Program-made: the position numbers and the translations under genes
Source: an uncultured Bacteroidales bacterium
Lineage (GTDB): Bacteria > Bacteroidota > Bacteroidia > Bacteroidales > WCHB1-69
NCBI GenBank assembly: GCA_900315245.1
Contig: OMYJ01000003.1
Span: forward strand, 32,121-96,120
Length of the DNA stretch: 64,000 nt
Reading direction: 5' to 3'
The notes under the pieces: generated by a model
Told to the model about the DNA's origin: nothing
The model's database searches: none
What the model saw: only the letters and a program-made list of their open reading frames with translations
Part shown: positions 1 through 64,000 of the stretch, in pieces
Position numbering within the stretch: the stretch's first letter is position 1
How the letters are laid out: each line of letters begins with the position of its first letter

Positions 1-1198
1 ACTTCTGCATCAGCAGGATATCGTGGTTGTGGAGGCCCACGCTGGGCTCGTCGAGAATGTACATCACATCGGATAGGGGAGAGTTGATGTATTTGGCGAT
101 CTTGCAGCGTTGGGCCTCGCCGCCGGAGAGGGTACCGATGGCGCGGTCGAGGGTGAGGTAGCCGAGTCCGATCTCCTCCAACGCCGCCAGCCGTTCGGTG
201 GTCGCCCGCTTGATGTCCTCCGCTAACGGATTGTCGATGGTTTCCATCCACTGACGGCAGTCGCTTATGCTCATCGCCGTCACCTCGGCGATATTGAGTC
301 CGCTCCCCTCGCCTTTAGGGGAGGGGTTGGGGGTGAGGTAAATTTTGCAGGAGCGTATCTTCTCGTTGAGGCGCGTGCCGCCGCAGTCGGGACAGGTGCC
401 CATCGTCAGCATCGGGTTGAGCACGGAGGCGTGGAGCAGACCCTCCTCCGAGTTAATGATGCTGCGGTACATACGGGGAATGAGGCCTTCGTATTTGGCG
501 GTCTTGGGCCAGTTGGAAGGCGGGTTCTTCAGCTTGATCTGCGGCGAGTTAAGGAAGAGGTCGAGTTCTTCTGGTGTGTAGTCCTTGATCTTCTTGTCGA
601 GGTCGAAGAGACCGCTGTGGGCGTAGCGTATCCACCGCCAGCCGCCTTTGCCGAAGGCGATGTAGTGGATGGTGTCCTCGTCGTTGAGCGACTTGTCGAA
701 GTCCACCAGCTTGTGGATGTCCAGCTCGCGGATCTCGCCCAGTCCGCCGCAGCGCGGACAGCTGCCCGAGGGGTGGTTGAACGAGAAGGCGTCGGAGTAG
801 CCCACGAAGGGTTGCCCGATGCGCGAGAAGAGCAGACGCAGCAGGGCGTAGATGTCGGTGTAGGTGCCGACGGTGGAACGCGAGTTGGAGGCCGGCTTGC
901 GCTGTTCGATGACGATGGCGATGGGAAGGTTCTGGATGTCGCTCACGTGCGGCCGCCCGTACTTGGGCAGGTACTGCTGCGTGAAGGAGGGGAAGGTGTC
1001 GTTGAGCTCGCGCCGCGACTTGGCCGCGATGGTGTCCAGCACCAGCGACGACTTCCCCGACCCCGACACGCCCGTCACCACTGTGATCTTCCCCTTGGGA
1101 ATCCTGACGTTGACGTGCTTGAGGTTGTTCTCCGTGGCGTCGCGGACGATGATGTGGGAGAAGTCGTTAGAGGGTTCCGTAGTATTAAAATTATCCAT
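1..1198 (-). CDS. UvrA-like ABC ATPase (excinuclease ABC subunit A paralogue), N-terminal part; the 3' end runs off the window
   Basis: Absent from the ORF track because it is open at the window edge. My minus-strand translation from ATG 1198-1196 gives MDNFNTTEPSNDFSHIIVRDATENNLKHVNVRIPKGKITVVTGVSGSGKSSLVLDTIAA (Walker A). It also has CPRCGG and CPDCGG zinc-finger pairs and an LSGGEAQR ABC signature near 120-145. Confidence 0.85.
   Translation of the reverse strand, partial: MDNFNTTEPSNDFSHIIVRDATENNLKHVNVRIPKGKITVVTGVSGSGKSSLVLDTIAAKSRRELNDTFPSFTQQYLPKYGRPHVSDIQNLPIAIVIEQRKPASNSRSTVGTYTDIYALLRLLFSRIGQPFVGYSDAFSFNHPSGSCPRCGGLGEIRELDIHKLVDFDKSLNDEDTIHYIAFGKGGWRWIRYAHSGLFDLDKKIKDYTPEELDLFLNSPQIKLKNPPSNWPKTAKYEGLIPRMYRSIINSEEGLLHASVLNPMLTMGTCPDCGGTRLNEKIRSCKIYLTPNPSPKGEGSGLNIAEVTAMSISDCRQWMETIDNPLAEDIKRATTERLAALEEIGLGYLTLDRAIGTLSGGEAQRCKIAKYINSPLSDVMYILDEPSVGLHNHDILLMQK
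299..338. repeat. ~40-nt G/C-rich palindromic element lying in frame inside the UvrA-like CDS (encodes LTPNPSPKGEGSG)
   Basis: Sequence tccgctcccctcgcctttaggggaggggttgggggtgagg, with stem CCCCTC (305-310) / GAGGGG (321-326). A related copy in the opposite orientation lies inside the hydrolase CDS at 22519-22560. Confidence 0.6.
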
Positions 1199-1314
1199 AT
1201 AGTAAACTGTTTTTCAGTTAGTTGTTTGGTGACATCTTTGGTGACATTTTGTTCTTTTACGCCAATTTGTTTTATGTTGTCAAAATCACCCAAGTGCTGT
1301 CTTTTCGATCGCCA

Positions 1315-2904
1315 TCATTGGCGAGAAACGATCCATTCGCCATTTCTGCGACCACCCTTTCGGATTAGGATACCCCTTGACTGAAGGTTTTCAATATCAC
1401 GTTTGATAGTTCTCGTCGCAACACCCGTCTTTAGTGACATTTCTGGTATTGTTACAAAAGAATCTTCAGCAATCATTCCTAATATAACATACTGTCTTTT
1501 AGTTAGTTCTTTGGTGACATTATTGGTGACATTATTGGTGACATTATTGGTGACATTATTGGTGACATCTTGTTCTTTTACGCCACCTTTTACGCCATCT
1601 TTGGTGACATTTGTGTCAACCAATAGTGTTTCTTCCAAGAATTCCGGATGGCAAGGAATGTCTATCAGGAAATATGTTCTCTCCACGTCTGTCTCGATGG
1701 TTGCTTTGGGCGATCCGTTGGCTTTCAGCTCGTCTTGAATGGTAGGGATACCCGTTCCGCGACCCTCGGTCAGATCCAGTTCTTTCAAGAATTCACCAAG
1801 CCTGCGGTTACGATAACGACGCGAGCGCAACGACATTCCCTCACGCACCGCCTCCATCGGGATAGTATGGTTGGGACCAGAGAAATTCAGAATTGATATC
1901 CTATCTGGTTCAATGGTTATCTCCACTGGTTCGCGTATAGTCCAATCTCTGTGATATAGCGAGTTCACAACAGCCTCTTCCAACGCCTGATAGGGATAGT
2001 TGTAGAACTTGTCGGAATGCTCGTCATCCTTGGGCTTCAGAATCTTCTTTTTGATGACGTTGGTGCGCAAGTAACTCAATGTTTCTTTAATCATAGTCGG
2101 CACGCTGCCCCTGATGGGTTCCACCTCTATCAAGTTGTTGGGGTTCCTCTCTCGTCCTTCGGGGAACAACACGACATCCACCTGCGCTTGTTTGAAGAAA
2201 CGGTCAGGACGCTCGGCAAACATCATCGCCGCCACATTCTTGATGCCATATCCCTCTGGAGTCGGTTCTAACAGTTCCATCTGCTCCAACACCGTCTCCA
2301 TATTGTCCGTCAGTGGCTCGTCGGCAAGGCTGCTTTTCACCTTCACGAGATAGTCGTGCAGCAACAGCGGCGAGATATCCTTCAACGTTATCTGGTCATT
2401 ACCTCGGTCGTCAAACGGTGTGCGGTTGGTCAAATCAATCAGTTCCCTCTCATATTCATCCTTGGGTACAATACTGCTGCTGTTGTAGCGGATATAATAG
2501 TTGTACATTTTTTGCTTGGCGGTAATGCAGTCTGGCACTTTGTAAGGGCGACGCTCGCCAGCAGACACCTTGATGACCAGAATGGTCTTTCCATCGGCTT
2601 CTTCGATATACAGACGTGGCTGATAGTACGGCCGCATCAGGTTGTTGTAGCCCACCATCTCCTTCTCGATGGATTCAATCTTGTCTGGGTCGATGCCGAT
2701 GACGGGACGGACAGGGCGACCGTTCACCTCTTTCACACCCACGACGATATAACCGCCACCCGTCTCGTCGAAGTCGTTGGCAAAAGCGCAGATGCTGCGG
2801 TAGATGGCATCCGGATTCCATCCCGTCTTATACTCAATGCGGTCGTTCTCCACCGCCTTCCCGCCGAGCAGTTCTTCTATGTTGATTGGTAGTTTCATGA
2901 GCAT
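1315..2904 (-). CDS. AlbA_2/Schlafen-type (divergent AAA) DNA-binding protein with HATPase_c_4-like region and C-terminal wHTH; putative transcriptional regulator
   Basis: 529-aa ORF. The N-terminus INIEELLGGKAVENDRIEYKTGWNPD...FANDFDETGGGYIVVGV is typical of this family. The C-terminus RTIKRDIENLQSRGILIRKGGRRNGEWIV is wHTH-like. Confidence 0.75.
   Translation of the reverse strand: MLMKLPINIEELLGGKAVENDRIEYKTGWNPDAIYRSICAFANDFDETGGGYIVVGVKEVNGRPVRPVIGIDPDKIESIEKEMVGYNNLMRPYYQPRLYIEEADGKTILVIKVSAGERRPYKVPDCITAKQKMYNYYIRYNSSSIVPKDEYERELIDLTNRTPFDDRGNDQITLKDISPLLLHDYLVKVKSSLADEPLTDNMETVLEQMELLEPTPEGYGIKNVAAMMFAERPDRFFKQAQVDVVLFPEGRERNPNNLIEVEPIRGSVPTMIKETLSYLRTNVIKKKILKPKDDEHSDKFYNYPYQALEEAVVNSLYHRDWTIREPVEITIEPDRISILNFSGPNHTIPMEAVREGMSLRSRRYRNRRLGEFLKELDLTEGRGTGIPTIQDELKANGSPKATIETDVERTYFLIDIPCHPEFLEETLLVDTNVTKDGVKGGVKEQDVTNNVTNNVTNNVTNNVTKELTKRQYVILGMIAEDSFVTIPEMSLKTGVATRTIKRDIENLQSRGILIRKGGRRNGEWIVSRQ
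1511..1570 (-). repeat. In-frame 12-nt tandem repeat (ttggtgacatta x5) encoding (VTNN)n in the linker of the AlbA_2 protein
   Basis: Direct reading of 1511-1570; the protein shows DVTNNVTNNVTNNVTNNVTKE. Confidence 0.9.
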
Positions 2905-2961
2905 TCAATGTTTGATGTCTTACATTCAGTTCGATCTTTTGCTGCTATCGATTTGAATCGG

Positions 2962-2969
2962 CAAAGGTA
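2962..2969 (-). promoter_or_regulatory. Bacteroidetes -7 box (TAnnTTTG; CAAAGGTA on the + strand) upstream of 1315..2904
   Basis: caaaggta lies 58 nt upstream of the ATG at 2904. It is part of a conserved module gctgctatcgatttgaatcggcaaaggtac that also occurs at 8324-8354. Confidence 0.5.
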
Positions 2970-3107
2970 CGACATTTTTTTGAAACACGGAATGGTTTGT
3001 ATAGATCTTTAAAGCTGGCATGATTGTCAAAGTACATGCGCACATCGCCGGTGCCACCAAATCTGTTCCTTTCCTCCATGATTTCAGTCATATTTTCAGA
3101 GGGAGTG

Positions 3108-3218
3108 AGATGAACACCCTCATTGGACAGTCCACCAACCTCGACGACGACCCCGTGACACCATAAACCAAAACCGCGTTTTCGGTTGTTTGATCAGTTT
3201 TTGAAAACCGTTGCTGTT
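3108..3218 (+). repeat. ~110-bp dispersed repeat carrying the tail of a degenerate ORF (..LIGQSTN..VTP*); possibly an IS/transposase end remnant
   Basis: Reverse-complement homology to 18396-18550 (ggacagtccaccaac...gtgacaccataa..ccgaaaa..gatcagtttttgaaa). Confidence 0.4.
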
Positions 3219-3275
3219 AGTGACGTTTTTTTTGTAATTTTGCAGCGTGATTTACTACAAATAACTTGATATTTT

Positions 3276-3803
3276 ATGAAAAAGATAATTGTGATTATAA
3301 CTTTATTTGCGACAGTATTGATTACTAATGCACAAGTTGTTCAAAACACCTTTATGAAATGTTCTTTTGGAATGAAAAAGGAGGTGTGTTATAATAGTCT
3401 GGTTGAGCAGGGGTATCGTGTTAATTATGATTACAAATACAATACCCTTATTGTCAATTTTCCTTCAGGGGTTTGGATAGGCGGTGAATATTTCAAGGAT
3501 GCTATCTTTTATTTTAACATAAGTAACGAGCTTTCTGGAGTTGGATATTATATCACGTATGCGAACCTATCTGATGCAATGATTAGATTCTATGACATTC
3601 AAGAAAATTTGAAAAAAACTTATAATATAAGTAAAAGTTTTATGACAATAAATGAATTAGGTGCATTAGATTCTTATAAATATGAAGACAACAATCATAA
3701 AATAGTAGAACTAACTCTGTCAAAAGAAGACAATGGCTTTCCAATTTCATTAACTTATACTAATTTTTTCTATTATTCAAAAGGGACTTCGGACAAATTC
3801 TAA
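3276..3803 (+). CDS. Hypothetical secreted protein (signal peptide MKKIIVIITLFATVLITNAQ)
   Basis: 175-aa ORF at the start of the AT-rich island. It has an N-terminal hydrophobic signal and I recognise no family. Confidence 0.5.
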   Translation: MKKIIVIITLFATVLITNAQVVQNTFMKCSFGMKKEVCYNSLVEQGYRVNYDYKYNTLIVNFPSGVWIGGEYFKDAIFYFNISNELSGVGYYITYANLSDAMIRFYDIQENLKKTYNISKSFMTINELGALDSYKYEDNNHKIVELTLSKEDNGFPISLTYTNFFYYSKGTSDKF

Positions 3804-4150
3804 AAACATTAATAGTGTCAGTTGAGAATTTTGCTTATTTACTTGTTAAAAATAAGATTAATCAGAGTGGAAAATGCTATAAAATAATCCAATTCAAGCC
3901 CCTTTTATTGCTTGTTTGCAATATCTGTTGCAAATCAAATAGCGGAATCAAGAGTTGATGCCAACAAAATCTCCTAATAATAAACATAATTCTACTTCCA
4001 GCCCATAGAAGCACAATAGAAAAAAATGAAGGTAGCATTGCTTAGGAGAAAAATAGTATTTGCAGAAATATCTTAGACACAGGATAACAGATTCTACCCG
4101 TATTAAGATGGTAAAGTAGTTTTATAAAATTATTATAAAATCATTATAAA

Positions 4151-5158
4151 ATGACCGAAATAAAAAAGCAAAGAGCCGAAAGAAATAGGACATTGACAAT
4201 TTCAGAAGAGGAAAAATCTTCTCTGGAAAAATTAATTGGAACTGTTGATGATTTGAAAAACAACTTTCAAGATAACATGATTATCAATGCTGATATATTT
4301 GATTGTTTGGACCTTATCCCTAATGAGTATTTTGATTTGATAATAATAGATCCACCATACAATCTAGACAAGGATTTCCATGGAAAGAAATTTTTTTCAA
4401 TGAAATCTGATGCATATGAAAATTATCTTAGAAGTTGGTTTTACAAGGTTTGTGATAAGTTAAAGAAAAATGGTTCTTTGTATATGTGTGGAGATTGGAA
4501 GTGTACTTCTTCAATGCAACGCGTTATAGAAGAAAAGCTGACGGTCATTAATCGGATTTCATGGCAACGAGAAAAAGGAAGAGGAGCAAAATCAAACTGG
4601 AAAAATGGAATGGAGGATATTTGGTTCGCTGTCAAAAATCATAATGATTATTATTTCAACGTCGATTCTGTTATGATGAAACGTAAGGTCATTGCTCCAT
4701 ACAAAGTTGATGGAAAGCCAAAAGATTGGGAAGAAACTGATTCTGGGAATTTCAGGATTACTTACCCTTCAAACTTTTGGGATGACATAAGCATTCCTTT
4801 TTGGTCTATGCCAGAGAATACAGATCACCCAACACAGAAGCCTGAAAAACTCTATGCGAAACTTATTCTTGCTTCTTCTAAATCAGGTGATAGAATATTC
4901 GATCCGTTCCTTGGGAGTGGTACAACTGCCGTTGTCGCAAAAAAGCTCGGAAGATTATATTGTGGTATAGAAATTAATAAAGAGTATTGTCTATGGACAA
5001 CTAAAAGACTCATTCATGCCGTATTGGATAATACAATTCAAGGTTATGCCGAAGGAGTATTTTGGGAACGCAATTCATTAGGAGACCAAAAGAAACACAC
5101 TACTAAAACAATAAAAAAATCAATTAATAAAAACGCAAATCTTTCACTTTTTGATTAA
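4151..5158 (+). CDS. Type II DNA methyltransferase, beta class (N6-adenine or N4-cytosine)
   Basis: Motif IV LIIIDPPYNL precedes motif I FDPFLGSGTTAVVAKKLGRLYCGIEINKEY. HPTQKPEKLY is also present. Confidence 0.85.
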   Translation: MTEIKKQRAERNRTLTISEEEKSSLEKLIGTVDDLKNNFQDNMIINADIFDCLDLIPNEYFDLIIIDPPYNLDKDFHGKKFFSMKSDAYENYLRSWFYKVCDKLKKNGSLYMCGDWKCTSSMQRVIEEKLTVINRISWQREKGRGAKSNWKNGMEDIWFAVKNHNDYYFNVDSVMMKRKVIAPYKVDGKPKDWEETDSGNFRITYPSNFWDDISIPFWSMPENTDHPTQKPEKLYAKLILASSKSGDRIFDPFLGSGTTAVVAKKLGRLYCGIEINKEYCLWTTKRLIHAVLDNTIQGYAEGVFWERNSLGDQKKHTTKTIKKSINKNANLSLFD

Positions 5159-5167
5159 TGGACAAAT

Positions 5168-5809
5168 ATGTTTGATTTAGAAAGTGTATCACAAGACATT
5201 CTATGTGCTTTGAATGATAATTCACAGCAAATAGCAAACAAATGTTCTCTTTCGTCACCTCGTTCTGTCGGTGATGCTGTTCAAGAATATTTAGCAGACC
5301 CTATTTTTCCAGACATTCTTTCAAGGCATGGGATAGATGTTGCGACTGAGTTTGGCCGCCGTGCAATGGAAGATATAGCATTCAAAGACTCTGACAATAA
5401 TTATTATGCTGTTGATGTCAAAACGCATAATTTAGATACAGATTTCAACATGCCAAATTTGATTTCTGTAAAAAGATTATCTACGTTCTACAAAAATGAT
5501 GATAACAATCATTTTTGCATCTTAATTGTAGCTTATCACGTTGTCGATGCTGCCATTCTTTTTGAAAATTGTCACTTTAAGCAAATTGAGTCTTTTAGCT
5601 GGGACTGTCTTACAATCGGCGCATTGGGGTGGGGACAGATTCAAATAGCAAACGCTAATAATCTTTCATTTATTATACAAACGTGTAGGAAATCATGGAT
5701 GCTAACTTTGTGCGACAAATTGTCTTCCTTTTATGATGAAGAGATTGCAAAAATAGGTGAACGCAAGGCATGGTTTTCTTCAACAAAAAGTTATTGGGAA
5801 TCTAAATAG
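5168..5809 (+). CDS. Putative type II restriction endonuclease (PD-(D/E)XK-like)
   Basis: 213-aa ORF starting 10 nt after the methyltransferase. It has a candidate catalytic core MEDIAF...YYAVDVKTH (E/D ... D-x-K). AT-rich island. Confidence 0.5.
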   Translation: MFDLESVSQDILCALNDNSQQIANKCSLSSPRSVGDAVQEYLADPIFPDILSRHGIDVATEFGRRAMEDIAFKDSDNNYYAVDVKTHNLDTDFNMPNLISVKRLSTFYKNDDNNHFCILIVAYHVVDAAILFENCHFKQIESFSWDCLTIGALGWGQIQIANANNLSFIIQTCRKSWMLTLCDKLSSFYDEEIAKIGERKAWFSSTKSYWESK

Positions 5810-5811
5810 TT

Positions 5812-6981
5812 ATGAATACAAGAGTAAAAGAATTCGTAGAATATATCATAGATCAAGCTCCAAAACACAACAAACAAATTGTTGAAGAGTCTGTTTCTGA
5901 ACATTTCAATTTGACAAAAGACAGAAAGATATATCATAATGATTACTTTGCTGTAAGATTTAGTTACTCTAAATCAAGTTCCGACTCATTTAGCAACACA
6001 GTTCTTTCGTTATCTGCGCTAGAAAAATACGACAAAATACCTTTTTTTGTGGTACTTGTTAGAAAAAATGCGGATAATCTAATTCTACTTTCCAATACAA
6101 CTTTGCTTAAAAAGATTAGTCATAGTTCTCAAGAACTCAGCATGACAAATATAAAAGGGAGTTTCAATGGGTCTGATATTATACGAATGTTTGATGGAAA
6201 AACAAACTCACCTGATAATTTTGACTTTCTATTCGCATTACATCAAGGCTTTGATTGGAAAGATAATTTATCTAGACTTGTTGATGCATCTTCGAATATC
6301 AGACCTATAAATCAGAAATTTGAACCTTCTACAAATGAAAAAAACAACATTTTTGCTTCTATCAACAGAACTATTGATTTTGTTACATCAACTAATTTTT
6401 CTGTATTGGAAAATGATTTGAATGCTAGATGTAATGAATGTCGTAATGAAATCTTAATAGCTTCTCATATTGAAAACACAAATATACGTGGGCGTTTAAT
6501 CGAAAGTTTAATCACCTGTGATGAGCAAGAACGTCAACAAATAATAACAAATCTTCACGATTTAGAAACTGCCCTTCCTTCGTATGACACTAAAAATGGT
6601 CTTGGTGATTATTGTCGCAAGTTTGAAAATTGCCATACATATACAGATATAAAAACAAAGGTAGTTTATCTAAACTCTAATCCAAAGGCATACAATATTG
6701 ATAAATTCTTAAAACAGATGGCAGACCCAAGAAGTGTTTTTTTATTCTATTTTATCGGTGTTGATGAAAACTCTATTTTTAAAACGTTGTTATGTTCTGT
6801 CTATCATGACAAATTGATAGACAACACTATACTTCAATTTCATTGGGCCGGAAGAAATACAAGAGGGGCTGCTCAATTTAACGGAACAGCAATTGATGAA
6901 ATGTTGAGAGAAGATGATTTTGAAAATCACATTAATGAAAATAAAGCAGAAAATTTTTTAACAAAGTTATTAAGACGATAA
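5812..6981 (+). CDS. Hypothetical protein of the R-M island, with a second PD-(D/E)XK-like motif
   Basis: 389-aa ORF starting 3 nt after 5168..5809. It carries GLGDYCRKFENCHTYTDIKTK (D ... D-x-K). I recognise no family. Confidence 0.4.
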   Translation: MNTRVKEFVEYIIDQAPKHNKQIVEESVSEHFNLTKDRKIYHNDYFAVRFSYSKSSSDSFSNTVLSLSALEKYDKIPFFVVLVRKNADNLILLSNTTLLKKISHSSQELSMTNIKGSFNGSDIIRMFDGKTNSPDNFDFLFALHQGFDWKDNLSRLVDASSNIRPINQKFEPSTNEKNNIFASINRTIDFVTSTNFSVLENDLNARCNECRNEILIASHIENTNIRGRLIESLITCDEQERQQIITNLHDLETALPSYDTKNGLGDYCRKFENCHTYTDIKTKVVYLNSNPKAYNIDKFLKQMADPRSVFLFYFIGVDENSIFKTLLCSVYHDKLIDNTILQFHWAGRNTRGAAQFNGTAIDEMLREDDFENHINENKAENFLTKLLRR

Positions 6982-7138
6982 CTATATAGGGCGGATTTGC
7001 CGCATTATTGTATGGATTTCCGCTCCAATTTTTTTAATGAAAAAGTTAGCTTCTGCTATCTGAACCTTTTTCTATTGATAATTTTGAAGTTCCAATCTTG
7101 AACGCGATAGGTAGGAAAAGGAAAAACTTTCATCATAA

Positions 7139-8203
7139 TCATTTCCCTGTTGTCGTTTCTCCCAACGGATTCATTTTGTGCTCCTTATAGTTCCTCACCG
7201 CCACCTCCTTGCTCGCATTCGCATAGCAATAGTCGCACAGATGCGGGCAGGTGTTGTATTCGCCGATGTCTTTGCTCAGGATGCAGCCGCAGAACTGTCG
7301 CTGGCCTTTGTCGCGGTTGTCCCTCTTCTTGAGGGCGTATTGCGTTTCGCTCAGCCGGATGGCGCTGGCGGGAACCGGCTCCGTGCCAAACAAGGAGTTT
7401 TCCACCGTCTTTATCTCCACGCCGAGGAAGTCCATCAAAGCCTTGTCGTGGTGCGCGAAACGAACCATCAGGTCGTCATCCACGCAGCGGTTGTGCTGTA
7501 TGCCGTATCGCCCGATGTCAATCTTCTCGCCGCAGGTGGCCAACTGGTAATGCCATTTCCTGTTGAGTTCCGAAAGCCTTCGGGCAAACTCCTCCATCTG
7601 TGGCTCCGTCCATTCCCGATAGTTTATGCGACTCTTTTCAAGATTGGACTTCACCTTCTTGTATGTGGCGATGTCGGAGTAGCTGAAAACGAGTTTCTCC
7701 GTGTAGCCCTGTAGTCGGTCGCCAATATTTTCCACTTTCCGGAGCAAGTCGTCCAAACCGATTTGGTCGGTCAGAATCATAGGGTCGAAACGCCAGATCA
7801 CCCGGCCTTTGCCCAACTTGTCAACCAGCCTCTTGAAAGTGTCAATCCTTCCCTCCAAAGGCGGAACGCCTTTCTCCAAACCCTCTTTCTCGTAATCGTT
7901 CAGCGTGTATTGGATATAACAGCCGATGTTTCTGTCTTTCAGCTCGTCGAGGTGCCCGAGCAGCGGATTCGGGTTCTTCGACCAAAACACGATAAAGCGG
8001 GTGCTCTTATAAGAGACGTAACTCTTGGTGCCGTTAAACGGATTGGTCCAGGCGGAATAGCCGACCATCAGCCGATGGAAGAACCAGTCGGCATAGAACG
8101 CGGGGATGTCGGTGCTGCGGCTGGAAGAGACAATTTCCGGCACCTGCATCCAAATCCGTTCACCATTTTCCTTAGGTAACCATTCTTTATTCCACGAGGC
8201 CAT
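7139..8203 (-). CDS. DUF1848 family protein
   Basis: SSSRSTDIPAFYADWFFHRL..FIVFWSKNP..VIWRFDPMILTD and the C-terminal CGCILSKDIGEYNTCPHLCDYCYAN match my recollection of DUF1848. Confidence 0.7.
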   Translation of the reverse strand: MASWNKEWLPKENGERIWMQVPEIVSSSRSTDIPAFYADWFFHRLMVGYSAWTNPFNGTKSYVSYKSTRFIVFWSKNPNPLLGHLDELKDRNIGCYIQYTLNDYEKEGLEKGVPPLEGRIDTFKRLVDKLGKGRVIWRFDPMILTDQIGLDDLLRKVENIGDRLQGYTEKLVFSYSDIATYKKVKSNLEKSRINYREWTEPQMEEFARRLSELNRKWHYQLATCGEKIDIGRYGIQHNRCVDDDLMVRFAHHDKALMDFLGVEIKTVENSLFGTEPVPASAIRLSETQYALKKRDNRDKGQRQFCGCILSKDIGEYNTCPHLCDYCYANASKEVAVRNYKEHKMNPLGETTTGK

Positions 8204-8345
8204 TGTCGGTGTTATTCAAAGGGGGGTCTTACAGACGGGAATGGTTTTACTTTTTTTTTCTCTTTTATTCTTTTTTTTTCTTTTTCTGAGTGCAAAGGTG
8301 CAAAAAAACCTTTACATACTTTTGCTGCTATAGATTTTGAATCGG

Positions 8346-8353
8346 CAAAAGTA
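8346..8353 (-). promoter_or_regulatory. -7 box (CAAAAGTA on the + strand) in the conserved module gctgctatagattttgaatcggcaaaagtac
   Basis: Lies just downstream of the DUF1905 stop and 143 nt upstream of the ATG at 8203. Confidence 0.4.
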
Positions 8354-8359
8354 CACATT

Positions 8360-8626
8360 CTATTCCCGTTCGCAAAACGTCACGTGTACCGTGTCGCCAA
8401 AACTCTTGCCAATCTGTTTGCGGATGTCTTTCCTTATTCCGATGATATGGCAGGGTGTCCCCATTTTCACAATCTGGCCGTCGTATGGCACGCCGTCGAA
8501 CGTGGCGTGGACGGACAGACGACCTTTGCCAAACATCGCTTTGATGTCGAACGGCACCTCCACGTATGCAGCATCCATGTTTTCGTTCTGCAGGATGATG
8601 GCGTCAAATCCCAAAAGTTCCGACAT
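8360..8626 (-). CDS. DUF1905 domain protein
   Basis: 88 aa: [37 protein letters not shown]...[19 protein letters not shown]. Confidence 0.7.
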
Positions 8627-8659
8627 AGCAGTAAGAAGTTCGTTTTGCCCAGTTGTCGC

Positions 8660-9196
8660 TTATATGTTTTTCCCCATCTCAAACGCCTCCTGCAGCTTGG
8701 CGTTGCCGGCAATCTCGTTCGGGCCGCCCACGCCGCCGCAGAAGAGGTGGCCTTTGAGTGCGGACTTCTCGTAGCAGTCGATCCAGCCGGTGAGGCCGCC
8801 CTCGGCGCGTTTCGGCACGAACTCCTCGTTCTCGGCCGCCGTGGTCAGCAGATAGACCTCGCGGAACTTGTAGTCCTTGGGGTACATCGCGTTCATACGG
8901 TCGATGAGGGTCTTCATCTGGCCGCTCATTTCGTAGTAATAGATGGGCGTGGCCCAGCAGACCACATCGGCGTTGAGCACGCTCTCCATGATGGCCGGCA
9001 CGTCGTCCTTGATGACGCACGCGCCCGTCTTCTGGCACGACAGGCAGCCGACGCAGAACTTGATTTCCTTGCCTCTCAGCGAGACAAACTCCACATGATG
9101 CCCAGCGGCTTCCGCGCCCTTGGCAAACTGCTCCGCCATTGCGTGGCTGTTGGAGCCCGGGCGGAGACTGGTTGAGATTACGATGACTTTTTTCAT
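8660..9196 (-). CDS. Flavodoxin-like NAD(P)H-dependent FMN reductase / iron-sulfur flavoprotein
   Basis: MKKVIVISTSLRPGSNSH...CVGCLSCQKTGACVIKDD...WATPIYYYEMSGQMKTLIDR. Confidence 0.8.
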   Translation of the reverse strand: MKKVIVISTSLRPGSNSHAMAEQFAKGAEAAGHHVEFVSLRGKEIKFCVGCLSCQKTGACVIKDDVPAIMESVLNADVVCWATPIYYYEMSGQMKTLIDRMNAMYPKDYKFREVYLLTTAAENEEFVPKRAEGGLTGWIDCYEKSALKGHLFCGGVGGPNEIAGNAKLQEAFEMGKNI

Positions 9197-9843
9197 AGTT
9201 TTATATCTTTGATTAATGACAAATCATTACTTGACAAGGCCTCGAAATTGGCCTCGATTTTCTCGATGTCCCAATCCCACCATCTCAGTTCCAACAGATA
9301 GGCGATAAATTCGTCGTCAAAGCGCTTTCTGATCACACGGCAGGGATTTCCCACAGCGACAGCGTAGGGAGGAATGTCCGAGGCCACCACCGAGTTGGCT
9401 CCGATAATGGCTCCGTCGCCAATATGGACACCTGGCATGATGGTGACATGCTGACCAATCCAAACGTCATTGCCCACAACGGTATCGCCTTTCAGAGGCA
9501 ATTCATCTTTCACGGGGGCAATGGCGCTGCCCCAATCGCCACCGATGACGTAAAACGGATAAGTCGTCACCCCGTTCATCCTGTGATTGGCGCCATTCAT
9601 CACAAACTCCACCCCTTTGGCGATGGCACAGAACTTGCCTATAATCAGCCGGTCGCCAATGAAGTCGTAGAAATGGGTGACGTGTTTCTCAAACTGGTCA
9701 GCACCATCCACATCATCGTAATAGGTATAGTCGCCGATGATGATACGCGGGTTCTTCACCACGTTCTTGATGAAGCAGAGGCTCGGGATGTTGGGATTCG
9801 GGAAAGCCTCGTTGGGGTTAGGTCGGTTTTTTATCATATCCAT
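9193..9843 (-). CDS. vat: Vat-family streptogramin A O-acetyltransferase (xenobiotic acyltransferase, left-handed beta-helix)
   Basis: IIGDYTYYDD..IGKFCAIAKGVEFVMNGANHRMNGVTTYPF..LPLKGDTVVGNDVWIGQHVTIMPGVHIGDGAIIGANSVV..GNPCRVIRKRFDDEFIAYLLELRWWDW. ATGA overlap with 8660..9196. Confidence 0.8.
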   Translation of the reverse strand: MDMIKNRPNPNEAFPNPNIPSLCFIKNVVKNPRIIIGDYTYYDDVDGADQFEKHVTHFYDFIGDRLIIGKFCAIAKGVEFVMNGANHRMNGVTTYPFYVIGGDWGSAIAPVKDELPLKGDTVVGNDVWIGQHVTIMPGVHIGDGAIIGANSVVASDIPPYAVAVGNPCRVIRKRFDDEFIAYLLELRWWDWDIEKIEANFEALSSNDLSLIKDIKL

Positions 9844-9858
9844 AAATCGGTATTTGTT

Positions 9859-10548
9859 TTATTGCTTCTTAAAAAAAGGACAGCGATTTCCAATACATTG
9901 ATTGTTTTGTTTAGAGTGCTCGCATACCACAATCGGTTTTTCCATTTCCACAGCGAAATGCTCTTTGACAAAATCTATGGCAGACAAAATGGACAGATAG
10001 GAATCGCGCTTACAGCAACGTGGCCCGCCGATATTGCCAATTTCACTCAATGACTTTGCCGTCATCTTGTGAGACAAAGCAAACGGTTCCTTTGTCAATG
10101 GTGTGGACTTGGAGATGATGGAGATGAACATGCCTGAACTGATTCCTGCACCGCAAGCACCCCAGAAGCCGCAAGCCCCGCCCGGCACACACTTTCCACG
10201 ATTCATTATTTCGGAGAGTGCCTGTTGAAGGTCTATCTGCCCTCCTGCATTCTTGTAGGCTGTCAACAAGGCAGCACCTACCATAACGTGATGCTCAGGG
10301 CCATGTATATGACAGAACGGCAAGGCCATCATCTGCTTGATGATATGGACAGGGTCTTTCGATGTCGCTTTGAGACAAAGGCCAACAATGGTGTCAAGTC
10401 CTGCTGTATGGCAGTCGTTGCAGACATAATGGCCTTTAACGCAACGAGTCTTGCTATTCTCTTTTTTATGGCAGATGGCACACTCCATCAGTTCATCGAC
10501 TTCCAGATATTCCAGCTGAGCCTTGCATATCAAACATTCCTCTTTCAT
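9859..10548 (-). CDS. Cysteine-rich protein (DUF5714-like)
   Basis: 229 aa with CLICKAQL..CAICH..CNDCH then HGPEHHVMVGAALLTAYKNAGG..GGACGFWGACGAG. The family assignment is from memory only. Confidence 0.45.
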   Translation of the reverse strand: MKEECLICKAQLEYLEVDELMECAICHKKENSKTRCVKGHYVCNDCHTAGLDTIVGLCLKATSKDPVHIIKQMMALPFCHIHGPEHHVMVGAALLTAYKNAGGQIDLQQALSEIMNRGKCVPGGACGFWGACGAGISSGMFISIISKSTPLTKEPFALSHKMTAKSLSEIGNIGGPRCCKRDSYLSILSAIDFVKEHFAVEMEKPIVVCEHSKQNNQCIGNRCPFFKKQ

Positions 10549-10558
10549 GAATTACGAT

Positions 10559-10711
10559 TTATTCCAAAATTATCTTCAATGCCAATAGATTCTTCTTGAA
10601 AAACTTCGCCAGCGTATCCCACGGGATGCAGTTGCCCTCGCTGCCGTCGTATAGGTCGCAGTGGGTGGCTCCGGGGCGGAGACTGGTAGAAGTTACGGTT
10701 ACTTTTTTCAT
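10559..10711 (-). pseudogene. Chimeric remnant: flavodoxin N-terminus fused to alpha/beta-hydrolase C-terminus
   Basis: MKKVTVTSTSLRPG (compare 8660..9196 MKKVIVISTSLRPG) is joined to ATHCDLYDGSEGNCIPWDTLAKFFKKNL (compare 21658..22776 GATHCDLYDGGEGNYIPWDTVAEFFSKNL). The junction is near 10667-10672 at a ccgggg microhomology. Confidence 0.65.
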
Positions 10712-10934
10712 GTTGGTTGGTATTTTATTGTTCTTCTTTTTCCCCAATCACCCATCGGCCTGTTTTGCTGGAACCCTCATAGCGCAGACCGTATTGCTCT
10801 TTCAGAATGCGAAGGTCTTTCAATGTAAGCCTTTTGCTTGGCCTCGGCTTTAGTCGAAGCGTTAAGCAAAACTTGTTCTTGCCATTTGAGTTGGCTGTAT
10901 TTATATATGTTGACGATGATTGTGTACATGGTTT

Positions 10935-12308
10935 TTAATTTATTCCCAAGAAGTCGCTCAATGGACGAATCTTTGCTCGATATGTATTGATTTTTTGTTT
11001 CAAATTTGGTTGTTTAGGCATTTCAATTTCTTTTGAGCTATCAAAATGCAGTACGACATAATATGGTGAATGTTCGGGGTGAAAGCCATACTCTTCAAGC
11101 GTTTCTTTGGTCCAGATTTGGAAATGACCTTTGGTTCTCAAACGAAACAAATGGCAATCTTCACCACCTGTATGTAAAAGCACATATTGCATACGTTCAA
11201 ATCCTGGCGATACGAGCAATGACCCTTTTGAGTCGCCTGCACGAAGATAGCAAATGCCTTTCACCATCATCAGTTGCTTAGTTTCTTTGCGAGAATGATT
11301 GACTAAAACCATATCATTTTTCAAATCTGAAGTTTGCGTGTTACTTTTCAACTCACTTACAACTGATTCATCTATTTCAATTTTAGACCCATAAGTATTT
11401 GCTTTTATATCAGTCGAAGCACTAAATTGATGAACATCAACAAATTGATATGGCAGTTCTTTTATTAGTGTCTCCGTTGGTATGACTGAATTATCAATAT
11501 GAAATTCAAATCTACAATGAGAGTTTGTTGTTGCATCAACAACTTTTTCCTTGTAAAACAATCTAAAATCAATATTTATCTCATACCCAATTGAGTTTCT
11601 ATTTTGATTCAAAGCTGCTATGGCAGTAGTGCCACTTCCCATAAAAGGATCTAAAATAGTATCTCCCACAAAAGAGAACATTTTTATCAGTCGTTTTGGC
11701 AATTCTTCAGGGAAAACAGCAATATGTCTATTTTGCTTTGCTCCGCTAAATGTCCAATGGGAAGAAAAATATTCATTCCATTCATCTAAAGACAACTTAG
11801 ATGTTTCTTTTTGCTCCTTATTTACATGTGGAGCTTTGCCTAACTTTTTGAATAACAGTATCTGTTCAAAATCAATTTTTACAATGCCACCTCGTGGATT
11901 AGGGAAACTTCCCATGACTTTCTCTCCTCCAGAAGGATGCATTGAAGTCGGCTTTTGCCATATAATGCTTCCCAAATAATCAAAACCAATTGTTTCACAA
12001 AAGCGAATAATCTCGGAATGTATGGGAATAATTTTATATCTTCCATAGTACGCAGTTCGGGCGAATTGGTCACCTATGTTGATGCAAAGTCTGCAACCAG
12101 AGTGTAATACTCTATAGCATTCTTTCCAAACAAGATTTAAATTATTGATATATTGCTCGTAAGTATCGTTAAATCCTATTTGATTCGATGAGCCATAATC
12201 TTTCAATTGCCAATAAGGCGGAGAGGTTACAATAAGATGAACCGACTCATCTTGAATCAGTGACATCTTACGGCAATCTCCATTGATTAAAATATGGCTC
12301 GTTTGCAT
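10935..12308 (-). CDS. Type II DNA methyltransferase (beta class, SPPY motif; N4-cytosine or N6-adenine) with a ~170-aa C-terminal extension
   Basis: LIVTSPPYWQLKDYG ... ILDPFMGSGTTAIAALNQNRNSIGYEINIDF. AT-rich island. Confidence 0.85.
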   Translation of the reverse strand: MQTSHILINGDCRKMSLIQDESVHLIVTSPPYWQLKDYGSSNQIGFNDTYEQYINNLNLVWKECYRVLHSGCRLCINIGDQFARTAYYGRYKIIPIHSEIIRFCETIGFDYLGSIIWQKPTSMHPSGGEKVMGSFPNPRGGIVKIDFEQILLFKKLGKAPHVNKEQKETSKLSLDEWNEYFSSHWTFSGAKQNRHIAVFPEELPKRLIKMFSFVGDTILDPFMGSGTTAIAALNQNRNSIGYEINIDFRLFYKEKVVDATTNSHCRFEFHIDNSVIPTETLIKELPYQFVDVHQFSASTDIKANTYGSKIEIDESVVSELKSNTQTSDLKNDMVLVNHSRKETKQLMMVKGICYLRAGDSKGSLLVSPGFERMQYVLLHTGGEDCHLFRLRTKGHFQIWTKETLEEYGFHPEHSPYYVVLHFDSSKEIEMPKQPNLKQKINTYRAKIRPLSDFLGIN

Positions 12309-12317
12309 TGTATTCTA

Positions 12318-12953
12318 TCAAAGTTGTTTTAACCTTTCGATTTCGTTCACAATTTCGGGAATGACCTCTTTGTTTACAATTTCCTTTTTGCCATTAATCT
12401 TTTGAGAAAATAAGTAGAAAACTTTGCCGCCAAAGACTTCTGTAAATTTCTTATGTGTTTCTTGCTGCAAACCATATTCTTTGAAAATCTCTGGCAATTG
12501 TAATCCTTGATTGACGGGTTTTATTTGTAAGCCCAAGTATTTATCATTGATTTTAATAAAGAAATCAACATTAAATAGTCTATCCCACTCGTCTGGAGCT
12601 GGCTCTATAGTAATCTTTAGAATTGCTTGAAGTTGACCATAAATTGTCTGTATTTCCGTGGTGTAACCATCATAAGTTCGTTCAATAACTAACTGCTTCA
12701 TGTAGTCGATACAATCTTGTTCTGTAACATCCGCAACTTCAGCCTGAATCACTTCGGTAATTTTTACATATAGCTTTTTACCCAATTCTTCTATATGCTG
12801 TTCGGACTTGATATTTGTATAGTAATACTCTCTCCATTCCTCTAATGTCTTAGGTGAACATTTCCGAATTGCTTCAGATGTAGCTCCAACATTTCTTTTA
12901 AAGTTGAGCTGGAATCTATTCATTGCACTGTTTAAAATCCATTCTTTTGCCAT
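12318..12953 (-). CDS. Putative small type II restriction endonuclease
   Basis: 211-aa ORF between two methyltransferases. Candidate core LFNVDFFIKINDKYLGLQIKP (D ... Q-x-K variant of PD-(D/E)XK). Confidence 0.45.
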   Translation of the reverse strand: MAKEWILNSAMNRFQLNFKRNVGATSEAIRKCSPKTLEEWREYYYTNIKSEQHIEELGKKLYVKITEVIQAEVADVTEQDCIDYMKQLVIERTYDGYTTEIQTIYGQLQAILKITIEPAPDEWDRLFNVDFFIKINDKYLGLQIKPVNQGLQLPEIFKEYGLQQETHKKFTEVFGGKVFYLFSQKINGKKEIVNKEVIPEIVNEIERLKQL

Positions 12954-12977
12954 TGTATTATTTTTTTATTGTTCTAC

Positions 12978-14069
12978 TTAAATATTTGCTAATAATCCTA
13001 CTGTTATTGGTTTCTCTAACATATTTGAGTGTTCTTCGTATGTGATTGAGTATTCGCCAGATTTAGAGTCTAACGAAATACCATCAAGGTAATTAAACTC
13101 TATTTCTTCTTCTTGTTTTGTCATTACAGCTATATTCATAACCGAATTATAGTGTTTCACTTCTTTTCCTTGTGCTATTCGATGTTTAACAAAATCTGCG
13201 TGAGCATCAAAACGTTGCTTTATAAAATTGTTGCAAGAATCAATACTTATCGCATTGATATTATCCCTAATAATTGATTCAAAATTTGCATCAATCTCGT
13301 AACCATAACTATTTCTACCCAGCAAAATTGCAGCTTGCATTGTTGTTCCTGTACCAAGGAAAGGATCCAATACGGTATCACCTTTTTGAGAAAACATATT
13401 GATTAAACGATAAGGTATCTCAAAGGGGAAAGCAGCACTTCGTTCTCTCGATGAATTGCCTTGTAATTTTTGTTTTGTCCCTTTCACATCCCAAACATCA
13501 GAGAACCAAATATTTCTTTCTTCCCAAAAGAATGAACTTTTCATACGGTCTAATTTTGCGTCGCTTGTTTTAAATTTTCGCTTTTCACCTTTCCTGAATA
13601 TTAAAATCCATTCGTGTTCCAAGGTAACATACGCTCCACAAGGTAACATTCCACTTCCCATAAACTTATTTGGTGCATTAGTTTGTTTTCGCCAAATGAT
13701 GTTCGGTAGTCCAATAAAACCTATTTCCATGCATGTTTTTGATACTCTGCTATGGTTATTGTAAAGCTTAAAATTTCCATTTATGGTTCTTGTTGCATCT
13801 CCTATATTTATGCACAAAAAACCACCTGGTCTAATAACACGAAAACATTCTTGCCAAACTTTATCTAATTCCGCATGCATCAATTCGAATGCGGTGTCAG
13901 GTTCAGTTTGTAGTGACTCAACAATTTTTGGGTTTTGTTTTCCCATTATCTTATCCCACATTTCAATCATTGGATATGGTGGAGATGTAACAACAAGATC
14001 AACTGAGTTATCTTGTGTTTGTTGCATCTTTTGTGATGCTCCTATATATACATTGTGAGTTGTGCACAT
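12978..14069 (-). CDS. Type II DNA methyltransferase (beta class, SPPY motif)
   Basis: LVVTSPPYPMIEMWD ... VLDPFLGTGTTMQAAILLGRNSYGYEIDANF. Confidence 0.85.
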   Translation of the reverse strand: MCTTHNVYIGASQKMQQTQDNSVDLVVTSPPYPMIEMWDKIMGKQNPKIVESLQTEPDTAFELMHAELDKVWQECFRVIRPGGFLCINIGDATRTINGNFKLYNNHSRVSKTCMEIGFIGLPNIIWRKQTNAPNKFMGSGMLPCGAYVTLEHEWILIFRKGEKRKFKTSDAKLDRMKSSFFWEERNIWFSDVWDVKGTKQKLQGNSSRERSAAFPFEIPYRLINMFSQKGDTVLDPFLGTGTTMQAAILLGRNSYGYEIDANFESIIRDNINAISIDSCNNFIKQRFDAHADFVKHRIAQGKEVKHYNSVMNIAVMTKQEEEIEFNYLDGISLDSKSGEYSITYEEHSNMLEKPITVGLLANI

Positions 14070-14071
14070 AA

Positions 14072-14347
14072 CTATCTCATTTTAACAATTTCCATTGCAT
14101 CATTAGCAATGTCTTTTTCTGGTTCAGTTATTTCCTTTATTAGGTCAGCGAGCCATAGCGTCAATAATTCTTTTTCGTCAGTATGTAATATGCTGGCGAG
14201 TTCAATTACTTGTTCACGCTTGGGTGAATAGTTGCCGTTTTCAATTTTGCAATAAGTTGCAGTGTCGATGTCGAGAGCTGCGGCAACTTTGCGTTGTGGC
14301 AAATTGCATTGCTTCCGTTGCTCTTTGAGTTTCTCTGATAACATCAT
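14072..14347 (-). CDS. XRE-family HTH protein, probably the R-M controller (C) protein
   Basis: LSEKLKEQRKQCNLPQRKVAAALDIDTATYCKIENGNYSPKREQVIELASIL. It is the first gene of the R-M operon. Confidence 0.7.
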   Translation of the reverse strand: MMLSEKLKEQRKQCNLPQRKVAAALDIDTATYCKIENGNYSPKREQVIELASILHTDEKELLTLWLADLIKEITEPEKDIANDAMEIVKMR

Positions 14348-14547
14348 TGCTTATAACTGTCTTGATAAATTTAATCTTGAAATATTTATGCAAAAATACA
14401 AAATCTTTCTGAGATGACGGTTGTATTTATTGTTAAGTTTTCAACATTGTATTAAGGATAATAACAAAAGCCCTTTATGTCAGGGGCTTTCAACAACGAA
14501 GTTCTTTGTGTATATCTGTGATAGTTCTATCAGGATGATCCTGCTAT

Positions 14548-14600
14548 CTAAGATTCTCCTTGAAAAACTCCGCCAGCGCATTCCAAGAAATGTAGTTGCC
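14548..14600 (-). pseudogene. 3'-terminal remnant of an alpha/beta-hydrolase gene (paralogue of 21658..22776)
   Basis: The minus strand reads ..GNYISWNALAEFFKENLR* versus GNYIPWDTVAEFFSKNL* in the intact gene. It starts directly after the stop of the MBL-rubredoxin gene. Confidence 0.55.
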
Positions 14601-15542
14601 CTATGCCCTGTTGAACTTCTCCTTCCCCTGCCTGCATCTCGGGCATTTCCAATCGTCGGGCAGGTCCTCGAAGGCCACGCCGTCGTGCTCGGCGGGGTCA
14701 TAGACGTAGCCGCAGATGGAGCAGACGTATTTGCCGGAGGTTTGCTGCTGGGAGAAATCCACATCGGCCAGGACGGTCGGCACGGGGTGGTCGAGGTCCA
14801 TCACACGCTTGGCCTCCAAGTTCTCGTAGCCCTGCGGGGTGTGGGTGCCGCAATAGACGGTGGGATGGTTGCGCACGAACTCGCGGATGCGGTCCTGCGT
14901 CTCGCGGGCGGCGGGCAGGTCGTCATACACCACCGAGAGCTTGTCCTCGTAGAGGGCTTCATCGACGTAGGTGATGTCGCCATGAAGCATATAGAACAAG
15001 CCGTCGTTTTCCACCACGATGATGCTGTTGCCCTTGGTATGGCCCTTGGCCTTGATGAGGTAGATGCCGTCGTGGATTTTCTGACTGTCGGGGAAGTTGT
15101 AATAGGGGCCGTCGGTGAAGCTGACGGGGACGAGATTCCCAAGCCCCTGGAGCTCGGCAGCGTCCATCTCGTCGGCATTGACATAGACCTTGGCGTTGGG
15201 GAAGCTTTTCAGTTCGCCGCTGTGGTCGGCGTGTTTGTGGGTGAGCAGGATCTTGGTCACCTGCTCGGGCTTGTAGCCGAGGGCCGCGAAGGCCTCCATG
15301 TAGCTTCAGATGTCCTTGCCGGTGAAGGCCAACGAGTTCTCATCGGGTGCTTCCTCGGGCGTGCCAGCGGGGAGTCCTGTATCCACTATAATCACCTCGC
15401 TGCCGGTGTCGATGAGGTAGTTTTGCAAGCTGCCACGATAGCGGATGTTGCGGTCGAATTTGTCAGGGCCTTCTTCGCCGCCCATGACGAAAGGCTGGGT
15501 GTAGAAACCCTCTTTTCTGAATTTTACTGCTTTGATTTCCAT
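14601..15542 (-). pseudogene. MBL-fold metallo-hydrolase with C-terminal rubredoxin domain, interrupted by one in-frame TGA
   Basis: ORFs 15306..15542 (..NYLIDTGSEVIIVDTG..) and 14601..15299 ([11 protein letters not shown] ... [20 protein letters not shown]) are in the same frame. Only TGA (15308-15306) plus two codons separates them: GKDI*SYMEAF. Confidence 0.7.
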
Positions 15543-15712
15543 TTGCTTGTATTTTTGATTAATTACCGTTTTTGTTGTTCTGTCAGCATTTCTCCCTCTG
15601 CCACCACTGCCGCGGTGCCGCCGAAAGGCTGGTCGAAGAAAGCGTCAAGGATATAGTATTGCATATCTTGAACATGTTTTATTGTCGTTTTGTTCGTTTG
15701 CGTAATTGAAAA

Positions 15713-16285
15713 TCAGTAGTCCAACAGCCGACCGTAATCGTTCCATTCGCCGAACATCTTTCCCTTTTTCGTCTCTTCGACGAGGTGGGCGAGGGCTTGC
15801 TGGTACATCTGAGCGTCCCTCTTCTTGTAGAAGGCCACGTTGTAGGCGCGGATGCGCTGATACAGGGACGGAAAGGACTTGAACTTTGTCCACGCTCGCG
15901 CCGCCTTCAATGCCGCTTCCACGTCCTCGTCGATGCGGAAGCTGCGCGCGCCCATCGGGGGCAGCACCCGCCGTCCGGCATCGGTCATCCGTCCCAACTT
16001 CTCCAACCGCCGCGCACGTTCCTTGTTCAGCTCCGACCAGGGACTGTTGCGCTTTCGTGGCGTGAAACACTGCATCAGCACCCCGTTGATGGGTTTCTGG
16101 CGGCTGTCGATCCAACCGAAGCAGAGGGCCTCCTCCACCGCGTCGAGATACCAGAAGGTATCATCCTCAGTGGGGCGACCGCGCTTCACACACACCCAGC
16201 ACGCTTTTTCTGTCGTGTGGTGGGTTTCAAGCCATTGGCGAAACTCGTTGCGGGTACGTATGTCAAGGATGTTTTGTTCTTCCAT
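15713..16285 (-). CDS. YdeI/OmpD-associated family protein
   Basis: FRQWLETHHTTEKACWVCVKRG...YLDAVEEALCFGWIDSRQKP...FTPRKRNSPWSELNKERARRLEKLGRM. Confidence 0.75.
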   Translation of the reverse strand: MEEQNILDIRTRNEFRQWLETHHTTEKACWVCVKRGRPTEDDTFWYLDAVEEALCFGWIDSRQKPINGVLMQCFTPRKRNSPWSELNKERARRLEKLGRMTDAGRRVLPPMGARSFRIDEDVEAALKAARAWTKFKSFPSLYQRIRAYNVAFYKKRDAQMYQQALAHLVEETKKGKMFGEWNDYGRLLDY

Positions 16286-16294
16286 AAGTGAGGG

Positions 16295-16581
16295 TTGGTT
16301 ACTTCGTGTTGGTTACTTCGTGTTGATTACTTTGTGTTGATTACTTCGTGTTGGTTACTTCGTGTTGGTTACTTCGTGTTGATTACTTCGTGTTGGTTAC
16401 TTCGTGTTGGTTACTTCGTGTTGGTTACTTCGTGTTGGTTACTTCGTGTTGGTTACTTCGTGTTGATTACTTCGTGTTGATTACTTCGTGTTTGTGACTT
16501 CGTGTTGATTACTTCGTGTTAGTTATTTCATGTTAGTTATTTCATGTTAGTTATTTCATGTTGATGAGTGAATGTTAACAC
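16295..16581. repeat. Left half of a dyad tandem-repeat array (about 19 units of 14 nt, ending in the GTTAAC centre)
   Basis: (G/A)(G/A)TTACTTCGTGTT units grade into AGTTATTTCATGTT, then gatgagtgaatGTTAACac. It starts 10 nt from the ydeI-like ATG. Confidence 0.95.
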
Positions 16582-16611
16582 CTTATTCATATCGCTTGTT
16601 TTTTGAGTTTG

Positions 16612-16619
16612 CAAAGATA
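16612..16619 (-). promoter_or_regulatory. -7 box (CAAAGATA on the + strand) at the left end of the insertion, reading into the array and the ydeI-like gene
   Basis: gtttgcaaagatag. Transcription from here would cross 16581-16295 before the ATG at 16285. Confidence 0.4.
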
Positions 16620-16788
16620 GTAAAATATCACTCTGCAAAATGCAATCTTTAGTATTTTACCGCCGCAGCGACTTTGCCTTTGAGGAGTTTGCGCAGCTCG
16701 TACTCCAGTTTGGCGGCGGCGAAATCCGAGCGGAAAGCGTGCCTGGTCGCCCTAAAGTAAAAAGAATTAGACTTTAAGACACCATTAG

Positions 16789-16821
16789 TTTAACGTACTC
16801 GAAATATCAGGTCATAAAAAC
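16789..16821 (+). repeat. 33-nt direct repeat tttaacgtactcgaaatatcaggtcataaaaac (copy 1)
   Basis: Identical to 18234-18266. The two copies bracket the small-ORF block. Confidence 0.9.
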
Positions 16822-17033
16822 TGGATGTCGTGTTCCTGGATCCCGCGTATCCTGTTGGCCTTCATGTCCATCTTCAGCCCGCAGGTCTGCGCCCGCTGGA
16901 CGAATCTCACCTCCCCGTTCTTTGTGTAGAAGGATATGGAGAAATAGACCGGCTTCCCGCCAGCCTCTTTGATTTCCATTTCTTTCAGCGCCATCGCGCG
17001 TTTGATTTTCTTCATCTGTGGAATTTTCGGCAA
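16812..17033 (-). CDS. Hypothetical 73-aa protein
   Basis: ORF MPKIPQMKKIKRAMALKEMEIKEAGGKPVYFSISFYTKNGEVRFVQRAQTCGL... I recognise no family, and its stop lies inside the 33-nt repeat. Confidence 0.3.
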   Translation of the reverse strand: MPKIPQMKKIKRAMALKEMEIKEAGGKPVYFSISFYTKNGEVRFVQRAQTCGLKMDMKANRIRGIQEHDIQFL

Positions 17034-17075
17034 AAGTACTTCTGTTCATCCGTTCGGGTTGGGAACAAAAAAAAA

Positions 17076-17096
17076 GGCATCGCCTGTGGCGATGCC
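17076..17096 (-). terminator. Rho-independent terminator after paralogue A
   Basis: Stem GGCATCGCC/GGCGATGCC with a 3-nt loop. On the minus strand it is followed by a 9-nt U tract (a-run 17067-17075). Confidence 0.7.
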
Positions 17097-17118
17097 CTCT
17101 GCTTCAATTCTGTTTTTT

Positions 17119-17502
17119 TCATCCTCCCATGCCTCCGATAATCGGTGCCATCCACGTCATCGGGTTAGGTGCATGTTTTTTCTTTATTTCTTGTATAGCC
17201 TTGTCCCTGCCGTCGAGGAATGCTGTCGTAAAATCCGATTCTGACATTCCATTCAGGACATAAATGCAATCCTCCGTTTCTATTCCTTTTCCGAGAACGT
17301 TTCCGAAGTCGTCCGTCACTTCATTCAGCTCGTTGAAAAAATCCACCGAGCAGTATGTTTCCCACCACGCCATGCTCAAGCATCTTTGATTCATGAATGT
17401 CTTGACTATATCGTATATCGCGCTCTCAAGTTTTATCCTTTGGTCTATGTCCATCGGACCGTCTATGATTTGCTTTTCCATGACACGAGGTTTTTCATCC
17501 AT
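17119..17502 (-). CDS. Small acidic hypothetical protein, paralogue A (likely start at MEKQIIDG)
   Basis: Nearly identical to B over MEKQIIDGPMDIDQRIKLESAIYDIVKT..CLSMAWWETYCSVDFF..GNVLGKGIETEDCIY. It shares the C-terminus NPMTWMAPIIGGMGG with C. Confidence 0.55.
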   Translation of the reverse strand: MDEKPRVMEKQIIDGPMDIDQRIKLESAIYDIVKTFMNQRCLSMAWWETYCSVDFFNELNEVTDDFGNVLGKGIETEDCIYVLNGMSESDFTTAFLDGRDKAIQEIKKKHAPNPMTWMAPIIGGMGG

Positions 17503-17843
17503 GCCAGTGGACTGATTTCATCTTCATTTATCTCCTGTATTGCTTTTTCTTTTCCGTAGTGGAAAGCTGTCGTAAAATCGAATTCTGACTCCCTGTTCAG
17601 GATATATATGCAATCCTCCGTTTCTATTCCTTTTCCGAGAACGTTTCCGGAATCGTCCGACACTTCATTCAGCTCGTCGAAAAAATCCACCGAGCAGTAT
17701 GTTTCCCACCACGCCATGCTCAAGCATCTTTGATCCATGGATGTCTTGACTATATCGTATATCGCGCTCTCAAGTTTTATCCTTTGGTCTATGTCCATCG
17801 GACCGTCTATGATTTGCTTTTCCATGACACGAGGTTTTTTCAT
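17463..17843 (-). CDS. Small acidic hypothetical protein, paralogue B
   Basis: Tandem duplicate of A. Its 3' end overlaps the start of A in another frame. Confidence 0.5.
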   Translation of the reverse strand: MKKPRVMEKQIIDGPMDIDQRIKLESAIYDIVKTSMDQRCLSMAWWETYCSVDFFDELNEVSDDSGNVLGKGIETEDCIYILNRESEFDFTTAFHYGKEKAIQEINEDEISPLAWMKNLVSWKSKS

Positions 17844-17848
17844 AAAAA

Positions 17849-17865
17849 CATCGCCTGTGGCGATG
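17849..17865 (-). terminator. Hairpin/terminator after paralogue C (same module as 17076-17096)
   Basis: catcgcc tgt ggcgatg, followed on the minus strand by uuuuuau. The flanking ~70 nt is repeated at 17097-17160 and 17866-17930. Confidence 0.55.
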
Positions 17866-17889
17866 CCCTTTGCTTCAATTCTGTTTTTT

Positions 17890-18216
17890 TCATCCTCCCA
17901 TGCCTCCGATAATCGGTGCCATCCACGTCATCGGGTTTAGCTTGTGCTCTTCTCGGTATTCGCGACACGCCTCCTCCCTTGCATCTTCGAACGCGTTCCA
18001 GATTTCCTCCATATTTTCTTCGGTTATCCTGTATACGTTTTCCTCCAGTTCGATTATGTCTTTGTCATCGAAATACACGTCAAAGCTGACCATCTCATGC
18101 CAAGTAATGGTTAATCCGCTGTACTCGATAGAATCTTTAATGTTATCGTAGATTTGATTTTTCAAATCCTCTCTTTGTTGTGCGTTTAAATGACCGTCTA
18201 TGATTTGTTTCTCCAT
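17890..18216 (-). CDS. Small acidic hypothetical protein, paralogue C (divergent)
   Basis: MEKQIIDGHLNAQQREDLKNQIYDNIK...ITWHEMVSFDVYFDD... ends in KLNPMTWMAPIIGGMGG. Confidence 0.55.
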   Translation of the reverse strand: MEKQIIDGHLNAQQREDLKNQIYDNIKDSIEYSGLTITWHEMVSFDVYFDDKDIIELEENVYRITEENMEEIWNAFEDAREEACREYREEHKLNPMTWMAPIIGGMGG

Positions 18217-18233
18217 TACACGAGTTTTTTTGT

Positions 18234-18266
18234 TTTAACGTACTCGAAATATCAGGTCATAAAAAC
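18234..18266 (+). repeat. 33-nt direct repeat (copy 2)
   Basis: Identical to 16789-16821. Confidence 0.9.
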
Positions 18267-18395
18267 CTATAGAATGGTACGTTTTGTGAATCATATTATT
18301 ACAACGATTTTTGTCTAAAAAAATTGTGCAACTTCGCATTTTTTGAACTTCTCAATTAACGGCACAAAACTACAAAAAAAGCCGTCACAATCTGC

Positions 18396-18550
18396 AACAG
18401 CTTTCAAAAACTGATCAAACATCCGAAAATGCGATTTTGGGTTATGGTGTCACTTGGTAGTCAAAGTTGGTGGACAGTCCGATGAGGGAGTCCATCACCG
18501 AAGCGATGAAACCGAGCAGTTTGGACTTGAAGCCGGGGCGTTTGTCTGCT
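18396..18550 (-). repeat. Second copy of the IS-end-like repeat, with the ORF tail ..KRPGFKSKLLGFIASVMDSLIGLSTNFDYQVTP*
   Basis: Reverse-complement homology to 3108-3218. Confidence 0.4.
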
Positions 18551-18811
18551 ATATGATGCGGTACTTTTTGCCCTCCTTGTTTATGTCCTATGATTTTTCG
18601 TTATGTTAAAGCGGTTGTCCGAATCTGTTACGGTCGCGAAGGTTGGCGGGCCGTTAGGTCTGCGGGCATAAATCGAATCCCACGCCGTTTTCCATAATCC
18701 CCGCACACCTACGGCGTGCGGAAAAACCAAAACGCCGCCCCCATCCCTACCGAGCCCTTCAGCCCTAACGGGCTGTGTCGTGTATGAATAGTCTTCCGTT
18801 GATACGGTCGC

Positions 18812-19201
18812 GAATGTTAACACGAAGGCTAACCAACAGCGCAGCTAACCAACACGAAGTAATTAACAGCCGCAGGCTCACCAACAGCGAAGCTCACCAA
18901 CAGCCGTAGGCGCATCAACAGCGAAGCTAACCAACAGCCGAAGGCTAACCAACAGCGAAGCTTACCAACACGAAGTAATTAACAGCCGCAGGCTTACCAA
19001 CAGCGAAGCTAACTAACAGCCGAAGGCTAATCAACAGCCGAAGGCTAACCAACAGCGAAGCTAACTAACAGCCGAAGGCTCACCAACAGCCGAAGGCTAA
19101 CCAACAGCGAAGCTAACTAACAGCCGAAGGCTAACCAACAGCGAAGCTAACCAACAGCCGAAGGCTAATCAACAGCCGAAGGCCTGTCAACACGAAGTAA
19201 A
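18812..19201. repeat. Right half of the split dyad array (16/18-nt units)
   Basis: gaatGTTAACacgaaggctaaccaacagc..., then alternating AACAGCCGAAGGCTNANY and AACAGCGAAGCTNANY, ending in caacacgaagtaa. It overlaps the last 12 codons of the CPBP ORF. Confidence 0.95.
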
Positions 19202-19962
19202 CAAACTCCTGCGACGGCTAACACCAAGCTTGCGACGACCACCTTCCAGTCCGGCTGGATGATGACCGGTGTTTTCGCCATCTGCATCTCTCCAAGCCCC
19301 ATCCAGCAGTAAACGGCGAGGAGCGTGGCGGTGAGGTTGCATCCGGCGTGGAGCGCCACGCTATACCAGATGTTTCGCGACCAGATATACACCATCCCGT
19401 AGAACAGGGCGCTGATGAAAGCCCCCGGAAAGTTGCGCACGTGGAGTATTCCGAACAGGAAGGCCATCACCACGCAGACGGCGATCTGTGCGCAGCGACG
19501 GCGGAAAGGGGAGATGGCCATCTGCCTGAAACACAGCTCTTCGAGAACCGGCGCAAGCAGCACGGCGTGTACGCTTGACAAAAGGTCTTCGCGCAGCTCT
19601 GCGGTCGTGTAGGTGAGTGGTTCCATCTTCACTGTATGGACCAAAGACGTGATGCCATAAACGATATACTCTTCCGCCACGAGCCACAGAGGCGCTATCA
19701 GCAACAGTCCTGCGATGATGGGGAATCGCGGCAGCTTCAGCGAAAATTGTCCGGCTTCGGGAAACACTTTCGGTTCGACACGGCACACGAGGAAGATCGT
19801 CAGGGCGATGCCCGCCAAGGTGAGCAGCCACGTCAGCAGTTCGCCCGTGAAACCCGGATTGTCGCCCGCGACCGGCATAGCCGTCACATAGATGATGGCT
19901 GTGCCGTATGCCGCCGCCAGTATCGGCATCAAGGGTCTTAGGAATTGGGTTGCTTTGTTCAT
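19165..19962 (-). CDS. CPBP-family intramembrane glutamic endopeptidase (CAAX protease/Abi)
   Basis: LAPVLEELCFRQ and FGILH motifs in a multi-pass membrane protein. Start chosen at MNKATQFLRPL (the ORF is open up to 20055). The C-terminus LLRVDRPSAVD* is encoded by the repeat array. Confidence 0.7.
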   Translation of the reverse strand: MNKATQFLRPLMPILAAAYGTAIIYVTAMPVAGDNPGFTGELLTWLLTLAGIALTIFLVCRVEPKVFPEAGQFSLKLPRFPIIAGLLLIAPLWLVAEEYIVYGITSLVHTVKMEPLTYTTAELREDLLSSVHAVLLAPVLEELCFRQMAISPFRRRCAQIAVCVVMAFLFGILHVRNFPGAFISALFYGMVYIWSRNIWYSVALHAGCNLTATLLAVYCWMGLGEMQMAKTPVIIQPDWKVVVASLVLAVAGVCLLRVDRPSAVD

Positions 19963-20044
19963 ATCGTTAAAATCAACAGTTTCTTGCTTTGACAATTGTG
20001 TTCGGGCTTCTTGAATATGTGGAACTCTTGATTTGCGCGTGACC

Positions 20045-20851
20045 TCATACCTCAATCATTGCGGAAAAGTCAAACCCATTAGTCAGATGTTCCCCGTGGG
20101 AGACGTACCCCAACTGATTAGACACGATACAAGTTCTACCAATTTGAGCCTTTATGTTGCGGTGCGAGTGGCCGTATATCCAGAAGTCAATGCCACTGTC
20201 GGCAATAAAGTCGCCAAGTTCCACGGTGAATGCACCGTTAATCGTGCTATTCCGGAATTCCTCGGCGGTGCACAGCTGCGTGGGCACGTGATGAGTGAGC
20301 ACAATTTTTGTTTTTGCAGTGCTTTCCGTAACCGCTCGTTTGATGAATGCAAGACAACGCTCGTGCTCACGGTTGAAGTCGTCGGCGGTCAGCCGGTGAT
20401 TGCCGTAAATAATACGGTAAAAATCGCTGACATTGCGTTCCGTCAGGAAAGCATTATGCGGCTCAATCTTCGACCACAAAGCCGATACTATGATATCGAC
20501 TTCTCCGATATGCACAATACCATTGTAGTAGGCGTGCACGTTGTGACGGATCTCTTTGCAGTATCCTTCCGGTATGGAAGAGAGGTCGTAATATCCGTAA
20601 AATTCGTGGTTACCCAAACAGACAATCACCTGTTTGTAATGGTTGCTTGCCCAATCCCAAAATTCGTATTGGGAATAGGTGTCGTGTTTGGAGTCCGGCA
20701 AATCAAGGTAAGCCGTGTCGCCGGCAACAAGCAGTATGTCGCCCGTCACTTCCAATGGATGTTCGGCAATCCATTGTCGGTTTTGCGGAAACTCCAAATG
20801 CAGGTCGCTGACATATTGGATGCGCAGACATTGTGGAGTATAAGATGCCAT
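20045..20851 (-). CDS. Metallophosphoesterase
   Basis: IQYVSDLHLEF..VTGDILLVAGD..GNHEFY..THH..GHSH. The ORF stays open upstream to 21067; that extension (..LVYVGGAMAGVYATDPAA..) looks like the N-terminus of a different protein. Confidence 0.7.
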   Translation of the reverse strand: MASYTPQCLRIQYVSDLHLEFPQNRQWIAEHPLEVTGDILLVAGDTAYLDLPDSKHDTYSQYEFWDWASNHYKQVIVCLGNHEFYGYYDLSSIPEGYCKEIRHNVHAYYNGIVHIGEVDIIVSALWSKIEPHNAFLTERNVSDFYRIIYGNHRLTADDFNREHERCLAFIKRAVTESTAKTKIVLTHHVPTQLCTAEEFRNSTINGAFTVELGDFIADSGIDFWIYGHSHRNIKAQIGRTCIVSNQLGYVSHGEHLTNGFDFSAMIEV

Positions 20852-21050
20852 CTGATGCATGGTTTCAAGGAGCATATCCACGCGTTCGATCTCATCTGAC
20901 GGCAATGCGCACTCCAACTCCTCAGGGAAATTGGAGCGTTGCAACGTGGCGGCTGGATCCGTGGCATATACGCCGGCCATTGCCCCGCCGACATACACAA
21001 GCCGCTCGTTAAGGTCTTGCATACCCTCCGCCACCTCTTGCAGACGTTCG

Positions 21051-21581
21051 TTATTGGTTTTCGACATAGCGGTTGATATGTTTGGTGAGTTCTTCAATGG
21101 CGATCTCCCTCTCCCGGGCGCGGCCGAGGCGGAGCGTGTCGGCAATCACCAACAATTGGTAAAGCTCATCATCTTGCAAAACGGCGCCTGGAACAGAAGG
21201 ATATAAGGGCTCTATTTGTTGTCCTCTGGCATTTCCTTTCGTATAATGCCATACATAGCTCTCACTGCTGTTTGAGATTTGCTCCTTCAGGGGTGAGGCG
21301 CTGATGTAGGCCGGCACGCCGCGTACAACTCGTCCGGTGACGGCGGGAAAGACATACTGCAAGCCGTGAATCAGAAACTCCTGCAAAGCCATTGTGTTGA
21401 CACGCTTTTTATTGCGGTCTATCAGTTGAACATTCCGGCAACGCTCCAAACTCTCGCTCACACTGGATGAGCTCATCCCTAACGATTCCGCCAGCTTCCG
21501 GCACGACAAATGCTGTCCTGACGGTGTCATTTTCTTTAACAATATTACAATATCTTGCGGCTTCATCATATTATATATCAA
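21051..21581 (-). CDS. wHTH protein, putative transcriptional regulator / antitoxin-like
   Basis: LSCRKLAESLGMSSSSVSESLERCRNVQLI is a helix-turn-helix. I recognise no precise family. Confidence 0.45.
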   Translation of the reverse strand: MIYNMMKPQDIVILLKKMTPSGQHLSCRKLAESLGMSSSSVSESLERCRNVQLIDRNKKRVNTMALQEFLIHGLQYVFPAVTGRVVRGVPAYISASPLKEQISNSSESYVWHYTKGNARGQQIEPLYPSVPGAVLQDDELYQLLVIADTLRLGRAREREIAIEELTKHINRYVENQ

Positions 21582-21657
21582 TCATTTACAATTAACTGTT
21601 CGCCGTTCGCGATTTTCGAACGCATTCACCGCGCAAAAATACAAAAAAAGCAAAGCC

Positions 21658-22776
21658 TTACAGATTCTTGCTAAAAAACTCCGCCACCGTGTCCCACGGG
21701 ATGTAGTTGCCCTCGCCGCCGTCGTAGAGGTCGCAGTGGGTGGCGCCGGGGATGATGAGCAGCTGCTTGTTGTCAGGGTTGGGATTCGGCTTGCCGATGA
21801 AGTTGTAACCTTCGGCCTTGCCATCCACCATATAGTGGTAGGCCGCCTCGCCGAAGTAGCGGCTGTGGGCCTTCTCGCCGTGCATCACGAGGACGGCGGA
21901 ACGGATCTCGTTGATGTAGTAGAGGAAGCGGGCGTTGGCGTATGCCTGCGTGCCGATGACGCGCCAGCCATCGTTGCTGTTGCCACTGCGCTTGTGGTAG
22001 CCGCGCGGGGTCTTGTAGTAGGCGTGGTAGTCTTTCACGAACTGCGGAACCTCATCGGGCAGCGGGTCGATGACGCCGCCGGCCATCGCCAGCGGGTCGG
22101 CGAGACGCTGCTTGCCCATTGCCTCACGTGCAGCATGGCGTGACTCCTCTTTGTCGTCGCTGTCGTAGTAGCCGTTGCCGCTGACGCGGGTCATGTCGTA
22201 CATCGTGCTGGCCACGGTGGCCTTGATGCGCGGGTCGGCAGCGGCGGCATTCAGGGCGATGCCACCCCAACCGCAGATGCCGATGATGCCGATGCGCTCA
22301 GGGTCCACATTCTCTAACTGCGACAGGAAATCAACAGCGGCCATAAAGTCCTCCGTGTTGATGTCGGGCGAGGCCGTGCGACGGGGCTCGCCGCTGCTCT
22401 CACCGGTGTACGACGGGTCAAAAGCCAGTGCCACGAAGCCGCGTTCCGCCATCTTCATAGCGTAGAGGCCACTGCTTTGCTCCTTCACGGCGCCGAAAGG
22501 TCCGCTCACAGCGATGGCGGGGAGACCCCTCCCCCCGCCATCCCCAAAGGGGAGGGAGCCTTTTGGCTCATACAAATCTGCGGCCAAGGTCAGGCCGTAC
22601 TGTGTTTCAAACGTCACCTTGCGGTGGTTCACTTTGTCGCTGAGGGGGAACACCTTGTCCCACTCCTGCGTGAGGTTCAATTCCTGTTTCATATTCTCGT
22701 TGTTATTTGTTTCTTGCTTGTTGCCGCAGGCGGCCAGTGACAGTGCCGCGAGGGCGAAGAGGATGAGTTTTTTCAT
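21658..22776 (-). CDS. Alpha/beta hydrolase lipoprotein
   Basis: Lipobox MKKLILFALAALSLAACGN. It has a nucleophile-elbow context IGIIGICGWGG and a C-terminal GATHCDLYD. Confidence 0.8.
   Translation of the reverse strand: MKKLILFALAALSLAACGNKQETNNNENMKQELNLTQEWDKVFPLSDKVNHRKVTFETQYGLTLAADLYEPKGSLPFGDGGGRGLPAIAVSGPFGAVKEQSSGLYAMKMAERGFVALAFDPSYTGESSGEPRRTASPDINTEDFMAAVDFLSQLENVDPERIGIIGICGWGGIALNAAAADPRIKATVASTMYDMTRVSGNGYYDSDDKEESRHAAREAMGKQRLADPLAMAGGVIDPLPDEVPQFVKDYHAYYKTPRGYHKRSGNSNDGWRVIGTQAYANARFLYYINEIRSAVLVMHGEKAHSRYFGEAAYHYMVDGKAEGYNFIGKPNPNPDNKQLLIIPGATHCDLYDGGEGNYIPWDTVAEFFSKNL
22519..22560. repeat. In-frame G/C-rich palindromic element inside the hydrolase CDS (encodes GSLPFGDGGGRGLP)
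   Basis: ggggagacccctccccccgccatccccaaaggggagggagcc. Its reverse complement aligns with the element at 299-338. Confidence 0.6.
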
Positions 22777-22790
22777 ATCGGTTATTATAC

Positions 22791-23225
22791 GTTAGTTATT
22801 TCATGTTGGTTACTTCGTGTTGGTTATTTCATGTTGGTTACTTCGTGTTAGTTATTTCATGTTGGTTATTTCATGTTAACACGAAGTAATTAACAGCCGA
22901 AGGCTTACCAACAGCGAAGCTAATTAACAGCCGAAGGCTTACCAACAGCGAAGCTAATTAACAGCCGAAGGCTTACCAACAGCGAAGCTAATTAACAGCC
23001 GAAGGCTAACTAACAGCGAAGCTCATCAACAGCCGAAGGCTAACTAACAGCGAAGCTAATTAACAGCCGAAGGCTCACCAACAGCGAAGCTAACCAACAG
23101 CCGAAGGCTAATCAACAGCGAAGCTAACTAACAGCCGAAGGCTAACTATCAGCCGAAGGCTTACCAACAGCGAAGCTAATTAACAGCCGAAGGCTTACCA
23201 ACAGCGAAGCTCATCAACACGAAGT
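22791..23225. repeat. Complete dyad tandem-repeat array (centre GTTAAC at 22875-22880)
   Basis: The left arm starts 14 nt from the ATG at 22776. The right arm ends ..gctcatcaacacgaagt and supplies TSC* of the CDS ending at 23214. Confidence 0.95.
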
Positions 23226-23759
23226 GATCTCTCGTATCACTTTCGCCGGACTCCCCGCCACCACCATATTGTCGGGCACGTCCTTGTTGACCACGCTGCC
23301 AGCCGCCACGATAGCGTTCTCGCCGATGGTGACGCCTGCCAGCACTTTCACGTCGGCGCCGAGCCATGCGTTGCGTTTCACCACGATGGGTTTGGTGAGC
23401 AGCGTGTGACGCGCGGCGGGGTCTTCGGGATGGTATTCGGTGGCTAACACGCAATGCGGACCGATGAAGACGTCATCCTCGATGGTGATGCCGCCTATGG
23501 CCAACAGCGTGCAACCGAAGTTGAGGAAGCAGTCGTTGCCGAAGCGCACGCCCGGTCCGTAGTTGATGTTGAGCGGCGTAAACACTCGCACGGTGTCGGG
23601 CACCTCGCTGCGGGTGATCTCGCGCAGATAGTCGCGCACCTCCGCTTCGGTGTGGTAGCCGCTGTTCATCTCGGCGCAGAGCTGCATCGTGCGCTGCACG
23701 TCGGCGTAGAGGTCGTCGCTGCCGACGTAGTCTTTTCCTGTGGGTTTGTCGTTCGTCAT
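23214..23759 (-). CDS. Maltose/galactoside-type sugar O-acetyltransferase (hexapeptide repeat)
   Basis: Start trimmed to MTNDKPTG (ATG 23759). LNINYGPGVRFGNDCFLNFGCTLL..EDPAARHTLLTKPIVVKRNAWLGADVKVLAGVTIGENAIVAAGSVV..VVAGSPAKVIR. Confidence 0.8.
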   Translation of the reverse strand: MTNDKPTGKDYVGSDDLYADVQRTMQLCAEMNSGYHTEAEVRDYLREITRSEVPDTVRVFTPLNINYGPGVRFGNDCFLNFGCTLLAIGGITIEDDVFIGPHCVLATEYHPEDPAARHTLLTKPIVVKRNAWLGADVKVLAGVTIGENAIVAAGSVVNKDVPDNMVVAGSPAKVIREITSC

Positions 23760-23760
23760 T

Positions 23761-24378
23761 TTACCGGATGAAATTCGTGAATACCGCTTCTTCCGCCTCG
23801 GGCAGACCGTTGCGCTCCTTCTCCGCGGCGATGGCCTTGACGAGGAAGGCGATGTTGCGGCCGAGGATGCGCATGCACTGCACGCCCTCCGCATCCTGCA
23901 TGACGTCTTCGGCACAGTGACCGTGTACCATGTTCCAGTAGCGGGTGCTGGCGATGGGCATCTCGCTGATGGTGAAGTACTTGTTCAGCTGGTCGAAAGT
24001 GGCGGTGGTGCCGGCGCGTCGGGCCGAGCAGACCGCGGCGCCCACCTTCATGCACTTCCGGAAGTGCGTGCTGAAGAAGAGGCGGTCGAGGAAGGATTTC
24101 ATCGTGCCGGCAATGCCCGCGTAATAGACCGGCGAGCCGATGACCAGTGCGTCGGCTTGCTCGAATTTCGGGGCGACTTCGTTCACGATGTCATCGAAGA
24201 CGCATTTGCCTGTTTCGTAGCATTTCCCGCAGCTGATGCAGCCGTGGATGTTTTTGTGTCCCACGTGGACGATTTCGGCTTCAACGCCGTTTTTCTGTAA
24301 TTCTTCCGCCACAAGGCTCAGGGCGGTGAAGGTGCAGCCCTTCGCGTTGGGACTGCCATTGATAAGAAGTGCTTTCAT
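23761..24378 (-). CDS. Flavodoxin-family NAD(P)H-dependent oxidoreductase (iron-sulfur flavoprotein type)
   Basis: MKALLINGSPNAKGCT..HGCISCGKCYETGKCVFDD..ALVIGSPVYYAGIAGTMKSFLDR. Confidence 0.8.
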   Translation of the reverse strand: MKALLINGSPNAKGCTFTALSLVAEELQKNGVEAEIVHVGHKNIHGCISCGKCYETGKCVFDDIVNEVAPKFEQADALVIGSPVYYAGIAGTMKSFLDRLFFSTHFRKCMKVGAAVCSARRAGTTATFDQLNKYFTISEMPIASTRYWNMVHGHCAEDVMQDAEGVQCMRILGRNIAFLVKAIAAEKERNGLPEAEEAVFTNFIR

Positions 24379-24385
24379 ATCTTTT

Positions 24386-24697
24386 AAGTGAATGTTTATT
24401 ACTTCGTGTTGATTACTTCGTGTTGGTTACTTCGTGTTGGTTATTTCATGTTGATTATTTCATGTTGGTTATTTCATGTTGGTTATTTCATGTTGGTTAT
24501 TTCATGTTAACACGAAGTAATTAACAGCGAAGCTAATTAACAGCCGAAGGCTAATCAACAGCGAAGCTAACTAACAGCCGAAGGCTAATCAACAGCGAAG
24601 CTAACTAACAGCCGAAGGCTAATCAACAGCGAAGCTAACTAACAGCCGAAGGCTAACCAACAGCGAAGCTAACTAACAGCCGAAGGCTAACTAACTA
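24386..24697. repeat. Complete dyad array (centre GTTAAC at 24506-24511)
   Basis: The boundary aagtgaatgtt lies 8 nt from the ATG at 24378. The right arm runs into the TAG stop (24695-24697) of the next gene. Confidence 0.95.
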
Positions 24698-25825
24698 TTT
24701 TAGTGTTCCATATTGTTCGTCGCTGACGGGCTCCAGCCATTCGTTGCTGGCCCCTTCCTGCACGTCCTTATGGTAGGTGAGGTGCTGCATCCAGCTGTCT
24801 TTGGCGGCGCCGTGCCAGTGCTTCACACCCTCGGGAATCTCAATGATTACGCCAGGCTCCAACTTGACAGCGGGCTTGCCCCATTCCTGGTACCAACCAC
24901 GGCCATAGACGCACACCAACACCTGCACCTGCTTGTGGTGGATGTGCCAGTTGTTGCGGCATCCCGGCTCGAAGGTCACGTTGACCATGCCGCCATCGTA
25001 GGGCGCAAGGTAGCTGTTGCCGATGAAGTACTGTGCGTAGGCGGTGTTCGGCTCGCCTCTGCGCCAGTTCGACTTCAAGTCAACGTAGTTCTGGACGTAT
25101 ATATCGCTGGCGAGGTGGTCGTTGGCAGAATCGCTGATGCCCAACTGCTGAATGGCCACGGCGACACGGTGCGCTTCCATTTTGCCCACACGCTCCTGCA
25201 ACACCTTCGGGATGGCGAGCAGCTGGGCGTCGGTCAGACCCATGTTCCGTGCGCCGCGCACGTGGGCGGCCAGCTGGGGTTCCACGCCCTCCAGACCAGC
25301 CAAAGCACTGACGGTCACCAACTCGCGGTCGGCGTGGGTGAGCAGGTCGCGGGCGAAGATGTCGCCGAAGAGGTGCGCCTTGAGGTAGTAGTCCTCGGCG
25401 GGACAGAACTTGTAGTCGAAGGGTTGCCCCGACAGTTTGGTCTGCACTTCGGTGCCTTGTTTCAGGGCGTCGTAGCTGCCGGGAATCGGAGAGGACTCCT
25501 CCCCTGTCGTCACCTCACCGCGCTGTTCCATCACCTTCTGCAGGGTGCCTAATGCGTTGAGCGAGCGCGGAAATCCCGTGTAGGCGTAGAGTTGCGAGAG
25601 GGCCTCCTTGATCTGGTTGGCGGTAAGCCCCGCGTCGAAGCCCTCATGGATGGCGGTGGCTAACGACGTTTGGTCGCCCTGCGCCTCGTAGCAGGCGATG
25701 GCCGTCATCGCCGCCGCCTGCTTCTCGTTGAATGTCAAAGTGTTCATATCTTTGTCTGTTTTTGTTGTCTTGTTGCAGCCGGCCATCAACACGATGGCGG
25801 CGAAAATCAGAAGGGTGTGTTTCAT
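24695..25825 (-). CDS. Carboxymuconolactone decarboxylase (AhpD-like) family protein fused to a cupin domain; lipoprotein
   Basis: Lipobox LIFAAIVLMAGCN. Two CMD-like segments are followed by NNWHIHHKQVQVLVCVYGRGWYQEWG..IPEGVKHWHGA. Confidence 0.7.
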   Translation of the reverse strand: MKHTLLIFAAIVLMAGCNKTTKTDKDMNTLTFNEKQAAAMTAIACYEAQGDQTSLATAIHEGFDAGLTANQIKEALSQLYAYTGFPRSLNALGTLQKVMEQRGEVTTGEESSPIPGSYDALKQGTEVQTKLSGQPFDYKFCPAEDYYLKAHLFGDIFARDLLTHADRELVTVSALAGLEGVEPQLAAHVRGARNMGLTDAQLLAIPKVLQERVGKMEAHRVAVAIQQLGISDSANDHLASDIYVQNYVDLKSNWRRGEPNTAYAQYFIGNSYLAPYDGGMVNVTFEPGCRNNWHIHHKQVQVLVCVYGRGWYQEWGKPAVKLEPGVIIEIPEGVKHWHGAAKDSWMQHLTYHKDVQEGASNEWLEPVSDEQYGTLK

Positions 25826-25843
25826 AATATTTTGAATTGTTTG

Positions 25844-27187
25844 TTATTCTATTTTTCCAAACTGTTCCATCCCCACCATCGGCTTGGTGTCGATCAGTTT
25901 CAGCGACTTCACCATTTTGGCGGTGCCCTCCTTGTACTTCTTGAAATGGGCGGTCTGGAGATGGCTCTGGTAGGCCTCTTTGTCGGCGTAGATTTCGAGG
26001 ATGTAGATTTTGCAGGGGTCTTCTTTGGTCTGCATTGAGAAGAGGGTTAGCACGCCGGGCTCCACCTTCACTGAGGTCTCCCCAACTTCCTTTGCGTAAG
26101 CCAGATACGCTTCCAGATACTCCGGCACCACCTCAATTTCGGCGAGGCGGACGATGCGCTCGCCGTATTGCCGCAGGGGCACGTTCTCACCGAACAGCCG
26201 GCGGGCGTTGTCGGTGAAGATGTCCTGCGGGTTCAGTCCGTGCGAGGCGAGACGGCCTTCCAAGGCCTGCTTGCCGCTGATGAGCACCGGCTCGGCCACG
26301 TACGGGTAGTCGCTGCCGTAGAGGATATGGTCGGGCGTGGTGATGGTGAGGATCGCGTCGAGGACGTCATCGGTAGGCGCGCCGGCCAGATCGTAGTAGA
26401 GCCGCGACAGGTTGGCATCGACATCCACGGGCTGCATGATGCCCTGCTTCACCATCACGGGCAGCAGAGAACGGAAGCGCGGCAAGGCGTTGGGCAGGAA
26501 AGAGCCGCAGTGCGGCACCACTACCTTCAGGTTCGGGTAGCGCACCAACACGTTGTGGGCCACCATGTTGAGCACCGCACGAGAGGTTTCTGCCAAGTAT
26601 TCGTAGCTCGCCAACGGCACATCGGCAATCAACTGCGCGTTCACCGCCGAGGGTTTGTGCGGATGCAGGATGACGACGGCCTTTTGCGCGTTGAGGTAGG
26701 ACATAAGGGTGTCCAAGTCGGGGTCGCCGAGGTACTGCCCATAGCTGTTGGTGGCCAACTTGATGCCGTCGGCACCCAACACCTCCAAGGCGTAACGTGC
26801 CTCTTCCAACGCGTGCGGCACATCGGGCAGGGGCAGCGCGGCGCAGAACATAAAATGCCCCGGATAGCGGGCCTTCAGCGCGGCGCACTCTTCGTTGTAC
26901 TTGCGGCACACTTTTGCCGAAGCCTCCGCGTCGCCGAAGAAGGGCTGCGGAGCGGGCATCGTCAGCACCGAAGTCTGGATGCCGGCCTTGTCCATGAAGG
27001 CGATATGCTTCTCCACGTCCCAGCCCGGGATGGGAAACCCCTCGTCCATCTCGGCACCGTTGGCCTTGATGTAGTCAAGGTAACCCTGCGTGATGGCGTG
27101 ACTGTGGAGGTCGATCTGAGCGGAAACGTGCGCCATAAGCAATGTCATAAAGCTGATTATCAGTATTTTCCTCATAGTGTGAGACAC
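25844..27187 (-). CDS. Amidohydrolase-family (ACMSD-like) protein with C-terminal ABM monooxygenase-like domain
   Basis: Signal peptide, IDLHSHAI, ..VILHPHKP..VVPHCGSF..GSDYPY. The tail reads ..IYILEIYADKEAYQSHLQTAHFKKY. Confidence 0.65.
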   Translation of the reverse strand: MSHTMRKILIISFMTLLMAHVSAQIDLHSHAITQGYLDYIKANGAEMDEGFPIPGWDVEKHIAFMDKAGIQTSVLTMPAPQPFFGDAEASAKVCRKYNEECAALKARYPGHFMFCAALPLPDVPHALEEARYALEVLGADGIKLATNSYGQYLGDPDLDTLMSYLNAQKAVVILHPHKPSAVNAQLIADVPLASYEYLAETSRAVLNMVAHNVLVRYPNLKVVVPHCGSFLPNALPRFRSLLPVMVKQGIMQPVDVDANLSRLYYDLAGAPTDDVLDAILTITTPDHILYGSDYPYVAEPVLISGKQALEGRLASHGLNPQDIFTDNARRLFGENVPLRQYGERIVRLAEIEVVPEYLEAYLAYAKEVGETSVKVEPGVLTLFSMQTKEDPCKIYILEIYADKEAYQSHLQTAHFKKYKEGTAKMVKSLKLIDTKPMVGMEQFGKIE

Positions 27188-27381
27188 TCTCTTTTTTTTC
27201 TTGCAAAAATAGGGATTTTTTTATTCCATCGTGTGCTCCCAGTCGCCTCGGGTGTCGATGCCGGTGTCCGTGTTCCATAGGCTAAAGTTTATACGTAAGC
27301 CCTGTCCTTCTTACAGATTCTCGTCATTGTTTCAAAAAAGTTTGTACTTTTGCATTTTGTAATAATTGAAAAACTATCATC

Positions 27382-28485
27382 ATGAAGAAATCATTGTTTG
27401 TGGCTGTGCTGTTAATGCTTGCCGGAATGACACTGAATGCTCAGGAGAACAACTACGCGAAGAGCGATTTTGTTCCCGGCGACGAAATCATATTCGACGA
27501 CAACTTTGAACACGAGAAACTTGGGGAATTCCCGCTGCGATGGGACTTGCTGGATGGCTATGCGGAGACCGCGCAGCAGAAGGGTCGCAATGTTCTGGCG
27601 TTCACCGACAACGGTCTGGGACAGGTGATGCCGCTGATGAAAGAGAAATGGGATTGGCTACCTGAGGTGTTCACGGTGGAGTTCGACCTCTACGTGGCCC
27701 CGATGAATTCGGCAGACGAGGAGGAGACATCGCTCGATATGAGCATTTATTTCGGCGACCGCGGTGACGAAAGCTACTACAACGCCTCGAGTTATGTGCG
27801 TTTCTGGTACAGGGAAGACGGGTCGTGCAACTTGACGTGGTCTCTGCTGAAACCGGACGGGAGTAGCCAGTCGAGTGGAGAAAAGATGTTGGGGCTGACC
27901 CCGGGCACCAGCGACTACTTAGAGAAGGACAATCCGGTGGTTGCCGGCGAGTGGAACCACTTCGCCTTTTCGTTCAACAAGCGGGCTTTCAAGGGCTATG
28001 TGAATGGCGTGCGCATGATCAACGTGCCGGCGATGAAGGCGCCGGGCTACCTCTTCTTCGCCAGCGGAGCGTACTATCGCTACACGGGGTTGAGCAACGT
28101 GCGCATCGCCCAGGGCGCCGTGCCGCTCTACGACCGTTTGACCACCGACGGCAAGATTGTGACCTACGCCATCACCTTCGAGAGCGGCAAGGCCGACCTC
28201 AAACCGGAATCCACCATTGAAATCAATCGCGTGGCCAAGCTGATGCAAGAGCACACCGACCTCATCTTCGAGGTGCAGGGTCACTGCGACAACACCGGAA
28301 CCGACGCCATAAACGATCCGCTGAGCCAGAAGCGTGCAGAAGCCATCGTGGATGCCCTGGTGAAACTGGGTATCGACAAATCACGTCTCTCGGCCGTGGG
28401 CAAAGGATCACACTCCCCCATCGCCCCCAACACCACAGAGGAAGGCCGTGCCAAGAACCGCCGTGTGGAATTTGTAAAGAAATAA
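27382..28485 (+). CDS. OmpA-family protein
   Basis: Signal peptide MKKSLFVAVLLMLAGMTLNAQ and a C-terminal OmpA domain FESGKADLKPES...GHCDNTGTDAINDPLSQKRAEAIVDALV..GRAKNRRVEF. Confidence 0.8.
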   Translation: MKKSLFVAVLLMLAGMTLNAQENNYAKSDFVPGDEIIFDDNFEHEKLGEFPLRWDLLDGYAETAQQKGRNVLAFTDNGLGQVMPLMKEKWDWLPEVFTVEFDLYVAPMNSADEEETSLDMSIYFGDRGDESYYNASSYVRFWYREDGSCNLTWSLLKPDGSSQSSGEKMLGLTPGTSDYLEKDNPVVAGEWNHFAFSFNKRAFKGYVNGVRMINVPAMKAPGYLFFASGAYYRYTGLSNVRIAQGAVPLYDRLTTDGKIVTYAITFESGKADLKPESTIEINRVAKLMQEHTDLIFEVQGHCDNTGTDAINDPLSQKRAEAIVDALVKLGIDKSRLSAVGKGSHSPIAPNTTEEGRAKNRRVEFVKK

Positions 28486-28490
28486 GAGAA

Positions 28491-29117
28491 TGATTTGGTT
28501 ACTTCGTGTTGGTTACTTCGTGTTGGTTACTTCGTGTTGATTATTTCATGTTGATTATTTCATGTTAACACGAAGTAATTAACAGCCGCAGGCTAACTAA
28601 CAGCGTAGCTAATCAACAGCCGAAGGCTAACTAACAGCCGAAGGCTAACCAACAGCGAAGCTAACCAACAGCCGAAGGCTAACTAACAGCCGAAGGCTAA
28701 CCAACAGCCGAAGGCTAACTAACAGCCGAAGGCTAACCAACAGCCGAAGGCTAACCAACAGCCGAAGGCTAACCAACAGCCGAAGGCTAACCAACAGCGA
28801 AGCTAACCAACAGTCGAAGGCTAATCAACAGCGAAGCTAACCAACAGCCGAAGGCTAACTAACAGCCGAAGGCTAACTAACAGCCGAAGGCTAACTAACA
28901 GCCGAAGGCTAACCAACAGCGAAGCTAACTAACAGCCGAAGGCTAACCAACAGCGAAGCTAACCAACAGCCGAAGGCTAACTAACAGCCGAAGGCTAACC
29001 AACAGCGAAGCTAACCAACAGCGAAGCTAATCAACAGCCGAAGGCTAACTAACAGCGAAGCTAACCAACAGCCGAAGGCTAACTAACAGCCGAAGGCTAA
29101 CCAACAGTCGAAGGCTA
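28491..29117. repeat. Complete dyad array (centre GTTAAC at 28564-28569; right arm about 550 bp) between convergent genes
   Basis: It begins 6 nt after the TAA of 27382..28485. The last unit ..cgaaggcta provides the TAG stop (29115-29117) of the GNAT gene. Confidence 0.95.
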
Positions 29118-30275
29118 TTTCAGCTCCAACCTCAGCACCCTGATAGGTCTGTCTTTTCCTTGATACTGGGTCTCGTCGATGCAGGTTTCTCCGGTGGGTT
29201 GGAATCCACACTTCTCCATCACACGGCCGGAGGCGGGATTGTCAACGAAATGCCCGCTGATGAGCGATTGGATGTCCGTCGTTCGGCGGATATAGTCTAA
29301 CATCGTTTGCAGCGCTTCCGTGCAGATGCCTCGGTTCCAGTACGGTTTGGCCACCCAATAGCCGCAGAGGGGCTCCCCCTCGCGGGCGGGGAGATTGCAC
29401 TCGCACGAAGGACCGTAGCCGATGGCCCCGATGGCTTCTCCCGTCGCGTTGAGTTCGATGGCCCAGTTGGAGTCGTTGTGGAATACCGTGCGGATGATCT
29501 CTAAGCTTTCCTCTCTGCTGTTGTGCGGTGGCCAGCCCGCCCGAGGTCCCACGTCCGGGTCGGAGGCGTATTTGAACAAGGAGTCGGCGTCGCTCTCAAA
29601 CCAGGGACGAAGTGTCAGCCTCTCGGTCCGCAGCATCAGTTTGGCCTTTTCGGCGAAAGGCGGCAACTGCCCATCGTTATAGGCTTTCGCCTTTCTGGGG
29701 AAACCTTTGTCGTACGCTTCGAACGCTTCGGGGTTCTCATCAGCCACGAAATAGCCCTTCGGCGGACAATAGGTGCCCTCGCGGTTGCCCCAATAGCCAG
29801 GAATCAGCTCCTGGGCGAGGAAGAAAGGTACTTCCTCCTGCGGCATATCATGGTAATGGATGCGGAGCTTGCTGGCCAGACCGAAGCCCGCGTGTTTGTA
29901 AAACTCGATATTGCCCTCCATCTGAAGCATGCCGACCCCCATCTCACGCGCCTTCTCCAATGCATAGCGAAGGAGTTTCAGCCCGTAGCCTTTGCGCTTG
30001 TAGTCGGGGTGAATGCTGATGGGGCCGAAGGTCCATGAAGGGAAGGCTGTCCCATCGTCAAGGAGGATTTCGGCTTTCGAGAACATCACGTGACCGATCA
30101 GCTTGCCGTCTTCTTCCATCACGAAGTCCAGTTCGGGGATGAAATCGGGATTGTTTCTGTATTGATTGAGCACATAATGCTCCGTGCATCCGGGACGATA
30201 GACGTTCCAGAACGCATTGCGGGTGAGGTCCTCCACCTCGCGATAATCTTCGGGTTGCTCAAGTCGGATAGTCAT
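29115..30275 (-). CDS. Tandem GNAT-family N-acetyltransferase
   Basis: Two acetyltransferase halves: ..HPDYKRKGYGLKLLRYALEKA.. and ..VAKPYWNRGICTEALQTMLDY.. Confidence 0.8.
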   Translation of the reverse strand: MTIRLEQPEDYREVEDLTRNAFWNVYRPGCTEHYVLNQYRNNPDFIPELDFVMEEDGKLIGHVMFSKAEILLDDGTAFPSWTFGPISIHPDYKRKGYGLKLLRYALEKAREMGVGMLQMEGNIEFYKHAGFGLASKLRIHYHDMPQEEVPFFLAQELIPGYWGNREGTYCPPKGYFVADENPEAFEAYDKGFPRKAKAYNDGQLPPFAEKAKLMLRTERLTLRPWFESDADSLFKYASDPDVGPRAGWPPHNSREESLEIIRTVFHNDSNWAIELNATGEAIGAIGYGPSCECNLPAREGEPLCGYWVAKPYWNRGICTEALQTMLDYIRRTTDIQSLISGHFVDNPASGRVMEKCGFQPTGETCIDETQYQGKDRPIRVLRLELK

Positions 30276-30316
30276 AGTCTATTTTATGTCTATTTTATCG
30301 GATGAAATTCGTTTAA

Positions 30317-30535
30317 GTGAATGTTGGTTACTTCGTGTTAGTTACTTCGTGTTAGTTACTTCGTGTTAGTTATTTCATGTTGGTGACTTCGTGTTGGTGA
30401 GTGAATGTTAACACGAAGTCATTAACAGCGAAGCTAACTAACAGCGAAGCTAATCAACAGCCGAAGGCTAACTAACAGCGAAGCTAATCAACAGCCGAAG
30501 GCTAACTAACAGCCGAAGGCTCATCAACACGAAGT
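30317..30535. repeat. Complete dyad array (centre GTTAAC at 30407-30412)
   Basis: The boundary gtgaatgtt is at 30317. The right end ..ggctcatcaacacgaagt supplies TSC* of the ClbS-like CDS. Confidence 0.95.
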
Positions 30536-31054
30536 CTTCAGCTTCTTTTGGTGCGTCTTCAACATCTTCAACGCCTGCTTGTAGGGACTCGTGGTGACAC
30601 TCGTGAAGTAAGCCGCCATATCGGTGGTGTAGGTGCACTTGTAGTGGCCTTTGGTGAAAAGTTCCTCCTCGGAGAAGCTGCCCGCCAGCTGAATCATTTC
30701 GTCATGGGTCTGCTCCAGAAGCCGCTGCGCCTCTTTGAACGAGGTGCTCTGGTGTTTTTCCACCAACATCTTGTCCATTTCGTGGTAGTTTTTGCGGTAT
30801 TCGTCGGGCAGATAGTCCTTTTGACGGCCTTCGCGGATGTTGTTCACAAATTCGCTCATCAGCACTTGCCATTCATAAAGGTGTATGAGGAGGTCGCGGG
30901 CGCATTGGTCGTAAATCCACCGTGCACCGCATTTTTTGGGGTCATTGGCGAACTGGAAGGTCGCGTTCAGTTCGTCATCTGTCATTTTGCCGATTTGCTC
31001 GTTCAGTTTCGCATAACTGTCCGACATGGCTGCTAAGAGTTCGTTTTTGTCCAT
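30524..31054 (-). CDS. ClbS/DfsB-family four-helix-bundle protein (DUF1706)
   Basis: Start trimmed to MDKNELL, because the -7 box at 31097 overlaps the longer ORF. ..CARDLLIHLYEWQVLMSEFV.. Confidence 0.65.
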   Translation of the reverse strand: MDKNELLAAMSDSYAKLNEQIGKMTDDELNATFQFANDPKKCGARWIYDQCARDLLIHLYEWQVLMSEFVNNIREGRQKDYLPDEYRKNYHEMDKMLVEKHQSTSFKEAQRLLEQTHDEMIQLAGSFSEEELFTKGHYKCTYTTDMAAYFTSVTTSPYKQALKMLKTHQKKLKTSC

Positions 31055-31096
31055 TGTCGTTTTGGCTTTCACATTTGTTTTATTCAAAAAACCTTG

Positions 31097-31104
31097 CAAA
31101 GATA
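31097..31104 (-). promoter_or_regulatory. -7 box (CAAAGATA on the + strand) for the ClbS-like gene
   Basis: ccttgcaaagatac, 43 nt upstream of the ATG at 31054. Confidence 0.5.
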
Positions 31105-31132
31105 CAACTTTTCTTAATTGAAGCTGAAAGCT

Positions 31133-31277
31133 GGTTACTTCGTGTTGATTACTTCGTGTTGATTATTTCATGTTAACACGAAGTCATTAACAGCCGAAGG
31201 CTAACCAACAGCGAAGCTAACCAACAGCGAAGCTAATCAACAGCCGTAGGCTAATCAACAGCGAAGCTAACCGACAG
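31133..31277. repeat. Short complete dyad array (centre GTTAAC at 31172-31177) between divergent promoters
   Basis: ggttacttcgtgtt gattacttcgtgtt gattatttcatGTTAACacgaagtcatt aacagccgaaggct... Confidence 0.95.
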
Positions 31278-31324
31278 CCATATTCTTTTGCAAAATATTT
31301 TTTTGCCATGTAAGAAAATAGTCG

Positions 31325-31332
31325 TATTTTTG
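31325..31332 (+). promoter_or_regulatory. -7 box TATTTTTG for the ferritin gene
   Basis: gtcgtatttttgcaacc, 65 nt upstream of the ATG at 31397. Confidence 0.5.
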
Positions 31333-31396
31333 CAACCGAAAAGCAGGAACGTCATTAATCCGTCTTTTCGACAACAATCTATAAATAACAATAATT

Positions 31397-31912
31397 ATGC
31401 TTAACAAAAAAGTAGCCGATCTGCTTAACGATCAAATCAACAAGGAGCTTTACAGCGCCTATCTCTATCTTGATATGTCCAACTATTTCGAGCGCCGCGG
31501 TCTGAACGGCTTCGCCAACTGGTATATGATTCAGGCCCAGGAGGAGCGCGACCACGCTATGCTGTTCTACCGCTACATGCAGAACAACGACTGCCCCGTG
31601 ACGCTGGATGCTATCGCCAAGCCCGACAAGGTGTTCAAGAAAGATATGGACGTGCTGAAGGCCGGTCTGGAGCACGAGGAATATGTAACCGCCTCGATCC
31701 ACACTATCTATGACGCCGCGAACAAGGTCAAGGATTTCCGTACTATGCAGTTCCTCGACTGGTTCGTCAAAGAGCAAGGCGAAGAGGAAACCAACGCCCG
31801 CGATATGATCTCGAAGATGGAACTCTTCGGCAGCGACCCCCGCAGCCTCTATATGCTCAACCAGGAGCTCGCCGCCCGCGCCTACAGCGCCCCCAGTCTG
31901 GTACTCGATTAA
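31397..31912 (+). CDS. ftnA: Non-haem ferritin
   Basis: LNDQINKELYSAYLYLDMSNYF..GFANWYMIQAQEERDHAMLFYRYM..LEHEEYVTASI.. Confidence 0.9.
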   Translation: MLNKKVADLLNDQINKELYSAYLYLDMSNYFERRGLNGFANWYMIQAQEERDHAMLFYRYMQNNDCPVTLDAIAKPDKVFKKDMDVLKAGLEHEEYVTASIHTIYDAANKVKDFRTMQFLDWFVKEQGEEETNARDMISKMELFGSDPRSLYMLNQELAARAYSAPSLVLD

Positions 31913-31963
31913 GACAAAGAATACTTCAAAAACACTACTTTTCTTGAAAGAAACAGAAAGGCT

Positions 31964-32667
31964 GATCACTTCGTGTTGATGACTTCGTGTTGATGACTTC
32001 GTGTTGATGACTTCGTGTTGATGACTTCGTGTTAATTATTTCATGTTAATTATTTCATGTTAACACAAAGTAATTAACAGCCGAAGGCTAACCAACAGCG
32101 AAGCTAATCAACAGCCGAAGGCTAACCAACAGCCGAAGGCTAACCAACAGCGAAGCTAATCAACAGCCGAAGGCTAACCAACAGCGAAGCTAACCAACAG
32201 CCGAAGGCTAACCAACAGCGAAGCTCATCAACAGTCGAAGGCTAACCAACAGCGAAGCTCATCAACAGCCGAAGGCTAACCAACAGCGAAGCTAATCAAC
32301 AGTCGAAGGCTAACCAACAGCGAAGCTCATCAACAGCCGAAGGCTAACCAACAGCGAAGCTCATCAACAGCCGAAGGCTAACCAACAGCGAAGCTCATCA
32401 ACAGCCGAAGGCTAACCAACAGCGAAGCTAATCAACAGCCGAAGGCTAACCAACAGCGAAGCTAACCAACAGCGAAGCTAATCAACAGCCGAAGGCTAAC
32501 CAACAGCGAAGCTAACCAACAGCGAAGCTAACCAACAGCGAAGCTAACCAACAGCAAAGCTAATCAACAGCCGAAGGCTAACCAACAGCGAAGCTAATCA
32601 ACAGCCGAAGGCTAACCAACAGCGAAGCTAATCAACAGCCGAAGGCTAACCAACAGCCGCAGGCTCA
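31964..32667. repeat. Largest complete dyad array (centre GTTAAC at 32059-32064; right arm about 600 bp) between convergent genes
   Basis: The left arm uses GATGACTTCGTGTT then AATTATTTCATGTT units. The right arm ends ..cagccgcaggctca, containing the TGA stop (32665-32667) of the reductase gene. Confidence 0.95.
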
Positions 32668-33630
32668 CAACGCTCCTACCACCTCGTGCGCTTTGTAGGG
32701 CTCTTCGAGGTAGGTGGCGTCTTCGTCGCTGAGGTCGAGATCCAAGGCGCGGACCGCGTCGTTGAAGTGCGGCACTTTCGTGGCTCCCACGATGGGTGCG
32801 GCGACACCCCGCTTCAGCAGCCAGGCCAACGCCACTTCCGTCATCGTCACGCCGAGACGCTCCGCCACCTCCGCCACACGGGCGACGATCTGCATGTCGT
32901 TCTCCATGGCGTGGTCGTATTTGCTGTGCATCACCTTGTCGGTCTCGTTGCGCTTCGACCCACTGTTCCACTCCTTGCGGGTGAGGTGTCCGCTGGCGAG
33001 GGGAGAGTAAGGGATGAGCGACACGCCGTACTGTTTCGCCACGGGAATCAGCTCACGCTCGTCCTCGCGATAGAGGAGGTTGTAGTGGTTCTGCAGCGTG
33101 GAGAACAGCGTCCAGCCGTTGCGCTCGGCGCAGATCTGCATATTGTGGAACTGGTAGCCGTACATCGCCGAGGCGCCGATGGCCCGCACTTTGCCGCTTT
33201 GCACCAACTCGTGCAGCGTCTGCATCGTCTCCTCGATGGGTGTGCCGTAGTCGAAACGGTGGATCTGGTAGAGATCGAGGTAGTCGGTGCCCAAACGTTG
33301 CAGCGTGCCGTCGATCTCGCGACGGATGGCCGCGGCGGAGAGCTTGCCCTCGTTGAAATAGACTTTCGAGGCGAACACCACCTGGTCGCGGGCGACGCCG
33401 AGGTCTTTAAGCGCTTTGCCTAAGAACTCCTCGCTGGTACCGTGCGAATAGCCGTTGGCCGTGTCGAAGAAGTTCACCCCGAGGTCGAGGGCGTGCTTGA
33501 TCATCTTCGTGGTCTCCTCCTGATTGAGAGTCCACAGGTGGAAGTCCTCCGAGGGCTTCCCGTACGACATGCAGCCGACGCAGATGCGGCTGACTTCAAT
33601 GTCAGTGTTTCCTAATTGCGTGTATTTCAT
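32665..33630 (-). CDS. Aldo/keto reductase
   Basis: MKYTQLGNTDIEVSRICVGCMSYG..FFDTANGYSHGTSEEFLGKAL..DYLDLYQIHRFD. Confidence 0.85.
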   Translation of the reverse strand: MKYTQLGNTDIEVSRICVGCMSYGKPSEDFHLWTLNQEETTKMIKHALDLGVNFFDTANGYSHGTSEEFLGKALKDLGVARDQVVFASKVYFNEGKLSAAAIRREIDGTLQRLGTDYLDLYQIHRFDYGTPIEETMQTLHELVQSGKVRAIGASAMYGYQFHNMQICAERNGWTLFSTLQNHYNLLYREDERELIPVAKQYGVSLIPYSPLASGHLTRKEWNSGSKRNETDKVMHSKYDHAMENDMQIVARVAEVAERLGVTMTEVALAWLLKRGVAAPIVGATKVPHFNDAVRALDLDLSDEDATYLEEPYKAHEVVGAL

Positions 33631-33641
33631 AAGGATGTGCT

Positions 33642-34214
33642 TTATTGTATTCTTTTTTTGCCGTTCTGAATCACAACGCCTTTGTAACCTTGCGGCGCGA
33701 TTTGCCCGGTAATCGTGTAAGCGGGACCTTTGTCGTTTTCTTCAGGTGAGAAATCCCGAATGCCAGTTTGGATAGGCTGCAAGGAAAGGGTGATAGCCAC
33801 TTCGCCTTGCCCCGCCTTGACAAACTGGCGTACCTCGTCCGCCAACAGATTGTCTAATTTGCCGATGCGCGTATAGGACCAGGAGTTACTGCCATAGAAA
33901 ATGCAGATGTTGTTGCCGTTATACAGGACAAGGTCGCCGGCCGAAGTGGTGATTTGATGGTCCGCCGTCGGGAAAGACTGCCCGACATAGCCCACTTTCT
34001 CGAAATTGCCGTAGTCATCGGCCGTATAGGTGATGTTGTCCGTTTGAAGCGCGGCTACCAATGCCCGCGTCCCGACATTGTCTTCCATCGTAACGGCGCA
34101 CGTTGTCGTCCCGATGGTCACATACAGTTTGTCTTCCATATTTTGCGCATTAATGTTTTCTTTGTTACAGCCGCAAAGTAGAATGGCAACGACAAATATC
34201 CATGTTTTTTTCAT
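33642..34214 (-). CDS. Cyclophilin-like-fold lipoprotein
   Basis: Lipobox VAILLCGCN, then ..AVTMEDNVGTRALVAAL..GDLVLYNGNNICIFYGSNSWSYTRIGKL. Confidence 0.55.
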   Translation of the reverse strand: MKKTWIFVVAILLCGCNKENINAQNMEDKLYVTIGTTTCAVTMEDNVGTRALVAALQTDNITYTADDYGNFEKVGYVGQSFPTADHQITTSAGDLVLYNGNNICIFYGSNSWSYTRIGKLDNLLADEVRQFVKAGQGEVAITLSLQPIQTGIRDFSPEENDKGPAYTITGQIAPQGYKGVVIQNGKKRIQ

Positions 34215-34260
34215 TGTCCTGATTATATTACAACTCGCTTGATGCTTTCTTCTACGGATT

Positions 34261-34899
34261 TTACAGTCCCTTTAGCCACCGCTCCACCTTCGCCTTACCG
34301 TTTCGCACTTCGTGACCGTAGATGCTGAACTCGCCCGTGACCTTGGCCTTCGGGAAGGCTTTGCGCACGTCGTTGGCGCAGGAGGCCAGACCGCTGCCCT
34401 CGTGGGTGGTGAAGGGGATGACGGTCTTGCCGTCAAGGTTAATGTCCTTGAACAGCGTGAACATCACCTGCGGGTAGGTGCCCCACCACACGGGACCGCC
34501 GATGAAGACAGTGTCGTAACCGCTGAGGTCGGGAGCGGTGCCTTCGTAGGGAGGCAGTTCGCCTGCGGCGGCCTCTTTCTTGGCCAGCTCGATGAGCGGC
34601 GTGTAGGCCATGCCGTCATACTTGTGAGTGACGATCTCGAACTGGTCGGCGCCCGTGATTTCACTGATGTAGTCGGCCACGATCTTGGTGTTGCCCGTGT
34701 CGATGACGCCGACGGAATAGTTGTCCCCCGAGTGGGAGAAGAAAATGACGATGGATTTGCTCATATTTCCGGAATTTGATTTTTGTTCGTTCTGTAGAGA
34801 CGTTTCCTGAAACGTCTCCACATTGTTTTTATTCTGTCCGTTGCAGCCCGTGGCGAAAACCACGGCGAGGACTGCGACGAGGATGTTCTTGATGTTCAT
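34261..34899 (-). CDS. Flavodoxin-family lipoprotein
   Basis: Lipobox VVFATGCN, then SIVIFFSHSGDNY...FIGGPVWWGTYP..FTTHEGSG. Confidence 0.7.
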   Translation of the reverse strand: MNIKNILVAVLAVVFATGCNGQNKNNVETFQETSLQNEQKSNSGNMSKSIVIFFSHSGDNYSVGVIDTGNTKIVADYISEITGADQFEIVTHKYDGMAYTPLIELAKKEAAAGELPPYEGTAPDLSGYDTVFIGGPVWWGTYPQVMFTLFKDINLDGKTVIPFTTHEGSGLASCANDVRKAFPKAKVTGEFSIYGHEVRNGKAKVERWLKGL

Positions 34900-34911
34900 A
34901 CTTTTCTGTTT

Positions 34912-35760
34912 TTATACCAACCCACGCCATCCCATAAACATCTTGGTCACTTCGCCATCGTGGTGGTCGAAGAAGAGACTTTTGCCTGTATCAAGGGTCT
35001 GGATCTGCGCCATATCGTCGGAGGTGAGTTCGAAATCGAAGATGTTGAGATTCTCGGCCATGCGTTCCTTGTGCGTTGACTTCGGGATGATGATGACCCC
35101 ACGCTGCAGCAGCCAGCGCAAAGCCACCTGCGGAATGCTCTTCCCGTACTTCTTGCCAATCTCGCCAAGCAATTCGTTGGAGAAGAAGCCGTTGCGACCT
35201 TCGGCCAACGGTCCCCACGACATAATACGGCAGTCAAGTTCGTCCATATACTTTTTGGCCTCCACCTGCTGGTCAAACACGTGCGTTTCCACTTGGTTGA
35301 CCATCGGCTTCACTTCCACATTCGACGCGAGGTCAATAAGGTGGTCGGGATAGAAGTTGCTCACGCCGATGGCGCGTAATTTGCCTTCGCGGTAAGCTTC
35401 CTCCAATGCGCGGTAGGCACCGTAGCGGTCGCAGAAGGGCTGGTGCAGCAGCATCAGGTCGATGTACTCCATCTGCAGTTTGCGCAAACTCTCGTCGATG
35501 CTGGTTTTTGCCTTTTCGTAACCATAGTTCGATATCCAGATTTTCGACACGATGAAGACCTCGTCGCGGGCGATGCCACTTTGTTTCACTGCGTTTCCCA
35601 CACCTTCCTCGTTGGCGTAAGCCTGCGCCGTGTCAATCATACGGTATCCGACACTCAATGCGTCACTCACGCACCGTTCACACTCTTCAGGTGTTACCTG
35701 ATAAACGCCATACCCCAATTGAGGCATTTCAACTCCATTAGATAATTTGATGATTTTCAT
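34912..35760 (-). CDS. Aldo/keto reductase (2,5-diketo-D-gluconate reductase-like)
   Basis: MPQLGYGVYQV..GYRMIDTAQAYANEEGVG..FIVSKIW..IDLMLLHQP..IPKSTHKERMAEN. Confidence 0.85.
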   Translation of the reverse strand: MKIIKLSNGVEMPQLGYGVYQVTPEECERCVSDALSVGYRMIDTAQAYANEEGVGNAVKQSGIARDEVFIVSKIWISNYGYEKAKTSIDESLRKLQMEYIDLMLLHQPFCDRYGAYRALEEAYREGKLRAIGVSNFYPDHLIDLASNVEVKPMVNQVETHVFDQQVEAKKYMDELDCRIMSWGPLAEGRNGFFSNELLGEIGKKYGKSIPQVALRWLLQRGVIIIPKSTHKERMAENLNIFDFELTSDDMAQIQTLDTGKSLFFDHHDGEVTKMFMGWRGLV

Positions 35761-35818
35761 AACATATTGGTTTTCTTTGTTTTATAATATCCTTGTTATC
35801 CTTGCCAATTTGATGAGG

Positions 35819-35826
35819 CAAAAATA
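35819..35826 (-). promoter_or_regulatory. -7 box (CAAAAATA on the + strand) for 34912..35760
   Basis: gaggcaaaaatacatcc, 59 nt upstream of the ATG at 35760. Confidence 0.45.
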
Positions 35827-35914
35827 CATCCTTTTGCGTTGCGCAAGTTTCACAAAAAACATCAAAACTTTCACAATAAGCACAAAAGTTTTGCGTTTTA
35901 TCTTAACTTGAATT

Positions 35915-36025
35915 ACCACGAATGAATCACGAATAGACCACGAATGAATCATCAATTAATTCATTGTAATTCGTGAATAATTTATGATAATTCACGATAA
36001 TTCATGTGAGATTTACGATAATCCA
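35915..36025. promoter_or_regulatory. Repeat-rich divergent control region (CACGAATGAAT / ATTCGTGAAT words in dyad and ~10-11-nt direct arrangement); candidate AraC operator
   Basis: ccacgaatgaatcacgaatagaccacgaatgaatcatcaattaattcattgtaattcgtgaataatttatgataattcacgataattcatgtgag, immediately upstream of the AraC gene. Confidence 0.4.
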
Positions 36026-36051
36026 TATTAAAGTATAATGTTATTCGCGTT

Positions 36052-36870
36052 ATGAAAATTGATTTCCTCTATTCCACCGATTTCCTCGGCATGAACGCGC
36101 AAGAACTGAGCCACACCTGCATGCATCTGCTCTGCACAGCTGGCGAAGGGAGTTTCGTGTTCAACGAGAAATGCTACCACATCGTGAAAAATGACCTGGT
36201 GGTGATGCCGAATCCCAGCCGGGCGAAGAATCTTGCCGCCGCACCGGGAATGCAGGTGGAGTGGTTCGCCGCCGACTACAAGTTCCTGCAGAACCTGCTG
36301 CCCTCGAACAACTACGGCATCGGGGGCGCCATCTCCCTTAACCACGATCCCGTCATCAAGCTCACGGATGAGCAGGCAGCCATCCTCCTCGCCGACTTCC
36401 ACCGCCTCCGAGACCGCATGAACGACCGCGACCTGCTGTTCTACCGCGAGTTGATGGGCAGCCTCTGCCTGACAATGATGTATGACATCTTCGAACCGCA
36501 CGCGCAGCGCGACGCCACCGATCCCCACAGCGACCGCACGGCCTATATCGTCAAGCAGCTGATGGACTTGCTTTCCACGGGCATCAGCCGCACGGAGCGC
36601 GAGGTGAGTTACTATGCCGAGCGGCTACACGTGTCGCCGAAGTATCTCTCCGCCACCGTCAAGCGCGTCACCGGCCACAGCGTCAGCAGCTTCATCGACC
36701 GCCACACGGTGCCCATCCTGAAGAAATATCTTAATGATGAACGGCTCTCGCTCACGCAGATCGCCGACCGTATGAATTTCACGTCGCTCTCCTATTTCAG
36801 CCGCTATTGCACCAAGCATCTCGGACAGTCGCCCAGCGAGTACAGGCGAAGTTTGCAGCCCAAGGGGTAA
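36052..36870 (+). CDS. AraC-family transcriptional regulator
   Basis: C-terminal HTH pair: ..YYAERLHVSPKYLSATVKRVTGHS..SLTQIADRMNFTSLSYFSRYCTKHLGQSPSEYR. Confidence 0.85.
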   Translation: MKIDFLYSTDFLGMNAQELSHTCMHLLCTAGEGSFVFNEKCYHIVKNDLVVMPNPSRAKNLAAAPGMQVEWFAADYKFLQNLLPSNNYGIGGAISLNHDPVIKLTDEQAAILLADFHRLRDRMNDRDLLFYRELMGSLCLTMMYDIFEPHAQRDATDPHSDRTAYIVKQLMDLLSTGISRTEREVSYYAERLHVSPKYLSATVKRVTGHSVSSFIDRHTVPILKKYLNDERLSLTQIADRMNFTSLSYFSRYCTKHLGQSPSEYRRSLQPKG

Positions 36871-36878
36871 ATTCTTTG

Positions 36879-37523
36879 CTATTTCAACATTTTCAACAGC
36901 GGCGACCGGCTCATATCTGTAGGGTTGGTGCCGGGAACACCTTCGGGGACGGGTAATCCGAGCTCTTCAAAATGCTTTATCCAATATTCGGGCAAATGTC
37001 CTTCATCATCGCGCCAGTTCATCGGCTTCGTCGGGAAAATGTCGCCAAAGGCCACCTGGATGAGCTCCGAACAGTAGTAGGCATCGTTGTCGGGCAGAAA
37101 GGCGTTGTCGTAGGGCTTCCCGACAAGTTTCTTGGCACGGGCGATGACTGCAGCGGTGTCGAATGGTACGGTGAAACGGTAGATGTCGATATTTCCTCGG
37201 AAGAATCCGAGATTGTTTTCCCTTTCGAATTGGTTGTAGGGTATTCGCTGCACGCCGTACTTTGGTGAGGCTTCGATAACCCACACGTCGTCAGCGCTGT
37301 CGCGTTCCACCAAGGCCACGTGGGTGTATTCGCCTGTGCTGGCCGAGATGGCCTTTTCCATATTCGAACGATTATTATTCAAAAACAGTAAATCCCCGCT
37401 TTGCAGGGTGTCGTTGATCTCGTTGCGGCACACCACATCAAGCTCCCCTAACCGGTCGCGCTGCTGCGCTTGCACGCTGACGGTCAAGAGGAAGGTGATG
37501 AGGACAAGGAGGGCCTTTTTCAT
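36879..37523 (-). CDS. YiiX-family permuted papain-like (NlpC/P60) hydrolase
   Basis: Signal peptide, then ..GEYTHVALVERD..VWVIEASPKYGVQRIPY..YYCSELIQVAF. Confidence 0.6.
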   Translation of the reverse strand: MKKALLVLITFLLTVSVQAQQRDRLGELDVVCRNEINDTLQSGDLLFLNNNRSNMEKAISASTGEYTHVALVERDSADDVWVIEASPKYGVQRIPYNQFERENNLGFFRGNIDIYRFTVPFDTAAVIARAKKLVGKPYDNAFLPDNDAYYCSELIQVAFGDIFPTKPMNWRDDEGHLPEYWIKHFEELGLPVPEGVPGTNPTDMSRSPLLKMLK

Positions 37524-37546
37524 GCCTTTTGAGCAGTTTACTATAG

Positions 37547-38722
37547 TTAGTAGTTCTCCGCGTTGATCTCAAACCAGCCCTGGGCGTAGAAGCAGACGGG
37601 GCAGACCTTGGGGGCTTCGGTGCCGATGACGATGTGACCGCAGTTGCGACACTCCCAGATGCTGACACCGCTCTTGCGGAAGACTTCGGCGGCCTCCACG
37701 TTGTGCAACAGGGCACGGTAACGCTCCTCGTGGTGCTTTTCGATGGCCGCGACGGCCCGGAACTGCTCAGCCAGCTCGTGGAATCCCTCCTCGTCGGCTT
37801 CGCGGGCGAACTTGTCGTACATGTCCGTCCACTCGTAGTTCTCGCCTTCGGCGGCGTGCAGCAGGTTCTCGGCGGTCGTGCCCACGCCGCCCAAATGGTT
37901 GAACCAGAGCTTTGCGTGTTCGCGCTCGTTGTCGGCGGTTTTCAGGAAGAGGGCGGCAATCTGCTCGTAGCCGTTCCGCTGGGCCACAGAGGCGTAGTAG
38001 GTATATTTGTTGCGGGCCATGCTCTCGCCAGCAAAAGCGGCCTCCAAGTTCTTCTCCGTGCGCGTCCCGGCATACTTGCTTGCACTCGCGGGCGCATTGG
38101 CTTCCACAACAACCTTCTCGAAATCCGAAGCGGGATGTTTGCAGATGGGACAGATGAAGTCCTCCGGAAGTTCCTCGCCTACATACTCGTAGCCGCAGAT
38201 GACACAGCGCCAGACGGTCTTGCCCTCGGCGGTCTGCCCCACAGGTTGCGGCTTCGGCTTGATGTGCTCCATGTAGTAGCTATACGTGGCGGAAGGCACC
38301 TCGTTGAGCACTTCCGCTTCGGAGACGGGCCCGATGAAGAGGACGTGCGAGCCGAGATCGACGACCTGCTCCACCTCGACGGAGATAAAAGCGTTGGTGC
38401 CGCGAGTGACGGCTAATGTGCCGTTCGCGACACGGCGGCAGTCCTTGAAGTCGGCGAACTTATCGACTTCGCGACCGCTCTGGAAGCCATAGTGCTTGAA
38501 CAGCTCGAAATCGGCAGCCTCACTGATGATGGAGGCGGTGAACCGGCGCGAATGCTGGATGAGTTCGGTGGTCAGGTTGCCCTTGTTGAGGGCCACGGAG
38601 ATGCGGTCAGGCTGCATGGCCACCTGCGCAATAGTGTTGCTGATACAGCCGTTGTCGCGGCCGCCATCACAGGTGCTGATGACGAACAGGCCGTATTGGA
38701 TGTTGAAAAGGGGGTTGCTCAT
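37547..38722 (-). CDS. Flavin reductase - rubredoxin - rubrerythrin fusion protein
   Basis: [20 protein letters not shown] (flavin reductase-like); [19 protein letters not shown] (rubredoxin); [38 protein letters not shown] (rubrerythrin). Confidence 0.8.
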
Positions 38723-38746
38723 AATAATATCAGTTTTTTATGAGCG

Positions 38747-38754
38747 CAAAGATA
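38747..38754 (-). promoter_or_regulatory. -7 box (CAAAGATA on the + strand) for 37547..38722
   Basis: gagcgcaaagatatat, 25 nt upstream of the ATG at 38722. Confidence 0.5.
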
Positions 38755-38809
38755 TATAAAATACGGATATGTACAGACAGTATATAGGTTGCTGACAATC
38801 TTGGGATTG

Positions 38810-40399
38810 CTATTTGCAGCTTGTCGCCACCTCCTTGACAAAACTCATAAACAGCGGATGCGGATGCAGCACGGTGCTGGAGTATTCGGGATGGAATTGC
38901 GTGCCGATGAACCAGCGGTGGCTGGGAATCTCCACAATCTCGACCAAGTCGTTGTCGGGATTCGTGCCCACGCATTGCATGCCGTTCTTCTCGTACTCTT
39001 CCTTGTATCGGTTGTTGAACTCGTAGCGGTGACGGTGGCGCTCGCTGATATGGAGGGTTCCATAGATCTCCGCCACGCGGCTGCCTTCACGCAACTCGCA
39101 GTCGTAGGCTCCCAAGCGCATCGTGCCGCCCATATTGGTCACCGATTTTTGCTCCTCCATCAGGTCTATCACATTGTGCGGGGTGGTCGGATCCATCTCG
39201 GCAGAGTTGGCATCGCTGTATTTCAACACGTTGCGAGCAAATTCGATCACCATCATCTGCATACCCAAGCAGATGCCGAACGCAGGCATGTTGTGGGTGC
39301 GGGCGTATTCCACCGCGATGATTTTACCCTCGATGCCGCGCTGCCCGAAGCCGGGACACACCAAGATTCCAGCCACGCCTTTAAGTTTCTCCGCCACATT
39401 CTCTTCGGTGATGTTCTCACTGTTGATGAAATCGATTTTTACTTTCACATGATTGTAAATGCCCGCTAAAGAGAGACTTTCGCGAATGCTCTTGTAAGCA
39501 TCCTGCAGGTCGTACTTGCCTACCAGTCCTACGCGGACTTCCTTTTCGGCGGTGCGTTGGAGGTCCAGGAACCGGTGCCAGCCCTCCATCTTGGGGGTCT
39601 CGCCCACGGGAACACCGAACTTCCGCAACAACGCCGCATCCAATCCCTGTTTCTGCATGTTGACGGGCACTTCGTAGATACTCGGCAGGTCCTCGCTCTG
39701 CACCACGCACTCCAAATCGACGTTGCAGAAGGAGGCCACCTTCTGGCGGATGCCGTCGGAGAGGTGCTTTTCGGTGCGCAGGACGAGCACGTCGGGTTGG
39801 ATGCCGGCGCCCTGCATCTCCTTCACAGAGTGCTGGGTGGGCTTGGTCTTGAGTTCGTCGGCGGCGCGCAGATAGGGCACGTAGGTGAGGTGCACGCTCA
39901 CGGCGCGGTTGCCCAGCTCCCATTTCAGTTGTCGGATGGCTTCCAAAAACGGCGCCGACTCAATGTCGCCGATGGTGCCGCCGATTTCTGTGATGACAAA
40001 GTCAACGTCGTCGTCACGCAGCATCCGGCGCTTGATTTCGTCGGTGATATGCGGCACCACCTGGATGGTTTTGCCCAAATAGTCGCCGTGCCGCTCCTTG
40101 TCGATGACGGTTTTATAGATTCTGCCAGTGGTCACGGAGTTGGCACGGGTGGTGCGGATGCCCGTGAATCGTTCGTAATGACCCAAGTCCAAGTCGGTTT
40201 CCATCCCATCGACGGTCACGTAGCACTCGCCGTGTTCGTAGGGGTTCAGCGTGCCAGGGTCGATGTTGATGTAGGGGTCGAATTTCTGGATGGTGATGGT
40301 ATATCCCCGCGCCTGCAGCAGTTTTCCGATGCTGGCCGAGATGATGCCTTTTCCTAAGGAGGAGACCACGCCTCCGGTTACAAATATGTAGCGTTTCAT
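38810..40399 (-). CDS. pyrG: CTP synthase
   Basis: YIFVTGGVVSSLGKGIISASIGKLLQARGY..KFDPYINIDPGT..; C-terminal GATase ..GICLGMQ.. Confidence 0.95.
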   Translation of the reverse strand: MKRYIFVTGGVVSSLGKGIISASIGKLLQARGYTITIQKFDPYINIDPGTLNPYEHGECYVTVDGMETDLDLGHYERFTGIRTTRANSVTTGRIYKTVIDKERHGDYLGKTIQVVPHITDEIKRRMLRDDDVDFVITEIGGTIGDIESAPFLEAIRQLKWELGNRAVSVHLTYVPYLRAADELKTKPTQHSVKEMQGAGIQPDVLVLRTEKHLSDGIRQKVASFCNVDLECVVQSEDLPSIYEVPVNMQKQGLDAALLRKFGVPVGETPKMEGWHRFLDLQRTAEKEVRVGLVGKYDLQDAYKSIRESLSLAGIYNHVKVKIDFINSENITEENVAEKLKGVAGILVCPGFGQRGIEGKIIAVEYARTHNMPAFGICLGMQMMVIEFARNVLKYSDANSAEMDPTTPHNVIDLMEEQKSVTNMGGTMRLGAYDCELREGSRVAEIYGTLHISERHRHRYEFNNRYKEEYEKNGMQCVGTNPDNDLVEIVEIPSHRWFIGTQFHPEYSSTVLHPHPLFMSFVKEVATSCK

Positions 40400-40426
40400 A
40401 ATGATTTAGAGTTTAAGGTTTAGGGG

Positions 40427-42199
40427 TTAGAGTATAATATTTACGGTTTCGTACCAGTTTACGAAGCTGCGACAGGCGAGACGGGCGCCGCCTGCGGTGG
40501 GATAGCGGCCAGAGAAGTACCAATCGCCGGGATGATTCGGGATGGCTTCGTGAAGGCCTTCCAACGACTGGAAGACCAACTCTATCGGACAGTGCACGTC
40601 GGCAGGTCTCAACAACTCGACCATTTTCGCGTTCAGTTCCTCTGCGGTGAACGGTTCGTACAGTTGCCTCAACGCCTCCTCGTGATCCTGCCGGCAGTTT
40701 TCATACACCTTGGTTATCCAATCCTCCATCTTCCGTTCTTTTAGCAGTGAAATACAAGCTTGGAAGGCGATGAATTCCTCGATGCGGCCCATGTCGATGC
40801 CGTAGAAGTCGGGGTAACGGATTTGCGGTGCCGAACTGACCACCACAATTTTCTTCGGATGCAGTCTGTCCAAGATCTTCAGGATGCTTTCCCGCATGGT
40901 TGTGCCCCGCACGATGCTGTCGTCGATGACCACCAAGTTGTCAATGCCGGGACGGATGGAGTTGAAAGTGATGTCATAGACGTGGGCGGCCAAGTCGTTG
41001 CGGGTGCTACCCTCGGTGATGAAGGTTCGAAGTTTGATGTCCTTCCACACCACCTTCTCGGCGCGGACATTCGGCGCTATGGTGCGGATGCCCTCCACCA
41101 TGCCGTGGTAGGCCACCTCCGCTGTGTTGGGGATGTAGGAAAACACCGTGTTCTCCACATCGCCGTCGATGGCTTTCAAAATGGGGTCGCGAAGTTGGAA
41201 ACCCAAAGTCTTACGCTCGCGATGGATGTCGCTGTCGTTGCCCCGGCTGAAATAGATCCGTTCGAAGGAGCATGCAGAGAACTTCTCCGCCGGCATCACT
41301 TGTTCCAAACGGATTTCCCCTTTGCGGTTGATGATGATGGCCTGTCCGGGCTGCAGCTCCTGAATGTCGTTTTGTTGCAGGTTGAAGGTGGTCTGCAGGA
41401 CGGGGCGTTCGCTGGTGATGGCGCAGATCTCATCGTTTCGGTAGTAGAAGGCGGGGCGTATTCCCCACGGGTCGCGCATGGCGAACATCTCGCCGCTGCC
41501 CGTCATCCCGCACATCACATAACCGCCGTCGAAATGCGACATCGTGGACTTCAGGACGTTGGCCATATCTACATGACTGTCAATGTATTCGGTTACTTTC
41601 CGGTCGTCCAGCCCTAACGCCAGTCCCTCTTGGTAACAGCGCTCCACCTCTCGGTCGAGGCGGTGCCCCATCAGTTCCAGCAGAATGTAAGTATCGCTAT
41701 AGACGCGGGGGTATTGCCCTTTGGAGGTGAGGTAGTCGAATACCTCCTCGATATTGGTCATGTTGAAATTGCCGCACAGACAGAGGTTCTTCGCCCGCCA
41801 GTTGTTGCGGCGGAGGAACGGGTGTACGTATTTCAGTCCGCCTTTGCCTGTGGTGGAATAACGAAGATGACCCATGTACAGCTCGCCGGAGAAGGCGGGA
41901 CCTGCGCATGGGTCATCGGGGTCGGGGGCGGAAGCCTGGCGGTAGATGGTGCCGAACACCTTGGTGATGGCGTCCTTGCCCTCCGCTTTTTCGCGGTACA
42001 TGTATTCGTGGCCGGGGGTCTGATGGATGTTGACGCAGGCGACACCGGCCCCTTCCTGACCCCGGTTGTGTTGCTTCTCCATCATCAGGTAGAGTTTGCC
42101 GAGGGCATAATGGCTGTCGCCGTACTTCTTCTCGTAGAATGTCATGGGCTTGAGCAAGCGAACCATCGCCACCCCGCATTCATGTTTTAATACTTCCAT
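40427..42199 (-). CDS. purF: Amidophosphoribosyltransferase (Bacteroidetes long form, class II glutamine amidotransferase)
   Basis: MEVLKHECGVAMVRLLKP..KQHNRGQEGAGVACV.. and a PRTase motif VVIDDSIVRGTT. Only 27 nt upstream of pyrG, so the two are probably one operon. Confidence 0.8.
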   Translation of the reverse strand: MEVLKHECGVAMVRLLKPMTFYEKKYGDSHYALGKLYLMMEKQHNRGQEGAGVACVNIHQTPGHEYMYREKAEGKDAITKVFGTIYRQASAPDPDDPCAGPAFSGELYMGHLRYSTTGKGGLKYVHPFLRRNNWRAKNLCLCGNFNMTNIEEVFDYLTSKGQYPRVYSDTYILLELMGHRLDREVERCYQEGLALGLDDRKVTEYIDSHVDMANVLKSTMSHFDGGYVMCGMTGSGEMFAMRDPWGIRPAFYYRNDEICAITSERPVLQTTFNLQQNDIQELQPGQAIIINRKGEIRLEQVMPAEKFSACSFERIYFSRGNDSDIHRERKTLGFQLRDPILKAIDGDVENTVFSYIPNTAEVAYHGMVEGIRTIAPNVRAEKVVWKDIKLRTFITEGSTRNDLAAHVYDITFNSIRPGIDNLVVIDDSIVRGTTMRESILKILDRLHPKKIVVVSSAPQIRYPDFYGIDMGRIEEFIAFQACISLLKERKMEDWITKVYENCRQDHEEALRQLYEPFTAEELNAKMVELLRPADVHCPIELVFQSLEGLHEAIPNHPGDWYFSGRYPTAGGARLACRSFVNWYETVNIIL

Positions 42200-42225
42200 T
42201 TGTTTGTTAAAAATAAATAAAGCGG

Positions 42226-42233
42226 CAAAGATA
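42226..42233 (-). promoter_or_regulatory. -7 box (CAAAGATA on the + strand) for the purF-pyrG operon
   Basis: agcggcaaagatacac, 27 nt upstream of the ATG at 42199. Confidence 0.5.
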
Positions 42234-42308
42234 CACTTTTTATATTGTTATGGTTCTTTTCATCAAAACTTTAACACGTGTGTAACTGTCTCTATTATGA
42301 TTTTTGTG

Positions 42309-42316
42309 TACTTTTG
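42309..42316 (+). promoter_or_regulatory. -7 box TACTTTTG for the C10 peptidase gene
   Basis: gtgtacttttgccgctcaaattc, 42 nt upstream of the ATG at 42358. Confidence 0.5.
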
Positions 42317-42357
42317 CCGCTCAAATTCAAGTCGAATCTATAATTATTTCATAGCAA

Positions 42358-43464
42358 ATGGAAAAGTTACATTCTTGGTGCAGATTTGGAATGGCAACAG
42401 CACTTTTTTTGCTGCTTTTTTTCAGTGCATCTATTGTAAAGGCTCAAAACACGCCCCTTAAAACTGTGGCTGTTCCACATCCCGCCACCCCATTGCTTCG
42501 CTCGGGAGGACTGCTTTCCACGCAGTGGGATCAGGATTATCCGTACAATCAGCTTTGTCCGAGGGATCCGCTGAACGGCAACTCCTATAGTTATGCCGGA
42601 TGCCCGGCTGTAGCAATGGCGCAGATTATCAATTATTTGCGGACGACACAGGACACCCGCTTTTCCGATGGCGACGATTACGCCCATCACTACTTAGGCA
42701 GAAATTTCAATATTGACGATGACTGGGAAACGTTGCAGTTCCCCTCATTCCCGCAGTTGAATGAGTTGTTGGACTCCGTGGATGCCGCTTTCCTTCGTGG
42801 CGATGAACTATCCGATGAATTGGTCGCGGCGCTGATTTTCGCTTGCGGCACGGCCTGCACGCAGGTCTATTCCTCGCAAGGATCAGGCACATTCGCGGTG
42901 GATCAGGCGTATGATGCCTATCTGCGGTTCGGTTTCACCAACTGCCGATTGTTCCGCAACCCTGATTCTCTTATGTACGCGGCCTTGATTTCCAATTTGC
43001 AAGCCGGATATCCCGCCCATTTGGCCGTGGAAAATCCCGAGGGGACGGCCGGGCACAATGTGGTGGTGGATGGTTACCGCGAAACGGATGGCAAGTTCCA
43101 TATCAATTTCGGCTACGGCGGCTCTTTGGACAACTGGTATGACATCCCCGACCCCAATTTCTACTACGGATTGACGAAGTTGGAGGGAATTATCGTGGAT
43201 ATCATTCCGACCACTTCGGCTGTTCAAGAATTCACCCGCCAACAACCGATGGAAGTCTATCCGAATCCCGTCTCAGACATCCTCTATGTGAAGGGCCTTC
43301 CTTGCGAACAGGTACACTTTACCATTTACAATACTTTAGGACAAGAAATTACGGCAGGTTCCACTTATGGGACGATTTCTGTCTCTGATTTGGAAAACGG
43401 GTTCTATTTTTTGAAGGTCAAGGGTAAGGATTTTCAAAAAACATCGAAATTCATGGTGAAATAA
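42358..43464 (+). CDS. C10-family (streptopain-like) cysteine peptidase with T9SS C-terminal sorting domain
   Basis: WDQDYPYNQLCP..AGCPAVAMAQIINY (Cys), GHNVVVDGY (His), and the tail EVYPNPVSDILYV..NGFYFLKV. Confidence 0.75.
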   Translation: MEKLHSWCRFGMATALFLLLFFSASIVKAQNTPLKTVAVPHPATPLLRSGGLLSTQWDQDYPYNQLCPRDPLNGNSYSYAGCPAVAMAQIINYLRTTQDTRFSDGDDYAHHYLGRNFNIDDDWETLQFPSFPQLNELLDSVDAAFLRGDELSDELVAALIFACGTACTQVYSSQGSGTFAVDQAYDAYLRFGFTNCRLFRNPDSLMYAALISNLQAGYPAHLAVENPEGTAGHNVVVDGYRETDGKFHINFGYGGSLDNWYDIPDPNFYYGLTKLEGIIVDIIPTTSAVQEFTRQQPMEVYPNPVSDILYVKGLPCEQVHFTIYNTLGQEITAGSTYGTISVSDLENGFYFLKVKGKDFQKTSKFMVK

Positions 43465-43487
43465 ACCGGCTTAAGCGTTCTTATTCA

Positions 43488-43922
43488 TTAGGGATTCGTA
43501 CAACATATCTTATAATACCGCTTCCGTATCACCACCAACCGCACCAGCCAAATCGCGAAGAAGACATCGGACAGGATTTTGTAGAGCGGGGGCATCGTGA
43601 CGAACCAGGAGACGATCCAGAGGACGAGGTCGATGTCGAACAGGATGTTCCAGAGTCGTTCGCGGTCGTGAAACGTGCAGAGAATCTCGCCGTTTTGCGG
43701 TATCTCCACTTGTGCCGTGGATGACAGTGACAGGTCGATGCTCTTGCCACTTTTCCCAAAACGCAGCGGACCGCCGAACTGTACTTTAAGGCTGTAAGTT
43801 CCGGGCGGCGCTTCAATACGCAGGTCGTGGTCCCTCATCATCCCGGCGAAAAACCCGTTGATGAAGACGGCATGCGGCAGCTTCGGCTCGTACCAGTGGC
43901 GGATATGGCGGACGGTCAGCAT
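43488..43922 (-). CDS. Hypothetical membrane protein
   Basis: 144-aa ORF with hydrophobic C-terminal helices (LVLWIVSWFVTMPPLY..VFFAIWLVRLVV). Confidence 0.4.
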   Translation of the reverse strand: MLTVRHIRHWYEPKLPHAVFINGFFAGMMRDHDLRIEAPPGTYSLKVQFGGPLRFGKSGKSIDLSLSSTAQVEIPQNGEILCTFHDRERLWNILFDIDLVLWIVSWFVTMPPLYKILSDVFFAIWLVRLVVIRKRYYKICCTNP

Positions 43923-43933
43923 TATATCCGAAA

Positions 43934-45367
43934 TCAGGCTTCTTTCACAAACAAGTCGTCCATCTTCACCTGCGTCTGCACGATGCCGCTATGGGCATTC
44001 TGCCGGATTCCGTAAGTGGTGATCATGACCAACTGCAAGGCTTTGCGTGTGTGTGTGGCTTCGCGGAACACCTGGAGCTTCTTTCTGAGCTTCTCCTCAT
44101 AATCCTTGTCGATGGCAAACTCATCCACGGAGAACTTGATTTCGCCAATGTTGATGGTACGGTCGCGACGGTCGATGATGAGGTCAATCTGCGCCTTCCC
44201 GCTTTCCGAAGAGCCCTGCCAAGTGGAAATGTCCGTCAACAATGCGCTGATTCCGATGGCTTTCTTGATTTGGCTGACATGATCTTTGCATACTTGCTCA
44301 AAGGTCTGCCCCGCCCAGCTGCTTTTTGCCGGGTTGTCGAGAAGATGGCTCCAAAAGTGTTCGTCGGGATTTTGTTTCCCTTTCAAAAAGCGAAGGTAAA
44401 ACAGCGTGAAATAGTCTGAGAGCTGGTACACCACGTTCTTCTCATTATAGCCAAAGGTGTTGTATGTCCTTGCGAACTGACTGTCCGACAGATTTTTCAG
44501 CATTTCCGTGAGAAGCCCGTTGTCTTCCAAATGCGTTTCATCGATGATCTCTTTCCGGGTGAGGCCCGATTTCTTCGTGGCCAACGCCTCAATGATTTTC
44601 AGGTATCCTTTCGAGGTACCGAACAAGGTCGCGTAAAGGTGGTCGAACTCATCCCACAGCGGGCCTTTGGGCTTGAAGAACACAGCATCGATGTTGGCGA
44701 GGTATGAGAGCTCGTTGTCGAGGAGCTTCAGATAATAAGGGATACCGCCCATCGTCATGTAGCACTCCACAATGTCGTAGCGGCTCCAATGGATGCCCCG
44801 GGAGACCAGGTAACTTTCCGTTTCCTGGAGAGTGAACGGCATCAGGTAGAGCCGTCGTGCGGCACGGTTGAACAAGCCACCCTTGTCGGACAGGATTTTT
44901 TTGGTGATCCACGTGGTAGCGGAGCCGCACACCACCAGCATGATGTCGTTCTGTTGGGCGCCCCAACCGTTCCAGAAAGATTCGAAGGCCGCCAAGAACT
45001 CGCTCTGCCGGGTGTCCAACCACGGAAGTTCGTCGATAAAGACGATTTTCTTCCTGTCTTCGTTAATGTTTTTCAGGAGTTTCTTCAGTTCGGCAAAAGC
45101 CTCCAACCAGTCCGTCGGCGCCTTCTTCACGTCTGCGCCATATTCCTGCAGGGCGAGGTAGAAGTTCTTGAGTTGCGTCTTCTTGGGTTTCTTGTAAAGT
45201 CCCGTGACCTTGAAATCGTACGTGTCGTCGAAGAATTCCTTGACGAGGAAGGTCTTCCCGACGCGGCGGCGACCATAAACGATGACGAACTCCGACTCCT
45301 TGGAGTTGCGGTATTTTTCCAACTGACGGATTTCATACTCACGCCCGATAAAGAGGTTCTTGTCCAT
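43934..45367 (-). CDS. AAA-family ATPase (archaeal-type ATPase, DUF234-like C-terminus)
   Basis: FIGREYEIRQLEKY..FVIVYGRRRVGKTFLVKEFF (Walker A), ..IVFIDELPWL (Walker B). Confidence 0.8.
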   Translation of the reverse strand: MDKNLFIGREYEIRQLEKYRNSKESEFVIVYGRRRVGKTFLVKEFFDDTYDFKVTGLYKKPKKTQLKNFYLALQEYGADVKKAPTDWLEAFAELKKLLKNINEDRKKIVFIDELPWLDTRQSEFLAAFESFWNGWGAQQNDIMLVVCGSATTWITKKILSDKGGLFNRAARRLYLMPFTLQETESYLVSRGIHWSRYDIVECYMTMGGIPYYLKLLDNELSYLANIDAVFFKPKGPLWDEFDHLYATLFGTSKGYLKIIEALATKKSGLTRKEIIDETHLEDNGLLTEMLKNLSDSQFARTYNTFGYNEKNVVYQLSDYFTLFYLRFLKGKQNPDEHFWSHLLDNPAKSSWAGQTFEQVCKDHVSQIKKAIGISALLTDISTWQGSSESGKAQIDLIIDRRDRTINIGEIKFSVDEFAIDKDYEEKLRKKLQVFREATHTRKALQLVMITTYGIRQNAHSGIVQTQVKMDDLFVKEA

Positions 45368-45386
45368 AACGACTGTTTTTCGGGTG

Positions 45387-45394
45387 CAAAAATA
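45387..45394 (-). promoter_or_regulatory. -7 box (CAAAAATA on the + strand) within a 33-nt module repeated at 48686-48718
   Basis: ggtgcaaaaatagaaaaaatatcatatcaaact, 20 nt upstream of the ATG at 45367. Confidence 0.5.
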
Positions 45395-45410
45395 GAAAAA
45401 ATATCATATC

Positions 45411-45461
45411 AAACTCAAGTGCGGAAACATTGTTTTTTTATGTGTTTCCGCACCCGAGTTT
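45411..45461. repeat. Inverted repeat AAACTCAAGTGCGGAAACA-N-TGTTTCCGCACCCGAGTTT (copy 1)
   Basis: Direct reading. Its twin is at 45486-45536. Confidence 0.85.
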
Positions 45462-45485
45462 TATGCACATCATGAAAAGTGAATG

Positions 45486-45536
45486 AACTCAGGTGCGGAA
45501 ACTAGATAAAAATATGCCGTTTCCGCACCTGAGTTT
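45486..45536. repeat. Inverted repeat AACTCAGGTGCGGAAAC-N16-GTTTCCGCACCTGAGTT (copy 2)
   Basis: Direct reading. It lies just downstream of the carbonic anhydrase stop. Confidence 0.85.
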
Positions 45537-45545
45537 GACATCATG

Positions 45546-46091
45546 TTATTTCCAAATCTCCTCCAACGCCCCCGTCTCCGAATCGATGATGAACCCTCGC
45601 ACCACGATGTCCTTCGGCACGAGCGGGTGCGTCCGGATGGTCTCGACGGTTTTGCGGACGGAGGTCGGGGTGTCCTTGAAGCCCTCTAACCAGTGGTTCA
45701 GGTCGATGCCGCATTGGCGGATGGTGGAGAGCGTTTCGTCCGTCACGCCGCGGGCGATCATCTCGTGGTGGAAGTGATCGTAGCTCATGTGACAGGCCCC
45801 GCAGTGCGAGTGCGCCACCACCATGATCTCCTCCACCCCGAGCTCGTAGATGGCCACAATCAGACTGCGCATCGCCGAGTCGAAGGCGGAGATCACCAGT
45901 CCGCCGGCGTTCTTGATGATCTTTGCGTCGCCGTTCTTCAGCCCGAGCGCGGCGGGCAGCAGCTCCGTCAGACGGGTGTCCATACACGACAGCACCGCCA
46001 ACTTCTTGTCGGGGTACTTGTCGGTGAGATACTTTTCGTAGCCCTTCTGCGCCACGAAGGTTTTGTTGTATTCGATGATTTGGTCGATCAT
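45546..46091 (-). CDS. Beta-class carbonic anhydrase
   Basis: ..KLAVLSCMDTRL..GDAKIIKNAGG..MVVAHSHCGA.. Confidence 0.85.
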   Translation of the reverse strand: MIDQIIEYNKTFVAQKGYEKYLTDKYPDKKLAVLSCMDTRLTELLPAALGLKNGDAKIIKNAGGLVISAFDSAMRSLIVAIYELGVEEIMVVAHSHCGACHMSYDHFHHEMIARGVTDETLSTIRQCGIDLNHWLEGFKDTPTSVRKTVETIRTHPLVPKDIVVRGFIIDSETGALEEIWK

Positions 46092-46221
46092 AATGCTTTA
46101 GAACAGAAAACGAAATGAATAGATACTCTTATTCCAACGAAATTGTACAGGCTGATTTCAAACACCTTTTTCTGACTTCACTGCACTCTTCGGCCATACT
46201 TTCTTTGCCCTTTTTTTAGAC

Positions 46222-46554
46222 TTAAAATATCGACACCTTTATTTTCTCCACAATCTGGTCGAAGTATGGCTGCTTGATACGGCTGATTTTACGCACTACA
46301 TCGCGTTCTATGTCTCCCATTATCAGCTGGCATTTCACATAGCTTTGTTTGCTTAATGGCTTTGTCAGCATCTCGTTGGAAAGGGTGAAACTATATTGCG
46401 GATTATAATCTTTCGACGAAATCATGCACAAATAGATATAGCCCTCGTTCTCCTGCAGTTCATTATTTGAAATAATTAACGCTGGATGGGGCTTGAGAGA
46501 ACCATCTGGGAACATAAAATTGACCTCAACGACATCACGCTGTTCGTATTTCAT
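46222..46554 (-). CDS. PemK/MazF-like type II toxin
   Basis: 110 aa: RDVVEVNFMFPDGSLKPHPALIIS..YLCMISS..VKCQLIMGDIERDVV. A small upstream partner is 6 nt away. Confidence 0.55.
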   Translation of the reverse strand: MKYEQRDVVEVNFMFPDGSLKPHPALIISNNELQENEGYIYLCMISSKDYNPQYSFTLSNEMLTKPLSKQSYVKCQLIMGDIERDVVRKISRIKQPYFDQIVEKIKVSIF

Positions 46555-46560
46555 AGGATG

Positions 46561-46770
46561 TTAGATTTTGTTTTCGTTCAACCAGCGAGCCATATTATTT
46601 CTTGATGTGCATAGGAAAGCTTGTCGTTCCTCTTCCGCTGTCCACTCGCGCTCTTTCGCCTCTTCTTGAGACTGCGAAATGTGAAACACGTCCCCTAACG
46701 AGCGTATCAACGCCACAACACTCTGCGCCACCTTACTGCGCCCATCGTAAGTTATTGTTAATGTTGCCAT
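46561..46770 (-). CDS. Putative antitoxin of the MazF-like toxin
   Basis: 69-aa ORF directly upstream of the toxin, with a -7 box CAAAAATA at 46792-46799. Confidence 0.4.
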   Translation of the reverse strand: MATLTITYDGRSKVAQSVVALIRSLGDVFHISQSQEEAKEREWTAEEERQAFLCTSRNNMARWLNENKI

Positions 46771-46860
46771 ATTTTATCTATTTTTATTCGGCAAAAATAC
46801 TAAAATATTTTGAACAGCAAAATAGTGTTTTTATCGTTTATTCAATCGTCTGACTGCTTA

Positions 46861-46961
46861 TCAAGGATTACAATACAACCCGTGACTACGGGCAATTTTG
46901 CTGATGGTCTCTTCAGGCAAGCGGTGCTGTTCATTCGCCAGAAAACCTTTTCGCTTAACAT
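46861..46961 (-). pseudogene. Internally deleted, frameshifted copy of the 186-aa gene 48082..48642
   Basis: MLSEKVFWRMNSTA (compare MLRDKVSKRMNSTN) is joined, out of frame, to RLPEETISKIARSHGLYCNP* (identical to the C-terminus of 48082..48642). Confidence 0.65.
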
Positions 46962-47036
46962 GCTACTTTGATCTTGATGATTCTTGTCCTTCGTAAGTTT
47001 GTTTTTTATATTGGTGGGGTTTCCCCTTGGATTACT

Positions 47037-47891
47037 TTATTCCACACGGCGATATTTAAATCTCCATCCAACATGTGTCGGTCCGTTATCTCCAAATTGA
47101 CGGTACATTGTTTCGGGAAGACCTTGATCGTTATATTCATATTCCCATATTTCGGGACCTTCACTAAAGCGTGTCATATTGTTTTTCGAGAGGTTGCGAA
47201 TATGTGCTGGATATGTAGTACCCATTTGAAAAATCGGTTCGTAGATAAAAGCATTGTCCATGTTAAAGTTTGGACGTGGTTTATTATCATATTCGAAATC
47301 CAAAGTACCGAAGTAAAACACCCCTGTTGGTTCGCCGACCAAATCTAATTCCGACGTGCGGTAACGTTCACGCACTACATTTCCGGCATCATCATATTCG
47401 AGGATGGCATATAATTCGTCACTGTAGGGTGAATAAATACTGTCAAGACGTCCATTATGGTAACCGTAGCAGGTAATATTGTCGCCATATTCCGTCCTTA
47501 CTAGACGATTTTTATTGTCATAATAGAACAATATATCGGGATGCCATAAGTGGTCGTCGGGGGTAACTGTTTGTATTATTCTGCTTACGTGACCGTTCTG
47601 ATACACAATGGAATCCACATACGTCGAATGTTTTACGCCAGGCCACTCCTCATACGTACAGTGGAGAGTCCTTTTAACAAGACGGTTGTTTTCGTCATAT
47701 TCATATGTGGCCTCATAATGGTTGTTTTCATCGCTGTACCGGGTGATTTCCTCAACAATATATCCAGTGCGATTTGCGGGCAAGGGCCACTCCTGTTCTG
47801 GCACGTCAGGAGTTGGGTCTGGTGTCGGATTGTCGGGGGTACAAGCCGCAAAGGCGAGCATTGCCAAGCACATCATCAGCATCTTTTTCAT
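47037..47891 (-). CDS. Hypothetical lipoprotein with YD-like repeats
   Basis: Lipobox LAMLAFAACT, with repeated Y.YD..NRLV motifs (YEYDENNRLVKR, YYDNKNRLVRTEY, LEYDDAGNVVRERY). Confidence 0.55.
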   Translation of the reverse strand: MKKMLMMCLAMLAFAACTPDNPTPDPTPDVPEQEWPLPANRTGYIVEEITRYSDENNHYEATYEYDENNRLVKRTLHCTYEEWPGVKHSTYVDSIVYQNGHVSRIIQTVTPDDHLWHPDILFYYDNKNRLVRTEYGDNITCYGYHNGRLDSIYSPYSDELYAILEYDDAGNVVRERYRTSELDLVGEPTGVFYFGTLDFEYDNKPRPNFNMDNAFIYEPIFQMGTTYPAHIRNLSKNNMTRFSEGPEIWEYEYNDQGLPETMYRQFGDNGPTHVGWRFKYRRVE

Positions 47892-48081
47892 AGCATTAAT
47901 TATTGGTTTATAACTATATTAACGAAACATACTGTCATTTCTGTTTCTTTTTTAAGATTTCGACTGCAAAGATACACTTTTTCCAACGAGCAATCATCAT
48001 TTCACTGCATTTTTCCAACGTTTATCCGATAATACCTCTTCCTGATCACCACGATTCGCACTTATTCAATTTTCAAACTGA

Positions 48082-48642
48082 TTATCGCGGATTACAATAC
48101 AATCCGTGACTACGGGCAATTTTGCTGATGGTCTCTTCCGGCAAGCGGCTATGAAAATGAAGGTAATAGTCATATCCGACATCCACTTGCACTTTTTTAG
48201 CCTCGTTTACCATTGCACACCAGAACAATTCCCTCAAACAAGCTTTCAAAACCGTATCTATCTTGGAAGCTGCTATACGTTGCCCCTCTTTCAAAGAGGA
48301 TACAATCTGATAGATAGCTTTATTCTCTTTGTTGAACGCCTTTGATCGACGCCAATAAAAAGTGTTTGGTTCAACAATCGTTAAGAACTTGACACCCGAC
48401 ACTTCCAAAAGTTCTTTTACGGTATCAACGTATGCGGACTCAACTCTCAGATATTCCTCCTTGGTCAACACCTCCCCGTCAAAGCTTCTCCCGATGTCGC
48501 TAACAGATATCCACTCGTTTTTGGTATAAACACGATCCTTATAGTATTGAGGTTGGTACTTGACAATCTCACAGCCGTATTTTATGAACGGGCTGTTAAG
48601 ATTCGTGCTGTTCATTCGCTTGGAAACCTTGTCGCGTAGCAT
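48082..48642 (-). CDS. Hypothetical protein (186 aa)
   Basis: Intact ORF with a -7 box at 48690-48697. I recognise no family. Confidence 0.5.
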   Translation of the reverse strand: MLRDKVSKRMNSTNLNSPFIKYGCEIVKYQPQYYKDRVYTKNEWISVSDIGRSFDGEVLTKEEYLRVESAYVDTVKELLEVSGVKFLTIVEPNTFYWRRSKAFNKENKAIYQIVSSLKEGQRIAASKIDTVLKACLRELFWCAMVNEAKKVQVDVGYDYYLHFHSRLPEETISKIARSHGLYCNPR

Positions 48643-48767
48643 ATTACTTTGATTTTATGATTCTTGTTCTTGGTAAGGTTTTACTGGTGCAAAAATAGAA
48701 AAATATCATATACAAACTGTTTGTAGCTCGTGAGGTGCCTCGGATAGGCGATACGTACGCAGGGAAG

Positions 48768-48882
48768 GTCGCATCTCTCCGAGATGCTTACTCTGACTGT
48801 GCCTGTCTGTCACCACACTACGCGCTATCGCGCTTGTATGGTGTTAATTGCGCCTGTCGGCGCGTCTCATGCCTCCGGCATG
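48768..48882 (+). repeat. REP-like multi-hairpin element, copy 1
   Basis: gtcGCATCTCtccGAGATGCt...cacactacgcgc..ttgtatggtgttaattGCGCCtgtcGGCGCgtctCATGCCtccGGCATG. Confidence 0.85.
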
Positions 48883-48967
48883 ATGCCGTTGTCGATGCAA
48901 AGTACTTCTTAACGTGAAATCACCCTCACGAGGATGCTTTGTATTATCAGCAAATCTATTTCAGTCA

Positions 48968-49076
48968 TCGCCTCGGAGAGGCGATACGCACGCAGTGCAA
49001 TTAACACCATACAAGCGTAGCGCAGTGTGGTGAAAACGGATGCGCACGCGCTATGAGCATCTCGGAGAGATGCGAC
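48968..49076 (-). repeat. REP-like element, copy 2 (inverted), 74 nt upstream of the RAYT gene
   Basis: The reverse complement matches copies 1 and 3 (gtcgcatctctccgagatgc ... ttgtatggtgttaattgc). Confidence 0.85.
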
Positions 49077-49149
49077 TGACACAATAATCCGACCATCTTT
49101 CCGTTACTGTCATATTGTAAACAAAATAACAATAACTATAAACAAAATT

Positions 49150-49599
49150 ATGAGTTATACACAGACATCCTATCACATCATCCTCCGCACACACTGCAGC
49201 ATTCCTGCCATAGTTGAGGACCACGAACGAGAGTTATACTCTTATATGCTCGGTTTTATCAACAACAAGGGAGCCCACCTCTATCGTATCGGCGGTATGC
49301 CCGACCACGTGCATCTTTTCGTATCTCTACCTGCAACTATGGCAATGTCAAAGTTTGTACAAGAACTAAAAGTTTCCACCAGCAAGTGGCTTAAGGAAAA
49401 CATTCATTTTCCGCTTTTTGATGGATGGACAAAAGAGTATGCAGGTTTTTCATACAATCTGCGCGATAAAGATAAGATCGTGAAGTATATCGCCAAGCAG
49501 AAAGAGCACCATCGTCACGTGACATTTGCCGAAGAGTATAGGCAATTCCTTATCGAGAACGGCGTTGAGATTAAGGAGGAGTATTTTCTCAAGGACTGA
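49150..49599 (+). CDS. IS200/IS605-family Y1 transposase, REP-associated (RAYT-like)
   Basis: YHIILRT..MPDHVHLFVSL (HUH) ... KYIAKQKEHH (Tyr motif). Inverted REP-like copies flank it. Confidence 0.8.
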   Translation: MSYTQTSYHIILRTHCSIPAIVEDHERELYSYMLGFINNKGAHLYRIGGMPDHVHLFVSLPATMAMSKFVQELKVSTSKWLKENIHFPLFDGWTKEYAGFSYNLRDKDKIVKYIAKQKEHHRHVTFAEEYRQFLIENGVEIKEEYFLKD

Positions 49600-49601
49600 T
49601 A

Positions 49602-49711
49602 GTCGCATCTCTTCGAGATGCTTGCTCTGACCGACCCCGTCCACCACCACACTGCGCTTTGCTTGTATGGTGTTAATTGCACCTGTTGGTACGTCTCATG
49701 CCTCCGGCATG
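49602..49711 (+). repeat. REP-like element, copy 3, starting 3 nt after the RAYT stop
   Basis: gtcgcatctcttcgagatgcttgctctgacc...ttgtatggtgttaattgcacctgttggtacgtctcatgcctccggcatg. Confidence 0.85.
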
Positions 49712-49969
49712 GCATTCTGTACAACGTTGAATACTCTACAAAACCAACTTTCTACAGCGGTGAGACGGGCGTAGTCGTTCTACCTTTCCTTCTCGATGTT
49801 CTCCAGCTGCCGCCTTATCACACGCTCGCTCCTGTTCGATGGTTTCTTTTTGCTGTTGAAAAATAGTCCATTATGTTGTTTAAATGGTATATCTCTTGAA
49901 TGAACATACTTCTCATTTCTATTTTGGCGGCAAAAGTAAGAAATTGTTGCGCACGGAACTCCCGCCCCC

Positions 49970-51085
49970 TCACTCACTGTAATTATGGTCCACCACGACC
50001 ACCACTTGCATCTCCGGCACCAAGGGCTGTATCTCGGCGGTGAGCTGCGCGGTGAGGACGGCGTCATCGTGGACGGAGATGTCGGGCACCACATCGACAG
50101 AAAGCATCTTGTCGCGCTCCGAATAGTAGAAGCCGTGTACCTGCACAATCTCTTTGTGGGCGGACAACGTCTGTATCACCTGCGTCTGCAATTCGGACAT
50201 CCGGTTCTCGCCGGTGGCGATGGCATAAACGCCGACGGTCATAATGATGCCGTGCCGCACAAACATCTGCGTGGAAATCTTGCGCGTGAGCCCGTGAATG
50301 TCGTGCGCCGACATCGTGTCATAGACGCTGACGTGCAGCGAGCCGATCTTCACGTCGGGACCGTAGTTGTGGAGGATGAGGTCATACACCCCGTGTACGC
50401 CCTCGAACTCGCTGACCTCCTGCTTGATCTGGGAGGTGAGCTCCGCCGGGATGCTGGTGCCCAACAGTTCGTTGACGGGCGAGGCGAGCATCTCGATACC
50501 GGCCTTGATGATAACCAATGAGATAAGCGCGCCGAGATATCCGTCGATGGAGACGTTCCACAGCAGCATGATGCCTGCCGACACAAGCGTGGCCAAGGTG
50601 ATGATGGCATCGAACAGCGCGTCGGAGCCGGAGGCAATCAGCGCGTCGCTCTTCAGCTGCGTGCCCTTGCGTTTCACGAACAGCCCCAACACAATCTTCA
50701 CCGCGATGGCCACCACGATGACCACGAGCGTCACCGTCGTGTAGCTTGGCTCCGTGGGGTGGAAAATCTTCTTCACCGACTCGATGAGCGAGGTGATGCC
50801 CGCCGAAAGCACGATGACGGCGATGATGATGGCGCTGAAATACTCGATGCGCCCGAAGCCGAAGGGATGCTTGCGGTCGGCGGGACGCTGCGAGAGCTTC
50901 GTGCCCACGATGGTGATGACGCTCGACAGCGCGTCGCTGAGGTTGTTGACGGCGTCCATCACGATGGCCACACTGCTGGCCACGATGCCGACACCGGCCT
51001 TGAAAGCCGCCAAAAGCACGTTGGCAGCGATTCCGATCCAACTGGTGCGGATAATCTGTGTACTGCGATCGGGTTGATTACTCAT
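49970..51085 (-). CDS. Cation diffusion facilitator (CDF) family metal efflux transporter
   Basis: ..WIGIAANVLLAAFKAGVGI..SVAIVMDAVNNLSDALSS.. and a C-terminal cytoplasmic domain. Confidence 0.85.
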   Translation of the reverse strand: MSNQPDRSTQIIRTSWIGIAANVLLAAFKAGVGIVASSVAIVMDAVNNLSDALSSVITIVGTKLSQRPADRKHPFGFGRIEYFSAIIIAVIVLSAGITSLIESVKKIFHPTEPSYTTVTLVVIVVAIAVKIVLGLFVKRKGTQLKSDALIASGSDALFDAIITLATLVSAGIMLLWNVSIDGYLGALISLVIIKAGIEMLASPVNELLGTSIPAELTSQIKQEVSEFEGVHGVYDLILHNYGPDVKIGSLHVSVYDTMSAHDIHGLTRKISTQMFVRHGIIMTVGVYAIATGENRMSELQTQVIQTLSAHKEIVQVHGFYYSERDKMLSVDVVPDISVHDDAVLTAQLTAEIQPLVPEMQVVVVVDHNYSE

Positions 51086-51190
51086 TTGAGGGCTGATTTT
51101 GCTTAATGACTCAAAATGCGATTATTACTTGAATTTGTCCAACGTGAAAAATTTCCGCGCCGATCCACACGATACGCGGAGACACTTGAT

Positions 51191-51907
51191 TTACGCCCAC
51201 TCGAAATTTCCTTCCCCCGCGCCGATCTCGAAGTGGCATTTGGCGATGCCGAGGTCGAGTTTGGCATAGCCGATGAGGGAGAACTTCGCCTTGGCCTCCA
51301 CGCGGTTGCCATCATGCAGGGCAAACACGAACTTCTGCTGGTTCACGGCCGTGGGTGCCAACAATGCTGCCTCCACGCCACGCCCGAACCACGCGGGGAA
51401 GGGCTTTCCGTGGTCGGCGGTGCGACGGTCTTCTGTTACGTCAGCGATGGTCCGTTTCTGCGGGTGCTGCACGCCTTGCGTGGCCCCGTAGCCGAGCGAC
51501 ACCACGCACACTAAAGTTTCGCCATCCCACACAGTATATTGGTCGGGTTGCTTGCGGAAGGTGAGTCCCACCCAGCAGGTGTTCAGCCCGAGCGTTTGCG
51601 CCAACAGGATCACCTTCTCGCCGTAGTAGCCGAGTTTCTCGTCATCGCCCTTCTTGCAGATCATGGCGATGTAGTTGCGCACGCCGCGGAACTTGCCATA
51701 CTTGGCCATTCCGCCGGCAAAGGCGTTGTGCTCCTCTGTCACTAACTGTATGTGCAGCCCAGCCTCGCGGTTGCACTCGTCGATGAGGGTTTGCAATTGC
51801 TGGACTTTCTCCGCCTCGATGGGCTTTTCAATGTATTGCCGCACACTGTGGCGGGCAACGATGGCTTCTTGTAAGGTCATATTGGTTTCAGTAGTATTCA
51901 TATTCAT
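51191..51907 (-). CDS. Nitroreductase-family protein
   Basis: LQEAIVARHSVRQYIEKPIE.. and ..LLAPTAVNQQKF.. Confidence 0.75.
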   Translation of the reverse strand: MNMNTTETNMTLQEAIVARHSVRQYIEKPIEAEKVQQLQTLIDECNREAGLHIQLVTEEHNAFAGGMAKYGKFRGVRNYIAMICKKGDDEKLGYYGEKVILLAQTLGLNTCWVGLTFRKQPDQYTVWDGETLVCVVSLGYGATQGVQHPQKRTIADVTEDRRTADHGKPFPAWFGRGVEAALLAPTAVNQQKFVFALHDGNRVEAKAKFSLIGYAKLDLGIAKCHFEIGAGEGNFEWA

Positions 51908-52055
51908 TTGGATTTATGTTCTTTTCAATGTTTTCGGAATTATCTCATAAAACGTAGCAAGGGATAACTTTTTCATTTCTTTTATAACCACTCAATATTC
52001 CTTTTCACGGCAACAATTTCGAATTTTATCTCGACAAAGTATTTGTCAGGATGAC

Positions 52056-52361
52056 CTACTCGTCCATTAGCACCTCCAAATAGAAGCTCACCGGCCGGAA
52101 CCCGTCGTTGCAGCTGATCATGGCGGAGTGCGGGTTCTTCATCCAGCCGTCGTAGAAGTTGCCGCGGCCGGCAGCCAGTTCCTGCACGAACCACCGCATC
52201 GACTCCCACGCGCTGTCACACATCCCCTCGGGTTGCGCACCGTCCACTGAAATCCACATCTGCCCCTCCTGCACGTCGCACGCGTGCTCGATGGGGTTCT
52301 CGAACCGCGCCTGCAAATCGCGGTAGTCCGCCTTCCGTATGGCTGTGATCTTGATATTCAT
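52056..52361 (-). CDS. TIGR04076-family small protein
   Basis: 101 aa: ..CDVQEGQMWIS..PEGMCDSAWESM.. with a -7 box CAAAAGTA at 52382-52389. The family call is from memory. Confidence 0.55.
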   Translation of the reverse strand: MNIKITAIRKADYRDLQARFENPIEHACDVQEGQMWISVDGAQPEGMCDSAWESMRWFVQELAAGRGNFYDGWMKNPHSAMISCNDGFRPVSFYLEVLMDE

Positions 52362-52529
52362 GATGATGATAATTCAGGTCGCAAAAGTACATTTTTTATC
52401 TCCACGGATCGCGCGGATCTTCGCGTATATTTTTCAGAGAAAATGTTCCTCCTGATTTTTTATACGTGTGGATACGTGTGATACGCGGAGATAAACAAAA
52501 AATGGGAGCAGGTCCAAATCCCCACTCCC

Positions 52530-52551
52530 ATTATCAATTATCAATTATCAA

Positions 52552-52558
<7 letters not shown>
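52530..52558. repeat. Heptamer repeat ATTATCA x3 plus a degenerate fourth unit that contains the mutase stop codon
   Basis: attatcaattatcaattatcaattactca. The stop is at 52552-52554. Confidence 0.85.
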
Positions 52559-54699
<2,141 letters not shown>

Positions 54700-54732
54700 A
54701 TTAACTTTTTTCTTTTGATATTAATGAGGCTG

Positions 54733-54740
54733 CAAAAGTA
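54733..54740 (-). promoter_or_regulatory. -7 box (CAAAAGTA on the + strand) for the mutase gene
   Basis: ggctgcaaaagtacaaa, 34 nt upstream of the ATG at 54699. Confidence 0.5.
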
Positions 54741-54820
54741 CAAAAAATATTCGCTTGCGCACTGATTTTTTTTCTTCGAGCGCCACAGTTCACCATTCAC
54801 TAATCACTGCTCACTAATCA

Positions 54821-54848
54821 CGATTCACGATTCACGATTCACGATTCA
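54821..54848. repeat. Heptamer repeat CGATTCA x4 in the divergent promoter region
   Basis: cacgattcacgattcacgattcacgattcaca, preceded by the related words ttcaccattcactaatcactgctcactaatca. Confidence 0.9.
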
Positions 54849-54865
54849 CAAATCGCAAAAAAATG

Positions 54866-54873
54866 TACTTTTG
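54866..54873 (+). promoter_or_regulatory. -7 box TACTTTTG for the DUF819 gene
   Basis: aatgtacttttgcc, 29 nt upstream of the ATG at 54902. Confidence 0.5.
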
Positions 54874-54901
54874 CCACTTCAAATTTTAAAACAGAAACCC
54901 T

Positions 54902-56074
54902 ATGGTTACAACTCTTACCATTATCGGATATTTCATCGTTCCCATTCTCATCATCTTGATATTCAACAAGTACAGATGGGCGAGAAGCATCGGCACCGTC
55001 ATTATGGCGTATGCCGTCGGCATCATCGCGGCGCTGATCGGATTCCTGCCTACGGGCACGGAACCCGGCGCGGAAGCCCTCGAGTCGATGCAGAAGACGC
55101 TCATGAACGTCGCGGTGCCCTTGGCCATTCCGCTGATGCTCTTCAACTCCGACTTCAAACTGTGGACCAAGTCGTTGCCGAAGACCATGGCGGTGCTCCT
55201 CGGTGGTTTAGTCTCCATCCTGATTGCCGTCGTGTCGGGCTACTTCCTCTTCCGCAACGCCGGCATTCCGCAGTTCGACCGGGTGGCGGCCATGATGACC
55301 GGCATCTACACCGGCGGCACCATGAACTTCTCCGCTTTGGGCACTATGCTCGAAGTCGATCCGTCGCTCATCACCCTGACGCTCACCTTCGAGGAAATCG
55401 CCACCTTCCCGTTCATCGTCTTCATCGTGGCGGGCGGCTACAAATTCTTCCGCTGGCTGCTGCCCGCGAAAGAATCTGACGACACCGTGGCCGAAGACAC
55501 AAAAAACGTTGATGCCGAGAGTTTCGAAAACTACCGCGGTATGCTTCAACCAAAAACCTTCGGGAAGATGATGCTCGGGTTCCTGCTCTCCCTCGGCATG
55601 TTAGCCGTTGGCGCGGGCCTCTCTCTGCTCATCACCCACAAGCTCAACGAGCTCATCGTCATCCTGACCATCACCACCCTCGCCATCGCCGCCTCCTTCA
55701 GCCCGAAGGTGCGCGCCCTGCCCAAAACCTTCGAGTTAGGCATGTTCTTCATCCTGATATTCAGCGTGGTGGTGGCCTCCAAGTTCGACATCCACGCCCT
55801 CAAGGGTTCGCTGCAGATTCTCTGGTTCATCCTCTTCGTGATGATCACCTCCATCATCCTGCACGTCATCATCTGCAAGATTTTCAAAGTGGAGGGCGAC
55901 CTCTTCACCGTGGGTCACATCAGCCTGCTCTGCTCGCCGCCGTTCGTGCCGCCCATCGTGGAGGCCCTCGGCAACCGCAAAGTGCTCCTCAGCGGTATCG
56001 TCATCGGCCTCGCCGGTTACGCAGCAGGGAACTATTTGGGGGTGCTGATCGCGTGGATGCTGGGAGCGTTCTAA
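54902..56074 (+). CDS. DUF819-family integral membrane protein
   Basis: 390 aa and polytopic: ..IGTVIMAYAVGIIAALIGFLP.. The family call is from memory. Confidence 0.6.
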   Translation: MVTTLTIIGYFIVPILIILIFNKYRWARSIGTVIMAYAVGIIAALIGFLPTGTEPGAEALESMQKTLMNVAVPLAIPLMLFNSDFKLWTKSLPKTMAVLLGGLVSILIAVVSGYFLFRNAGIPQFDRVAAMMTGIYTGGTMNFSALGTMLEVDPSLITLTLTFEEIATFPFIVFIVAGGYKFFRWLLPAKESDDTVAEDTKNVDAESFENYRGMLQPKTFGKMMLGFLLSLGMLAVGAGLSLLITHKLNELIVILTITTLAIAASFSPKVRALPKTFELGMFFILIFSVVVASKFDIHALKGSLQILWFILFVMITSIILHVIICKIFKVEGDLFTVGHISLLCSPPFVPPIVEALGNRKVLLSGIVIGLAGYAAGNYLGVLIAWMLGAF

Positions 56075-56227
56075 TGTAGAATGATGAATGCTGAATTATG
56101 AATGTAGAATAATTAACGACGAATGATTGACTAATCCTAAATAACCTTATAGGTTTATCAGGTGAATAATCGAGTTGTTCAAAACAAAAAACGTATATTC
56201 TCGCACTTTCTTTCAGTTTTTAATCTT

Positions 56228-57028
56228 ATGATCAAAAAATTCCTTTTCGTAATCGTGTTCCTTGCCCTGACATACCCCTGTTTGCCTCAGGGCAGCACAC
56301 CAAAAGCGCCTGACCCCGTTGTCTTTATAGGAAACGGGGAAGCCATTCAACAAGGTTATGAGATACGTCAAGGTGAGAAACTCAAAATCAGCACAGTGGA
56401 CAACGAGTCGTCCGACCCACACTGGAAAATTCTCAGCTACAGGATAAAAATCATCAAACAGGGAGACATTACCATTGACGAGGTCTGCCTTGGGGATTCC
56501 CTCAACAGCAGAATTGTGCAACTTATCCATGAACTTCCAACCTATTCGACCGTGGTTTTCCATAACATCATCGCAACCTCGGAAGTCGGGGCTCGCTGGC
56601 TTAAAGGTTTCGCCGTTGTCATTGACAACACCTGGGATGATGTCATTCCCGATGGCCCTGATGACCCCTACTGGGACAATGACGGCATCCCTACTGGCCC
56701 TGATGATGACGACCCGCCGATGTTGTTTACCGAAGAGGAGCCTGAGTTTCCGGGAGGGATGGAGGCTCTAAAAACCTTTCTCCATAAGGAGACCCATTAT
56801 CCGGCTGAGGCAAAAGAGCAAGGGGTTGTCGGAAATGTCTATGTGAATTTTGTAGTTGAACGCGACGGTAGCATTTCCAATCCGAAAGTCGTGGGACGAT
56901 TATTCCCGCAATGCGATGAGGAAGCTGTCCGTGTCATTATGTCCATGCCAAAATGGACACCAGGCAAAAACATGGGCAAACTTGTCAGAACACGTTTTTT
57001 GTTAGCTGTCCCTTTTGAATTGCCTTGA
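56228..57028 (+). CDS. TonB-family C-terminal domain protein
   Basis: Start trimmed to MIKKFLFVIVFLAL. C-terminus: EEEPEFPGGMEALKTFLHKETHYPAEAKEQGVVGNVYVNFVVERDGSISNPKVV. Confidence 0.75.
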   Translation: MIKKFLFVIVFLALTYPCLPQGSTPKAPDPVVFIGNGEAIQQGYEIRQGEKLKISTVDNESSDPHWKILSYRIKIIKQGDITIDEVCLGDSLNSRIVQLIHELPTYSTVVFHNIIATSEVGARWLKGFAVVIDNTWDDVIPDGPDDPYWDNDGIPTGPDDDDPPMLFTEEEPEFPGGMEALKTFLHKETHYPAEAKEQGVVGNVYVNFVVERDGSISNPKVVGRLFPQCDEEAVRVIMSMPKWTPGKNMGKLVRTRFLLAVPFELP

Positions 57029-57092
57029 TTGTTTGTGGCGACATTTGGAGGTATCGCCTCCTACGTATCAAACATCTCTTTATATCCTCACC

Positions 57093-57140
57093 TTATCATC
57101 CCATCATCCTATCATCTTATCATCCTATCATCTCCTCATC
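57093..57140. repeat. Octamer repeat YYATCATC x6 between convergent genes, containing the stop and last codons of the DUF1846 gene
   Basis: ttatcatc ccatcatc ctatcatc ttatcatc ctatcatc tcctcatc. The stop TGA is at 57130-57128 (..GMRR*). Confidence 0.85.
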
Positions 57141-58600
57141 CCTTTTCGTATCGGCTCGCACGTCAGCCCGATTCCCAACTTCTTGAAAATCTTGTGATCA
57201 ATTTCGCTCAACATGACGGTGGTATGCACCTGACAACCATCCAATTGCGGTAAACAGGCCAATGCCTTGCGACAGTTCTCGTCGTTGAGGCTGAGCATGG
57301 AGAGCGCAACCAACACCTCGTCGGTGTGCAGGCGCGGGTTGTGACCATGCAAAAGGTTTACTTTGGTCTCTTGGATAGGTTCGATCATGGCCTGCGGAAT
57401 CAACCGCACCTCGTGGTCGATGCCCGCAAGATATTTCGTGGCGTTGAGCAGCAATGCGGCACTCGGTCCTAACAACGGACTTGTCTTGGCCGTGATGATG
57501 GTTCCGTCGGCCAATTCGATGGCGGAAGCGGCCACCCCACTCTCCTCCTTGCGCTTGCGAGCCGCAATGATGGATTTGCGGTCTTCCACCGTGATCTGCG
57601 CGCGCTTCAGCAACAGCGAAATCTTGTTGACCTCCTGCTCAGTAGCTTTTCCGTCCACCACATTGCACAGCGCGGTGAAGTAACGGCGGATGATCTCGTC
57701 TTTGGAGGCCTCGCAGCAGGCAGCATCGTCGGAGATGCAGTAGCCGGCCATATTCACGCCCATATCGGTGGGCGACTTGTAGGGATTTTCGCCGTAGATG
57801 CCCTCGAAAATGGCGTTCAACACCGGGAAAATCTCCACGTCGCGGTTGTAGTTGACCGCCATCTTGCCGTACGCCTCCAAATGGAAGGGGTCGATCATGT
57901 TGACGTCGTCCAAATCGGCGGTGGCGGCTTCGTATGCGATGTTGACAGGATGCTTCAGCGAGAGGTTCCAGATGGGGAAAGTCTCGAATTTGGCATAACC
58001 AGCTTTGACCCCGCGCACGTTTTCCTGGTAGAGCTGGCTCAGGCATACCGCCATCTTGCCGCTGCCGGGACCGGGCGCCGTCACGACCACCAACGGACGG
58101 GTGGTTTCCACGTACTCGTTGCGGCCGAAGCCGTCAGGCGAGTCAATGAGATCAACATTGGTGGGATAACCCTCTATGAGATAATGGTAATAGACCTTGA
58201 TGCCCATGCGCTCGAGACGCTCGCGGTAAGCCATCGCGCTGGCCTGGCCGTTGTAGTGCGTGATCACCACCCCGCTGACCAGAAAGCCGCGGGCGATGAA
58301 GATGTCGCGCAGACGCAGCACATCCTCGTCATAGGTGATGCCCAGATCGCCGCGCACCTTGTTCTTTTCGATATCCACGGCACTGATAACGATGATGATC
58401 TCCGCATCGTCCTGCAGTTGGGTGAGCATCCGCAACTTGCTGTCAGGCTGGAATCCTGGCAACACGCGACTGGCGTGGAAATCGTCATACAGCTTCCCGC
58501 CAAATTCCAAGTAAAGTTTGTGTCCGAACTGAGCGATACGCTCTTTGATGTGTTCCGATTGGATTTTCAGATACTTCCCGTTATCAAAACCGTTTTTCAT
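57128..58600 (-). CDS. DUF1846-family protein (UPF0371)
   Basis: FDNGKYLKIQSEHIKERIAQFGHKLYLEFGGKLYDDFHASRVLPGFQPDSK.. Confidence 0.75.
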   Translation of the reverse strand: MKNGFDNGKYLKIQSEHIKERIAQFGHKLYLEFGGKLYDDFHASRVLPGFQPDSKLRMLTQLQDDAEIIIVISAVDIEKNKVRGDLGITYDEDVLRLRDIFIARGFLVSGVVITHYNGQASAMAYRERLERMGIKVYYHYLIEGYPTNVDLIDSPDGFGRNEYVETTRPLVVVTAPGPGSGKMAVCLSQLYQENVRGVKAGYAKFETFPIWNLSLKHPVNIAYEAATADLDDVNMIDPFHLEAYGKMAVNYNRDVEIFPVLNAIFEGIYGENPYKSPTDMGVNMAGYCISDDAACCEASKDEIIRRYFTALCNVVDGKATEQEVNKISLLLKRAQITVEDRKSIIAARKRKEESGVAASAIELADGTIITAKTSPLLGPSAALLLNATKYLAGIDHEVRLIPQAMIEPIQETKVNLLHGHNPRLHTDEVLVALSMLSLNDENCRKALACLPQLDGCQVHTTVMLSEIDHKIFKKLGIGLTCEPIRKGMRR

Positions 58601-58627
58601 ATCATTACCAGTTTAAAATACGGGATG

Positions 58628-58635
58628 CAAAAATA
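58628..58635 (-). promoter_or_regulatory. -7 box (CAAAAATA on the + strand) for the DUF1846 gene
   Basis: gatgcaaaaataag, 28 nt upstream of the ATG at 58600. Confidence 0.5.
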
Positions 58636-58678
58636 AGATTTTTTTGAACACTCCGTCAACAAGAATGAAAAAAAAATC

Positions 58679-58686
58679 TACTTTTG
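58679..58686 (+). promoter_or_regulatory. -7 box TACTTTTG for the S41 peptidase gene
   Basis: atctacttttgcgc, 33 nt upstream of the ATG at 58719. Confidence 0.5.
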
Positions 58687-58718
58687 CGCATAAAAACCAA
58701 ATCTGTAAATCTAAGATT

Positions 58719-60434
58719 ATGAAAAAACAAATCTTATACACCGTCATTCTCCTTTTCTGTGCGACCATCTCCTTCGCACAAACACCTTCCAACGTGTCTG
58801 TCGCAGTCCGAGACACGGTGTATGATCACGGTTCCGACGTGGTTTTTCCTGAAATGACCCCACAATTGGTGGACAACCTCGATCTATTGGGTCGTATTTG
58901 GGGCTTTATGAAATATCATCACCCAGTCATATCCAAAGGCGCTTACAATTGGGATTACGAACTCTTCCGGATGCTGCCTGGTTACCTGCAAGTCACGGAC
59001 AATAAGCAGCGCGACGCATACTTGGTCAAATGGATTTCTCATTTCGGGAAGATTCCGGTGAACAAAAGCGTCATTCCCGTTGACACCAACGCAATTCTGA
59101 AACCCGATTTGTCATGGATTAATCCCGACAAACTCTCCCCAAAGCTCTACAAAATGCTGATGAATGTCTATCAGAACCGCAATAACGGCTACTATTACGT
59201 AACCTATGAGTCTCCGTGGCTGAAGGTGGCGAAATTCATCCACGAGAACCCATACGAGGATATGGAGTGCCCTGACGCCGGCTACCGCTTGCTGACCCTG
59301 TACCGTTACTGGAACATGGTGAATTACTTTTTTCCGTATAAGCAACTCACTGACACAGACTGGAATACAATTCTGAAAAAGCACATTCCTTCTATCCTAT
59401 CCGCCGATGACAAAAAATCCTATTGGCAAGCAGTCCGACAACTGATTGCCCAATGCGACGACACGCACGGAGTGGTCTGGTCCTCCAAACCGGCTACATC
59501 GTCGGAGAATTACCGTCCCCCGTTCAAGGTGAGGTTCTTGAAAAACGACACGCTGGTGGTCTCCGGTTATTGGGATGCGTCAAAAATCGACAGTTCGGGA
59601 CCGCACATCGGGGATGTCATCACGCACATCGACGGGAAACCGGTTTCGTATTGGGTTGACAGCTTGGCTCCGCACTATGCGGCCTCCAACCACCGCGCAA
59701 AACTGCGGCAGGTGGCGTGGTGGGTCTGCGCCGGCTTTACGCCCACCGTCAGTCTCAAATTCCTGTCGGATAACGTCCAGAAGGAGGTCACCATCGCCCG
59801 ATATAACAATGAGGAGATGGCTCCCAGTTTCGCAACCGACAGTGTTTGCTACAAAGTGTTTGGCGACAGCATCGGATATGTATCGATGGATGACATCACC
59901 GAAGCTTGGGTGCAACGCATCGCGGACACCTTGCACACCACGAAAGGGCTGATTTTAGATTTGCGGGAATATCCGAATGAGACCATCAATTATGCGTTTT
60001 ACCGCATTTTGTCTGACAAATCAAGGCCGTTTTTCAAATCCACGACCCCAAACTTAAGCAACCCAGGTGAATTTGTCCTCACAAAGTCGGTTTACACAGG
60101 ACGAGGTAAAGAGGCCTATGGGGGTAAAATCGTCATTCTCATCGATGAGAACTCGCAAAGTCATGCGGAATTCTGCACCATGATGTACCGCACAATCCCG
60201 AACAGCACCGTTATTGGCAATACGACGGCAGGCGCAGACGGCAATGTGGTGGGAATACAGCTTCCGGGCGGGGTCTGCTCCTATTTCTCCGGCATCGGCA
60301 TCTACTATCCGGACGGCACGGAGACCCAGCGTGTCGGCATCATCCCCGACATTTATGTCTGGCCCACGGTCAAAGGCATCAAGGACGGCCGGGACGAGTT
60401 GTTGGAAAAAGCGTTGGAACTGATTGGCGAATAA
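58719..60434 (+). CDS. S41-family (tail-specific/C-terminal processing type) peptidase
   Basis: Start trimmed to MKKQILYTVILLFCATISFAQ (the track ORF begins at a TTG). ..GLILDLREYPNE..VILIDENSQSHAEF..GADGNVV..QRVGIIPDIYV. Confidence 0.75.
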   Translation: MKKQILYTVILLFCATISFAQTPSNVSVAVRDTVYDHGSDVVFPEMTPQLVDNLDLLGRIWGFMKYHHPVISKGAYNWDYELFRMLPGYLQVTDNKQRDAYLVKWISHFGKIPVNKSVIPVDTNAILKPDLSWINPDKLSPKLYKMLMNVYQNRNNGYYYVTYESPWLKVAKFIHENPYEDMECPDAGYRLLTLYRYWNMVNYFFPYKQLTDTDWNTILKKHIPSILSADDKKSYWQAVRQLIAQCDDTHGVVWSSKPATSSENYRPPFKVRFLKNDTLVVSGYWDASKIDSSGPHIGDVITHIDGKPVSYWVDSLAPHYAASNHRAKLRQVAWWVCAGFTPTVSLKFLSDNVQKEVTIARYNNEEMAPSFATDSVCYKVFGDSIGYVSMDDITEAWVQRIADTLHTTKGLILDLREYPNETINYAFYRILSDKSRPFFKSTTPNLSNPGEFVLTKSVYTGRGKEAYGGKIVILIDENSQSHAEFCTMMYRTIPNSTVIGNTTAGADGNVVGIQLPGGVCSYFSGIGIYYPDGTETQRVGIIPDIYVWPTVKGIKDGRDELLEKALELIGE

Positions 60435-60562
60435 GGACTCTTCTTTTTGGGGGTGGACTTTAATTCTATGCTATGAAATGACGTAAAATCCTTATTAAAT
60501 CAGCATTTTAGCCTTGCTCATCTTCACCCGAAAATATCGTAATTACACCAATATTTCATACT

Positions 60563-60736
60563 ATGATTTTTTATTTCTCAGGATGCGGCAACAGCCGTTT
60601 TATTGCAGAAAGCATCGCACAAGCGATTAACGAGTCGCTCGTTTTCATACCCGAAGCCGAGCGCGGAAACCGTTTCGAATACACTCCTGCGGAAGGCGAG
60701 CGTCGGGAAAGGGCAATACTATTTCGGGAATTTTAA
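60563..60736 (+). pseudogene. N-terminal fragment of a flavodoxin-like gene
   Basis: My translation gives MIFYFSGCGNSRFIAESIAQAINESLVFIPEAERGNRFEYTPAEGERRERAILFREF*. It is 57 aa, so below the ORF-track cut-off. Confidence 0.4.
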
Positions 60737-60811
60737 TCTCCGCGTATCGCGCGGATCTGCACGGATTTTTTCCGCGTGATTCGCGAGATCCGCGGCCAAA
60801 GCCTAATCATC

Positions 60812-61171
60812 ATGAATATCGAAGAATTCCGTGAATATTGCCTCTCGTTGGGCGAGGTGGAGGAGAAGCTGCCCTTCGCGAAGATGCCCGGCGGCGACTC
60901 CGTGCTGGTGTTCTACGTCAGCGGGCACACCTTCTGCTACTGCGACCTCAACGACCTCAGAGTGGTGGTGAAATGCCAGCCCGAGCGCATCCCCGAGCTG
61001 CTCGACACCGCCGAGGGCGTGACGCCCCCCGACAGCCACTTCAGCATCAAGTACTGGATCGGCATCGACCTCCAAACCATCAGCGAGAAGCTGCTCAAAG
61101 AGTTAGTCGCCGGATCGTTTGAGATGGTGAAGGGGAAATATGAGAAGAAGCGGGTGAAGAGTCAGCGATAA
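60812..61171 (+). CDS. MmcQ/YjbR-family DNA-binding protein
   Basis: Start trimmed to MNIEEFREYCLSLGEVEEKLPF..VLVFYVSGHTF..VVVKCQPE. Confidence 0.65.
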   Translation: MNIEEFREYCLSLGEVEEKLPFAKMPGGDSVLVFYVSGHTFCYCDLNDLRVVVKCQPERIPELLDTAEGVTPPDSHFSIKYWIGIDLQTISEKLLKELVAGSFEMVKGKYEKKRVKSQR

Positions 61172-61238
61172 AAAAATTCACTTTTTTGCGAACACATCAA
61201 AATATTTATTATTTTTGCAGTCTAAAACTAACTAAGCG

Positions 61239-61556
61239 ATGAGAGTGTTTTTTGAAAAAGACTATCTTCAAAACCTATACGAATATGGTGAAAGCGGCGA
61301 CAAAAAGCATCACTACCAACCTGGTGTTATCAAAAAATACGCCAAAATAGTTGATTTGATGTTCACATCGCCCAATGTTTTGTCACTTGCTCGATACAAC
61401 TCGTTGCATTATGAAAAGCTATTAGGTGACAAAGCAGGTCTTTCCTCAGTCCGAGTCAATGACAAATATCGAATAGAGTTTGAAGAACACGTAGAAGGAT
61501 CTGAAACCATCGCGACCATTGTGAATATCACTGAATTGAGTAACCATTATCAGTAA
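61239..61556 (+). CDS. higB: HigB-like (RelE/ParE superfamily, 'plasmid maintenance system killer') toxin
   Basis: ..NSLHYEKLLGDKAGLSSVRVNDKYRIEFEE..ITELSNHY, directly followed by a HigA-type antitoxin. Confidence 0.65.
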   Translation: MRVFFEKDYLQNLYEYGESGDKKHHYQPGVIKKYAKIVDLMFTSPNVLSLARYNSLHYEKLLGDKAGLSSVRVNDKYRIEFEEHVEGSETIATIVNITELSNHYQ

Positions 61557-61561
61557 TCATT

Positions 61562-61885
61562 ATGAAACAGAAAGAAGTCAGCATGTTAGAGCCCTATACC
61601 CCCACACACCCTGGCGAGGTAATCAAGGACGAAATAGAATATCGCGGCATCTCGCAACGGAAGTTGGCGACTGAAATAGGTGTTTCCTACACGCAATTAA
61701 ACGAAATCCTGAATGGCAAGCGACCACTTAATACAGAAATGGCCATTTTGATTGCCACCGCACTTGATTTGGACGCAGAACCTTTGCTCGCACTACAGAC
61801 ACGTTACGACATGATCACCACCAAGCGCGACCGTTCCTTCCTCCGCCGTCTCTCCGCCGTCCGCAAGATCGCCTCGGTGCTGTAG
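61562..61885 (+). CDS. higA: HigA-family antitoxin (XRE HTH)
   Basis: THPGEVIKDEIEYRGISQRKLATEIGVSYTQLNEILNGKRPLNTEMAILIATALDLDAEPLLALQTRYD. Confidence 0.8.
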   Translation: MKQKEVSMLEPYTPTHPGEVIKDEIEYRGISQRKLATEIGVSYTQLNEILNGKRPLNTEMAILIATALDLDAEPLLALQTRYDMITTKRDRSFLRRLSAVRKIASVL

Positions 61886-62293
61886 CATGGGTCATTCTGG
61901 TTCCATAACAGTATTTTCTGTCGGATTTTTCCTTAATATTCACCCAACCCGTTTCAAACTTTCCTGTTTTTGCCGTTATCGGCAAAAAATCGTATCATTG
62001 CCGCGGTTTTCATTAGATTCTTGCCGATAGTACGGAATACATCTCAGTTACCCGGTTTGCCGAGAAACACGGCATCATCCTCAACCTCAACGACTACCTG
62101 CGAGACACCTGCCTGACAGCGCAAGACCAATACAAGGCATTGCTGGAATATTTCAAAATCAAGGACTAAACAATCAAGATTTCATAAACATTGAAATTTC
62201 TGTTTATTCTCCAATCAAAAAATCTTTTCACATATATGTTAAACATTTGAATAAAAACATTATCTTTGCCGCGTTTTCAAAAAGGACAAAAAG

Positions 62294-62773
62294 ATGAAGG
62301 AAGTAACTCTCAAAACACTGGAACAAACGGACAACGTCAGCCTATACTCTATTTGCTTCGATGGCAATGCTCTTAGTGAATATGAAGCTTTTGTGCAAAA
62401 ATTCAAAGACGATGCCACCCTTAATATTGATTACAAAAAAATCATATTAGCATTAGAGAAAATTGTTGCTGTTGGTGCTTTCGAACGCTTTTTCCGCCCA
62501 GAAGGTAAGATGAACGACAGAGTGGCAGCATTATCTATAGACTCACGTAAACTAAGACTATATTGTCTTCGAATATCCGACCAAATACTTATTGTTGGCA
62601 ATGGAGGACTAAAAAGCACTCGCACATACGAAGAGAACACTGAATTGAGCGGTTATGTGATGGATTTGCAAGAATTCGACAAATTACTTGCAGAAGCACA
62701 AAAAGAAGGATCCATAACTATCGAAAAGAATGTAATCACAGGAATTGAAGGAAAAGTATTTCAGTTATCATGA
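62294..62773 (+). CDS. RelE/ParE-superfamily (Gp49/HigB-like) toxin candidate
   Basis: ..FFRPEGKMNDRVAALSIDSRKLRLYCLRISDQILIVGNGGLK.. with a 4-nt overlap with the downstream HTH gene. Confidence 0.5.
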   Translation: MKEVTLKTLEQTDNVSLYSICFDGNALSEYEAFVQKFKDDATLNIDYKKIILALEKIVAVGAFERFFRPEGKMNDRVAALSIDSRKLRLYCLRISDQILIVGNGGLKSTRTYEENTELSGYVMDLQEFDKLLAEAQKEGSITIEKNVITGIEGKVFQLS

Positions 62774-63057
62774 CAAGCGATATGAACACAAAGATTTTTT
62801 CACCCATTCTGGAAGAAGCACACAACTCAATAACACCACAAGAACGTGCCGCCTTTGACTTAAATTTCAGTATTTCCGAAAAGATATACCAAATTCTGCA
62901 AGATAAAGGTATGACCAAACGTGATTTGGCAAAATTGACTGGAAAAAAGGAATCCGAAGTGTCGAGATGGTTCTCTTTCGGCCACAATTTCACTTGCAAA
63001 ACTGTCGCTTTGATTCAGCAAGCACTTGGTGCGCCAATTATTGAAATTGCCAAGTAA
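62770..63057 (+). CDS. XRE-family HTH antitoxin candidate
   Basis: ..ILQDKGMTKRDLAKLTGKKESEVSRWFSFGHNFTCKTVALIQQAL. Confidence 0.6.
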   Translation: MTSDMNTKIFSPILEEAHNSITPQERAAFDLNFSISEKIYQILQDKGMTKRDLAKLTGKKESEVSRWFSFGHNFTCKTVALIQQALGAPIIEIAK

Positions 63058-63074
63058 GAACCTATTCTAAATAT

Positions 63075-63302
63075 ATGAAGCGGCACAAAATCTTTATTAT
63101 CTCAGCATTCTTAGCCTTGCTCATCGCTGTCATAGCAGAAGTTATGATGTGGTTAACTGCCATGCTTGACGGAAAATATACTCTAACTGAATCCTCTTAT
63201 ACTTCACATATTAACAGCTTTGCTATTGCACTAATCATAAGCGACCTTGTCATTTTGTGTCTCTTGATTTGGATTGTTCTGCTTTTGAACAAAAAAGAAT
63301 AA
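63075..63302 (+). CDS. Small two-helix membrane protein (hypothetical)
   Basis: 75 aa: IFIISAFLALLIAVIAEVMMWL and AIALIISDLVILCLLIWIVLLL. Confidence 0.35.
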   Translation: MKRHKIFIISAFLALLIAVIAEVMMWLTAMLDGKYTLTESSYTSHINSFAIALIISDLVILCLLIWIVLLLNKKE

Positions 63303-63349
63303 TTATCGCGCCTTCCAAGCCCCACCCGAAAAAATCGTATTTTTGCGGC

Positions 63350-64000
63350 ATGAATGACCATACTCTCCCCCGCATCATCCTGCGCCCCGGCAAGGAGAAA
63401 TCCCTGCAACGGCGGCACCCGTGGGTCTTCTCCGGCGCCATCGCCCGAAAAGACAAAGACTTGCGCGACGGCGACATCGTGGAGGTCTATGACGCGCAAC
63501 GCCAACACCTCGCCACCGGCCACTATCAGCCCACCACCATCGCTGTGCGCCTCTTCAGCTTCGAACAACGCGACATCGATCGCGACTTCTGGCGCGGCAA
63601 ACTGCAGAACGCCATCGCCTTCCGCAAGAACATCCTGCTGCCGAACCCGCAGACCAACATGTTCCGCCTCGTCAACGGCGAGGGCGACGGCATGCCCGGT
63701 CTCATCATTGACGCTTACAACCGCCACCTCGTTATGCAGGTACACTCCATGGGCATGTACCGTCTGCACGAGACCCTCGCGGAACTGCTCGCCGAGCTGC
63801 TGCCCGACACGAAAGCCATCTGCCTCAAAACCGCCATCGAAAACGGTGAGGATGAAGACAATGTCATGGAAAACGGCTGGATTTACGGCCAGCCCGATGA
63901 GGAGGTCATCGCTTCCGAGCACGGCATCCTCTTCAAAATCGACATCCTCAACGGACAGAAGACCGGCTTCTTCCTCGACCAGCGCGAGAGCCGCGCCATG
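63350..64000 (+). CDS. rlmI: 23S rRNA (cytosine-C5) methyltransferase RlmI-like, N-terminal part (runs off the window)
   Basis: Not in the ORF track because it is open at the edge. My translation from ATG 63350 gives MNDHTLPRIILRPGKEKSLQRRHPWVFSGAI..FRLVNGEGDGMPGLIIDAY..GQKTGFFLDQRESR. A TATTTTTG box at 63338-63345 suggests a leaderless or near-leaderless mRNA. Confidence 0.8.
   Translation, partial: MNDHTLPRIILRPGKEKSLQRRHPWVFSGAIARKDKDLRDGDIVEVYDAQRQHLATGHYQPTTIAVRLFSFEQRDIDRDFWRGKLQNAIAFRKNILLPNPQTNMFRLVNGEGDGMPGLIIDAYNRHLVMQVHSMGMYRLHETLAELLAELLPDTKAICLKTAIENGEDEDNVMENGWIYGQPDEEVIASEHGILFKIDILNGQKTGFFLDQRESRAM

Follow-up and report, generated by a model that had tools for sequence, protein, structure and literature searches.

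REP units of Proteobacteria, found in BIMEs and in REPINs with RAYT, are extragenic, hairpin-forming imperfect palindromes of 20-40 nt that carry a GTAG or CGTC tag and alternate in inverted orientation; they gather in composite clusters between genes, often right after stop codons and within operons, vary in copy number and are lineage-bound (PMC3116915, PMC3337134, PMC3733652). BrickBuilt, a MITE of Porphyromonas gingivalis, is a species-limited, always intergenic, spacer-less tandem minisatellite between short inverted ends; it is present in ~19 copies per genome, each built from a varying number of one 23-nt unit with a distinct leader and tail, situated 49-591 nt from coding sequences and carrying promoter elements (PMC4596501). 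Integron attC sites with their cassettes and the dif (pdif) modules of Acinetobacter are dyads between unrelated, mostly co-oriented small genes, whose ORF ends overlap the element and whose order is shuffled among relatives (PMC7399989, PMC13141974). Heptamer repeats (the cyanobacterial STRR, and TAACTGA of Beggiatoaceae, Cyanobacteria and Bacteroidetes) fill intergenic gaps with short direct repeats, forward a few nt before start codons and occasionally reversed after stop codons; contigs break in them, and they have been suggested to act in translation or in gene rearrangement (PMC4679880). CRISPR arrays are tandem, short, partially palindromic repeats in non-coding DNA. The d(GCGNAGC) mini-hairpin is known in nature as single hairpins at phage origins or promoters (PMC13037366, PMC3201870); GCGAAGC is the classic hyperstable DNA mini-hairpin, and GNA loops alone give such a structure in experiments (PMC13037366).

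We analyzed a window of 64,000 nucleotides (the whole stretch of DNA studied) from an uncultured Bacteroidales bacterium. A preliminary description had reported, between 16295 and 32667, eight non-coding blocks of one shared grammar: inverted 14-mers, a GTT-AAC junction, one forward 14-mer and then a run of 16- and 18-mers. Tandem Repeats Finder recovered all eight at the coordinates claimed, with periods of 14, 16/18 and 34 and scores of up to 942, and a unit-by-unit parse reproduced the grammar. The arrays were confirmed to be non-coding and to share one orientation whatever the gene strand, and GTTAAC, which had been placed at the dyad center, marks an array center at eight of its nine occurrences in the window. 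The claim that the window holds no copies elsewhere also stood: in a scan with four unit cores, one mismatch tolerated, 171 of 174 matches fell inside the blocks and the other three were isolated singles. The blocks total 3,119 bp, or 19% of the span (about 3.1 kb and a fifth had been estimated). Other points required revision. The boundary word GTGAATGTT is present in some arrays but not in all; most non-trivial gaps are occupied, but this amounts to 7 of ~13 gene junctions of the span and not to nearly every one; the 2 or 4 extra bases ascribed to right-arm units are 1 or 2 base pairs added to a central mini-palindrome; and the first two blocks, one holding only a left arm and the other only a right arm, are halves of one array. 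The 'd' units adjoin the center, and the inversion point is always single.

Nearest in kind to these arrays are REP/BIME clusters and minisatellite-bearing MITEs. Unlike REP/BIME, the arrays consist of 14-18 nt units with perfect palindromes of 7-11 nt and no GTAG or CGTC tag, set strictly head-to-tail with one inversion point and a graded series of stem lengths; the window yielded no RAYT gene. BrickBuilt belongs to the same order, Bacteroidales. In contrast to its single unit, four unit types here share one hairpin module in a dyad layout, and the arrays abut or overlap ORF ends. Heptamer repeats differ in their 7-nt, non-palindromic units and in having no dyad of differing unit lengths. Plain heptamer arrays are present elsewhere in the window. 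CRISPR, which the preliminary description had set aside, is distinguished by spacers and cas genes, neither of which accompanies the arrays, and by the mixed unit lengths and inversion point found here. Rfam gave no family match, no plasmid or phage matches to the family were found, and the unit sequences were not found among 8.3 million papers; the view that this is no described class holds within the reach of these tools, and the family looks undescribed. The reported lack of a transposase extends to integrases and recombinases among the Pfam-scanned window ORFs (most ORFs of at least 120 aa), and gene calls for the 10 kb left of the window contained no recombinase or transposase.

All arrays lie on the plus strand. 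Array 1 (16295-16581), the left half of the split array, was resolved by Tandem Repeats Finder and the unit parse into 16 inverted 14-mers of the GGTTACTTCGTGTT type, 3 'd' variants (AGTTATTTCATGTT) and one boundary unit, with the center GTTAAC at 16574-16579. Its minus strand would provide gene 15713-16285 with a 5' leader, and this leader has 19 units here against 3 in L051, where the gene is 97% identical. Array 2 (18812-19201), the right half, has 22 units of 14, 16 and 18 nt, and the CAAX protease ORF 19165-19962 reaches 34 nt into it. The array is cut at its dyad center by a 2.2-kb insert outside the repeat family (16582-18811, minus strand), flanked by a 12-bp direct repeat, GAATGTTAACAC, whose first copy lies at 16570-16581 (plus strand) and whose second opens array 2 at 18812. 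The insert comprises three paralogous small ORFs, a 33-nt perfect direct repeat (16789-16821 and 18234-18266) and, at its left end, a -7 promoter box on the minus strand (16612-16619); it was found in every relative, and the array without it was not seen among them.

The remaining arrays are complete dyads. Three are intra-operon: array 3 (22791-23225; dadadd left of the junction, then A, a C/B run of 19 units and A) between the hydrolase 21658-22776 and the hexapeptide acetyltransferase 23214-23915, array 4 (24386-24697; aaaddddd, then A and BC x5) between the FMN reductase 23761-24378 and the CMD-cupin gene 24695-25825, and array 6 (30317-30535; aaada plus a boundary unit, then ABBCBCCA) between GNAT and DUF1706 (30524-31054), whose C-terminal -TSC is encoded by the terminal unit of the array. 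Array 5 (28491-29117; 5 left and 32 right units) separates two convergent genes, OmpA on the plus strand (27382-28485) and GNAT on the minus strand (29115-30275). Array 7 (31133-31277; aad, then ACBBCB), the shortest dyad, lies between divergent promoters, that of DUF1706 with a -7 box at 31097-31104 on the minus strand and that of ferritin with one at 31325-31332 on the plus strand. Array 8 (31964-32667; 7 left and 36 right units), the longest, lies between two convergent genes, ferritin on the plus strand (31397-31912) and aldo/keto reductase on the minus strand (32665-33630), and its last unit supplies the reductase stop codon. Apart from one match put down to chance, the arrays contain no -7 box, unlike BrickBuilt with its promoter elements. 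The settings therefore comprise operons, convergent genes, divergent genes (upstream of their promoters) and one 5' leader, and the flanking genes are both accessory and housekeeping (sufD-rlmH, hypA/hypB, rex); no one functional context is common to them. The arrays run up to or over stop codons and take the place of native spacers: at array-free orthologous junctions the native C-terminus is longer and the spacer measures 5-12 nt, whereas proteins at array-bearing junctions end in -TSC*, -LRC* or -PSAVD* (* is the stop), encoded by repeat units. Such junctions appear insertion-like.

We found that a single module, AAC-stem-GNA-stem'-NAYY, underlies all units, with a perfect stem of 2, 3 or 4 bp: AT/AT or AC/GT in the 14-mers, AGC/GCT in the 16-mer and AGCC/GGCT in the 18-mer. 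The 16-mer holds GCGAAGC exactly, and the 18-mer holds CCGAAGG. In a census of 662 units from 22 MAGs and the window, stem and flank positions were at least 97% invariant, loop bases 1 (G) and 3 (A) were fixed, and the only variable core position was the middle loop base (A > C > T, never G); this confinement of natural variation to the N of G-N-A agrees with the published mini-hairpin rule (PMC13037366). Also invariant are the AAC linker and the second tail base, the A of NAYY. The loop-closing pair is C-G in all but the 'd' units; relative to the 14-mer these show a compensatory change, in which C-G has become T-A at both positions together (86 double against at most 7 single changes in the census). 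Each unit can form a GNA-triloop mini-hairpin on single-stranded DNA, and we infer that it does so in the cell. Nearest-neighbor folding assigns the units little stability (0 to -2.4 kcal/mol), so the basis of the hairpin argument is the published experiments and not this computation. The perfect mini-palindromes could stem from selection for the hairpin or from quasipalindrome correction via template switching. To our knowledge, no long tandem chromosomal arrays of the mini-hairpin motif have been described.

The family is present in 58 metagenome contigs and in 22 MAGs of rumen Bacteroidales, and is confined to a narrow clade with 89-96% identity between flanking genes. Five arrays have base-for-base copies in independent assemblies of other samples: array 1 in L047, L048, L049 and L052, array 2 in L047, L048 and L059, array 4 in L059, L060 and L062, array 6 in L059 and L060, and array 7 in L042, L059 and L060. 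Other arrays vary between strains by whole 14-nt or 34-nt units; in contigs with an identical flanking protein, they differ by one 'bc' pair more or less or by 'A' units. Arrays are oriented alike in 46 of 50 multi-array loci, and co-orientation regardless of gene strand calls for a directional cause. The 3' end of a 321-aa reductase keeps its array in all 11 loci, and such retention at particular gene ends across all relatives could reflect selection.

Our preferred reading, held tentatively and at somewhat less than even probability, is that of a BIME- or MITE-like intergenic minisatellite which is specific to the clade, non-autonomous and prone to form structure, and whose growth by slippage is driven by hairpins. 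In this reading the element is non-coding and dyad-shaped, with mini-hairpins as repeat units. A basic element of a few inverted 14-mers, the GTT-AAC junction and units A-C-B-A would have landed at gene boundaries, where it overwrote the final few codons and the original spacer; this replacement is seen at the junctions, and recombination is the presumed route. No candidate recombinase that could place the element at new junctions was found among the scanned window ORFs or in the 10 kb to the left. The arms would then lengthen or shorten in steps of whole units (14 nt, or 16+18 = 34 nt) through slippage or unequal exchange; length polymorphism is observed, and the hairpins may be its driver. 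Intra-operon arrays would ride on the mRNA as long structured spacers, since promoters are lacking there. With its single inversion point, 'd' units at the center, lone forward 14-mer before the 16/18 run and invariant linker bases, the array grammar exceeds in order what free slippage predicts, which counts against this reading; so do the shared orientation of the arrays, their retention at particular gene ends and the little stability computed for the units.

Selected RNA-level operon punctuation is an unlikely alternative. On this account, the transcribed run of 16/18-nt hairpins beside the upstream stop protects or processes the upstream mRNA, as with REP/BIME or phage T7 RNase III sites, and the A/C-rich, weakly structured 14-mers before the next start provide a leader or ribosome standby site in a phylum without Shine-Dalgarno pairing. 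In about three quarters of the arrays the arm rich in hairpins indeed adjoins the upstream stop (gap -34 to +9 nt), while the 14-mer arm precedes the downstream start by 0-60 nt, and in both orientation classes the mRNA-sense order is stop, ACUUCGUGUU, ... AACACGAAGUAA, start. This order, however, follows from the dyad grammar on either strand and is not independent evidence, and the remaining quarter of the arrays is inverted relative to genes. The 21-54 nt ahead of the genes that follow arrays 3, 4 and 6 contain no -7 box, so those arrays must be transcribed through, but array 7 lies upstream of both adjoining promoters and is thus absent from either mRNA. Folded as RNA, a whole array gives a long, imperfect hairpin of -92 and -103 kcal/mol, with z-scores of -5.0 and -6.9, yet the conserved G-N-A loop is a DNA mini-hairpin signature, and the long arm in most mRNAs would show UNC loops. 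Bacteroidetes heptamer repeats, just upstream of starts and reversed after stops, offer a precedent (PMC4679880). Against this account, the leader ranges from 3 to 19 units among near-identical genes. The RNA-level role suggested in the preliminary description is weakened, as a single role, by the mixed settings (operons, convergent genes, divergent promoters, a 5' leader).

It is improbable that the arrays are recombination sites of gene-module exchange, analogous to integron attC or Acinetobacter dif modules and acting either through a site-specific enzyme at the palindromic center TGTTAACA or through homologous recombination between co-oriented arrays. Co-oriented arrays do separate unrelated, mostly co-oriented small enzyme genes, ORF ends overlap them as with attC, ~25 shared gene families differ in order among relatives, and in L004 and L016 the same module of array plus promoter stands before different genes. 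Against this, array junctions are no more variable than others (same-neighbor fraction 0.48 with arrays and 0.34 without), and this absence of enrichment at synteny breakpoints, together with the housekeeping genes that arrays also separate, weakens the recombination sites proposed earlier. The arrays further differ from attC and pdif in their tandem internal repeats, in the promoters that some modules carry and in having no adjoining integrase; nor did the scanned window ORFs or the 10-kb-left gene calls include an integrase or transposase. The units misfit the attC boxes RYYYAAC and GTTRRRY and form no single imperfect palindrome of 57-141 bp. The variable 2.2-kb insert sits exactly at the dyad center with the 12-bp direct repeat on both sides, but its occurrence in every relative leaves no before-and-after pair.

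Arrays of two arms of direct repeats around a center are seen in some plasmid centromeres and operator arrays, and the layout here resembles them. Binding-site arrays for a DNA- or RNA-binding protein (a regulator, nucleoid or partition-like protein) reading the AAC...A linker or the small palindrome would also fit the invariance of AAC and of the second tail base A, which the hairpin does not need, and a related CACGAAT / ATTCGTG dyad occurs at 35917-36004, in the reductase-AraC divergent promoter region. We regard this as very improbable, since stem length shifts by 1 or 2 bp between unit types and changes half-site spacing, unlike a dimeric site, copy number is free to vary between strains, and no associated gene was found for the eight arrays within 16 kb or the dozens of loci. 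Collapsed or chimeric assembly is ruled out for practical purposes: many short-read contigs stop within arrays and the three longest have no exact copy elsewhere, but five arrays are identical across different samples and assemblers, the grammar recurs throughout the 22 MAGs and 58 contigs, and the window and L059 agree in the unit string of a 616-bp array.

For the clade-specific minisatellite, we regard effects on expression and genome plasticity as by-products and not as a selected function. They probably take the form of hairpins located at or across stop codons, of long leaders at the 5' side and of homology that is portable from one locus to another.

All eight blocks of dyad-symmetric tandem repeats that the preliminary description had placed between genes over 16295-32667 were recovered by Tandem Repeats Finder (arrays 1 to 8: 16295-16581, 18812-19201, 22791-23225, 24386-24697, 28491-29117, 30317-30535, 31133-31277 and 31964-32667), the periods being 14, 16/18 and 34 nt and the highest score 942. 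Splitting the blocks into units reproduced the grammar first reported: a left arm of inverted 14-mers, NNTNACTTCGTGTT passing into NNTTATTTCATGTT nearer the centre, is followed by a single GTTAAC, one forward 14-mer (AACACGAAGTNATT), a right arm made of a run of 18-mers (AACAGCCGAAGGCTNANY) and 16-mers (AACAGCGAAGCTNANY) and, in many but not all arrays, a terminal AACACGAAGT. The arrays are 145-704 bp long and consist of contiguous, head-to-tail units with one inversion point per array, and the common orientation ascribed to them was borne out in 8/8 blocks. A scan of the window with four unit cores, one mismatch being tolerated, gave 174 matches, 171 of which were within the eight blocks and 3 of which were isolated singles outside; GTTAAC occurs at 9 sites in the window, and 8 of these are array centres.

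The four unit types are forms of one module, AAC + stem + G-N-A + complementary stem + a four-base tail NAYY, in which the stem is AT/AT in the centre-proximal 14-mer variant ('d' units), AC/GT in 14-mers, AGC/GCT in 16-mers and AGCC/GGCT in 18-mers. The "two or four extra bases" originally noted in the right-arm units are thus one or two added base pairs of a perfect mini-palindrome, which spans 7-11 nt around GNA in every unit. In a census that pooled the window with 22 MAGs (662 units), positions in the stems and flanks were at least 97% invariant, loop bases 1 (G) and 3 (A) were essentially fixed, and the middle loop base was the sole variable core position (A > C > T, G never). The 'd' units differ from 14-mers by a coupled C-G to T-A change, with 86 double changes vs at most 7 single changes in the census, the 86 not being independent events because units multiply by duplication. 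The 16-mers have a C-G closed G-N-A triloop on a G-C stem, with loop variation confined to N; 160 of the 177 have A at this base and therefore, barring rare changes at other positions, match GCGAAGC, a DNA mini-hairpin with a melting temperature of 76 degrees, which in experiments formed only with G-N-A loops, TTC-loop hairpins being without its nuclease resistance (PMC13037366). Nearest-neighbour folding of single units, by a model that misses mini-hairpin stability, gave 0 to -2.4 kcal/mol, the same for both strands; the units may form hairpins on single-stranded DNA in the cell. A whole array is predicted to fold as a long imperfect hairpin, its left arm pairing with its right arm, at -46 to -49 kcal/mol as DNA and -92 to -103 kcal/mol as RNA (z-scores -3.8 to -6.9).

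Exact full-length copies of arrays 1, 2, 4, 6 and 7 were found in independent assemblies from other samples, and the other arrays differed by +/-1 16+18 pair or by the number of left-arm 14-mers in contigs that carry an identical CMD-cupin, reductase or DUF8412 protein. Ahead of gene 15713-16285, the leader array counts 19 units in the window vs 3 in a relative's locus, L051, the two genes being 97% identical. These exact copies and whole-unit differences show the arrays to be genuine and to act as variable-number tandem repeats, gaining or losing whole units. Many short-read contigs terminate within arrays.

One pattern scan of species-representative genomes yielded 37 loci, spread over 22 MAGs of rumen origin (cattle, sheep, goat, yak and buffalo); all of these are Bacteroidales (one labelled Paludibacteraceae) save for one contig binned in a Fibrobacter succinogenes MAG. 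This contig (L031, CACXIR010000073.1) bears a typical array, and the most likely cause is mis-binning of a Bacteroidales contig, not inter-phylum transfer. A dyad-centre scan identified 58 metagenome contigs with the centre, and the window itself matches rumen metagenome scaffolds; no match to the arrays was found in viral contigs, plasmids or phages, the plasmid matches being to the hydrolase gene only. The grammar is conserved across all loci, and the clade is narrow, given that the flanking genes show median nucleotide identities of 89-96% between loci. Array orientation is uniform in 46 of 50 multi-array loci, and the right arm exceeds the left in 136/166 arrays (medians 6 vs 2 units). To weigh a replication-strand account of the co-orientation and the longer right arm, GC skew and GC3 skew were computed, and in these short loci both track gene strand rather than give replication direction.

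Pfam scans indicated that the genes between arrays encode unrelated small enzymes and other proteins, namely a CAAX protease, metallophosphoesterase, alpha/beta hydrolase, hexapeptide acetyltransferase, FMN reductase, CMD-cupin, amidohydrolase, OmpA, GNAT, DUF1706 protein, ferritin and aldo/keto reductases. The rest of the window is ordinary Bacteroidota chromosome (CTP synthase, a T9SS-tailed C10 peptidase, methylmalonyl-CoA mutase), with a restriction-modification cluster left of the arrays. Integrase and transposase domains were absent from the window ORFs scanned and from gene calls for 10 kb left of the window, as was any tRNA or tmRNA in the window that could serve as an integration site. 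The arrays occupy entire intergenic gaps: the right-arm end lies at or within the neighbouring gene's stop codon (gap -34 to +9 nt) and the left-arm end 0-60 nt ahead of a start codon, with the right arm at the stop and the left arm at the start in about three quarters and the opposite in one quarter. In many cases, protein C-termini are encoded by repeat units, and a universal reading frame at these ORF-array fusions was ruled out, four families ending in -TSC* and others in -LRC*, -PSAVD* or -VVGAL*. Judged by the positions of -7 boxes, three arrays (3, 4 and 6) are intra-operonic and one (array 1) is in a leader; the two longest, 5 and 8, separate convergent genes, and array 7 has a divergent promoter on either side and lies upstream of both. 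Arrays of relatives are located between sufD and rlmH, beside hypA and hypB, and after rex, and an array is kept at the 3' end of a 321-aa reductase gene in 11/11 loci. An 11-nt direct repeat (GTCTATTTTAT x2, 30277-30298) separates array 6 from the start codon of the GNAT gene.

Orthologous junctions with and without an array were compared. The acetyltransferase-hydrolase junction is array-free in two loci, L012 and L006, where a spacer of 5-10 nt follows an upstream protein with the C-terminus REIRKELKQ* or REIKQ*; where an array is present, this C-terminus is REI-TSC*. Likewise, the flavodoxin-reductase junction is empty in L023 and holds an array plus a promoter segment in L004, and this same array-plus-promoter segment precedes a different gene in L016. 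These junctions indicate that the element arrives by replacing the native spacer and the last codons, and no target-site duplication was detected between occupied and array-free orthologues.

Blocks 1 and 2 are one split array: block 1 is a left arm only, block 2 is a right arm only, and the 2.2-kb segment that separates them has a 12-bp direct repeat, GAATGTTAACAC, at both flanks. The split recurs in every relative examined, its junctions conserved and its insert 1.3-2.1 kb long. A Bacteroidetes -7 box, TATCTTTG, lies on the minus strand at the insert's left end (16612-16619), so array 1 would be the 5' leader of gene 15713-16285. Just downstream of this predicted promoter starts a 17-codon upstream ORF (MNKVLTFTHQHEITNMK*; 16537-16590, minus strand), which crosses the dyad centre into array 1 and which keeps its ATG and first codons in each relative examined. 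Three paralogous small ORFs in the insert (17119-17502, 17463-17843 and 17890-18216, all minus strand, no Pfam hit) are bracketed by a perfect 33-nt direct repeat (TTTAACGTACTCGAAATATCAGGTCATAAAAAC; 16789-16821 and 18234-18266), and their copy number differs among relatives; the insert (16582-18811) resembles an independent, small and variable gene array, which may consist of immunity-type genes. Downstream of gene 15713-16285 is a 33-codon remnant of a PhzF-family gene (about 15545-15700, minus strand); an intact PhzF gene at that place in the relatives' loci L015, L022 and L051 indicates a deletion or replacement in the window strain. The plus-strand ORF 14421-15656 (411 aa, no Pfam hit), the longest in this region and considered as an integrase candidate, is an antisense artefact; the true genes, for a metallo-beta-lactamase-rubredoxin protein (14601-15299) and a 78-aa ORF (15306-15542), are on the minus strand.

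Plain short tandem repeats are also present in other intergenic gaps of the window (54789-54849, 56073-56127, 57085-57142 and 52530-52554); such repeats include (TTCACGA)n between two divergent -7 boxes, GAATGAT-type heptamers between DUF819 and TonB, ATCATCC(Y) octamers overlapping the stop of gene 57128-58600, and (ATTATCA)x3.6 at the mutase gene stop. These plain heptamers are similar to the main family's boundary unit, AACATTCACT, and this genome may generally tend to carry short tandem repeats at the ends of its genes. A small dyad at 35917-36004, with CACGAAT words on its left and ATTCGTG, ATTCACG and ATTCATG words on its right, sits where the promoters of an aldo/keto reductase operon and of an AraC-family regulator diverge; it has the CACGAA core in common with the 14-mer unit, and may represent operator sites or a relative of the repeat family.

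Among described repeats, the closest in kind are BIME/REP clusters (PMC3116915, PMC3733652) and a MITE that bears a minisatellite, BrickBuilt of Porphyromonas gingivalis (PMC4596501). The arrays also show parallels to the intergenic heptamer repeats of Bacteroidetes (PMC4679880), but they lack the defining features of each of these families. Like REP, BIME and REPIN sequences, they are extragenic, every array being intergenic, and have palindromic, stem-loop-capable units. However, REP units are 20-40 nt long with a terminal GTAG or CGTC and form doublets that alternate in orientation, whereas array units are 14, 16 and 18 nt long, have the consensus AAC...NAYY without either motif, and run head-to-tail around one inversion point; no RAYT (Y1 HUH transposase) gene was found in the window ORFs scanned. 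In many arrays, the outermost left 14-mer and the terminal CAACACGAAGT unit make a pair of inverted copies, in the manner of MITE terminal inverted repeats, but arrays have neither target-site duplications nor clean empty sites. As the preliminary description maintained, they are not CRISPR: the units are contiguous without unique spacers, and Pfam scans of window ORFs gave no cas domains. Rfam returned 0 matches at the gathering threshold over the whole window, and an E-value search of 16-33 kb gave just two sub-threshold matches, a microRNA model and Acido-1 (35.5 bits vs a cutoff of 50, within a coding gene), both judged to be chance. Literature searches with six unit strings and with keywords on rumen Bacteroidales repeats gave nothing relevant.

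The best-supported reading, which we hold tentatively, is that the arrays are a lineage-specific, non-autonomous, structure-prone intergenic minisatellite. Such an element would be seeded at gene boundaries via recombination, and its arrays would expand and contract via hairpin-assisted slippage. An appreciable probability is nevertheless left for a selected RNA or recombination function by four features: one inversion point per array, 'd' units next to the centre, linker bases that do not vary, and co-orientation.

That the arrays are integron-like recombination sites would accord with the approximately 25 gene families that occur in many different orders among relatives. However, the fraction of same neighbours was 0.48 at array junctions vs 0.34 at array-free ones (crude gene calls), array junctions being no more variable than the others, and arrays as synteny breakpoints or cassette boundaries are thus unsupported. 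Integrons are expected to have an IntI tyrosine recombinase and attI beside the array, whereas Phage_integrase had 0 matches in the window ORFs scanned and in gene calls for 10 kb left of the window. Moreover, attC is a single imperfect palindrome of 57-141 bp, R''(RYYYAAC) ... R'(GTTRRRY), whereas the elements here are tandem arrays of 145-704 bp, in which GTTGGTT, GTTGATT and GTTAGTT have just two purines after GTT and do not fit GTTRRRY. The neighbour fractions, the attachment to particular gene ends such as that of the reductase, the housekeeping contexts and the lack of a recombinase in these scans all lowered our estimate of an integron-like role. It is quite unlikely, in our judgment, that the arrays are attachment sites of an unrecognised Bacteroidota gene-module exchange system, a functional analogue of integrons or dif modules with a quite different site architecture. 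In such a system, strings of GNA mini-hairpins would extrude from single-stranded DNA, crossover would take place at the palindromic centre, TGTTAACA, and a putative recombinase or HUH enzyme would recognise the sites, so that modules with or without a promoter could be inserted, excised or swapped.

A single RNA role is hard to reconcile with the varied contexts and with the quarter of arrays that are inverted relative to genes, and the conserved G-N-A rule suits DNA better, UNC loops being what most of the mRNAs would carry. We dropped the idea that the GTTAAC centre is connected with the nearby restriction-modification genes because GTTAAC is not avoided outside arrays (observed/expected 0.83 in 790 kb of clade loci). 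Those genes belong to a defence-type cluster (1315-14069) with a Schlafen/AlbA_2 protein, three N6/N4 DNA methyltransferases, an MjaI-like endonuclease and a weak HincII-like hit; in the same 790 kb, a roughly 10-fold depletion of GTCGAC and CATATG suggests that restriction systems recognise these two sites. Perfect 12-nt tandem repeats (TTGGTGACATTA x4.8) at 1511-1568, with others at 1225-1251 and 1575-1602, lie by coordinates within the Schlafen/AlbA_2 gene (1315-2904) in the case of 1511-1568, and would there encode a four-residue protein repeat.

If confirmed, the arrays would be a previously uncatalogued type of bacterial intergenic repeat, with a GNA mini-hairpin unit in a graded series of 2-, 3- and 4-bp stems. 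The GNA mini-hairpin is known from phage origins and nucleic-acid engineering, and we know of no earlier case in which this hyperstable structure is the unit of long chromosomal arrays. The arrays break short-read assemblies of abundant uncultured rumen Bacteroidales and hence affect MAG quality, and for strain tracking they provide natural markers of variable number. By putting up to 700 nt of structured sequence between co-transcribed genes, they make translation initiation and operon architecture, both poorly understood in this phylum, open to test. A new gene-exchange route in gut Bacteroidota would come to light if the arrays did serve recombination.

Follow-up and report, generated by a model that had tools for sequence, protein, structure and literature searches.

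In the 64-kb stretch of DNA analysed here, which comes from an uncultured Bacteroidales bacterium of the rumen and is referred to as the window, one of the hairpin-forming intergenic arrays is split at its dyad centre by 2,230 bp of foreign DNA (16582-18811), bordered by a direct duplication of 12 bp. The insertion is old, inherited and fixed, and is no active mobile element: the segment is not a discrete mobile unit but a mosaic of two phage-derived pieces, each end of which falls inside a truncated gene.

The split array spans 16295-19201, with one arm on each side of the insert; in the remaining six arrays of the window, the arm census places the beginning of the right arm at most 30 bp from the left one. 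The left arm (16295-16569), not accompanied by a right arm, consists of about 19 units of the 14-mer GTTGGTTACTTCGT (period 14, 19.3 copies by TRF; 19 units in 16302-16565 in the arm census), the innermost being GTTGATGAGTGAAT. The right arm (18824-19201), not accompanied by a left arm, is composed of about 19-21 units of the 16- and 18-mers AACAGCGAAGCTAACC and AACAGCCGAAGGCTAACC, as found by TRF and the arm census (19 units in 18835-19182). Each of the seven two-armed arrays has GTTAACAC at its centre, and the sequence is found nowhere else in the window: it is located at 22875, 24506, 28564, 30407, 31172 and 32059, and in two copies in the split array. The 12-mer GAATGTTAACAC, which includes the central palindrome GTTAAC, has exactly three copies in the window, against an expected count of 0 (100 dinucleotide-preserving shuffles): two are located at the insert junctions (16570-16581 and 18812-18823), the third at 30403-30414, and all other sites of the window are devoid of it. 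The third copy lies in an intact array (30322-30529), featuring the same innermost unit, where the 12-mer occurs once and, as the earlier note had indicated for 30399-30420, the words of the two halves are contiguous. GAAT, the final four nucleotides of the left arm's innermost unit GTTGRTGAGTGAAT, is still present in the right half: the two halves were therefore formerly joined, as they are in the intact array (30390-30420). The 12-mer copies, the half-arrays, the retained GAAT and the intact array all agree with the initial claim of a single array, split at its dyad centre by about 2.2 kb with a 12-bp direct duplication. The same junctions are found in 13 independent contigs, encoding identical flanking proteins, so that the structure is not an assembly artefact.

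When the intact array is folded as a single strand, its two arms pair with each other (z = -8.0 as DNA, -8.7 as RNA), generating a single long hairpin; the GTT of the centre is where its apical loop ends. No description of this array family was found in the literature. Next to the left arm, a YdeI/OmdA-like gene of 190 aa is located on the minus strand (15713-16285; Pfam OmdA E=3e-5; PF28474 annotation): its ATG is 9 nt from the arm, so transcription must pass through the arm. On the opposite side, the stop codon of a CPBP/Rce1-like protease gene, also on the minus strand (19165-19962; Pfam Rce1-like E=5e-17), adjoins the right arm.

The G+C content of the insert is 0.44-0.47, versus about 0.55 in the flanks. 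Its frame matches one viral contig from IMG/VR, L129, where protein X (196 aa), a slot with genes of 323 and 440 aa, a "tail" module and a gene of 256 aa are found in the same order. The portion present in the window runs from the last 40 or so codons of X to about the first 65 codons of the 256-aa gene, with both ends of the insert within truncated phage genes; identity to L129 is 93-97% over the head and tail pieces. The "head" module (18357-18498, minus strand; 93% identical to L129 13405-13284) includes the end of gene X, a terminator (18377-18405) and a cargo-facing -7 box, TAGTTTTG (18365-18372); a second copy of it is located at 3109-3242 of the window. The remnant of protein X (18445-18576, minus strand), which ends with ..KRPGFKSKLLGFIASVMDSLIGLSTNFDYQVTP and a stop codon, is internally deleted, as judged from its translation, homologues and tblastn matches, the full-length protein being found in L129. 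At the other end, a remnant of the tail module (GGGCGACC.GGCACGC..) is fused to codons 41-65, approximately, of the 256-aa gene (16659-16757, minus strand; tblastn; 97% identity to L129 10412-10348). Comparison with the relative L035 shows that about 230 bp were deleted here, at an ATTTCG/AATTCG microhomology; the same piece of phage gene constitutes the "85-aa ORF" of the relatives. What had been seen as the tail of an ORF (about 16649-16750) is thus a coding remnant indeed, but derives from the first 65 codons of its gene.

Between the two modules, the cargo is bounded by two direct repeats of 33 nt (16789-16821 and 18234-18266), 100% identical to each other; the same repeat borders each cassette in L001, L002, L025 and L060. 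The three paralogous ORFs reported between them are present, all on the minus strand: paralogue 1 (17890-18216, 108 aa) is 42% identical to paralogue 3, while paralogue 2 (17463-17843, about 119-126 aa) shares with it 92% identity at the DNA level. Paralogue 3 (17119-17502, 120-127 aa) is a small phage protein, for which an AF2 model (pLDDT 87) gave no match in Foldseek; a hairpin resembling an intrinsic terminator follows on its 3' side (17072-17100, minus strand). The last ORF of the block, of 73 aa (16812-17033, minus strand), is a truncated copy of a 96-aa phage gene, cut by the 33-nt repeat: homology to contigs L130 and L018 ends at 16822. Over 675 bp (17495-16822) the cargo is 94% identical to L130, a second IMG/VR contig, and 90% to L018; these two contigs are 90.5% identical over 12 kb, and L018 contains a tape-measure gene. 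Both pieces of the mosaic thus match, collinearly and at the nucleotide level, contigs that are classed as viral (L129, L130). No insert ORF matches any recombinase family, in line with the earlier note.

The outermost 75 bp or so on the left (16582-16658) have BLAST matches only beside an array centre: the viral contig has no match to them, phage homology stops at codon 65, and BLAST revealed no source. On the minus strand, this end segment contains an outward-facing, putative promoter of the Bacteroidetes type, with the -7 box TATCTTTG at 16612-16619, exactly where it had been noticed before; the box is kept in every relative listed. The -7 box is separated from the -33 TTTG by 16 nt, less than in the Bacteroides consensus.

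At the right end, a repeat taken in the earlier note for an IS end is present, as two copies of the 11-bp sequence ACGGTCGCGAA (inner copy 18630-18640, outer copy 18804-18814), but they are a duplication bordering a nested, GC-rich, imperfect palindrome (18641-18803; self-inverted BLAST match; fold z = -7.8). The outer copy overlaps the 12-mer by 3 nt, which makes the nested insertion later than the main one; a repeat of TTCGCGACCGT, spanning the older junction, borders the palindrome. The element is shortened in the window, measures about 218 bp in L029, L035 and L040 and is absent in L034. It was compared with MITEs, short non-coding elements with a TSD, terminal inverted repeats and many copies: it has the 11-bp direct repeat on both sides and a strong internal palindrome, its extreme ends are not inverted repeats, and among the loci examined it occurs only at the split-array site. 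Two successive duplications, of 12 and then 11 bp, almost at one point suggest the work of an enzyme more than an accident.

The junctions GTGTTAACATTC/GCGACC and GATATGAAYAAG/GTGTTAAC are common to the MAGs L027, L029, L034, L035 and L040, representatives of five GTDB species, and to more than 15 metagenome contigs. In some relatives the 14-nt arm unit next to the centre is gone, and the junctions share only 10 bp, GTGTTAACAT; in L034 the right end of the insert differs from the others, with the junction unchanged. What varies is the surroundings and the content. The right arm may be followed by hydrolase-372 in place of CPBP, the left one by the YdeI-like gene or by others; cassette order varies between genomes, with an array at every boundary, and arms range in size from 2 to 35 units. 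At least six types of cargo are found between the conserved head and tail modules. All copies of the whole insert lie at the same two junctions; elsewhere the head module alone was recovered, at 3109-3242 and in L025. Today, DNA is seen to turn over within the arms and the internal slot for cargo, and not at the centre of the array.

A strict empty site, with the YdeI-like gene separated from either CPBP or the hydrolase by an insert-free array, was not found in the relatives examined, nor did any of those with DNA upstream of the YdeI-like gene have an intact array directly upstream of it. An uninterrupted array beside each of the two right-hand flanks is found in one relative, L051, where CPBP and hydrolase-372 are each followed by an intact mini-array, with other genes downstream. 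The polarity of the event, insertion, is read from the 12-mer, the intact paralogous array and this half-site evidence. Taken together, the sequence comparisons point to one old insertion, followed by array-mediated shuffling and exchange of cargo; alternatively, the occurrence of the insertion in several species could be due to horizontal transfer of the entire island and not to age.

Array centres do gain DNA, as the earlier note had proposed from the split array, although turnover at present is visible elsewhere. A second, independent case is provided by L042, where a gene of the PF05635 (23S-rRNA-IVP) family is found exactly at GTT/AAC of another array; the orthologous array of L043 is uninterrupted and represents the empty site. 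No duplication was found around this second insert: more than one insertion mechanism may therefore exist, or the 12-mer could represent an att core.

The history that we consider probable starts with a single, ancient capture of a linear phage DNA fragment at the array dyad centre; the fragment would then have been inherited or co-transferred and modified. The capture site would correspond to the apex of the hairpin that the array can form, with a 12-bp staggered opening across the GTT/AAC axis, which divides it into 7 and 5 nt. What was captured would begin at about codon 160 of the 196-aa X, cross a variable "moron" slot and finish at codon 65 of the 256-aa gene, with the 75-bp promoter segment in addition. 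Being non-autonomous, it would have been inherited, or co-transferred along with the half-arrays, into several rumen Bacteroidales species. Later events would include the insertion of the GC-rich palindrome 9 bp away, with its 11-bp duplication, drift in the copy number of the arms, and the swapping of genes past each arm by recombination between arrays. The cargo between head and tail modules would have been repeatedly exchanged, homologous recombination with related phages being the likeliest route; in the window, the outcome is the three paralogous phage ORFs. As to function, the terminators of the insert would stop read-through from the CPBP gene, while the outward putative promoter would drive the YdeI-like gene through the left arm, serving as a long 5' leader.

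An exact repeat including a palindrome may also be read as the trace of site-specific integration: a recombinase encoded elsewhere would use the palindromic centre GTGTTAACAC as its attachment site, the 12-mer being the core, a circle with this core would have entered, and the identical 12-mers at the two ends would be attL and attR instead of a target-site duplication. The second, unrelated insert on the same axis, with its empty-site control, is in favor of this reading, as are the arrays bordering shuffled cassettes and the junction GCGACCGT, found in three contexts (array/X', a fusion of the 256-aa gene with X' in L025, and both sides of the nested palindrome) and resembling a preferred crossover site. 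Yet no integrase gene is present in the insert or among the ORFs of at least 150 aa of the 64-kb window, no second insertion site or excised form was seen, and the PF05635 insertion lacks a duplicated core; unlike prophage ends, those of the insert are gene-truncated, and the segment aligns collinearly with the interior of a phage genome. Integration is, on balance, rather unlikely. The same two cases of gain could be examples, one a phage fragment and the other an IVP gene, of a broader scheme which we regard as speculative and unlikely: array centres would serve an unrecognised cassette system of rumen Bacteroidales as its dedicated sites of DNA capture, where the hairpin shows GTT/AAC at its apex or beside it, an enzyme encoded in trans, or else a structure-specific nuclease followed by repair, opens it and inserts DNA, and the genes so captured are mobilised by the arrays in cassette form.

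If arrays were instead the junctions of integron-like cassettes, with a half-centre at each cassette end, the 2.2-kb piece would be an armless cassette and nothing would have been inserted. Cassette order varying among genomes with arrays at each boundary, arms of 2 to 35 units, genes directly adjoining arms, and the 33-nt repeat bordering unrelated ORFs in cassette fashion are all compatible with such a system; but GAAT in the right half testifies to past contiguity, and recombination of the RecA type between arrays sharing hundreds of bp of homology explains the shuffling equally well. Integrons have an IntI integrase with attI and Pc, and no integrase is present here; by reading the sequence neither the centre GTGTTAACAC nor the arm units GTTRRTTA fit the integron core GTTRRRY of the attC boxes (RYYYAAC ... 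GTTRRRY). The cassette explanation is quite improbable. Very improbable is a transposon or IS remnant, having lost transposase and ends after producing a 12-bp target-site duplication. The direct duplication GAATGTTAACAC is at both junctions, a second insertion with an 11-bp duplication is nearby, and IS elements targeting palindromic repeats exist (PMC1525189); against this, tblastn and Pfam reveal no transposase remnant, and no ORF in 16582-18811 has a match in Pfam or NCBIfam. The only candidate terminal inverted repeat is an 8-bp match, TATTCATA, which lies at unequal offsets and is missing from the L010 and L034 variants. At both ends the insert is collinear with phage genes, and a single site, with the same two junctions, is occupied in all genomes examined.

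Single capture remains the preferred reading. In two independent cases, the array family takes up foreign DNA precisely at its symmetry axis. A captured phage fragment, with terminators and an outward putative promoter, can rewire the expression of neighbouring accessory genes, while cargo exchange with phages continues. The locus is testable: are long natural bacterial palindromes hotspots of gene gain, and is a dedicated enzyme or break repair involved?

Among known systems, phage morons similarly occupy a slot between conserved genes, directly 3' of a terminator, with their own promoter and variable contents, as observed in L129 and, with a predicted promoter, in the insert; here, in contrast, the slot is in a chromosomal fragment apart from any phage. 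In 23S rRNA, IVS elements are located at the tips of helices. The ones with PF05635 ORFs are comparable to the PF05635 gene at the hairpin tip of L042, empty in L043, but the host here is an intergenic repeat array, not rRNA. Long DNA palindromes are subject to breakage at the centre and repair, for example after cleavage of hairpins by SbcCD. A break at the apex of a sequence folding as one long hairpin would be analogous, and an inverted repeat would be made more stable by a spacer at its centre; a 12-bp duplication and the capture of phage DNA are not documented outcomes in that setting.

Integron cassettes with attC sites, and the rAID-1 clusters of Bacteroidales, described as having repetitive intergenic sequences and a structure that suggests gene acquisition (10.1101/471110), share with the arrays co-directional accessory genes between repeated, foldable sites, a resident promoter reading into captured genes (here predicted from sequence) and, within the insert, a 33-nt repeat around unrelated small ORFs. 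They differ in possessing an IntI or XerD-like recombinase; attC are single sites, while tandem units of 14-18 bp are found here. To count as rAID-1, a cluster needs an XerD-like recombinase at its 5' side, no less than 44% identical to BF9343_RS08045, and two or more co-directional genes downstream whose G+C does not exceed 41% (10.1101/471110): no Phage_integrase-type match is present in the window, and both the G+C of the insert, given above, and the gene content are outside these limits. REP and BIME palindromes, finally, are the insertion targets of IS1397, ISKpn1 and members of the IS110 family (ISPpu9, IS621) (PMC1525189, PMC12288879). Those IS elements are complete, encode a transposase, are present in many copies and generate duplications of 0-4 bp, while the insert has no transposase, one site, a 12-bp duplication and a fragment of phage genes; in both situations foreign DNA has entered a hairpin-forming repeat between genes, and its place with respect to the palindrome is fixed (PMC1525189, PMC12288879).

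The seven arrays of the window share one common plan: a left arm of 14-nt units (GTTGGTTACTTCGT or GTTAGTTATTTCAT), a centre (GTTAACAC) with its dyad axis at GTT|AAC, and a right arm of 16/18-nt units (AACAGCGAAGCTAACC or AACAGCCGAAGGCTAACC), where the right unit is the reverse complement of the left one, carrying an insertion of either GCGAAGC, a DNA mini-hairpin known for its extraordinary stability (PMC13037366), or GCCGAAGGC. The single strand of an intact array is predicted to fold into one long hairpin (z-score -8.0 as DNA, -8.7 as RNA), in which the arms pair with each other and the centre lies on the margin of the apical loop. Arms range from 2 units, in a related locus (L051), to 35 units (window 32076-32657). 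The arm motif was found in 19 stretches from MAGs of uncultured rumen Bacteroidales, including RUG125, RUG182, RUG312, RUG13189, RGIG1517, RGIG6723, ruminal_MAG_164 and UBA3810. No paper was retrieved by a literature search with the array unit sequences, and the arrays themselves appear to be undescribed so far; the array centre has no match in IMG/VR. The ATGAAATAA units of left arms, part of the 5' leader of the gene downstream, are each a Met-Lys-stop mini-ORF, and a conserved promoter-like module, CATTCAAGAAAAGTTGTAYTTTTGCAG, is located right after mini-arrays, ahead of different genes (L051:2985-3010, L051:5815-5840 and, in another related locus, L057:285-300).

Six of the seven arrays are continuous, while in the seventh the arms (16302-16565 on the left, 18835-19182 on the right, 19 units each) lie 2.2 kb apart. 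The 12-mer GAATGTTAACAC ends the left half (16570-16581) and starts the right one (18812-18823); elsewhere in the window it occurs once only, in the intact array at 30403, none being expected by chance. The right copy contains GAAT, the last bases of the innermost unit of the left arm, indicating that the two halves were formerly joined, as at 30390-30420. The claim of an array split at its centre, with a 12-bp duplication, is thus borne out by the 12-mer at the ends of both half-arrays and by the GAAT remnant. The split structure is also present in 13 independent assemblies with identical flanking proteins. The outer sequences of the insert (16582-18811) are ..GATATGAATAAG at one end and GCGACCG.. 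at the other. On the gene strand, insert end and left arm together encode a short ORF (16530-16595, minus): ATG AAT AAG GTG TTA ACA TTC ACT CAT CAA CAT GAA ATA ACT AAC ATG AAA TAA.

Read in gene orientation (minus strand), starting at the side of the CPBP protease gene, the 12-mer is followed by a GC-rich imperfect palindrome between copies of an 11-bp direct repeat, TTCGCGACCGT (18804 and 18630); the final codons of X, a 196-aa phage protein, with its terminator at 18377-18405, and then a -7 box; a 33-nt repeat; three paralogous ORFs (108, 126 and 127 aa) and a terminator (17072-17100); a truncated 73-aa ORF; a second copy of the 33-nt repeat; a conserved tail module joined to an ORF remnant (..FAAAKLEYELRKLLKGKVAAAVKY*); and 75 bp of sequence in which the -7 box TATCTTTG is found (16612-16619). 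The other 12-mer and the left arm follow, with the ATG of the YdeI-like gene 9 nt beyond. Copies in five related loci (L034, L035, L029, L040, L061) are less degraded, and the original frame is visible: a remnant of X (X', of 36-40 codons) is followed by a terminator and promoter, then the cargo, the tail module, an 85-aa ORF and an outward promoter. The parent order is that of L129, a viral contig from IMG/VR: X in full (196 aa), then a slot occupied by genes for 323 and 440 aa, the tail module and a 256-aa gene, whose first 65 codons make up the "85-aa ORF". The frame pieces of the window are 93-97% identical to this contig. The cargo (17495-16822) matches, at 94% identity, a different IMG/VR contig, L130, of the same phage type as another related locus (L018; 90.5% identity, 12 kb) with genes for a DUF6712 protein and a 1,706-aa tape-measure protein; this homology ends exactly at the 33-nt repeat. 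Judging from these similarities, the cargo is of a different origin from the frame, and the insert is a mosaic of two phage-derived parts. Both its outer ends lie inside truncated genes, and its G+C is below that of the flanks.

NCBIfam and Pfam gave no match for the cargo ORFs, X, the 85-aa ORF or the neighbouring phage genes. Only 11 clusters of the cargo family were found among 5.8 billion proteins, none of them named or assigned a domain; the model of a cargo paralogue is confident (pLDDT 87) and has no Foldseek match in PDB or BFVD at E <= 0.001, while that of X (pLDDT 32) is unusable. Neither Rfam nor a search for a tRNA or tmRNA as att target revealed anything over the window or 16200-19300.

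Remnants of X are also found elsewhere. One (..MNTLIGQSTNLDDDPVTP*; window 3030-3252, plus strand), with its own terminator and promoter, is 82% identical to 18365-18496; no tail module was found by it, and directly downstream lies a low-G+C (0.31-0.33) island (3276-6981), encoding a 175-aa protein, an N6/N4 methyltransferase and two unknown proteins. In two related loci (L025:7400-10800, L049:8000-12400) a degenerate phage-like island between rplS (L19) and ychF contains X remnants, tandem head and tail modules and an N-terminal tape-measure fragment; L025 also has a fusion of the 256-aa gene to X', at the common word GCGCRACCGT.

The cargo enclosed by the conserved head and tail modules comes in at least six types: the small phage ORF, in one to three copies, in close strains, a 173-aa membrane protein, lipoproteins of 255 and 101 aa, a 231-aa protein between 33-nt repeats, and a 363-aa protein. 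The internal slot is therefore the site of present-day turnover. The 33-nt repeat TTTTATGACCTGATATTTCGAGTACGTTAAA (window 16789-16821 and 18234-18266; also in L001, L002, L025 and L060) is nearly invariant, and the ORFs between its copies, such as the 231-aa one in L060 and those of 108, 118 and 120 aa in L001, are unrelated or just 42% identical. The repeat, for which IMG/VR gave no match, behaves like a cassette boundary.

The earlier note had also reported an "IS-end-like repeat" within the insert. In L034, X' is found directly at the array centre (GTGTTAACATTC|GCGACCGTCTCC..), while in L029, L035 and L040 the same sequence runs up to TTCGCGACC, gives way to a palindrome of about 218 bp and continues with TTCGCGACCGTCTCC. 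The supposed IS end is thus the 11-bp duplication around the GC-rich palindrome, a nested insertion (fold z = -7.8) found at this place only. As the duplicated 11-mer spans the older junction between array and X', the nested insertion is later than the main one; the copy in the window has lost its 3' part.

The junctions of the main insertion, GTGTTAACATTC|GCGACC.. and ..GATATGAAYAAG|GTGTTAAC, are identical in five GTDB species representatives (L027, L029, L034, L035, L040), and both are present in more than 15 metagenome contigs. In our reading this reflects a single old insertion, and recombination between arrays would later have shuffled its halves; the same junctions may instead have arisen by site-specific re-insertion, several times over. 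No strict empty site came to light in contigs with the exact proteins, in representative genomes of GTDB or in 78 metagenome loci, and none of the relatives examined has an uninterrupted array ahead of the YdeI-like gene: of its homologues at 90% identity or above, 15 carry the insert and 8 lack any arm, and all those at 83% or below are without arrays. In L051, uninterrupted mini-arrays follow both CPBP and hydrolase-372, the latter with ATTCGCTCACCAAC as first left unit; for both, the downstream genes differ from those of the split-array locus. By these loci, half-arrays that had always been separate, which the earlier note gave as a refutation, are neither borne out nor fully dispelled.

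For another array, the empty site is available. In L042, the array between GltD-like and HypA-like genes holds a PF05635 (23S_rRNA_IVP) gene (1012-1413, plus strand), the product being a 23S rRNA intervening-sequence protein, a four-helix bundle. Its ATG comes right after ..AATGTT and its conserved coding part is followed immediately by AAC and arm units, into which the ORF extends, up to a stop provided by the TAA of GAAGTAA. The orthologous array of L043, with flanks 77-78% identical, is uninterrupted (..AAATGTTAACACGAAG..; empty site L043:1440-1640); L043 has a second copy of the gene (113-577, minus strand), identically placed in another array. The insertion is at the exact axis GTT|AAC, without duplication. 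The suggestion that array centres gain DNA is independently supported by this pair of loci.

Genes between arrays are on the minus strand, co-directional, and of miscellaneous accessory functions: hydrolase, hexapeptide transferase, FMN reductase, CMD/cupin, amidohydrolase, GNAT, DinB-like protein, aldo-keto reductases. A search of ORFs of 150 aa or longer over the whole 64 kb revealed neither a recombinase nor a transposase. An array is present at every boundary of these co-directional cassettes in window 16295-32657, L029, L051 and L057; cassette order varies among genomes, with arrays at the boundaries. After hexapep and FMN_red, a DinB-like cassette is found in L029 and CMD in the window. 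The CPBP-metallophosphoesterase-HTH block (window 19165-21581) is missing from L029, L034, L035 and L040, where the right arm adjoins the hydrolase-372 stop codon: its loss or gain is an indel that has the outer end of an arm as its limit. Beyond the left arm lie YdeI-like genes or others (L027, L029, L052, L059). Downstream of the YdeI-like gene, MjaI-like restriction-modification, HTH and lactamase_B-rubredoxin genes (window 10935-15299) are swapped in some strains, as seen when the window is set against L005 and L010, for a PhzF-like gene and a 130-138-aa ORF.

The split array was opened around its dyad axis, with duplication of 12 bp, and a linear-looking phage fragment was inserted at its centre; a later insertion, 9 bp off, duplicated 11 bp. 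Capture may have begun with a staggered break at the apex of the hairpin and ended with fill-in and joining, or an unknown enzyme may have carried it out. Terminators within the insert would stop read-through, the outward promoter would drive the YdeI-like gene through the 290-nt arm, and cargo would be exchanged by homologous recombination with phages having the same head and tail modules. That the 12-mer is the att core of a site-specific recombination seems unlikely to us; in its favour, the core is palindromic, the axis is reused, and GCGACCGT serves as junction in three contexts.

Besides capture at the array centre, other origins were considered. A prophage remnant was rejected, as the X'-slot-256' order is collinear with the phage and not permuted around attP; terminal inverted repeats are limited to a non-conserved 8-mer. 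An HpaI-like restriction cut at GTT^AAC as source of the break was discarded, avoidance of the site not being convincing: GTTAAC occurs once in the window outside arrays (5.5 expected), and 18 times in 250 kb of related loci (25 expected). Several other palindromic hexamers are strongly under-represented in the array-masked window (GTCGAC 0 observed, 17 expected; CATATG 2 and 14) and reach 0.23-0.27 of expectation in the same 250 kb, which suggests restriction avoidance.

Assignment to rAID-1 or to integrons was dismissed for lack of a recombinase, and the insert does not qualify as an IS, an integrative element, an integron or rAID-1 (10.1101/471110). The finding would gain in interest if array centres turned out to be dedicated to capture. 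The kind of event, a repeat-targeted gain of DNA, is already known: IS insertion into REP/BIME palindromes (PMC1525189, PMC3333891) and centre-breakage of long palindromes work alike.

What the first reader, a model, noticed from the sequence alone, without database searches (positions are those of the whole stretch)
19165..32667. Cassette-like organisation: 1-4-gene accessory blocks delimited by the arrays (integron-like analogy, speculative)
The arrays separate the following blocks. (1) CPBP, metallophosphoesterase, wHTH and hydrolase. (2) Sugar acetyltransferase plus flavodoxin. (3) CMD-cupin, amidohydrolase-ABM and OmpA. (4) GNAT. (5) ClbS-like. (6) Ferritin. (7) Aldo/keto reductases. The cargo (acetyltransferases, small redox/detox enzymes, immunity-type proteins) and the mostly uniform gene orientation recall chromosomal integron cassette arrays. 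So does the imperfect palindrome at each gene's 3' end, which resembles attC/VCR hairpins. Shared architecture supports common descent of the cassettes. Upstream of the GNAT gene, the word ttatcggatgaaattcgt (30295-30312) is a 17/18 match to the last codons plus stop of the flavodoxin gene (23761-23778, ..TNFIR*). It is joined directly to the array boundary, as if the flavodoxin CDS had been precisely deleted from an array-flavodoxin-acetyltransferase unit. The flanks of arrays 31133 and 31964 also share about 40 nt (acaacttttcttaattgaagctgaaagctg versus acactacttttcttgaaagaaacagaaaggctg). No integrase is present in the window and the units do not fit the attC core consensus, so this is only an analogy.
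Basis: inference. Interest (0 to 1): 0.6.

Follow-up and report, generated by a model that had tools for sequence, protein, structure and literature searches.

The report
Repeat arrays between shuffled gene blocks
A stress and detoxification gene island of an uncultured rumen bacterium is built from gene blocks joined by unusual hairpin-forming repeat arrays, and relatives carry the blocks in other combinations, which looks integron-like but comes without any integron machinery.

Summary
Each array has a 14-mer arm, a GTTAAC centre and an inverted 16/18-mer arm. The gene calls, the 17/18 flavodoxin relic and the shared flanks are all real.

The integron reading is only partly supported.

For it:
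- The island is homologous but mosaic across the genus.
- Blocks are added as 'block plus one array'.
- One gene (299 aa) with its own array arm is present or absent after two different upstream genes.
- Block order changes.

Against membership:
- The genome has only XerC and XerD as tyrosine recombinases, both far from the arrays.
- There is no attC architecture.
- No recombinase was found near arrays in 57 metagenome loci.
- The arrays also sit in conserved core operons (suf-rlmH, hyp, nadA).
- Arrays shrink to minimal dyads or are absent at junctions whose genes stay adjacent.
- Many breakpoints have no array. Enrichment at arrays is significant in the island set (p=0.007) but not in the larger set (p=0.34).

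Best reading: a genus-specific, expandable REP/BIME-like intergenic repeat whose same-oriented copies give homology for ordinary recombination to shuffle blocks. The scan noted the same repeat words before in another genome's hyp operon (e1-2838360).

The parts
16294..16581 (.). Short-unit arm (18 x 14-mer) of a split array, ending in a copy of the centre (GAATGTTAACAC). It reaches to 8 nt before the ATG of the YdeI-like gene (15713-16285, minus).
16582..18810 (-). 2.2-kb insert at the array centre, flanked by a 12-bp direct repeat. It holds three paralogous small ORFs (108-127 aa, no family hit) and its own promoter-like boxes and terminator-like hairpin. Both of its ends are shared with other species while its interior varies.
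18811..19197 (.). Long-unit arm (16/18-mers) of the split array, directly after the CPBP stop codon.
19165..22776 (-). Block 1: CPBP/Rce1-like (19165-20055), metallophosphoesterase (20045-21145), 176-aa HTH-like ORF (21051-21581), alpha/beta hydrolase (21658-22776). In 6 of 8 compared genomes where the adjacency is broken, an array directly follows the hydrolase. In those genomes the three downstream genes are missing after the hydrolase; in the window they lie between the hydrolase and its array arm.
22791..23222 (.). Array A2 (7 short + 19 long units). Operon-internal: no promoter box before the hydrolase gene. No array units at the same junction in 4 of the 7 genomes that keep it; sequences read for G019 and G067.
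23214..24378 (-). Block 2: FMN_red flavodoxin-like reductase (23761-24378) and hexapeptide acetyltransferase (true start right after the reductase stop). This is the most conserved pair of the island: adjacent in 10 of 11 genomes.
24399..24695 (.). Array A3 (9 short + 10 long units). No array units at this junction in 5 of the 7 genomes that keep the CMD-cupin/FMNred adjacency; where read (G019), only degenerate short units remain.
24695..28485 (.). Block 3: CMD+cupin (24695-25825, minus), Amidohydro_2+ABM (25844-27187, minus), OmpA-domain protein (27382-28485, plus), with divergent promoter-like boxes at 27211 and 27345.
28495..29117 (.). Array A4 (6 short + 29 long units). Highly variable junction: 4 genomes show 4 different downstream neighbours (7 distinct in 11 observations in the larger set).
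29115..30275 (-). Block 4: double-GNAT acetyltransferase (386 aa).
30292..30312 (-). Relic of the last codons plus stop of the FMN reductase, between the array leader and the GNAT start. It is also present in G013 and G002. The 11-bp tandem duplication at 30277-30298 is absent from G013 and G002.
30316..30529 (.). Array A5 (6 short + 6 long units). Its centre signature is the same behind ClbS in another species where intact FMNred follows. A related strain has a minimal dyad here.
30524..31099 (-). Block 5: DUF1706/DinB (ClbS-like) gene with its own promoter-like box at 31104.
31135..31279 (.). Array A6 (4 short + 5 long units) between divergent promoter-like boxes. It is replaced by 37 unrelated bases in G019 and in one contig of run X3.
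31294..31916 (+). Block 6: ferritin with its own promoter. The same 623-bp module (94.7% identical) lies beside rlmH in the suf locus on one metagenome contig.
31963..32664 (.). Array A7 (7 short + 31 long units). Variable junction behind the aldo/keto reductase: 8 different neighbours in 15 observations, all with an array.
32665..35760 (-). Block 7: AKR(282)-flavodoxin_4-cyclophilin-like-AKR(321) operon, with a promoter-like box at 35826 and a divergent AraC regulator at 36052-36870.

Best explanation
The stretch is a genus-conserved but mosaic island of stress, redox and detoxification genes. Its intergenic spaces are filled by a genus-specific family of two-armed tandem-repeat arrays.

Each unit is AACA + mini-hairpin + TAAC, with a stem of 2, 3 or 4 pairs around a G-N-A loop. 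One arm holds units in one orientation and the other arm holds them inverted, and the arms meet at GTTAAC.

Shown:
- The arrays abut stop and start codons. Three of them are inside predicted operons.
- They change length from minimal dyads (one or two units per arm) to more than 30 units, and at some junctions are absent.
- They also occur in conserved core operons.

Inferred:
- They are an expandable, hairpin-forming intergenic repeat that works like REP/BIME elements.
- All copies in the island point the same way and share tens to hundreds of bases. They therefore serve as portable homology. General recombination within arrays, together with homologous gene ends and leaders next to them, excises, inserts and reorders 'block + array' modules.
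- The palindromic centre is a preferred place for DNA to be inserted.

The result looks like a cassette array but needs no integrase.
For: Distribution:
- The family is restricted to one genus of ruminant-gut Bacteroidales: 28 of 55 genomes of the genus, 0 of 16 genomes of other families of the order.
- 34 stretches in the species collection, all from ruminant MAGs by their titles.
- 0 hits in viral contigs with two patterns.

Structure:
- Unit variants keep the hairpin. ACGAAGT and ATGAAAT are the common short forms, single-change intermediates are absent from the frequent forms, and the loops vary only in the middle base (GAA/GCA/GTA).
- The arrays fold better than shuffles: z -4.6 and -7.8.

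Placement:
- Promoter-like TAnnTTTG boxes precede AKR282, ClbS, ferritin, OmpA, AmhABM, the 176-aa ORF and the insert genes. None precedes GNAT, FMNred or the hydrolase, so arrays A5, A3 and A2 are operon-internal.
- Terminator-like sites are not enriched: 20 against 23.1 +/- 4.3 in shuffles.
- Core loci with arrays are SufBD|A|RlmH, HypB-IVS protein|A|Fe-S flavoprotein|A|HypA..., syntenic with arrays in G009 and in many metagenome contigs, and NadA|A|M50 peptidase.

Modular evolution:
- 'Block + array' additions are nested between ClbS and FMNred.
- The ClbS block lies upstream of AmhABM-CMDcup in the window but downstream of it in G058.
- The 299-aa gene plus long arm is present or absent behind the hydrolase (G013, L102 against G009, G019) and behind an AKR (G003, L138, L098 against L143, L147).

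Homologous rather than site-specific exchange:
- The last 3-5 long units before the centre travel with the 299 gene whatever the upstream gene.
- The FMNred relic before GNAT, and the promoter region duplicated on both sides of ferritin, are the direct repeats expected from crossovers in homologous flanks.

Centre as insertion spot:
- The 2.2-kb insert has a 12-bp duplication.
- The four-helix-bundle gene lies between the inverted arms in the hyp locus.

Island-only statistic: gene ends with an array in at least half of the genomes have neighbour diversity 0.77 (n=15), against 0.49 (n=30) for ends that never have one, p=0.007.
Against: - The association of breakpoints with arrays is not robust. 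In the larger set, the probability of a different neighbour is 0.64 (n=29 array-bearing ends) against 0.55 (n=47), p=0.34. The noisy pairwise count shows 65-68% broken adjacencies whether arrays are present in both genomes, one or none.
- Many breakpoints have no array in either genome (Flav4 both sides, upstream of CMD-cupin and of AmhABM).
- The genomes are kin, so the tests overstate.
- Most comparison genomes are short-read MAGs in which arrays may be collapsed and contigs end at arrays.
- No direct evidence of transcription through arrays. RNA-library contigs contain array sequence, but contigs cannot show transcripts and DNA may be present.
- Recombination within arrays was not observed, only inferred from end states.
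- Array A6 lies between divergent promoters, which fits no RNA-level role.
Confidence: 0.5

Rival explanations
1. A true site-specific cassette system. The core GTGTTAACATTC at the array centre is a crossover site. Circles of 'leader-gene-long arm-core' are excised and integrated there by a dedicated enzyme, either unidentified or host-encoded (for example XerCD). This would be a functional analogue of integrons.
For: - The 299-aa cassette begins right after the core and ends with a long arm plus the same core.
- The 2.2-kb insert is flanked by the same 12-bp core.
- 24 of 157 centres in the collected loci continue with the same insert end.
- All arrays of the island have one orientation even beside opposite-strand genes.
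- One array is added per added block.
Against: - PF00589 hits in the genome: 2. One scores as XerD (346 bits, over its cut-off) and one as XerC-like. Both are on other contigs or 62 kb from the nearest array. Integron-integrase models score far below their cut-offs.
- No integrase, resolvase or transposase family among 142 representatives of 241 ORFs within 3.5 kb of arrays in 57 non-redundant metagenome loci, nor in the window.
- Long-arm units upstream of the centre co-travel with the 299 gene, so the crossover was not at the core.
- A canonical-looking dif candidate lies elsewhere (contig C16). The array centre shares only 8 of 11 bases with the XerD-arm motif and has no two spaced arms.
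Confidence: 0.15
2. The arrays have nothing to do with the rearrangements. The island is an ordinary hypervariable accessory region shaped by illegitimate recombination and horizontal transfer. The arrays are neutral or regulatory intergenic fillers (mRNA 3' stabilisers, unstructured A/C-rich leaders) that happen to sit at gene boundaries, where any viable breakpoint must lie.
For: - No robust enrichment of breakpoints at arrays.
- Arrays in the hyp locus are perfectly syntenic (neighbour diversity 0).
- Arrays are gained, lost or resized at junctions that stay intact: 5 of 7 conserved CMD-cupin/FMNred junctions and 4 of 7 conserved acetyltransferase/hydrolase junctions have no array units, and contigs of runs X4 and X3 replace A5 and A6 by 12 and 37 bases.
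- Forward units run up to 8-50 nt before start codons at most arrays read.
- Selfish modules (AbiE-like pair, radical-SAM mobile pair, restriction systems) lie in the island of relatives.
Against: - The 'block + array' increments, the 299 cassette bounded by arms on both sides in two backgrounds, and the co-travelling arm units are hard to get by chance.
- The island-only statistic favours arrays at variable junctions.
Confidence: 0.25
3. Assembly artefact: the arrays or their positions are produced by mis-assembly of repeats.
For: The arrays are long tandem repeats, which assemblers handle badly. One array on contig C10 holds a run of N.
Against: The same arrays, with the same flanks, occur in at least 27 other genomes of the genus, in 85 metagenome stretches, and in contigs of three DNA runs and one RNA-library run, from two studies. 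Unique sequence joins the arrays to genes on both sides.
Confidence: 0.02

Closest known systems
Chromosomal integrons and their attC (VCR-type) cassette arrays, including integrase-less attC clusters
   Same: Runs of mostly same-oriented accessory genes are separated by imperfect palindromes of one orientation. Modules consist of gene(s) plus one 3' repeat element. Modules are present or absent, and reordered, between relatives. The cargo is acetyltransferases and small detoxification enzymes.
   Different: - No intI anywhere in the genome.
- The elements are 145-702 bp of tandem 14/16/18-mers, not single 57-141 bp attC hairpins (size range recalled).
- 0 matches to the attC core consensus (recalled) in 3,088 bases of arrays on both strands.
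- Blocks hold 1-4 genes, and several have their own promoters.
- The same arrays sit in core operons.
REP/BIME elements of enterobacteria (mosaics of repeated extragenic palindromes)
   Same: Both are short hairpin-forming units assembled into variable mosaics in intergenic spaces. Both often lie inside operons just after stop codons, vary in copy number, act as substrates for recombination, and are targets for insertions at the palindrome. The properties of REP/BIME are recalled, not read here.
   Different: - Units here are 14-18 bp in direct tandem within each arm, with one orientation switch, not alternating 35-40 bp palindromes.
- There are only about 14 arrays in 6 loci of this genome, not hundreds dispersed.
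- No RAYT-type gene lies next to arrays. Four Y1 transposase-like genes exist, none adjacent.
- Genus-wide co-occurrence is confounded: array+ Y1+ 27, array+ Y1- 1, array- Y1+ 19, array- Y1- 8.
rAID-1 recombinase-associated orphan-immunity clusters of gut Bacteroidales (bioRxiv 10.1101/471110; passages read)
   Same: Bacteroidales gene clusters with repetitive intergenic sequences, which the authors call reminiscent of integrons, and with variable gene content.
   Different: rAID-1 is defined by a conserved XerD-family recombinase gene at the cluster and by arrays of immunity genes. Here no recombinase is linked, and the cargo is mainly enzymes. Only the 2.2-kb insert holds three small paralogous ORFs of unknown family.
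ORF-bearing intervening-sequence hairpins (23S rRNA IVS protein family, PF05635)
   Same: In the hyp locus of this genome, a PF05635 gene lies between the inverted arms of one such array, inserted at GTT^AAC.
   Different: No such gene lies in the island of the window. The loop of the split array there holds other ORFs. These arrays are not in rRNA.
Mini-hairpin DNA d(GCGNAGC) (PMC13037366; title and start of abstract seen in the search listing)
   Same: The 16-mer unit carries GCGAAGC. Its variants GCGCAGC and GCGTAGC keep the G and A of the loop.
   Different: That literature concerns the stability of the isolated motif. Tandem genomic arrays of it were not found in the listings of three searches.

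Membership tests
Integron | intI-type tyrosine recombinase next to the cassette array | tested here: not met
   No Phage_integrase hit in 68 window ORFs. The whole genome has 2 PF00589 hits, XerD (346.4 bits, cut-off 329.6) and XerC-like (331.1, cut-off 335.15), on contigs C12 and C9. Integron-integrase models score 151 and 109 bits against a cut-off of 265.
Integron | attC sites: a single imperfect inverted repeat with R''/L''-L'/R' boxes and the GTTRRRY core (features recalled) | tested here: not met
   Arrays are 145-702 bp of tandem units. There are 0 GTTRRRY matches in 3,088 bases on both strands, where about 6 are expected by chance. No attC covariance model was at hand, and Rfam gave no match.
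Integron | Cassettes are promoterless, mostly single ORFs in one orientation, expressed from a common promoter | tested here: inconclusive
   10 of 12 genes lie on one strand. GNAT, FMNred and the hydrolase lack their own promoter-like box. ClbS, ferritin, OmpA, AmhABM and the 176-aa ORF have one. Blocks hold 1-4 genes.
Integron | Cassette gain, loss and reordering with breakpoints at the recombination sites | tested here: inconclusive
   Clear cases are the 'block + array' additions between ClbS and FMNred, the 299-aa cassette and the moved ClbS block. However, many breakpoints have no array, and enrichment depends on the data set: p=0.007, p=0.34, none.
rAID-1 (Bacteroidales) | Conserved XerD-family recombinase gene at the head of the cluster | tested here: not met
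rAID-1 (Bacteroidales) | Array of orphan immunity genes | tested here: not met
   The cargo is enzymes. The three small paralogous ORFs of the insert hit no Pfam or NCBIfam family.
REP/BIME-like intergenic repeats | Short palindromic units in intergenic DNA, within or at the ends of transcription units | tested here: met
REP/BIME-like intergenic repeats | High copy number dispersed over the genome | tested here: not met
   About 14 arrays in 6 loci on contigs C14, C10, C9, C7, C17 and C18.
REP/BIME-like intergenic repeats | Cognate REP-associated tyrosine transposase (RAYT) | tested here: inconclusive
   There are four Y1_Tnp genes, and none lies within 900 bases of array units. The window copy scores below the cut-off of both the IS200 and the RAYT NCBIfam models. 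The genus 2x2 table is skewed (27/1/19/8) but confounded by kinship and genome size.

The most novel reading that the evidence does not exclude
The dyad arrays are the joints of an integrase-independent gene-capture system of rumen Bacteroidales. Modules of 'leader-gene(s)-long arm-GTGTTAACATTC core' are excised as circles and re-inserted at any other array centre, either by the host's own recombination machinery or by an unrecognised enzyme. The island would then work as a functional analogue of a chromosomal integron built on a new kind of structured repeat. The same centres also capture foreign DNA: the 2.2-kb insert and the four-helix-bundle gene.
Probability: 0.2. Interest if true: 0.8.

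Novelty: new variant of a known kind. Interest (0 to 1): 0.55.

Why it matters
If the arrays really mediate the exchange of gene blocks, they would show that integron-like cassette dynamics can arise without an integrase, from a structured repeat alone. This would be in a group of abundant but uncultured rumen bacteria. It would also give a marker for finding accessory-gene hotspots in their genomes.

Even on the sober reading, the repeat family itself was not found in the literature searched. It consists of tandem GNA mini-hairpin units arranged as giant dyads, and it sits inside operons for Fe-S assembly, hydrogenase maturation and stress enzymes. It is therefore a good test case for how structured intergenic repeats spread, resize and destabilise gene order.

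Tried and rejected
Only 29100-31990 could be laid, and only on contigs.
- From, the joints 30372>31143 and 30536>29117 in the RNA-library run, and most loose ends, are contigs of other arrays of the family that fit here by their shared units. They are not rearrangements. Uncovered bins mean nothing.
- Whether the arrays are transcribed could not be decided from contigs.
- Y1 (HUH) transposase link: four genes, none beside arrays. The genus co-occurrence is skewed but confounded. Left open.
- Xer/dif idea: the centre shares 8 of 11 bases with a recalled XerD-arm motif but has no two spaced arms, and a canonical-looking dif candidate lies on contig C16. Not pursued.
- Rfam gave only a sub-threshold Acido-1 hit (35.5 bits against 50) inside the hydrolase gene, taken as chance.
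- Sigma-70-type promoter and terminator scans did not exceed shuffles.
- Viral contigs had no array with two patterns.
- The first pairwise adjacency count is noisy, because of spurious antisense ORFs and paralogues. It was replaced by per-gene-end counts. I report all three.
- The 299-aa, 517-aa, 206/271-aa and other cargo proteins were checked as possible recombinases. None is one. The 299-aa protein has a lipoprotein-like signal, and the 206-aa protein is weakly AbiEi-like.
- Literature: three searches listed nothing on such arrays. Paywalled papers are not covered.

Full report
**What is there**

The window is contig C14:32121-96120 of a 3.05-Mb, 21-contig genome. Between 16.3 and 32.7 kb, Tandem Repeats Finder and direct reading show eight arrays of one family.

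On the plus strand each complete array reads as follows:
- a run of 14-mers (GTTGGTTACTTCGT or GTTGGTTATTTCAT);
- the centre CATGTTAACACGAAGT;
- a run of alternating 16-mers (AACAGCGAAGCTAAYC) and 18-mers (AACAGCCGAAGGCTAACC).

The 14-mer is the reverse complement of the 16-mer minus one G:C pair. All units therefore share the plan AACA + mini-hairpin + TAAC, with stems of 2, 3 or 4 pairs around a G-N-A loop, and the two arms are inverted.

Among 609 units from this genome and relatives, three patterns stand out:
- The short units are ACGAAGT or ATGAAAT, a change on both sides of the pair.
- Single-change intermediates do not appear among the frequent forms.
- The loops vary only in their middle base (GAA, GCA, GTA).

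The arrays fold as long imperfect hairpins better than shuffles: z -4.6 as RNA and -7.8 as single-stranded DNA. Rfam has no match.

Pfam confirms every gene call. The arrays delimit the seven blocks as listed, and each array has one GTTAAC at the arm junction.

The 17/18 match upstream of the GNAT gene is exact and extends to 21/22. It is the only 18-mer match with at most one mismatch for that stretch in the window.

The two flanks align over 47 columns with score 21. Five hundred shuffles gave 8.2 +/- 1.7 and none reached 21.

**Where the family occurs**

In this genome the units cluster in six places:
- the island (8 arrays);
- a locus on C10 (4-5 arrays);
- single arrays on C9, C7, C17 and C18.

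A 23-base pattern with one mismatch allowed is found in 28 of 55 genomes of the genus. A 30-base pattern is found in 12 of 24 sampled genus members and in 0 of 16 genomes of other families of the order.

An exact scan of one genome per species finds 34 stretches. All are in ruminant-gut MAGs by their titles, one of them labelled Fibrobacter. Two patterns found nothing in viral contigs.

The arrays are not confined to accessory DNA. They separate the following gene pairs:
- SufBD from RlmH;
- the genes of a HypB / Fe-S flavoprotein / HypA locus, which is syntenic with its arrays in G009 and on many metagenome contigs;
- NadA from an M50 peptidase.

**Placement relative to genes**

In the direction of transcription the order is: stop codon, inverted units, centre, forward units, then the next start codon 8-50 bases later. 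Several stop codons are supplied by the first unit.

Bacteroidetes-type -7 boxes (TAnnTTTG, motif recalled; 16 found against about 12 expected) lie before AKR282, ClbS, ferritin, OmpA, AmhABM, the 176-aa ORF, the insert genes, and upstream of the short arm before YdeI. None lies before GNAT, FMNred or the hydrolase.

Three arrays are therefore operon-internal. One (31135-31279) lies between divergent promoters, where neither transcript should cover it. Terminator-like sites are not enriched.

Parts of the island match in 51 of 55 genomes of the genus, and proteins are 90-97% identical in the closest ones. I fetched the locus from 14 other genomes and 85 array-bearing stretches from metagenomes, 57 of them non-redundant.

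The island is strongly mosaic.

For a cassette-like reading:

1. Additions are nested between ClbS and the FMN reductase.
   - ClbS|array|FMNred occurs in G058, G060, G061 and L141.
   - ClbS|array|OmpA-AmhABM-CMDcup|array|FMNred occurs in G019 and L085.
   - ClbS|array|GNAT|array|OmpA-AmhABM-CMDcup|array|FMNred occurs in the window, L121 and L136.
   - Each added block brings one more array.
2. In G058 the ClbS block lies after CMD-cupin, whereas in the window it lies before.
3. A 299-aa gene (lipoprotein-like signal, no family) starts right after a centre. It ends with its own long arm and centre.
   - It is present behind the hydrolase in G013 and L102 but absent there in G009 and G019.
   - It is present behind an aldo/keto reductase in G003, L138 and L098 but absent there in L143 and L147.
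4. The array after GNAT keeps both arms while four genomes show four different downstream sequences, starting at the end of the short arm.
5. The relic before GNAT is shared by G013 and G002, and an intact FMNred-GNAT pair exists on contig L086.

Against a cassette-like reading:

- Arrays come and go at junctions that stay intact.
  - Of 7 genomes that keep CMD-cupin next to FMNred, 5 have no array units there.
  - Of 7 that keep the acetyltransferase next to the hydrolase, 4 have none (sequences).
  - G002 and a contig of run X4 carry a minimal dyad in place of the 214-bp array A5.
  - G019 and a contig of run X3 carry 37 unrelated bases in place of A6.
- Variable segments are often bounded by an array on one side only. 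An example is the segment between the GNAT array and AmhABM or CMD-cupin.
- The statistics disagree.
  - The pairwise count gives 65-68% broken adjacencies whatever the array state (noisy).
  - Per gene end in the island set, neighbour diversity is 0.77 (n=15, array in at least half the genomes) against 0.49 (n=30, never an array), p=0.007.
  - With the metagenome loci and the core loci added, the figures are 0.64 (n=29) against 0.55 (n=47), p=0.34.
  - The genomes are kin, the loci were chosen for having arrays, and short-read MAGs break or collapse at arrays.

**Recombinases**

The window has no integrase. The genome has two PF00589 hits, scoring as XerD and XerC-like and far below the integron-integrase cut-offs. 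They lie on C12 and on C9, 62 kb from that contig's array.

Four Y1 (IS200-like) genes exist, one of them in the window at 49150-49599, and none lies beside arrays. Across the genus, 27 of 28 array-positive genomes and 19 of 27 array-negative genomes have a Y1 gene. That skew is confounded by kinship and genome size.

I also scanned the neighbourhood of arrays in the metagenome loci. Of 328 ORFs within 3.5 kb of arrays in 57 loci, 241 had no window homologue. Their 142 cluster representatives contained no integrase, resolvase or transposase family at E <= 1e-5.

The attC core consensus (recalled) has 0 matches in 3,088 bases of arrays.

**How the blocks move: inference**

Three traces point to crossovers in homologous sequence rather than at one fixed site.
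- The last 3-5 long units before the centre upstream of the 299 gene are the same behind different upstream genes.
- The GNAT block carries the 3' end of FMNred, duplicated with respect to the complete FMNred further on.
- Ferritin with its promoter (31294-31916) is flanked by two copies of the promoter region of the ClbS/206 operon. The same 623-bp module lies beside rlmH on contig L139.

A circle with one array can integrate by a single crossover in any other array of the same orientation. That gives exactly the 'block + array' pattern, so the end states do not exclude a site-specific enzyme acting at the core.

**The centre as a place of insertion**

- The array before YdeI is split by 2.2 kb flanked by GAATGTTAACAC on both sides.
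- Both ends of that insert recur in many relatives: 24 of 157 centres continue with the same end. Its interior differs.
- In the hyp locus a PF05635 four-helix-bundle gene lies between the inverted and forward arms, inserted at GTT^AAC.

**Verdict**

The locus is not an integron, and no dedicated machinery was found.

The best-supported reading (about 0.5) is a new, genus-restricted, REP/BIME-like family of expandable dyad arrays. These sit in operons, and their shared sequence and palindromic centres make gene order around them unstable.

The bolder reading is an integrase-independent capture system. It stays open at about 0.2.

The literature searches listed no description of such arrays. 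For the closest Bacteroidales precedent, rAID-1, I read only passages; its supplementary figures could not be seen.

Noticed in passing
window 10935-14347 and 4151-6981: Two low-GC (31-35%) islands. The first holds two N6/N4 DNA methylases, an MjaI-like restriction endonuclease and an HTH gene. The second holds another methylase with two unannotated ORFs. Restriction-modification cargo therefore borders the repeat island.
   Followed up: no
window 35848-36004: Short tandem repeats (CACGAATGAAT, ATAATTCACG) lie in the divergent AraC/AKR282 promoter region. They resemble the degenerate ATTCAC-type units found at array ends.
   Followed up: no
window 52530-52554, 54789-54849, 56073-56127, 57085-57142: Other intergenic tandem repeats of 7-8 bp units (ATTATCA, TTCACGA, GAATGAT, ATCATCCC) lie outside the island.
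   Followed up: no
window 49150-49599: An IS200-like Y1 (HUH) gene, one of four diverged single copies in the genome. It scores just below the cut-off of the IS200 NCBIfam model and far below that of the RAYT model.
   Followed up: partly
window 46222-46554 and 61239-61885: A MazF/PemK-like toxin gene and a HigB/HigA-like pair.
   Followed up: no
window 32665-33630 versus L050:3920-4375, L058:5153-5608, L052:4235-4705, L062, L067, L085: The 321-aa aldo/keto reductase carries the same internal deletion (N-terminal 81 aa joined to C-terminal 73 aa, 151-166 aa ORF) in at least six relatives or contigs.
   Followed up: no
L139:6879-7501: The ferritin module of the island (94.7% identical, promoter included) lies beside rlmH in the suf locus of another strain, followed by a terminator hairpin. 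An RNA-library contig of run X15 shows that context.
   Followed up: partly
G000 contig C16, near 276200 on the minus strand: A canonical-looking dif candidate: two 11-base arms around a 6-base spacer, with a perfect match to the recalled XerD-arm motif.
   Followed up: no
L045:10553-10587 (G000 C10): A run of 35 N inside one array of the hyp locus. It is either an assembly gap or a masked stretch.
   Followed up: no
L033 (contig titled as a Fibrobacter succinogenes MAG): Three exact matches of the array pattern lie on a contig binned to another phylum. This is either a binning error or a transfer.
   Followed up: no
L050:4727-6367, L065:7737-8654, L136:124-3563 and 8953-10053: Relatives carry selfish or defence modules inside the island: an AbiEi-like 206-aa gene with a 262/271-aa partner, a 'radical SAM mobile pair protein B', GmrSD-like genes and an AccI-like restriction endonuclease.
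   Followed up: no
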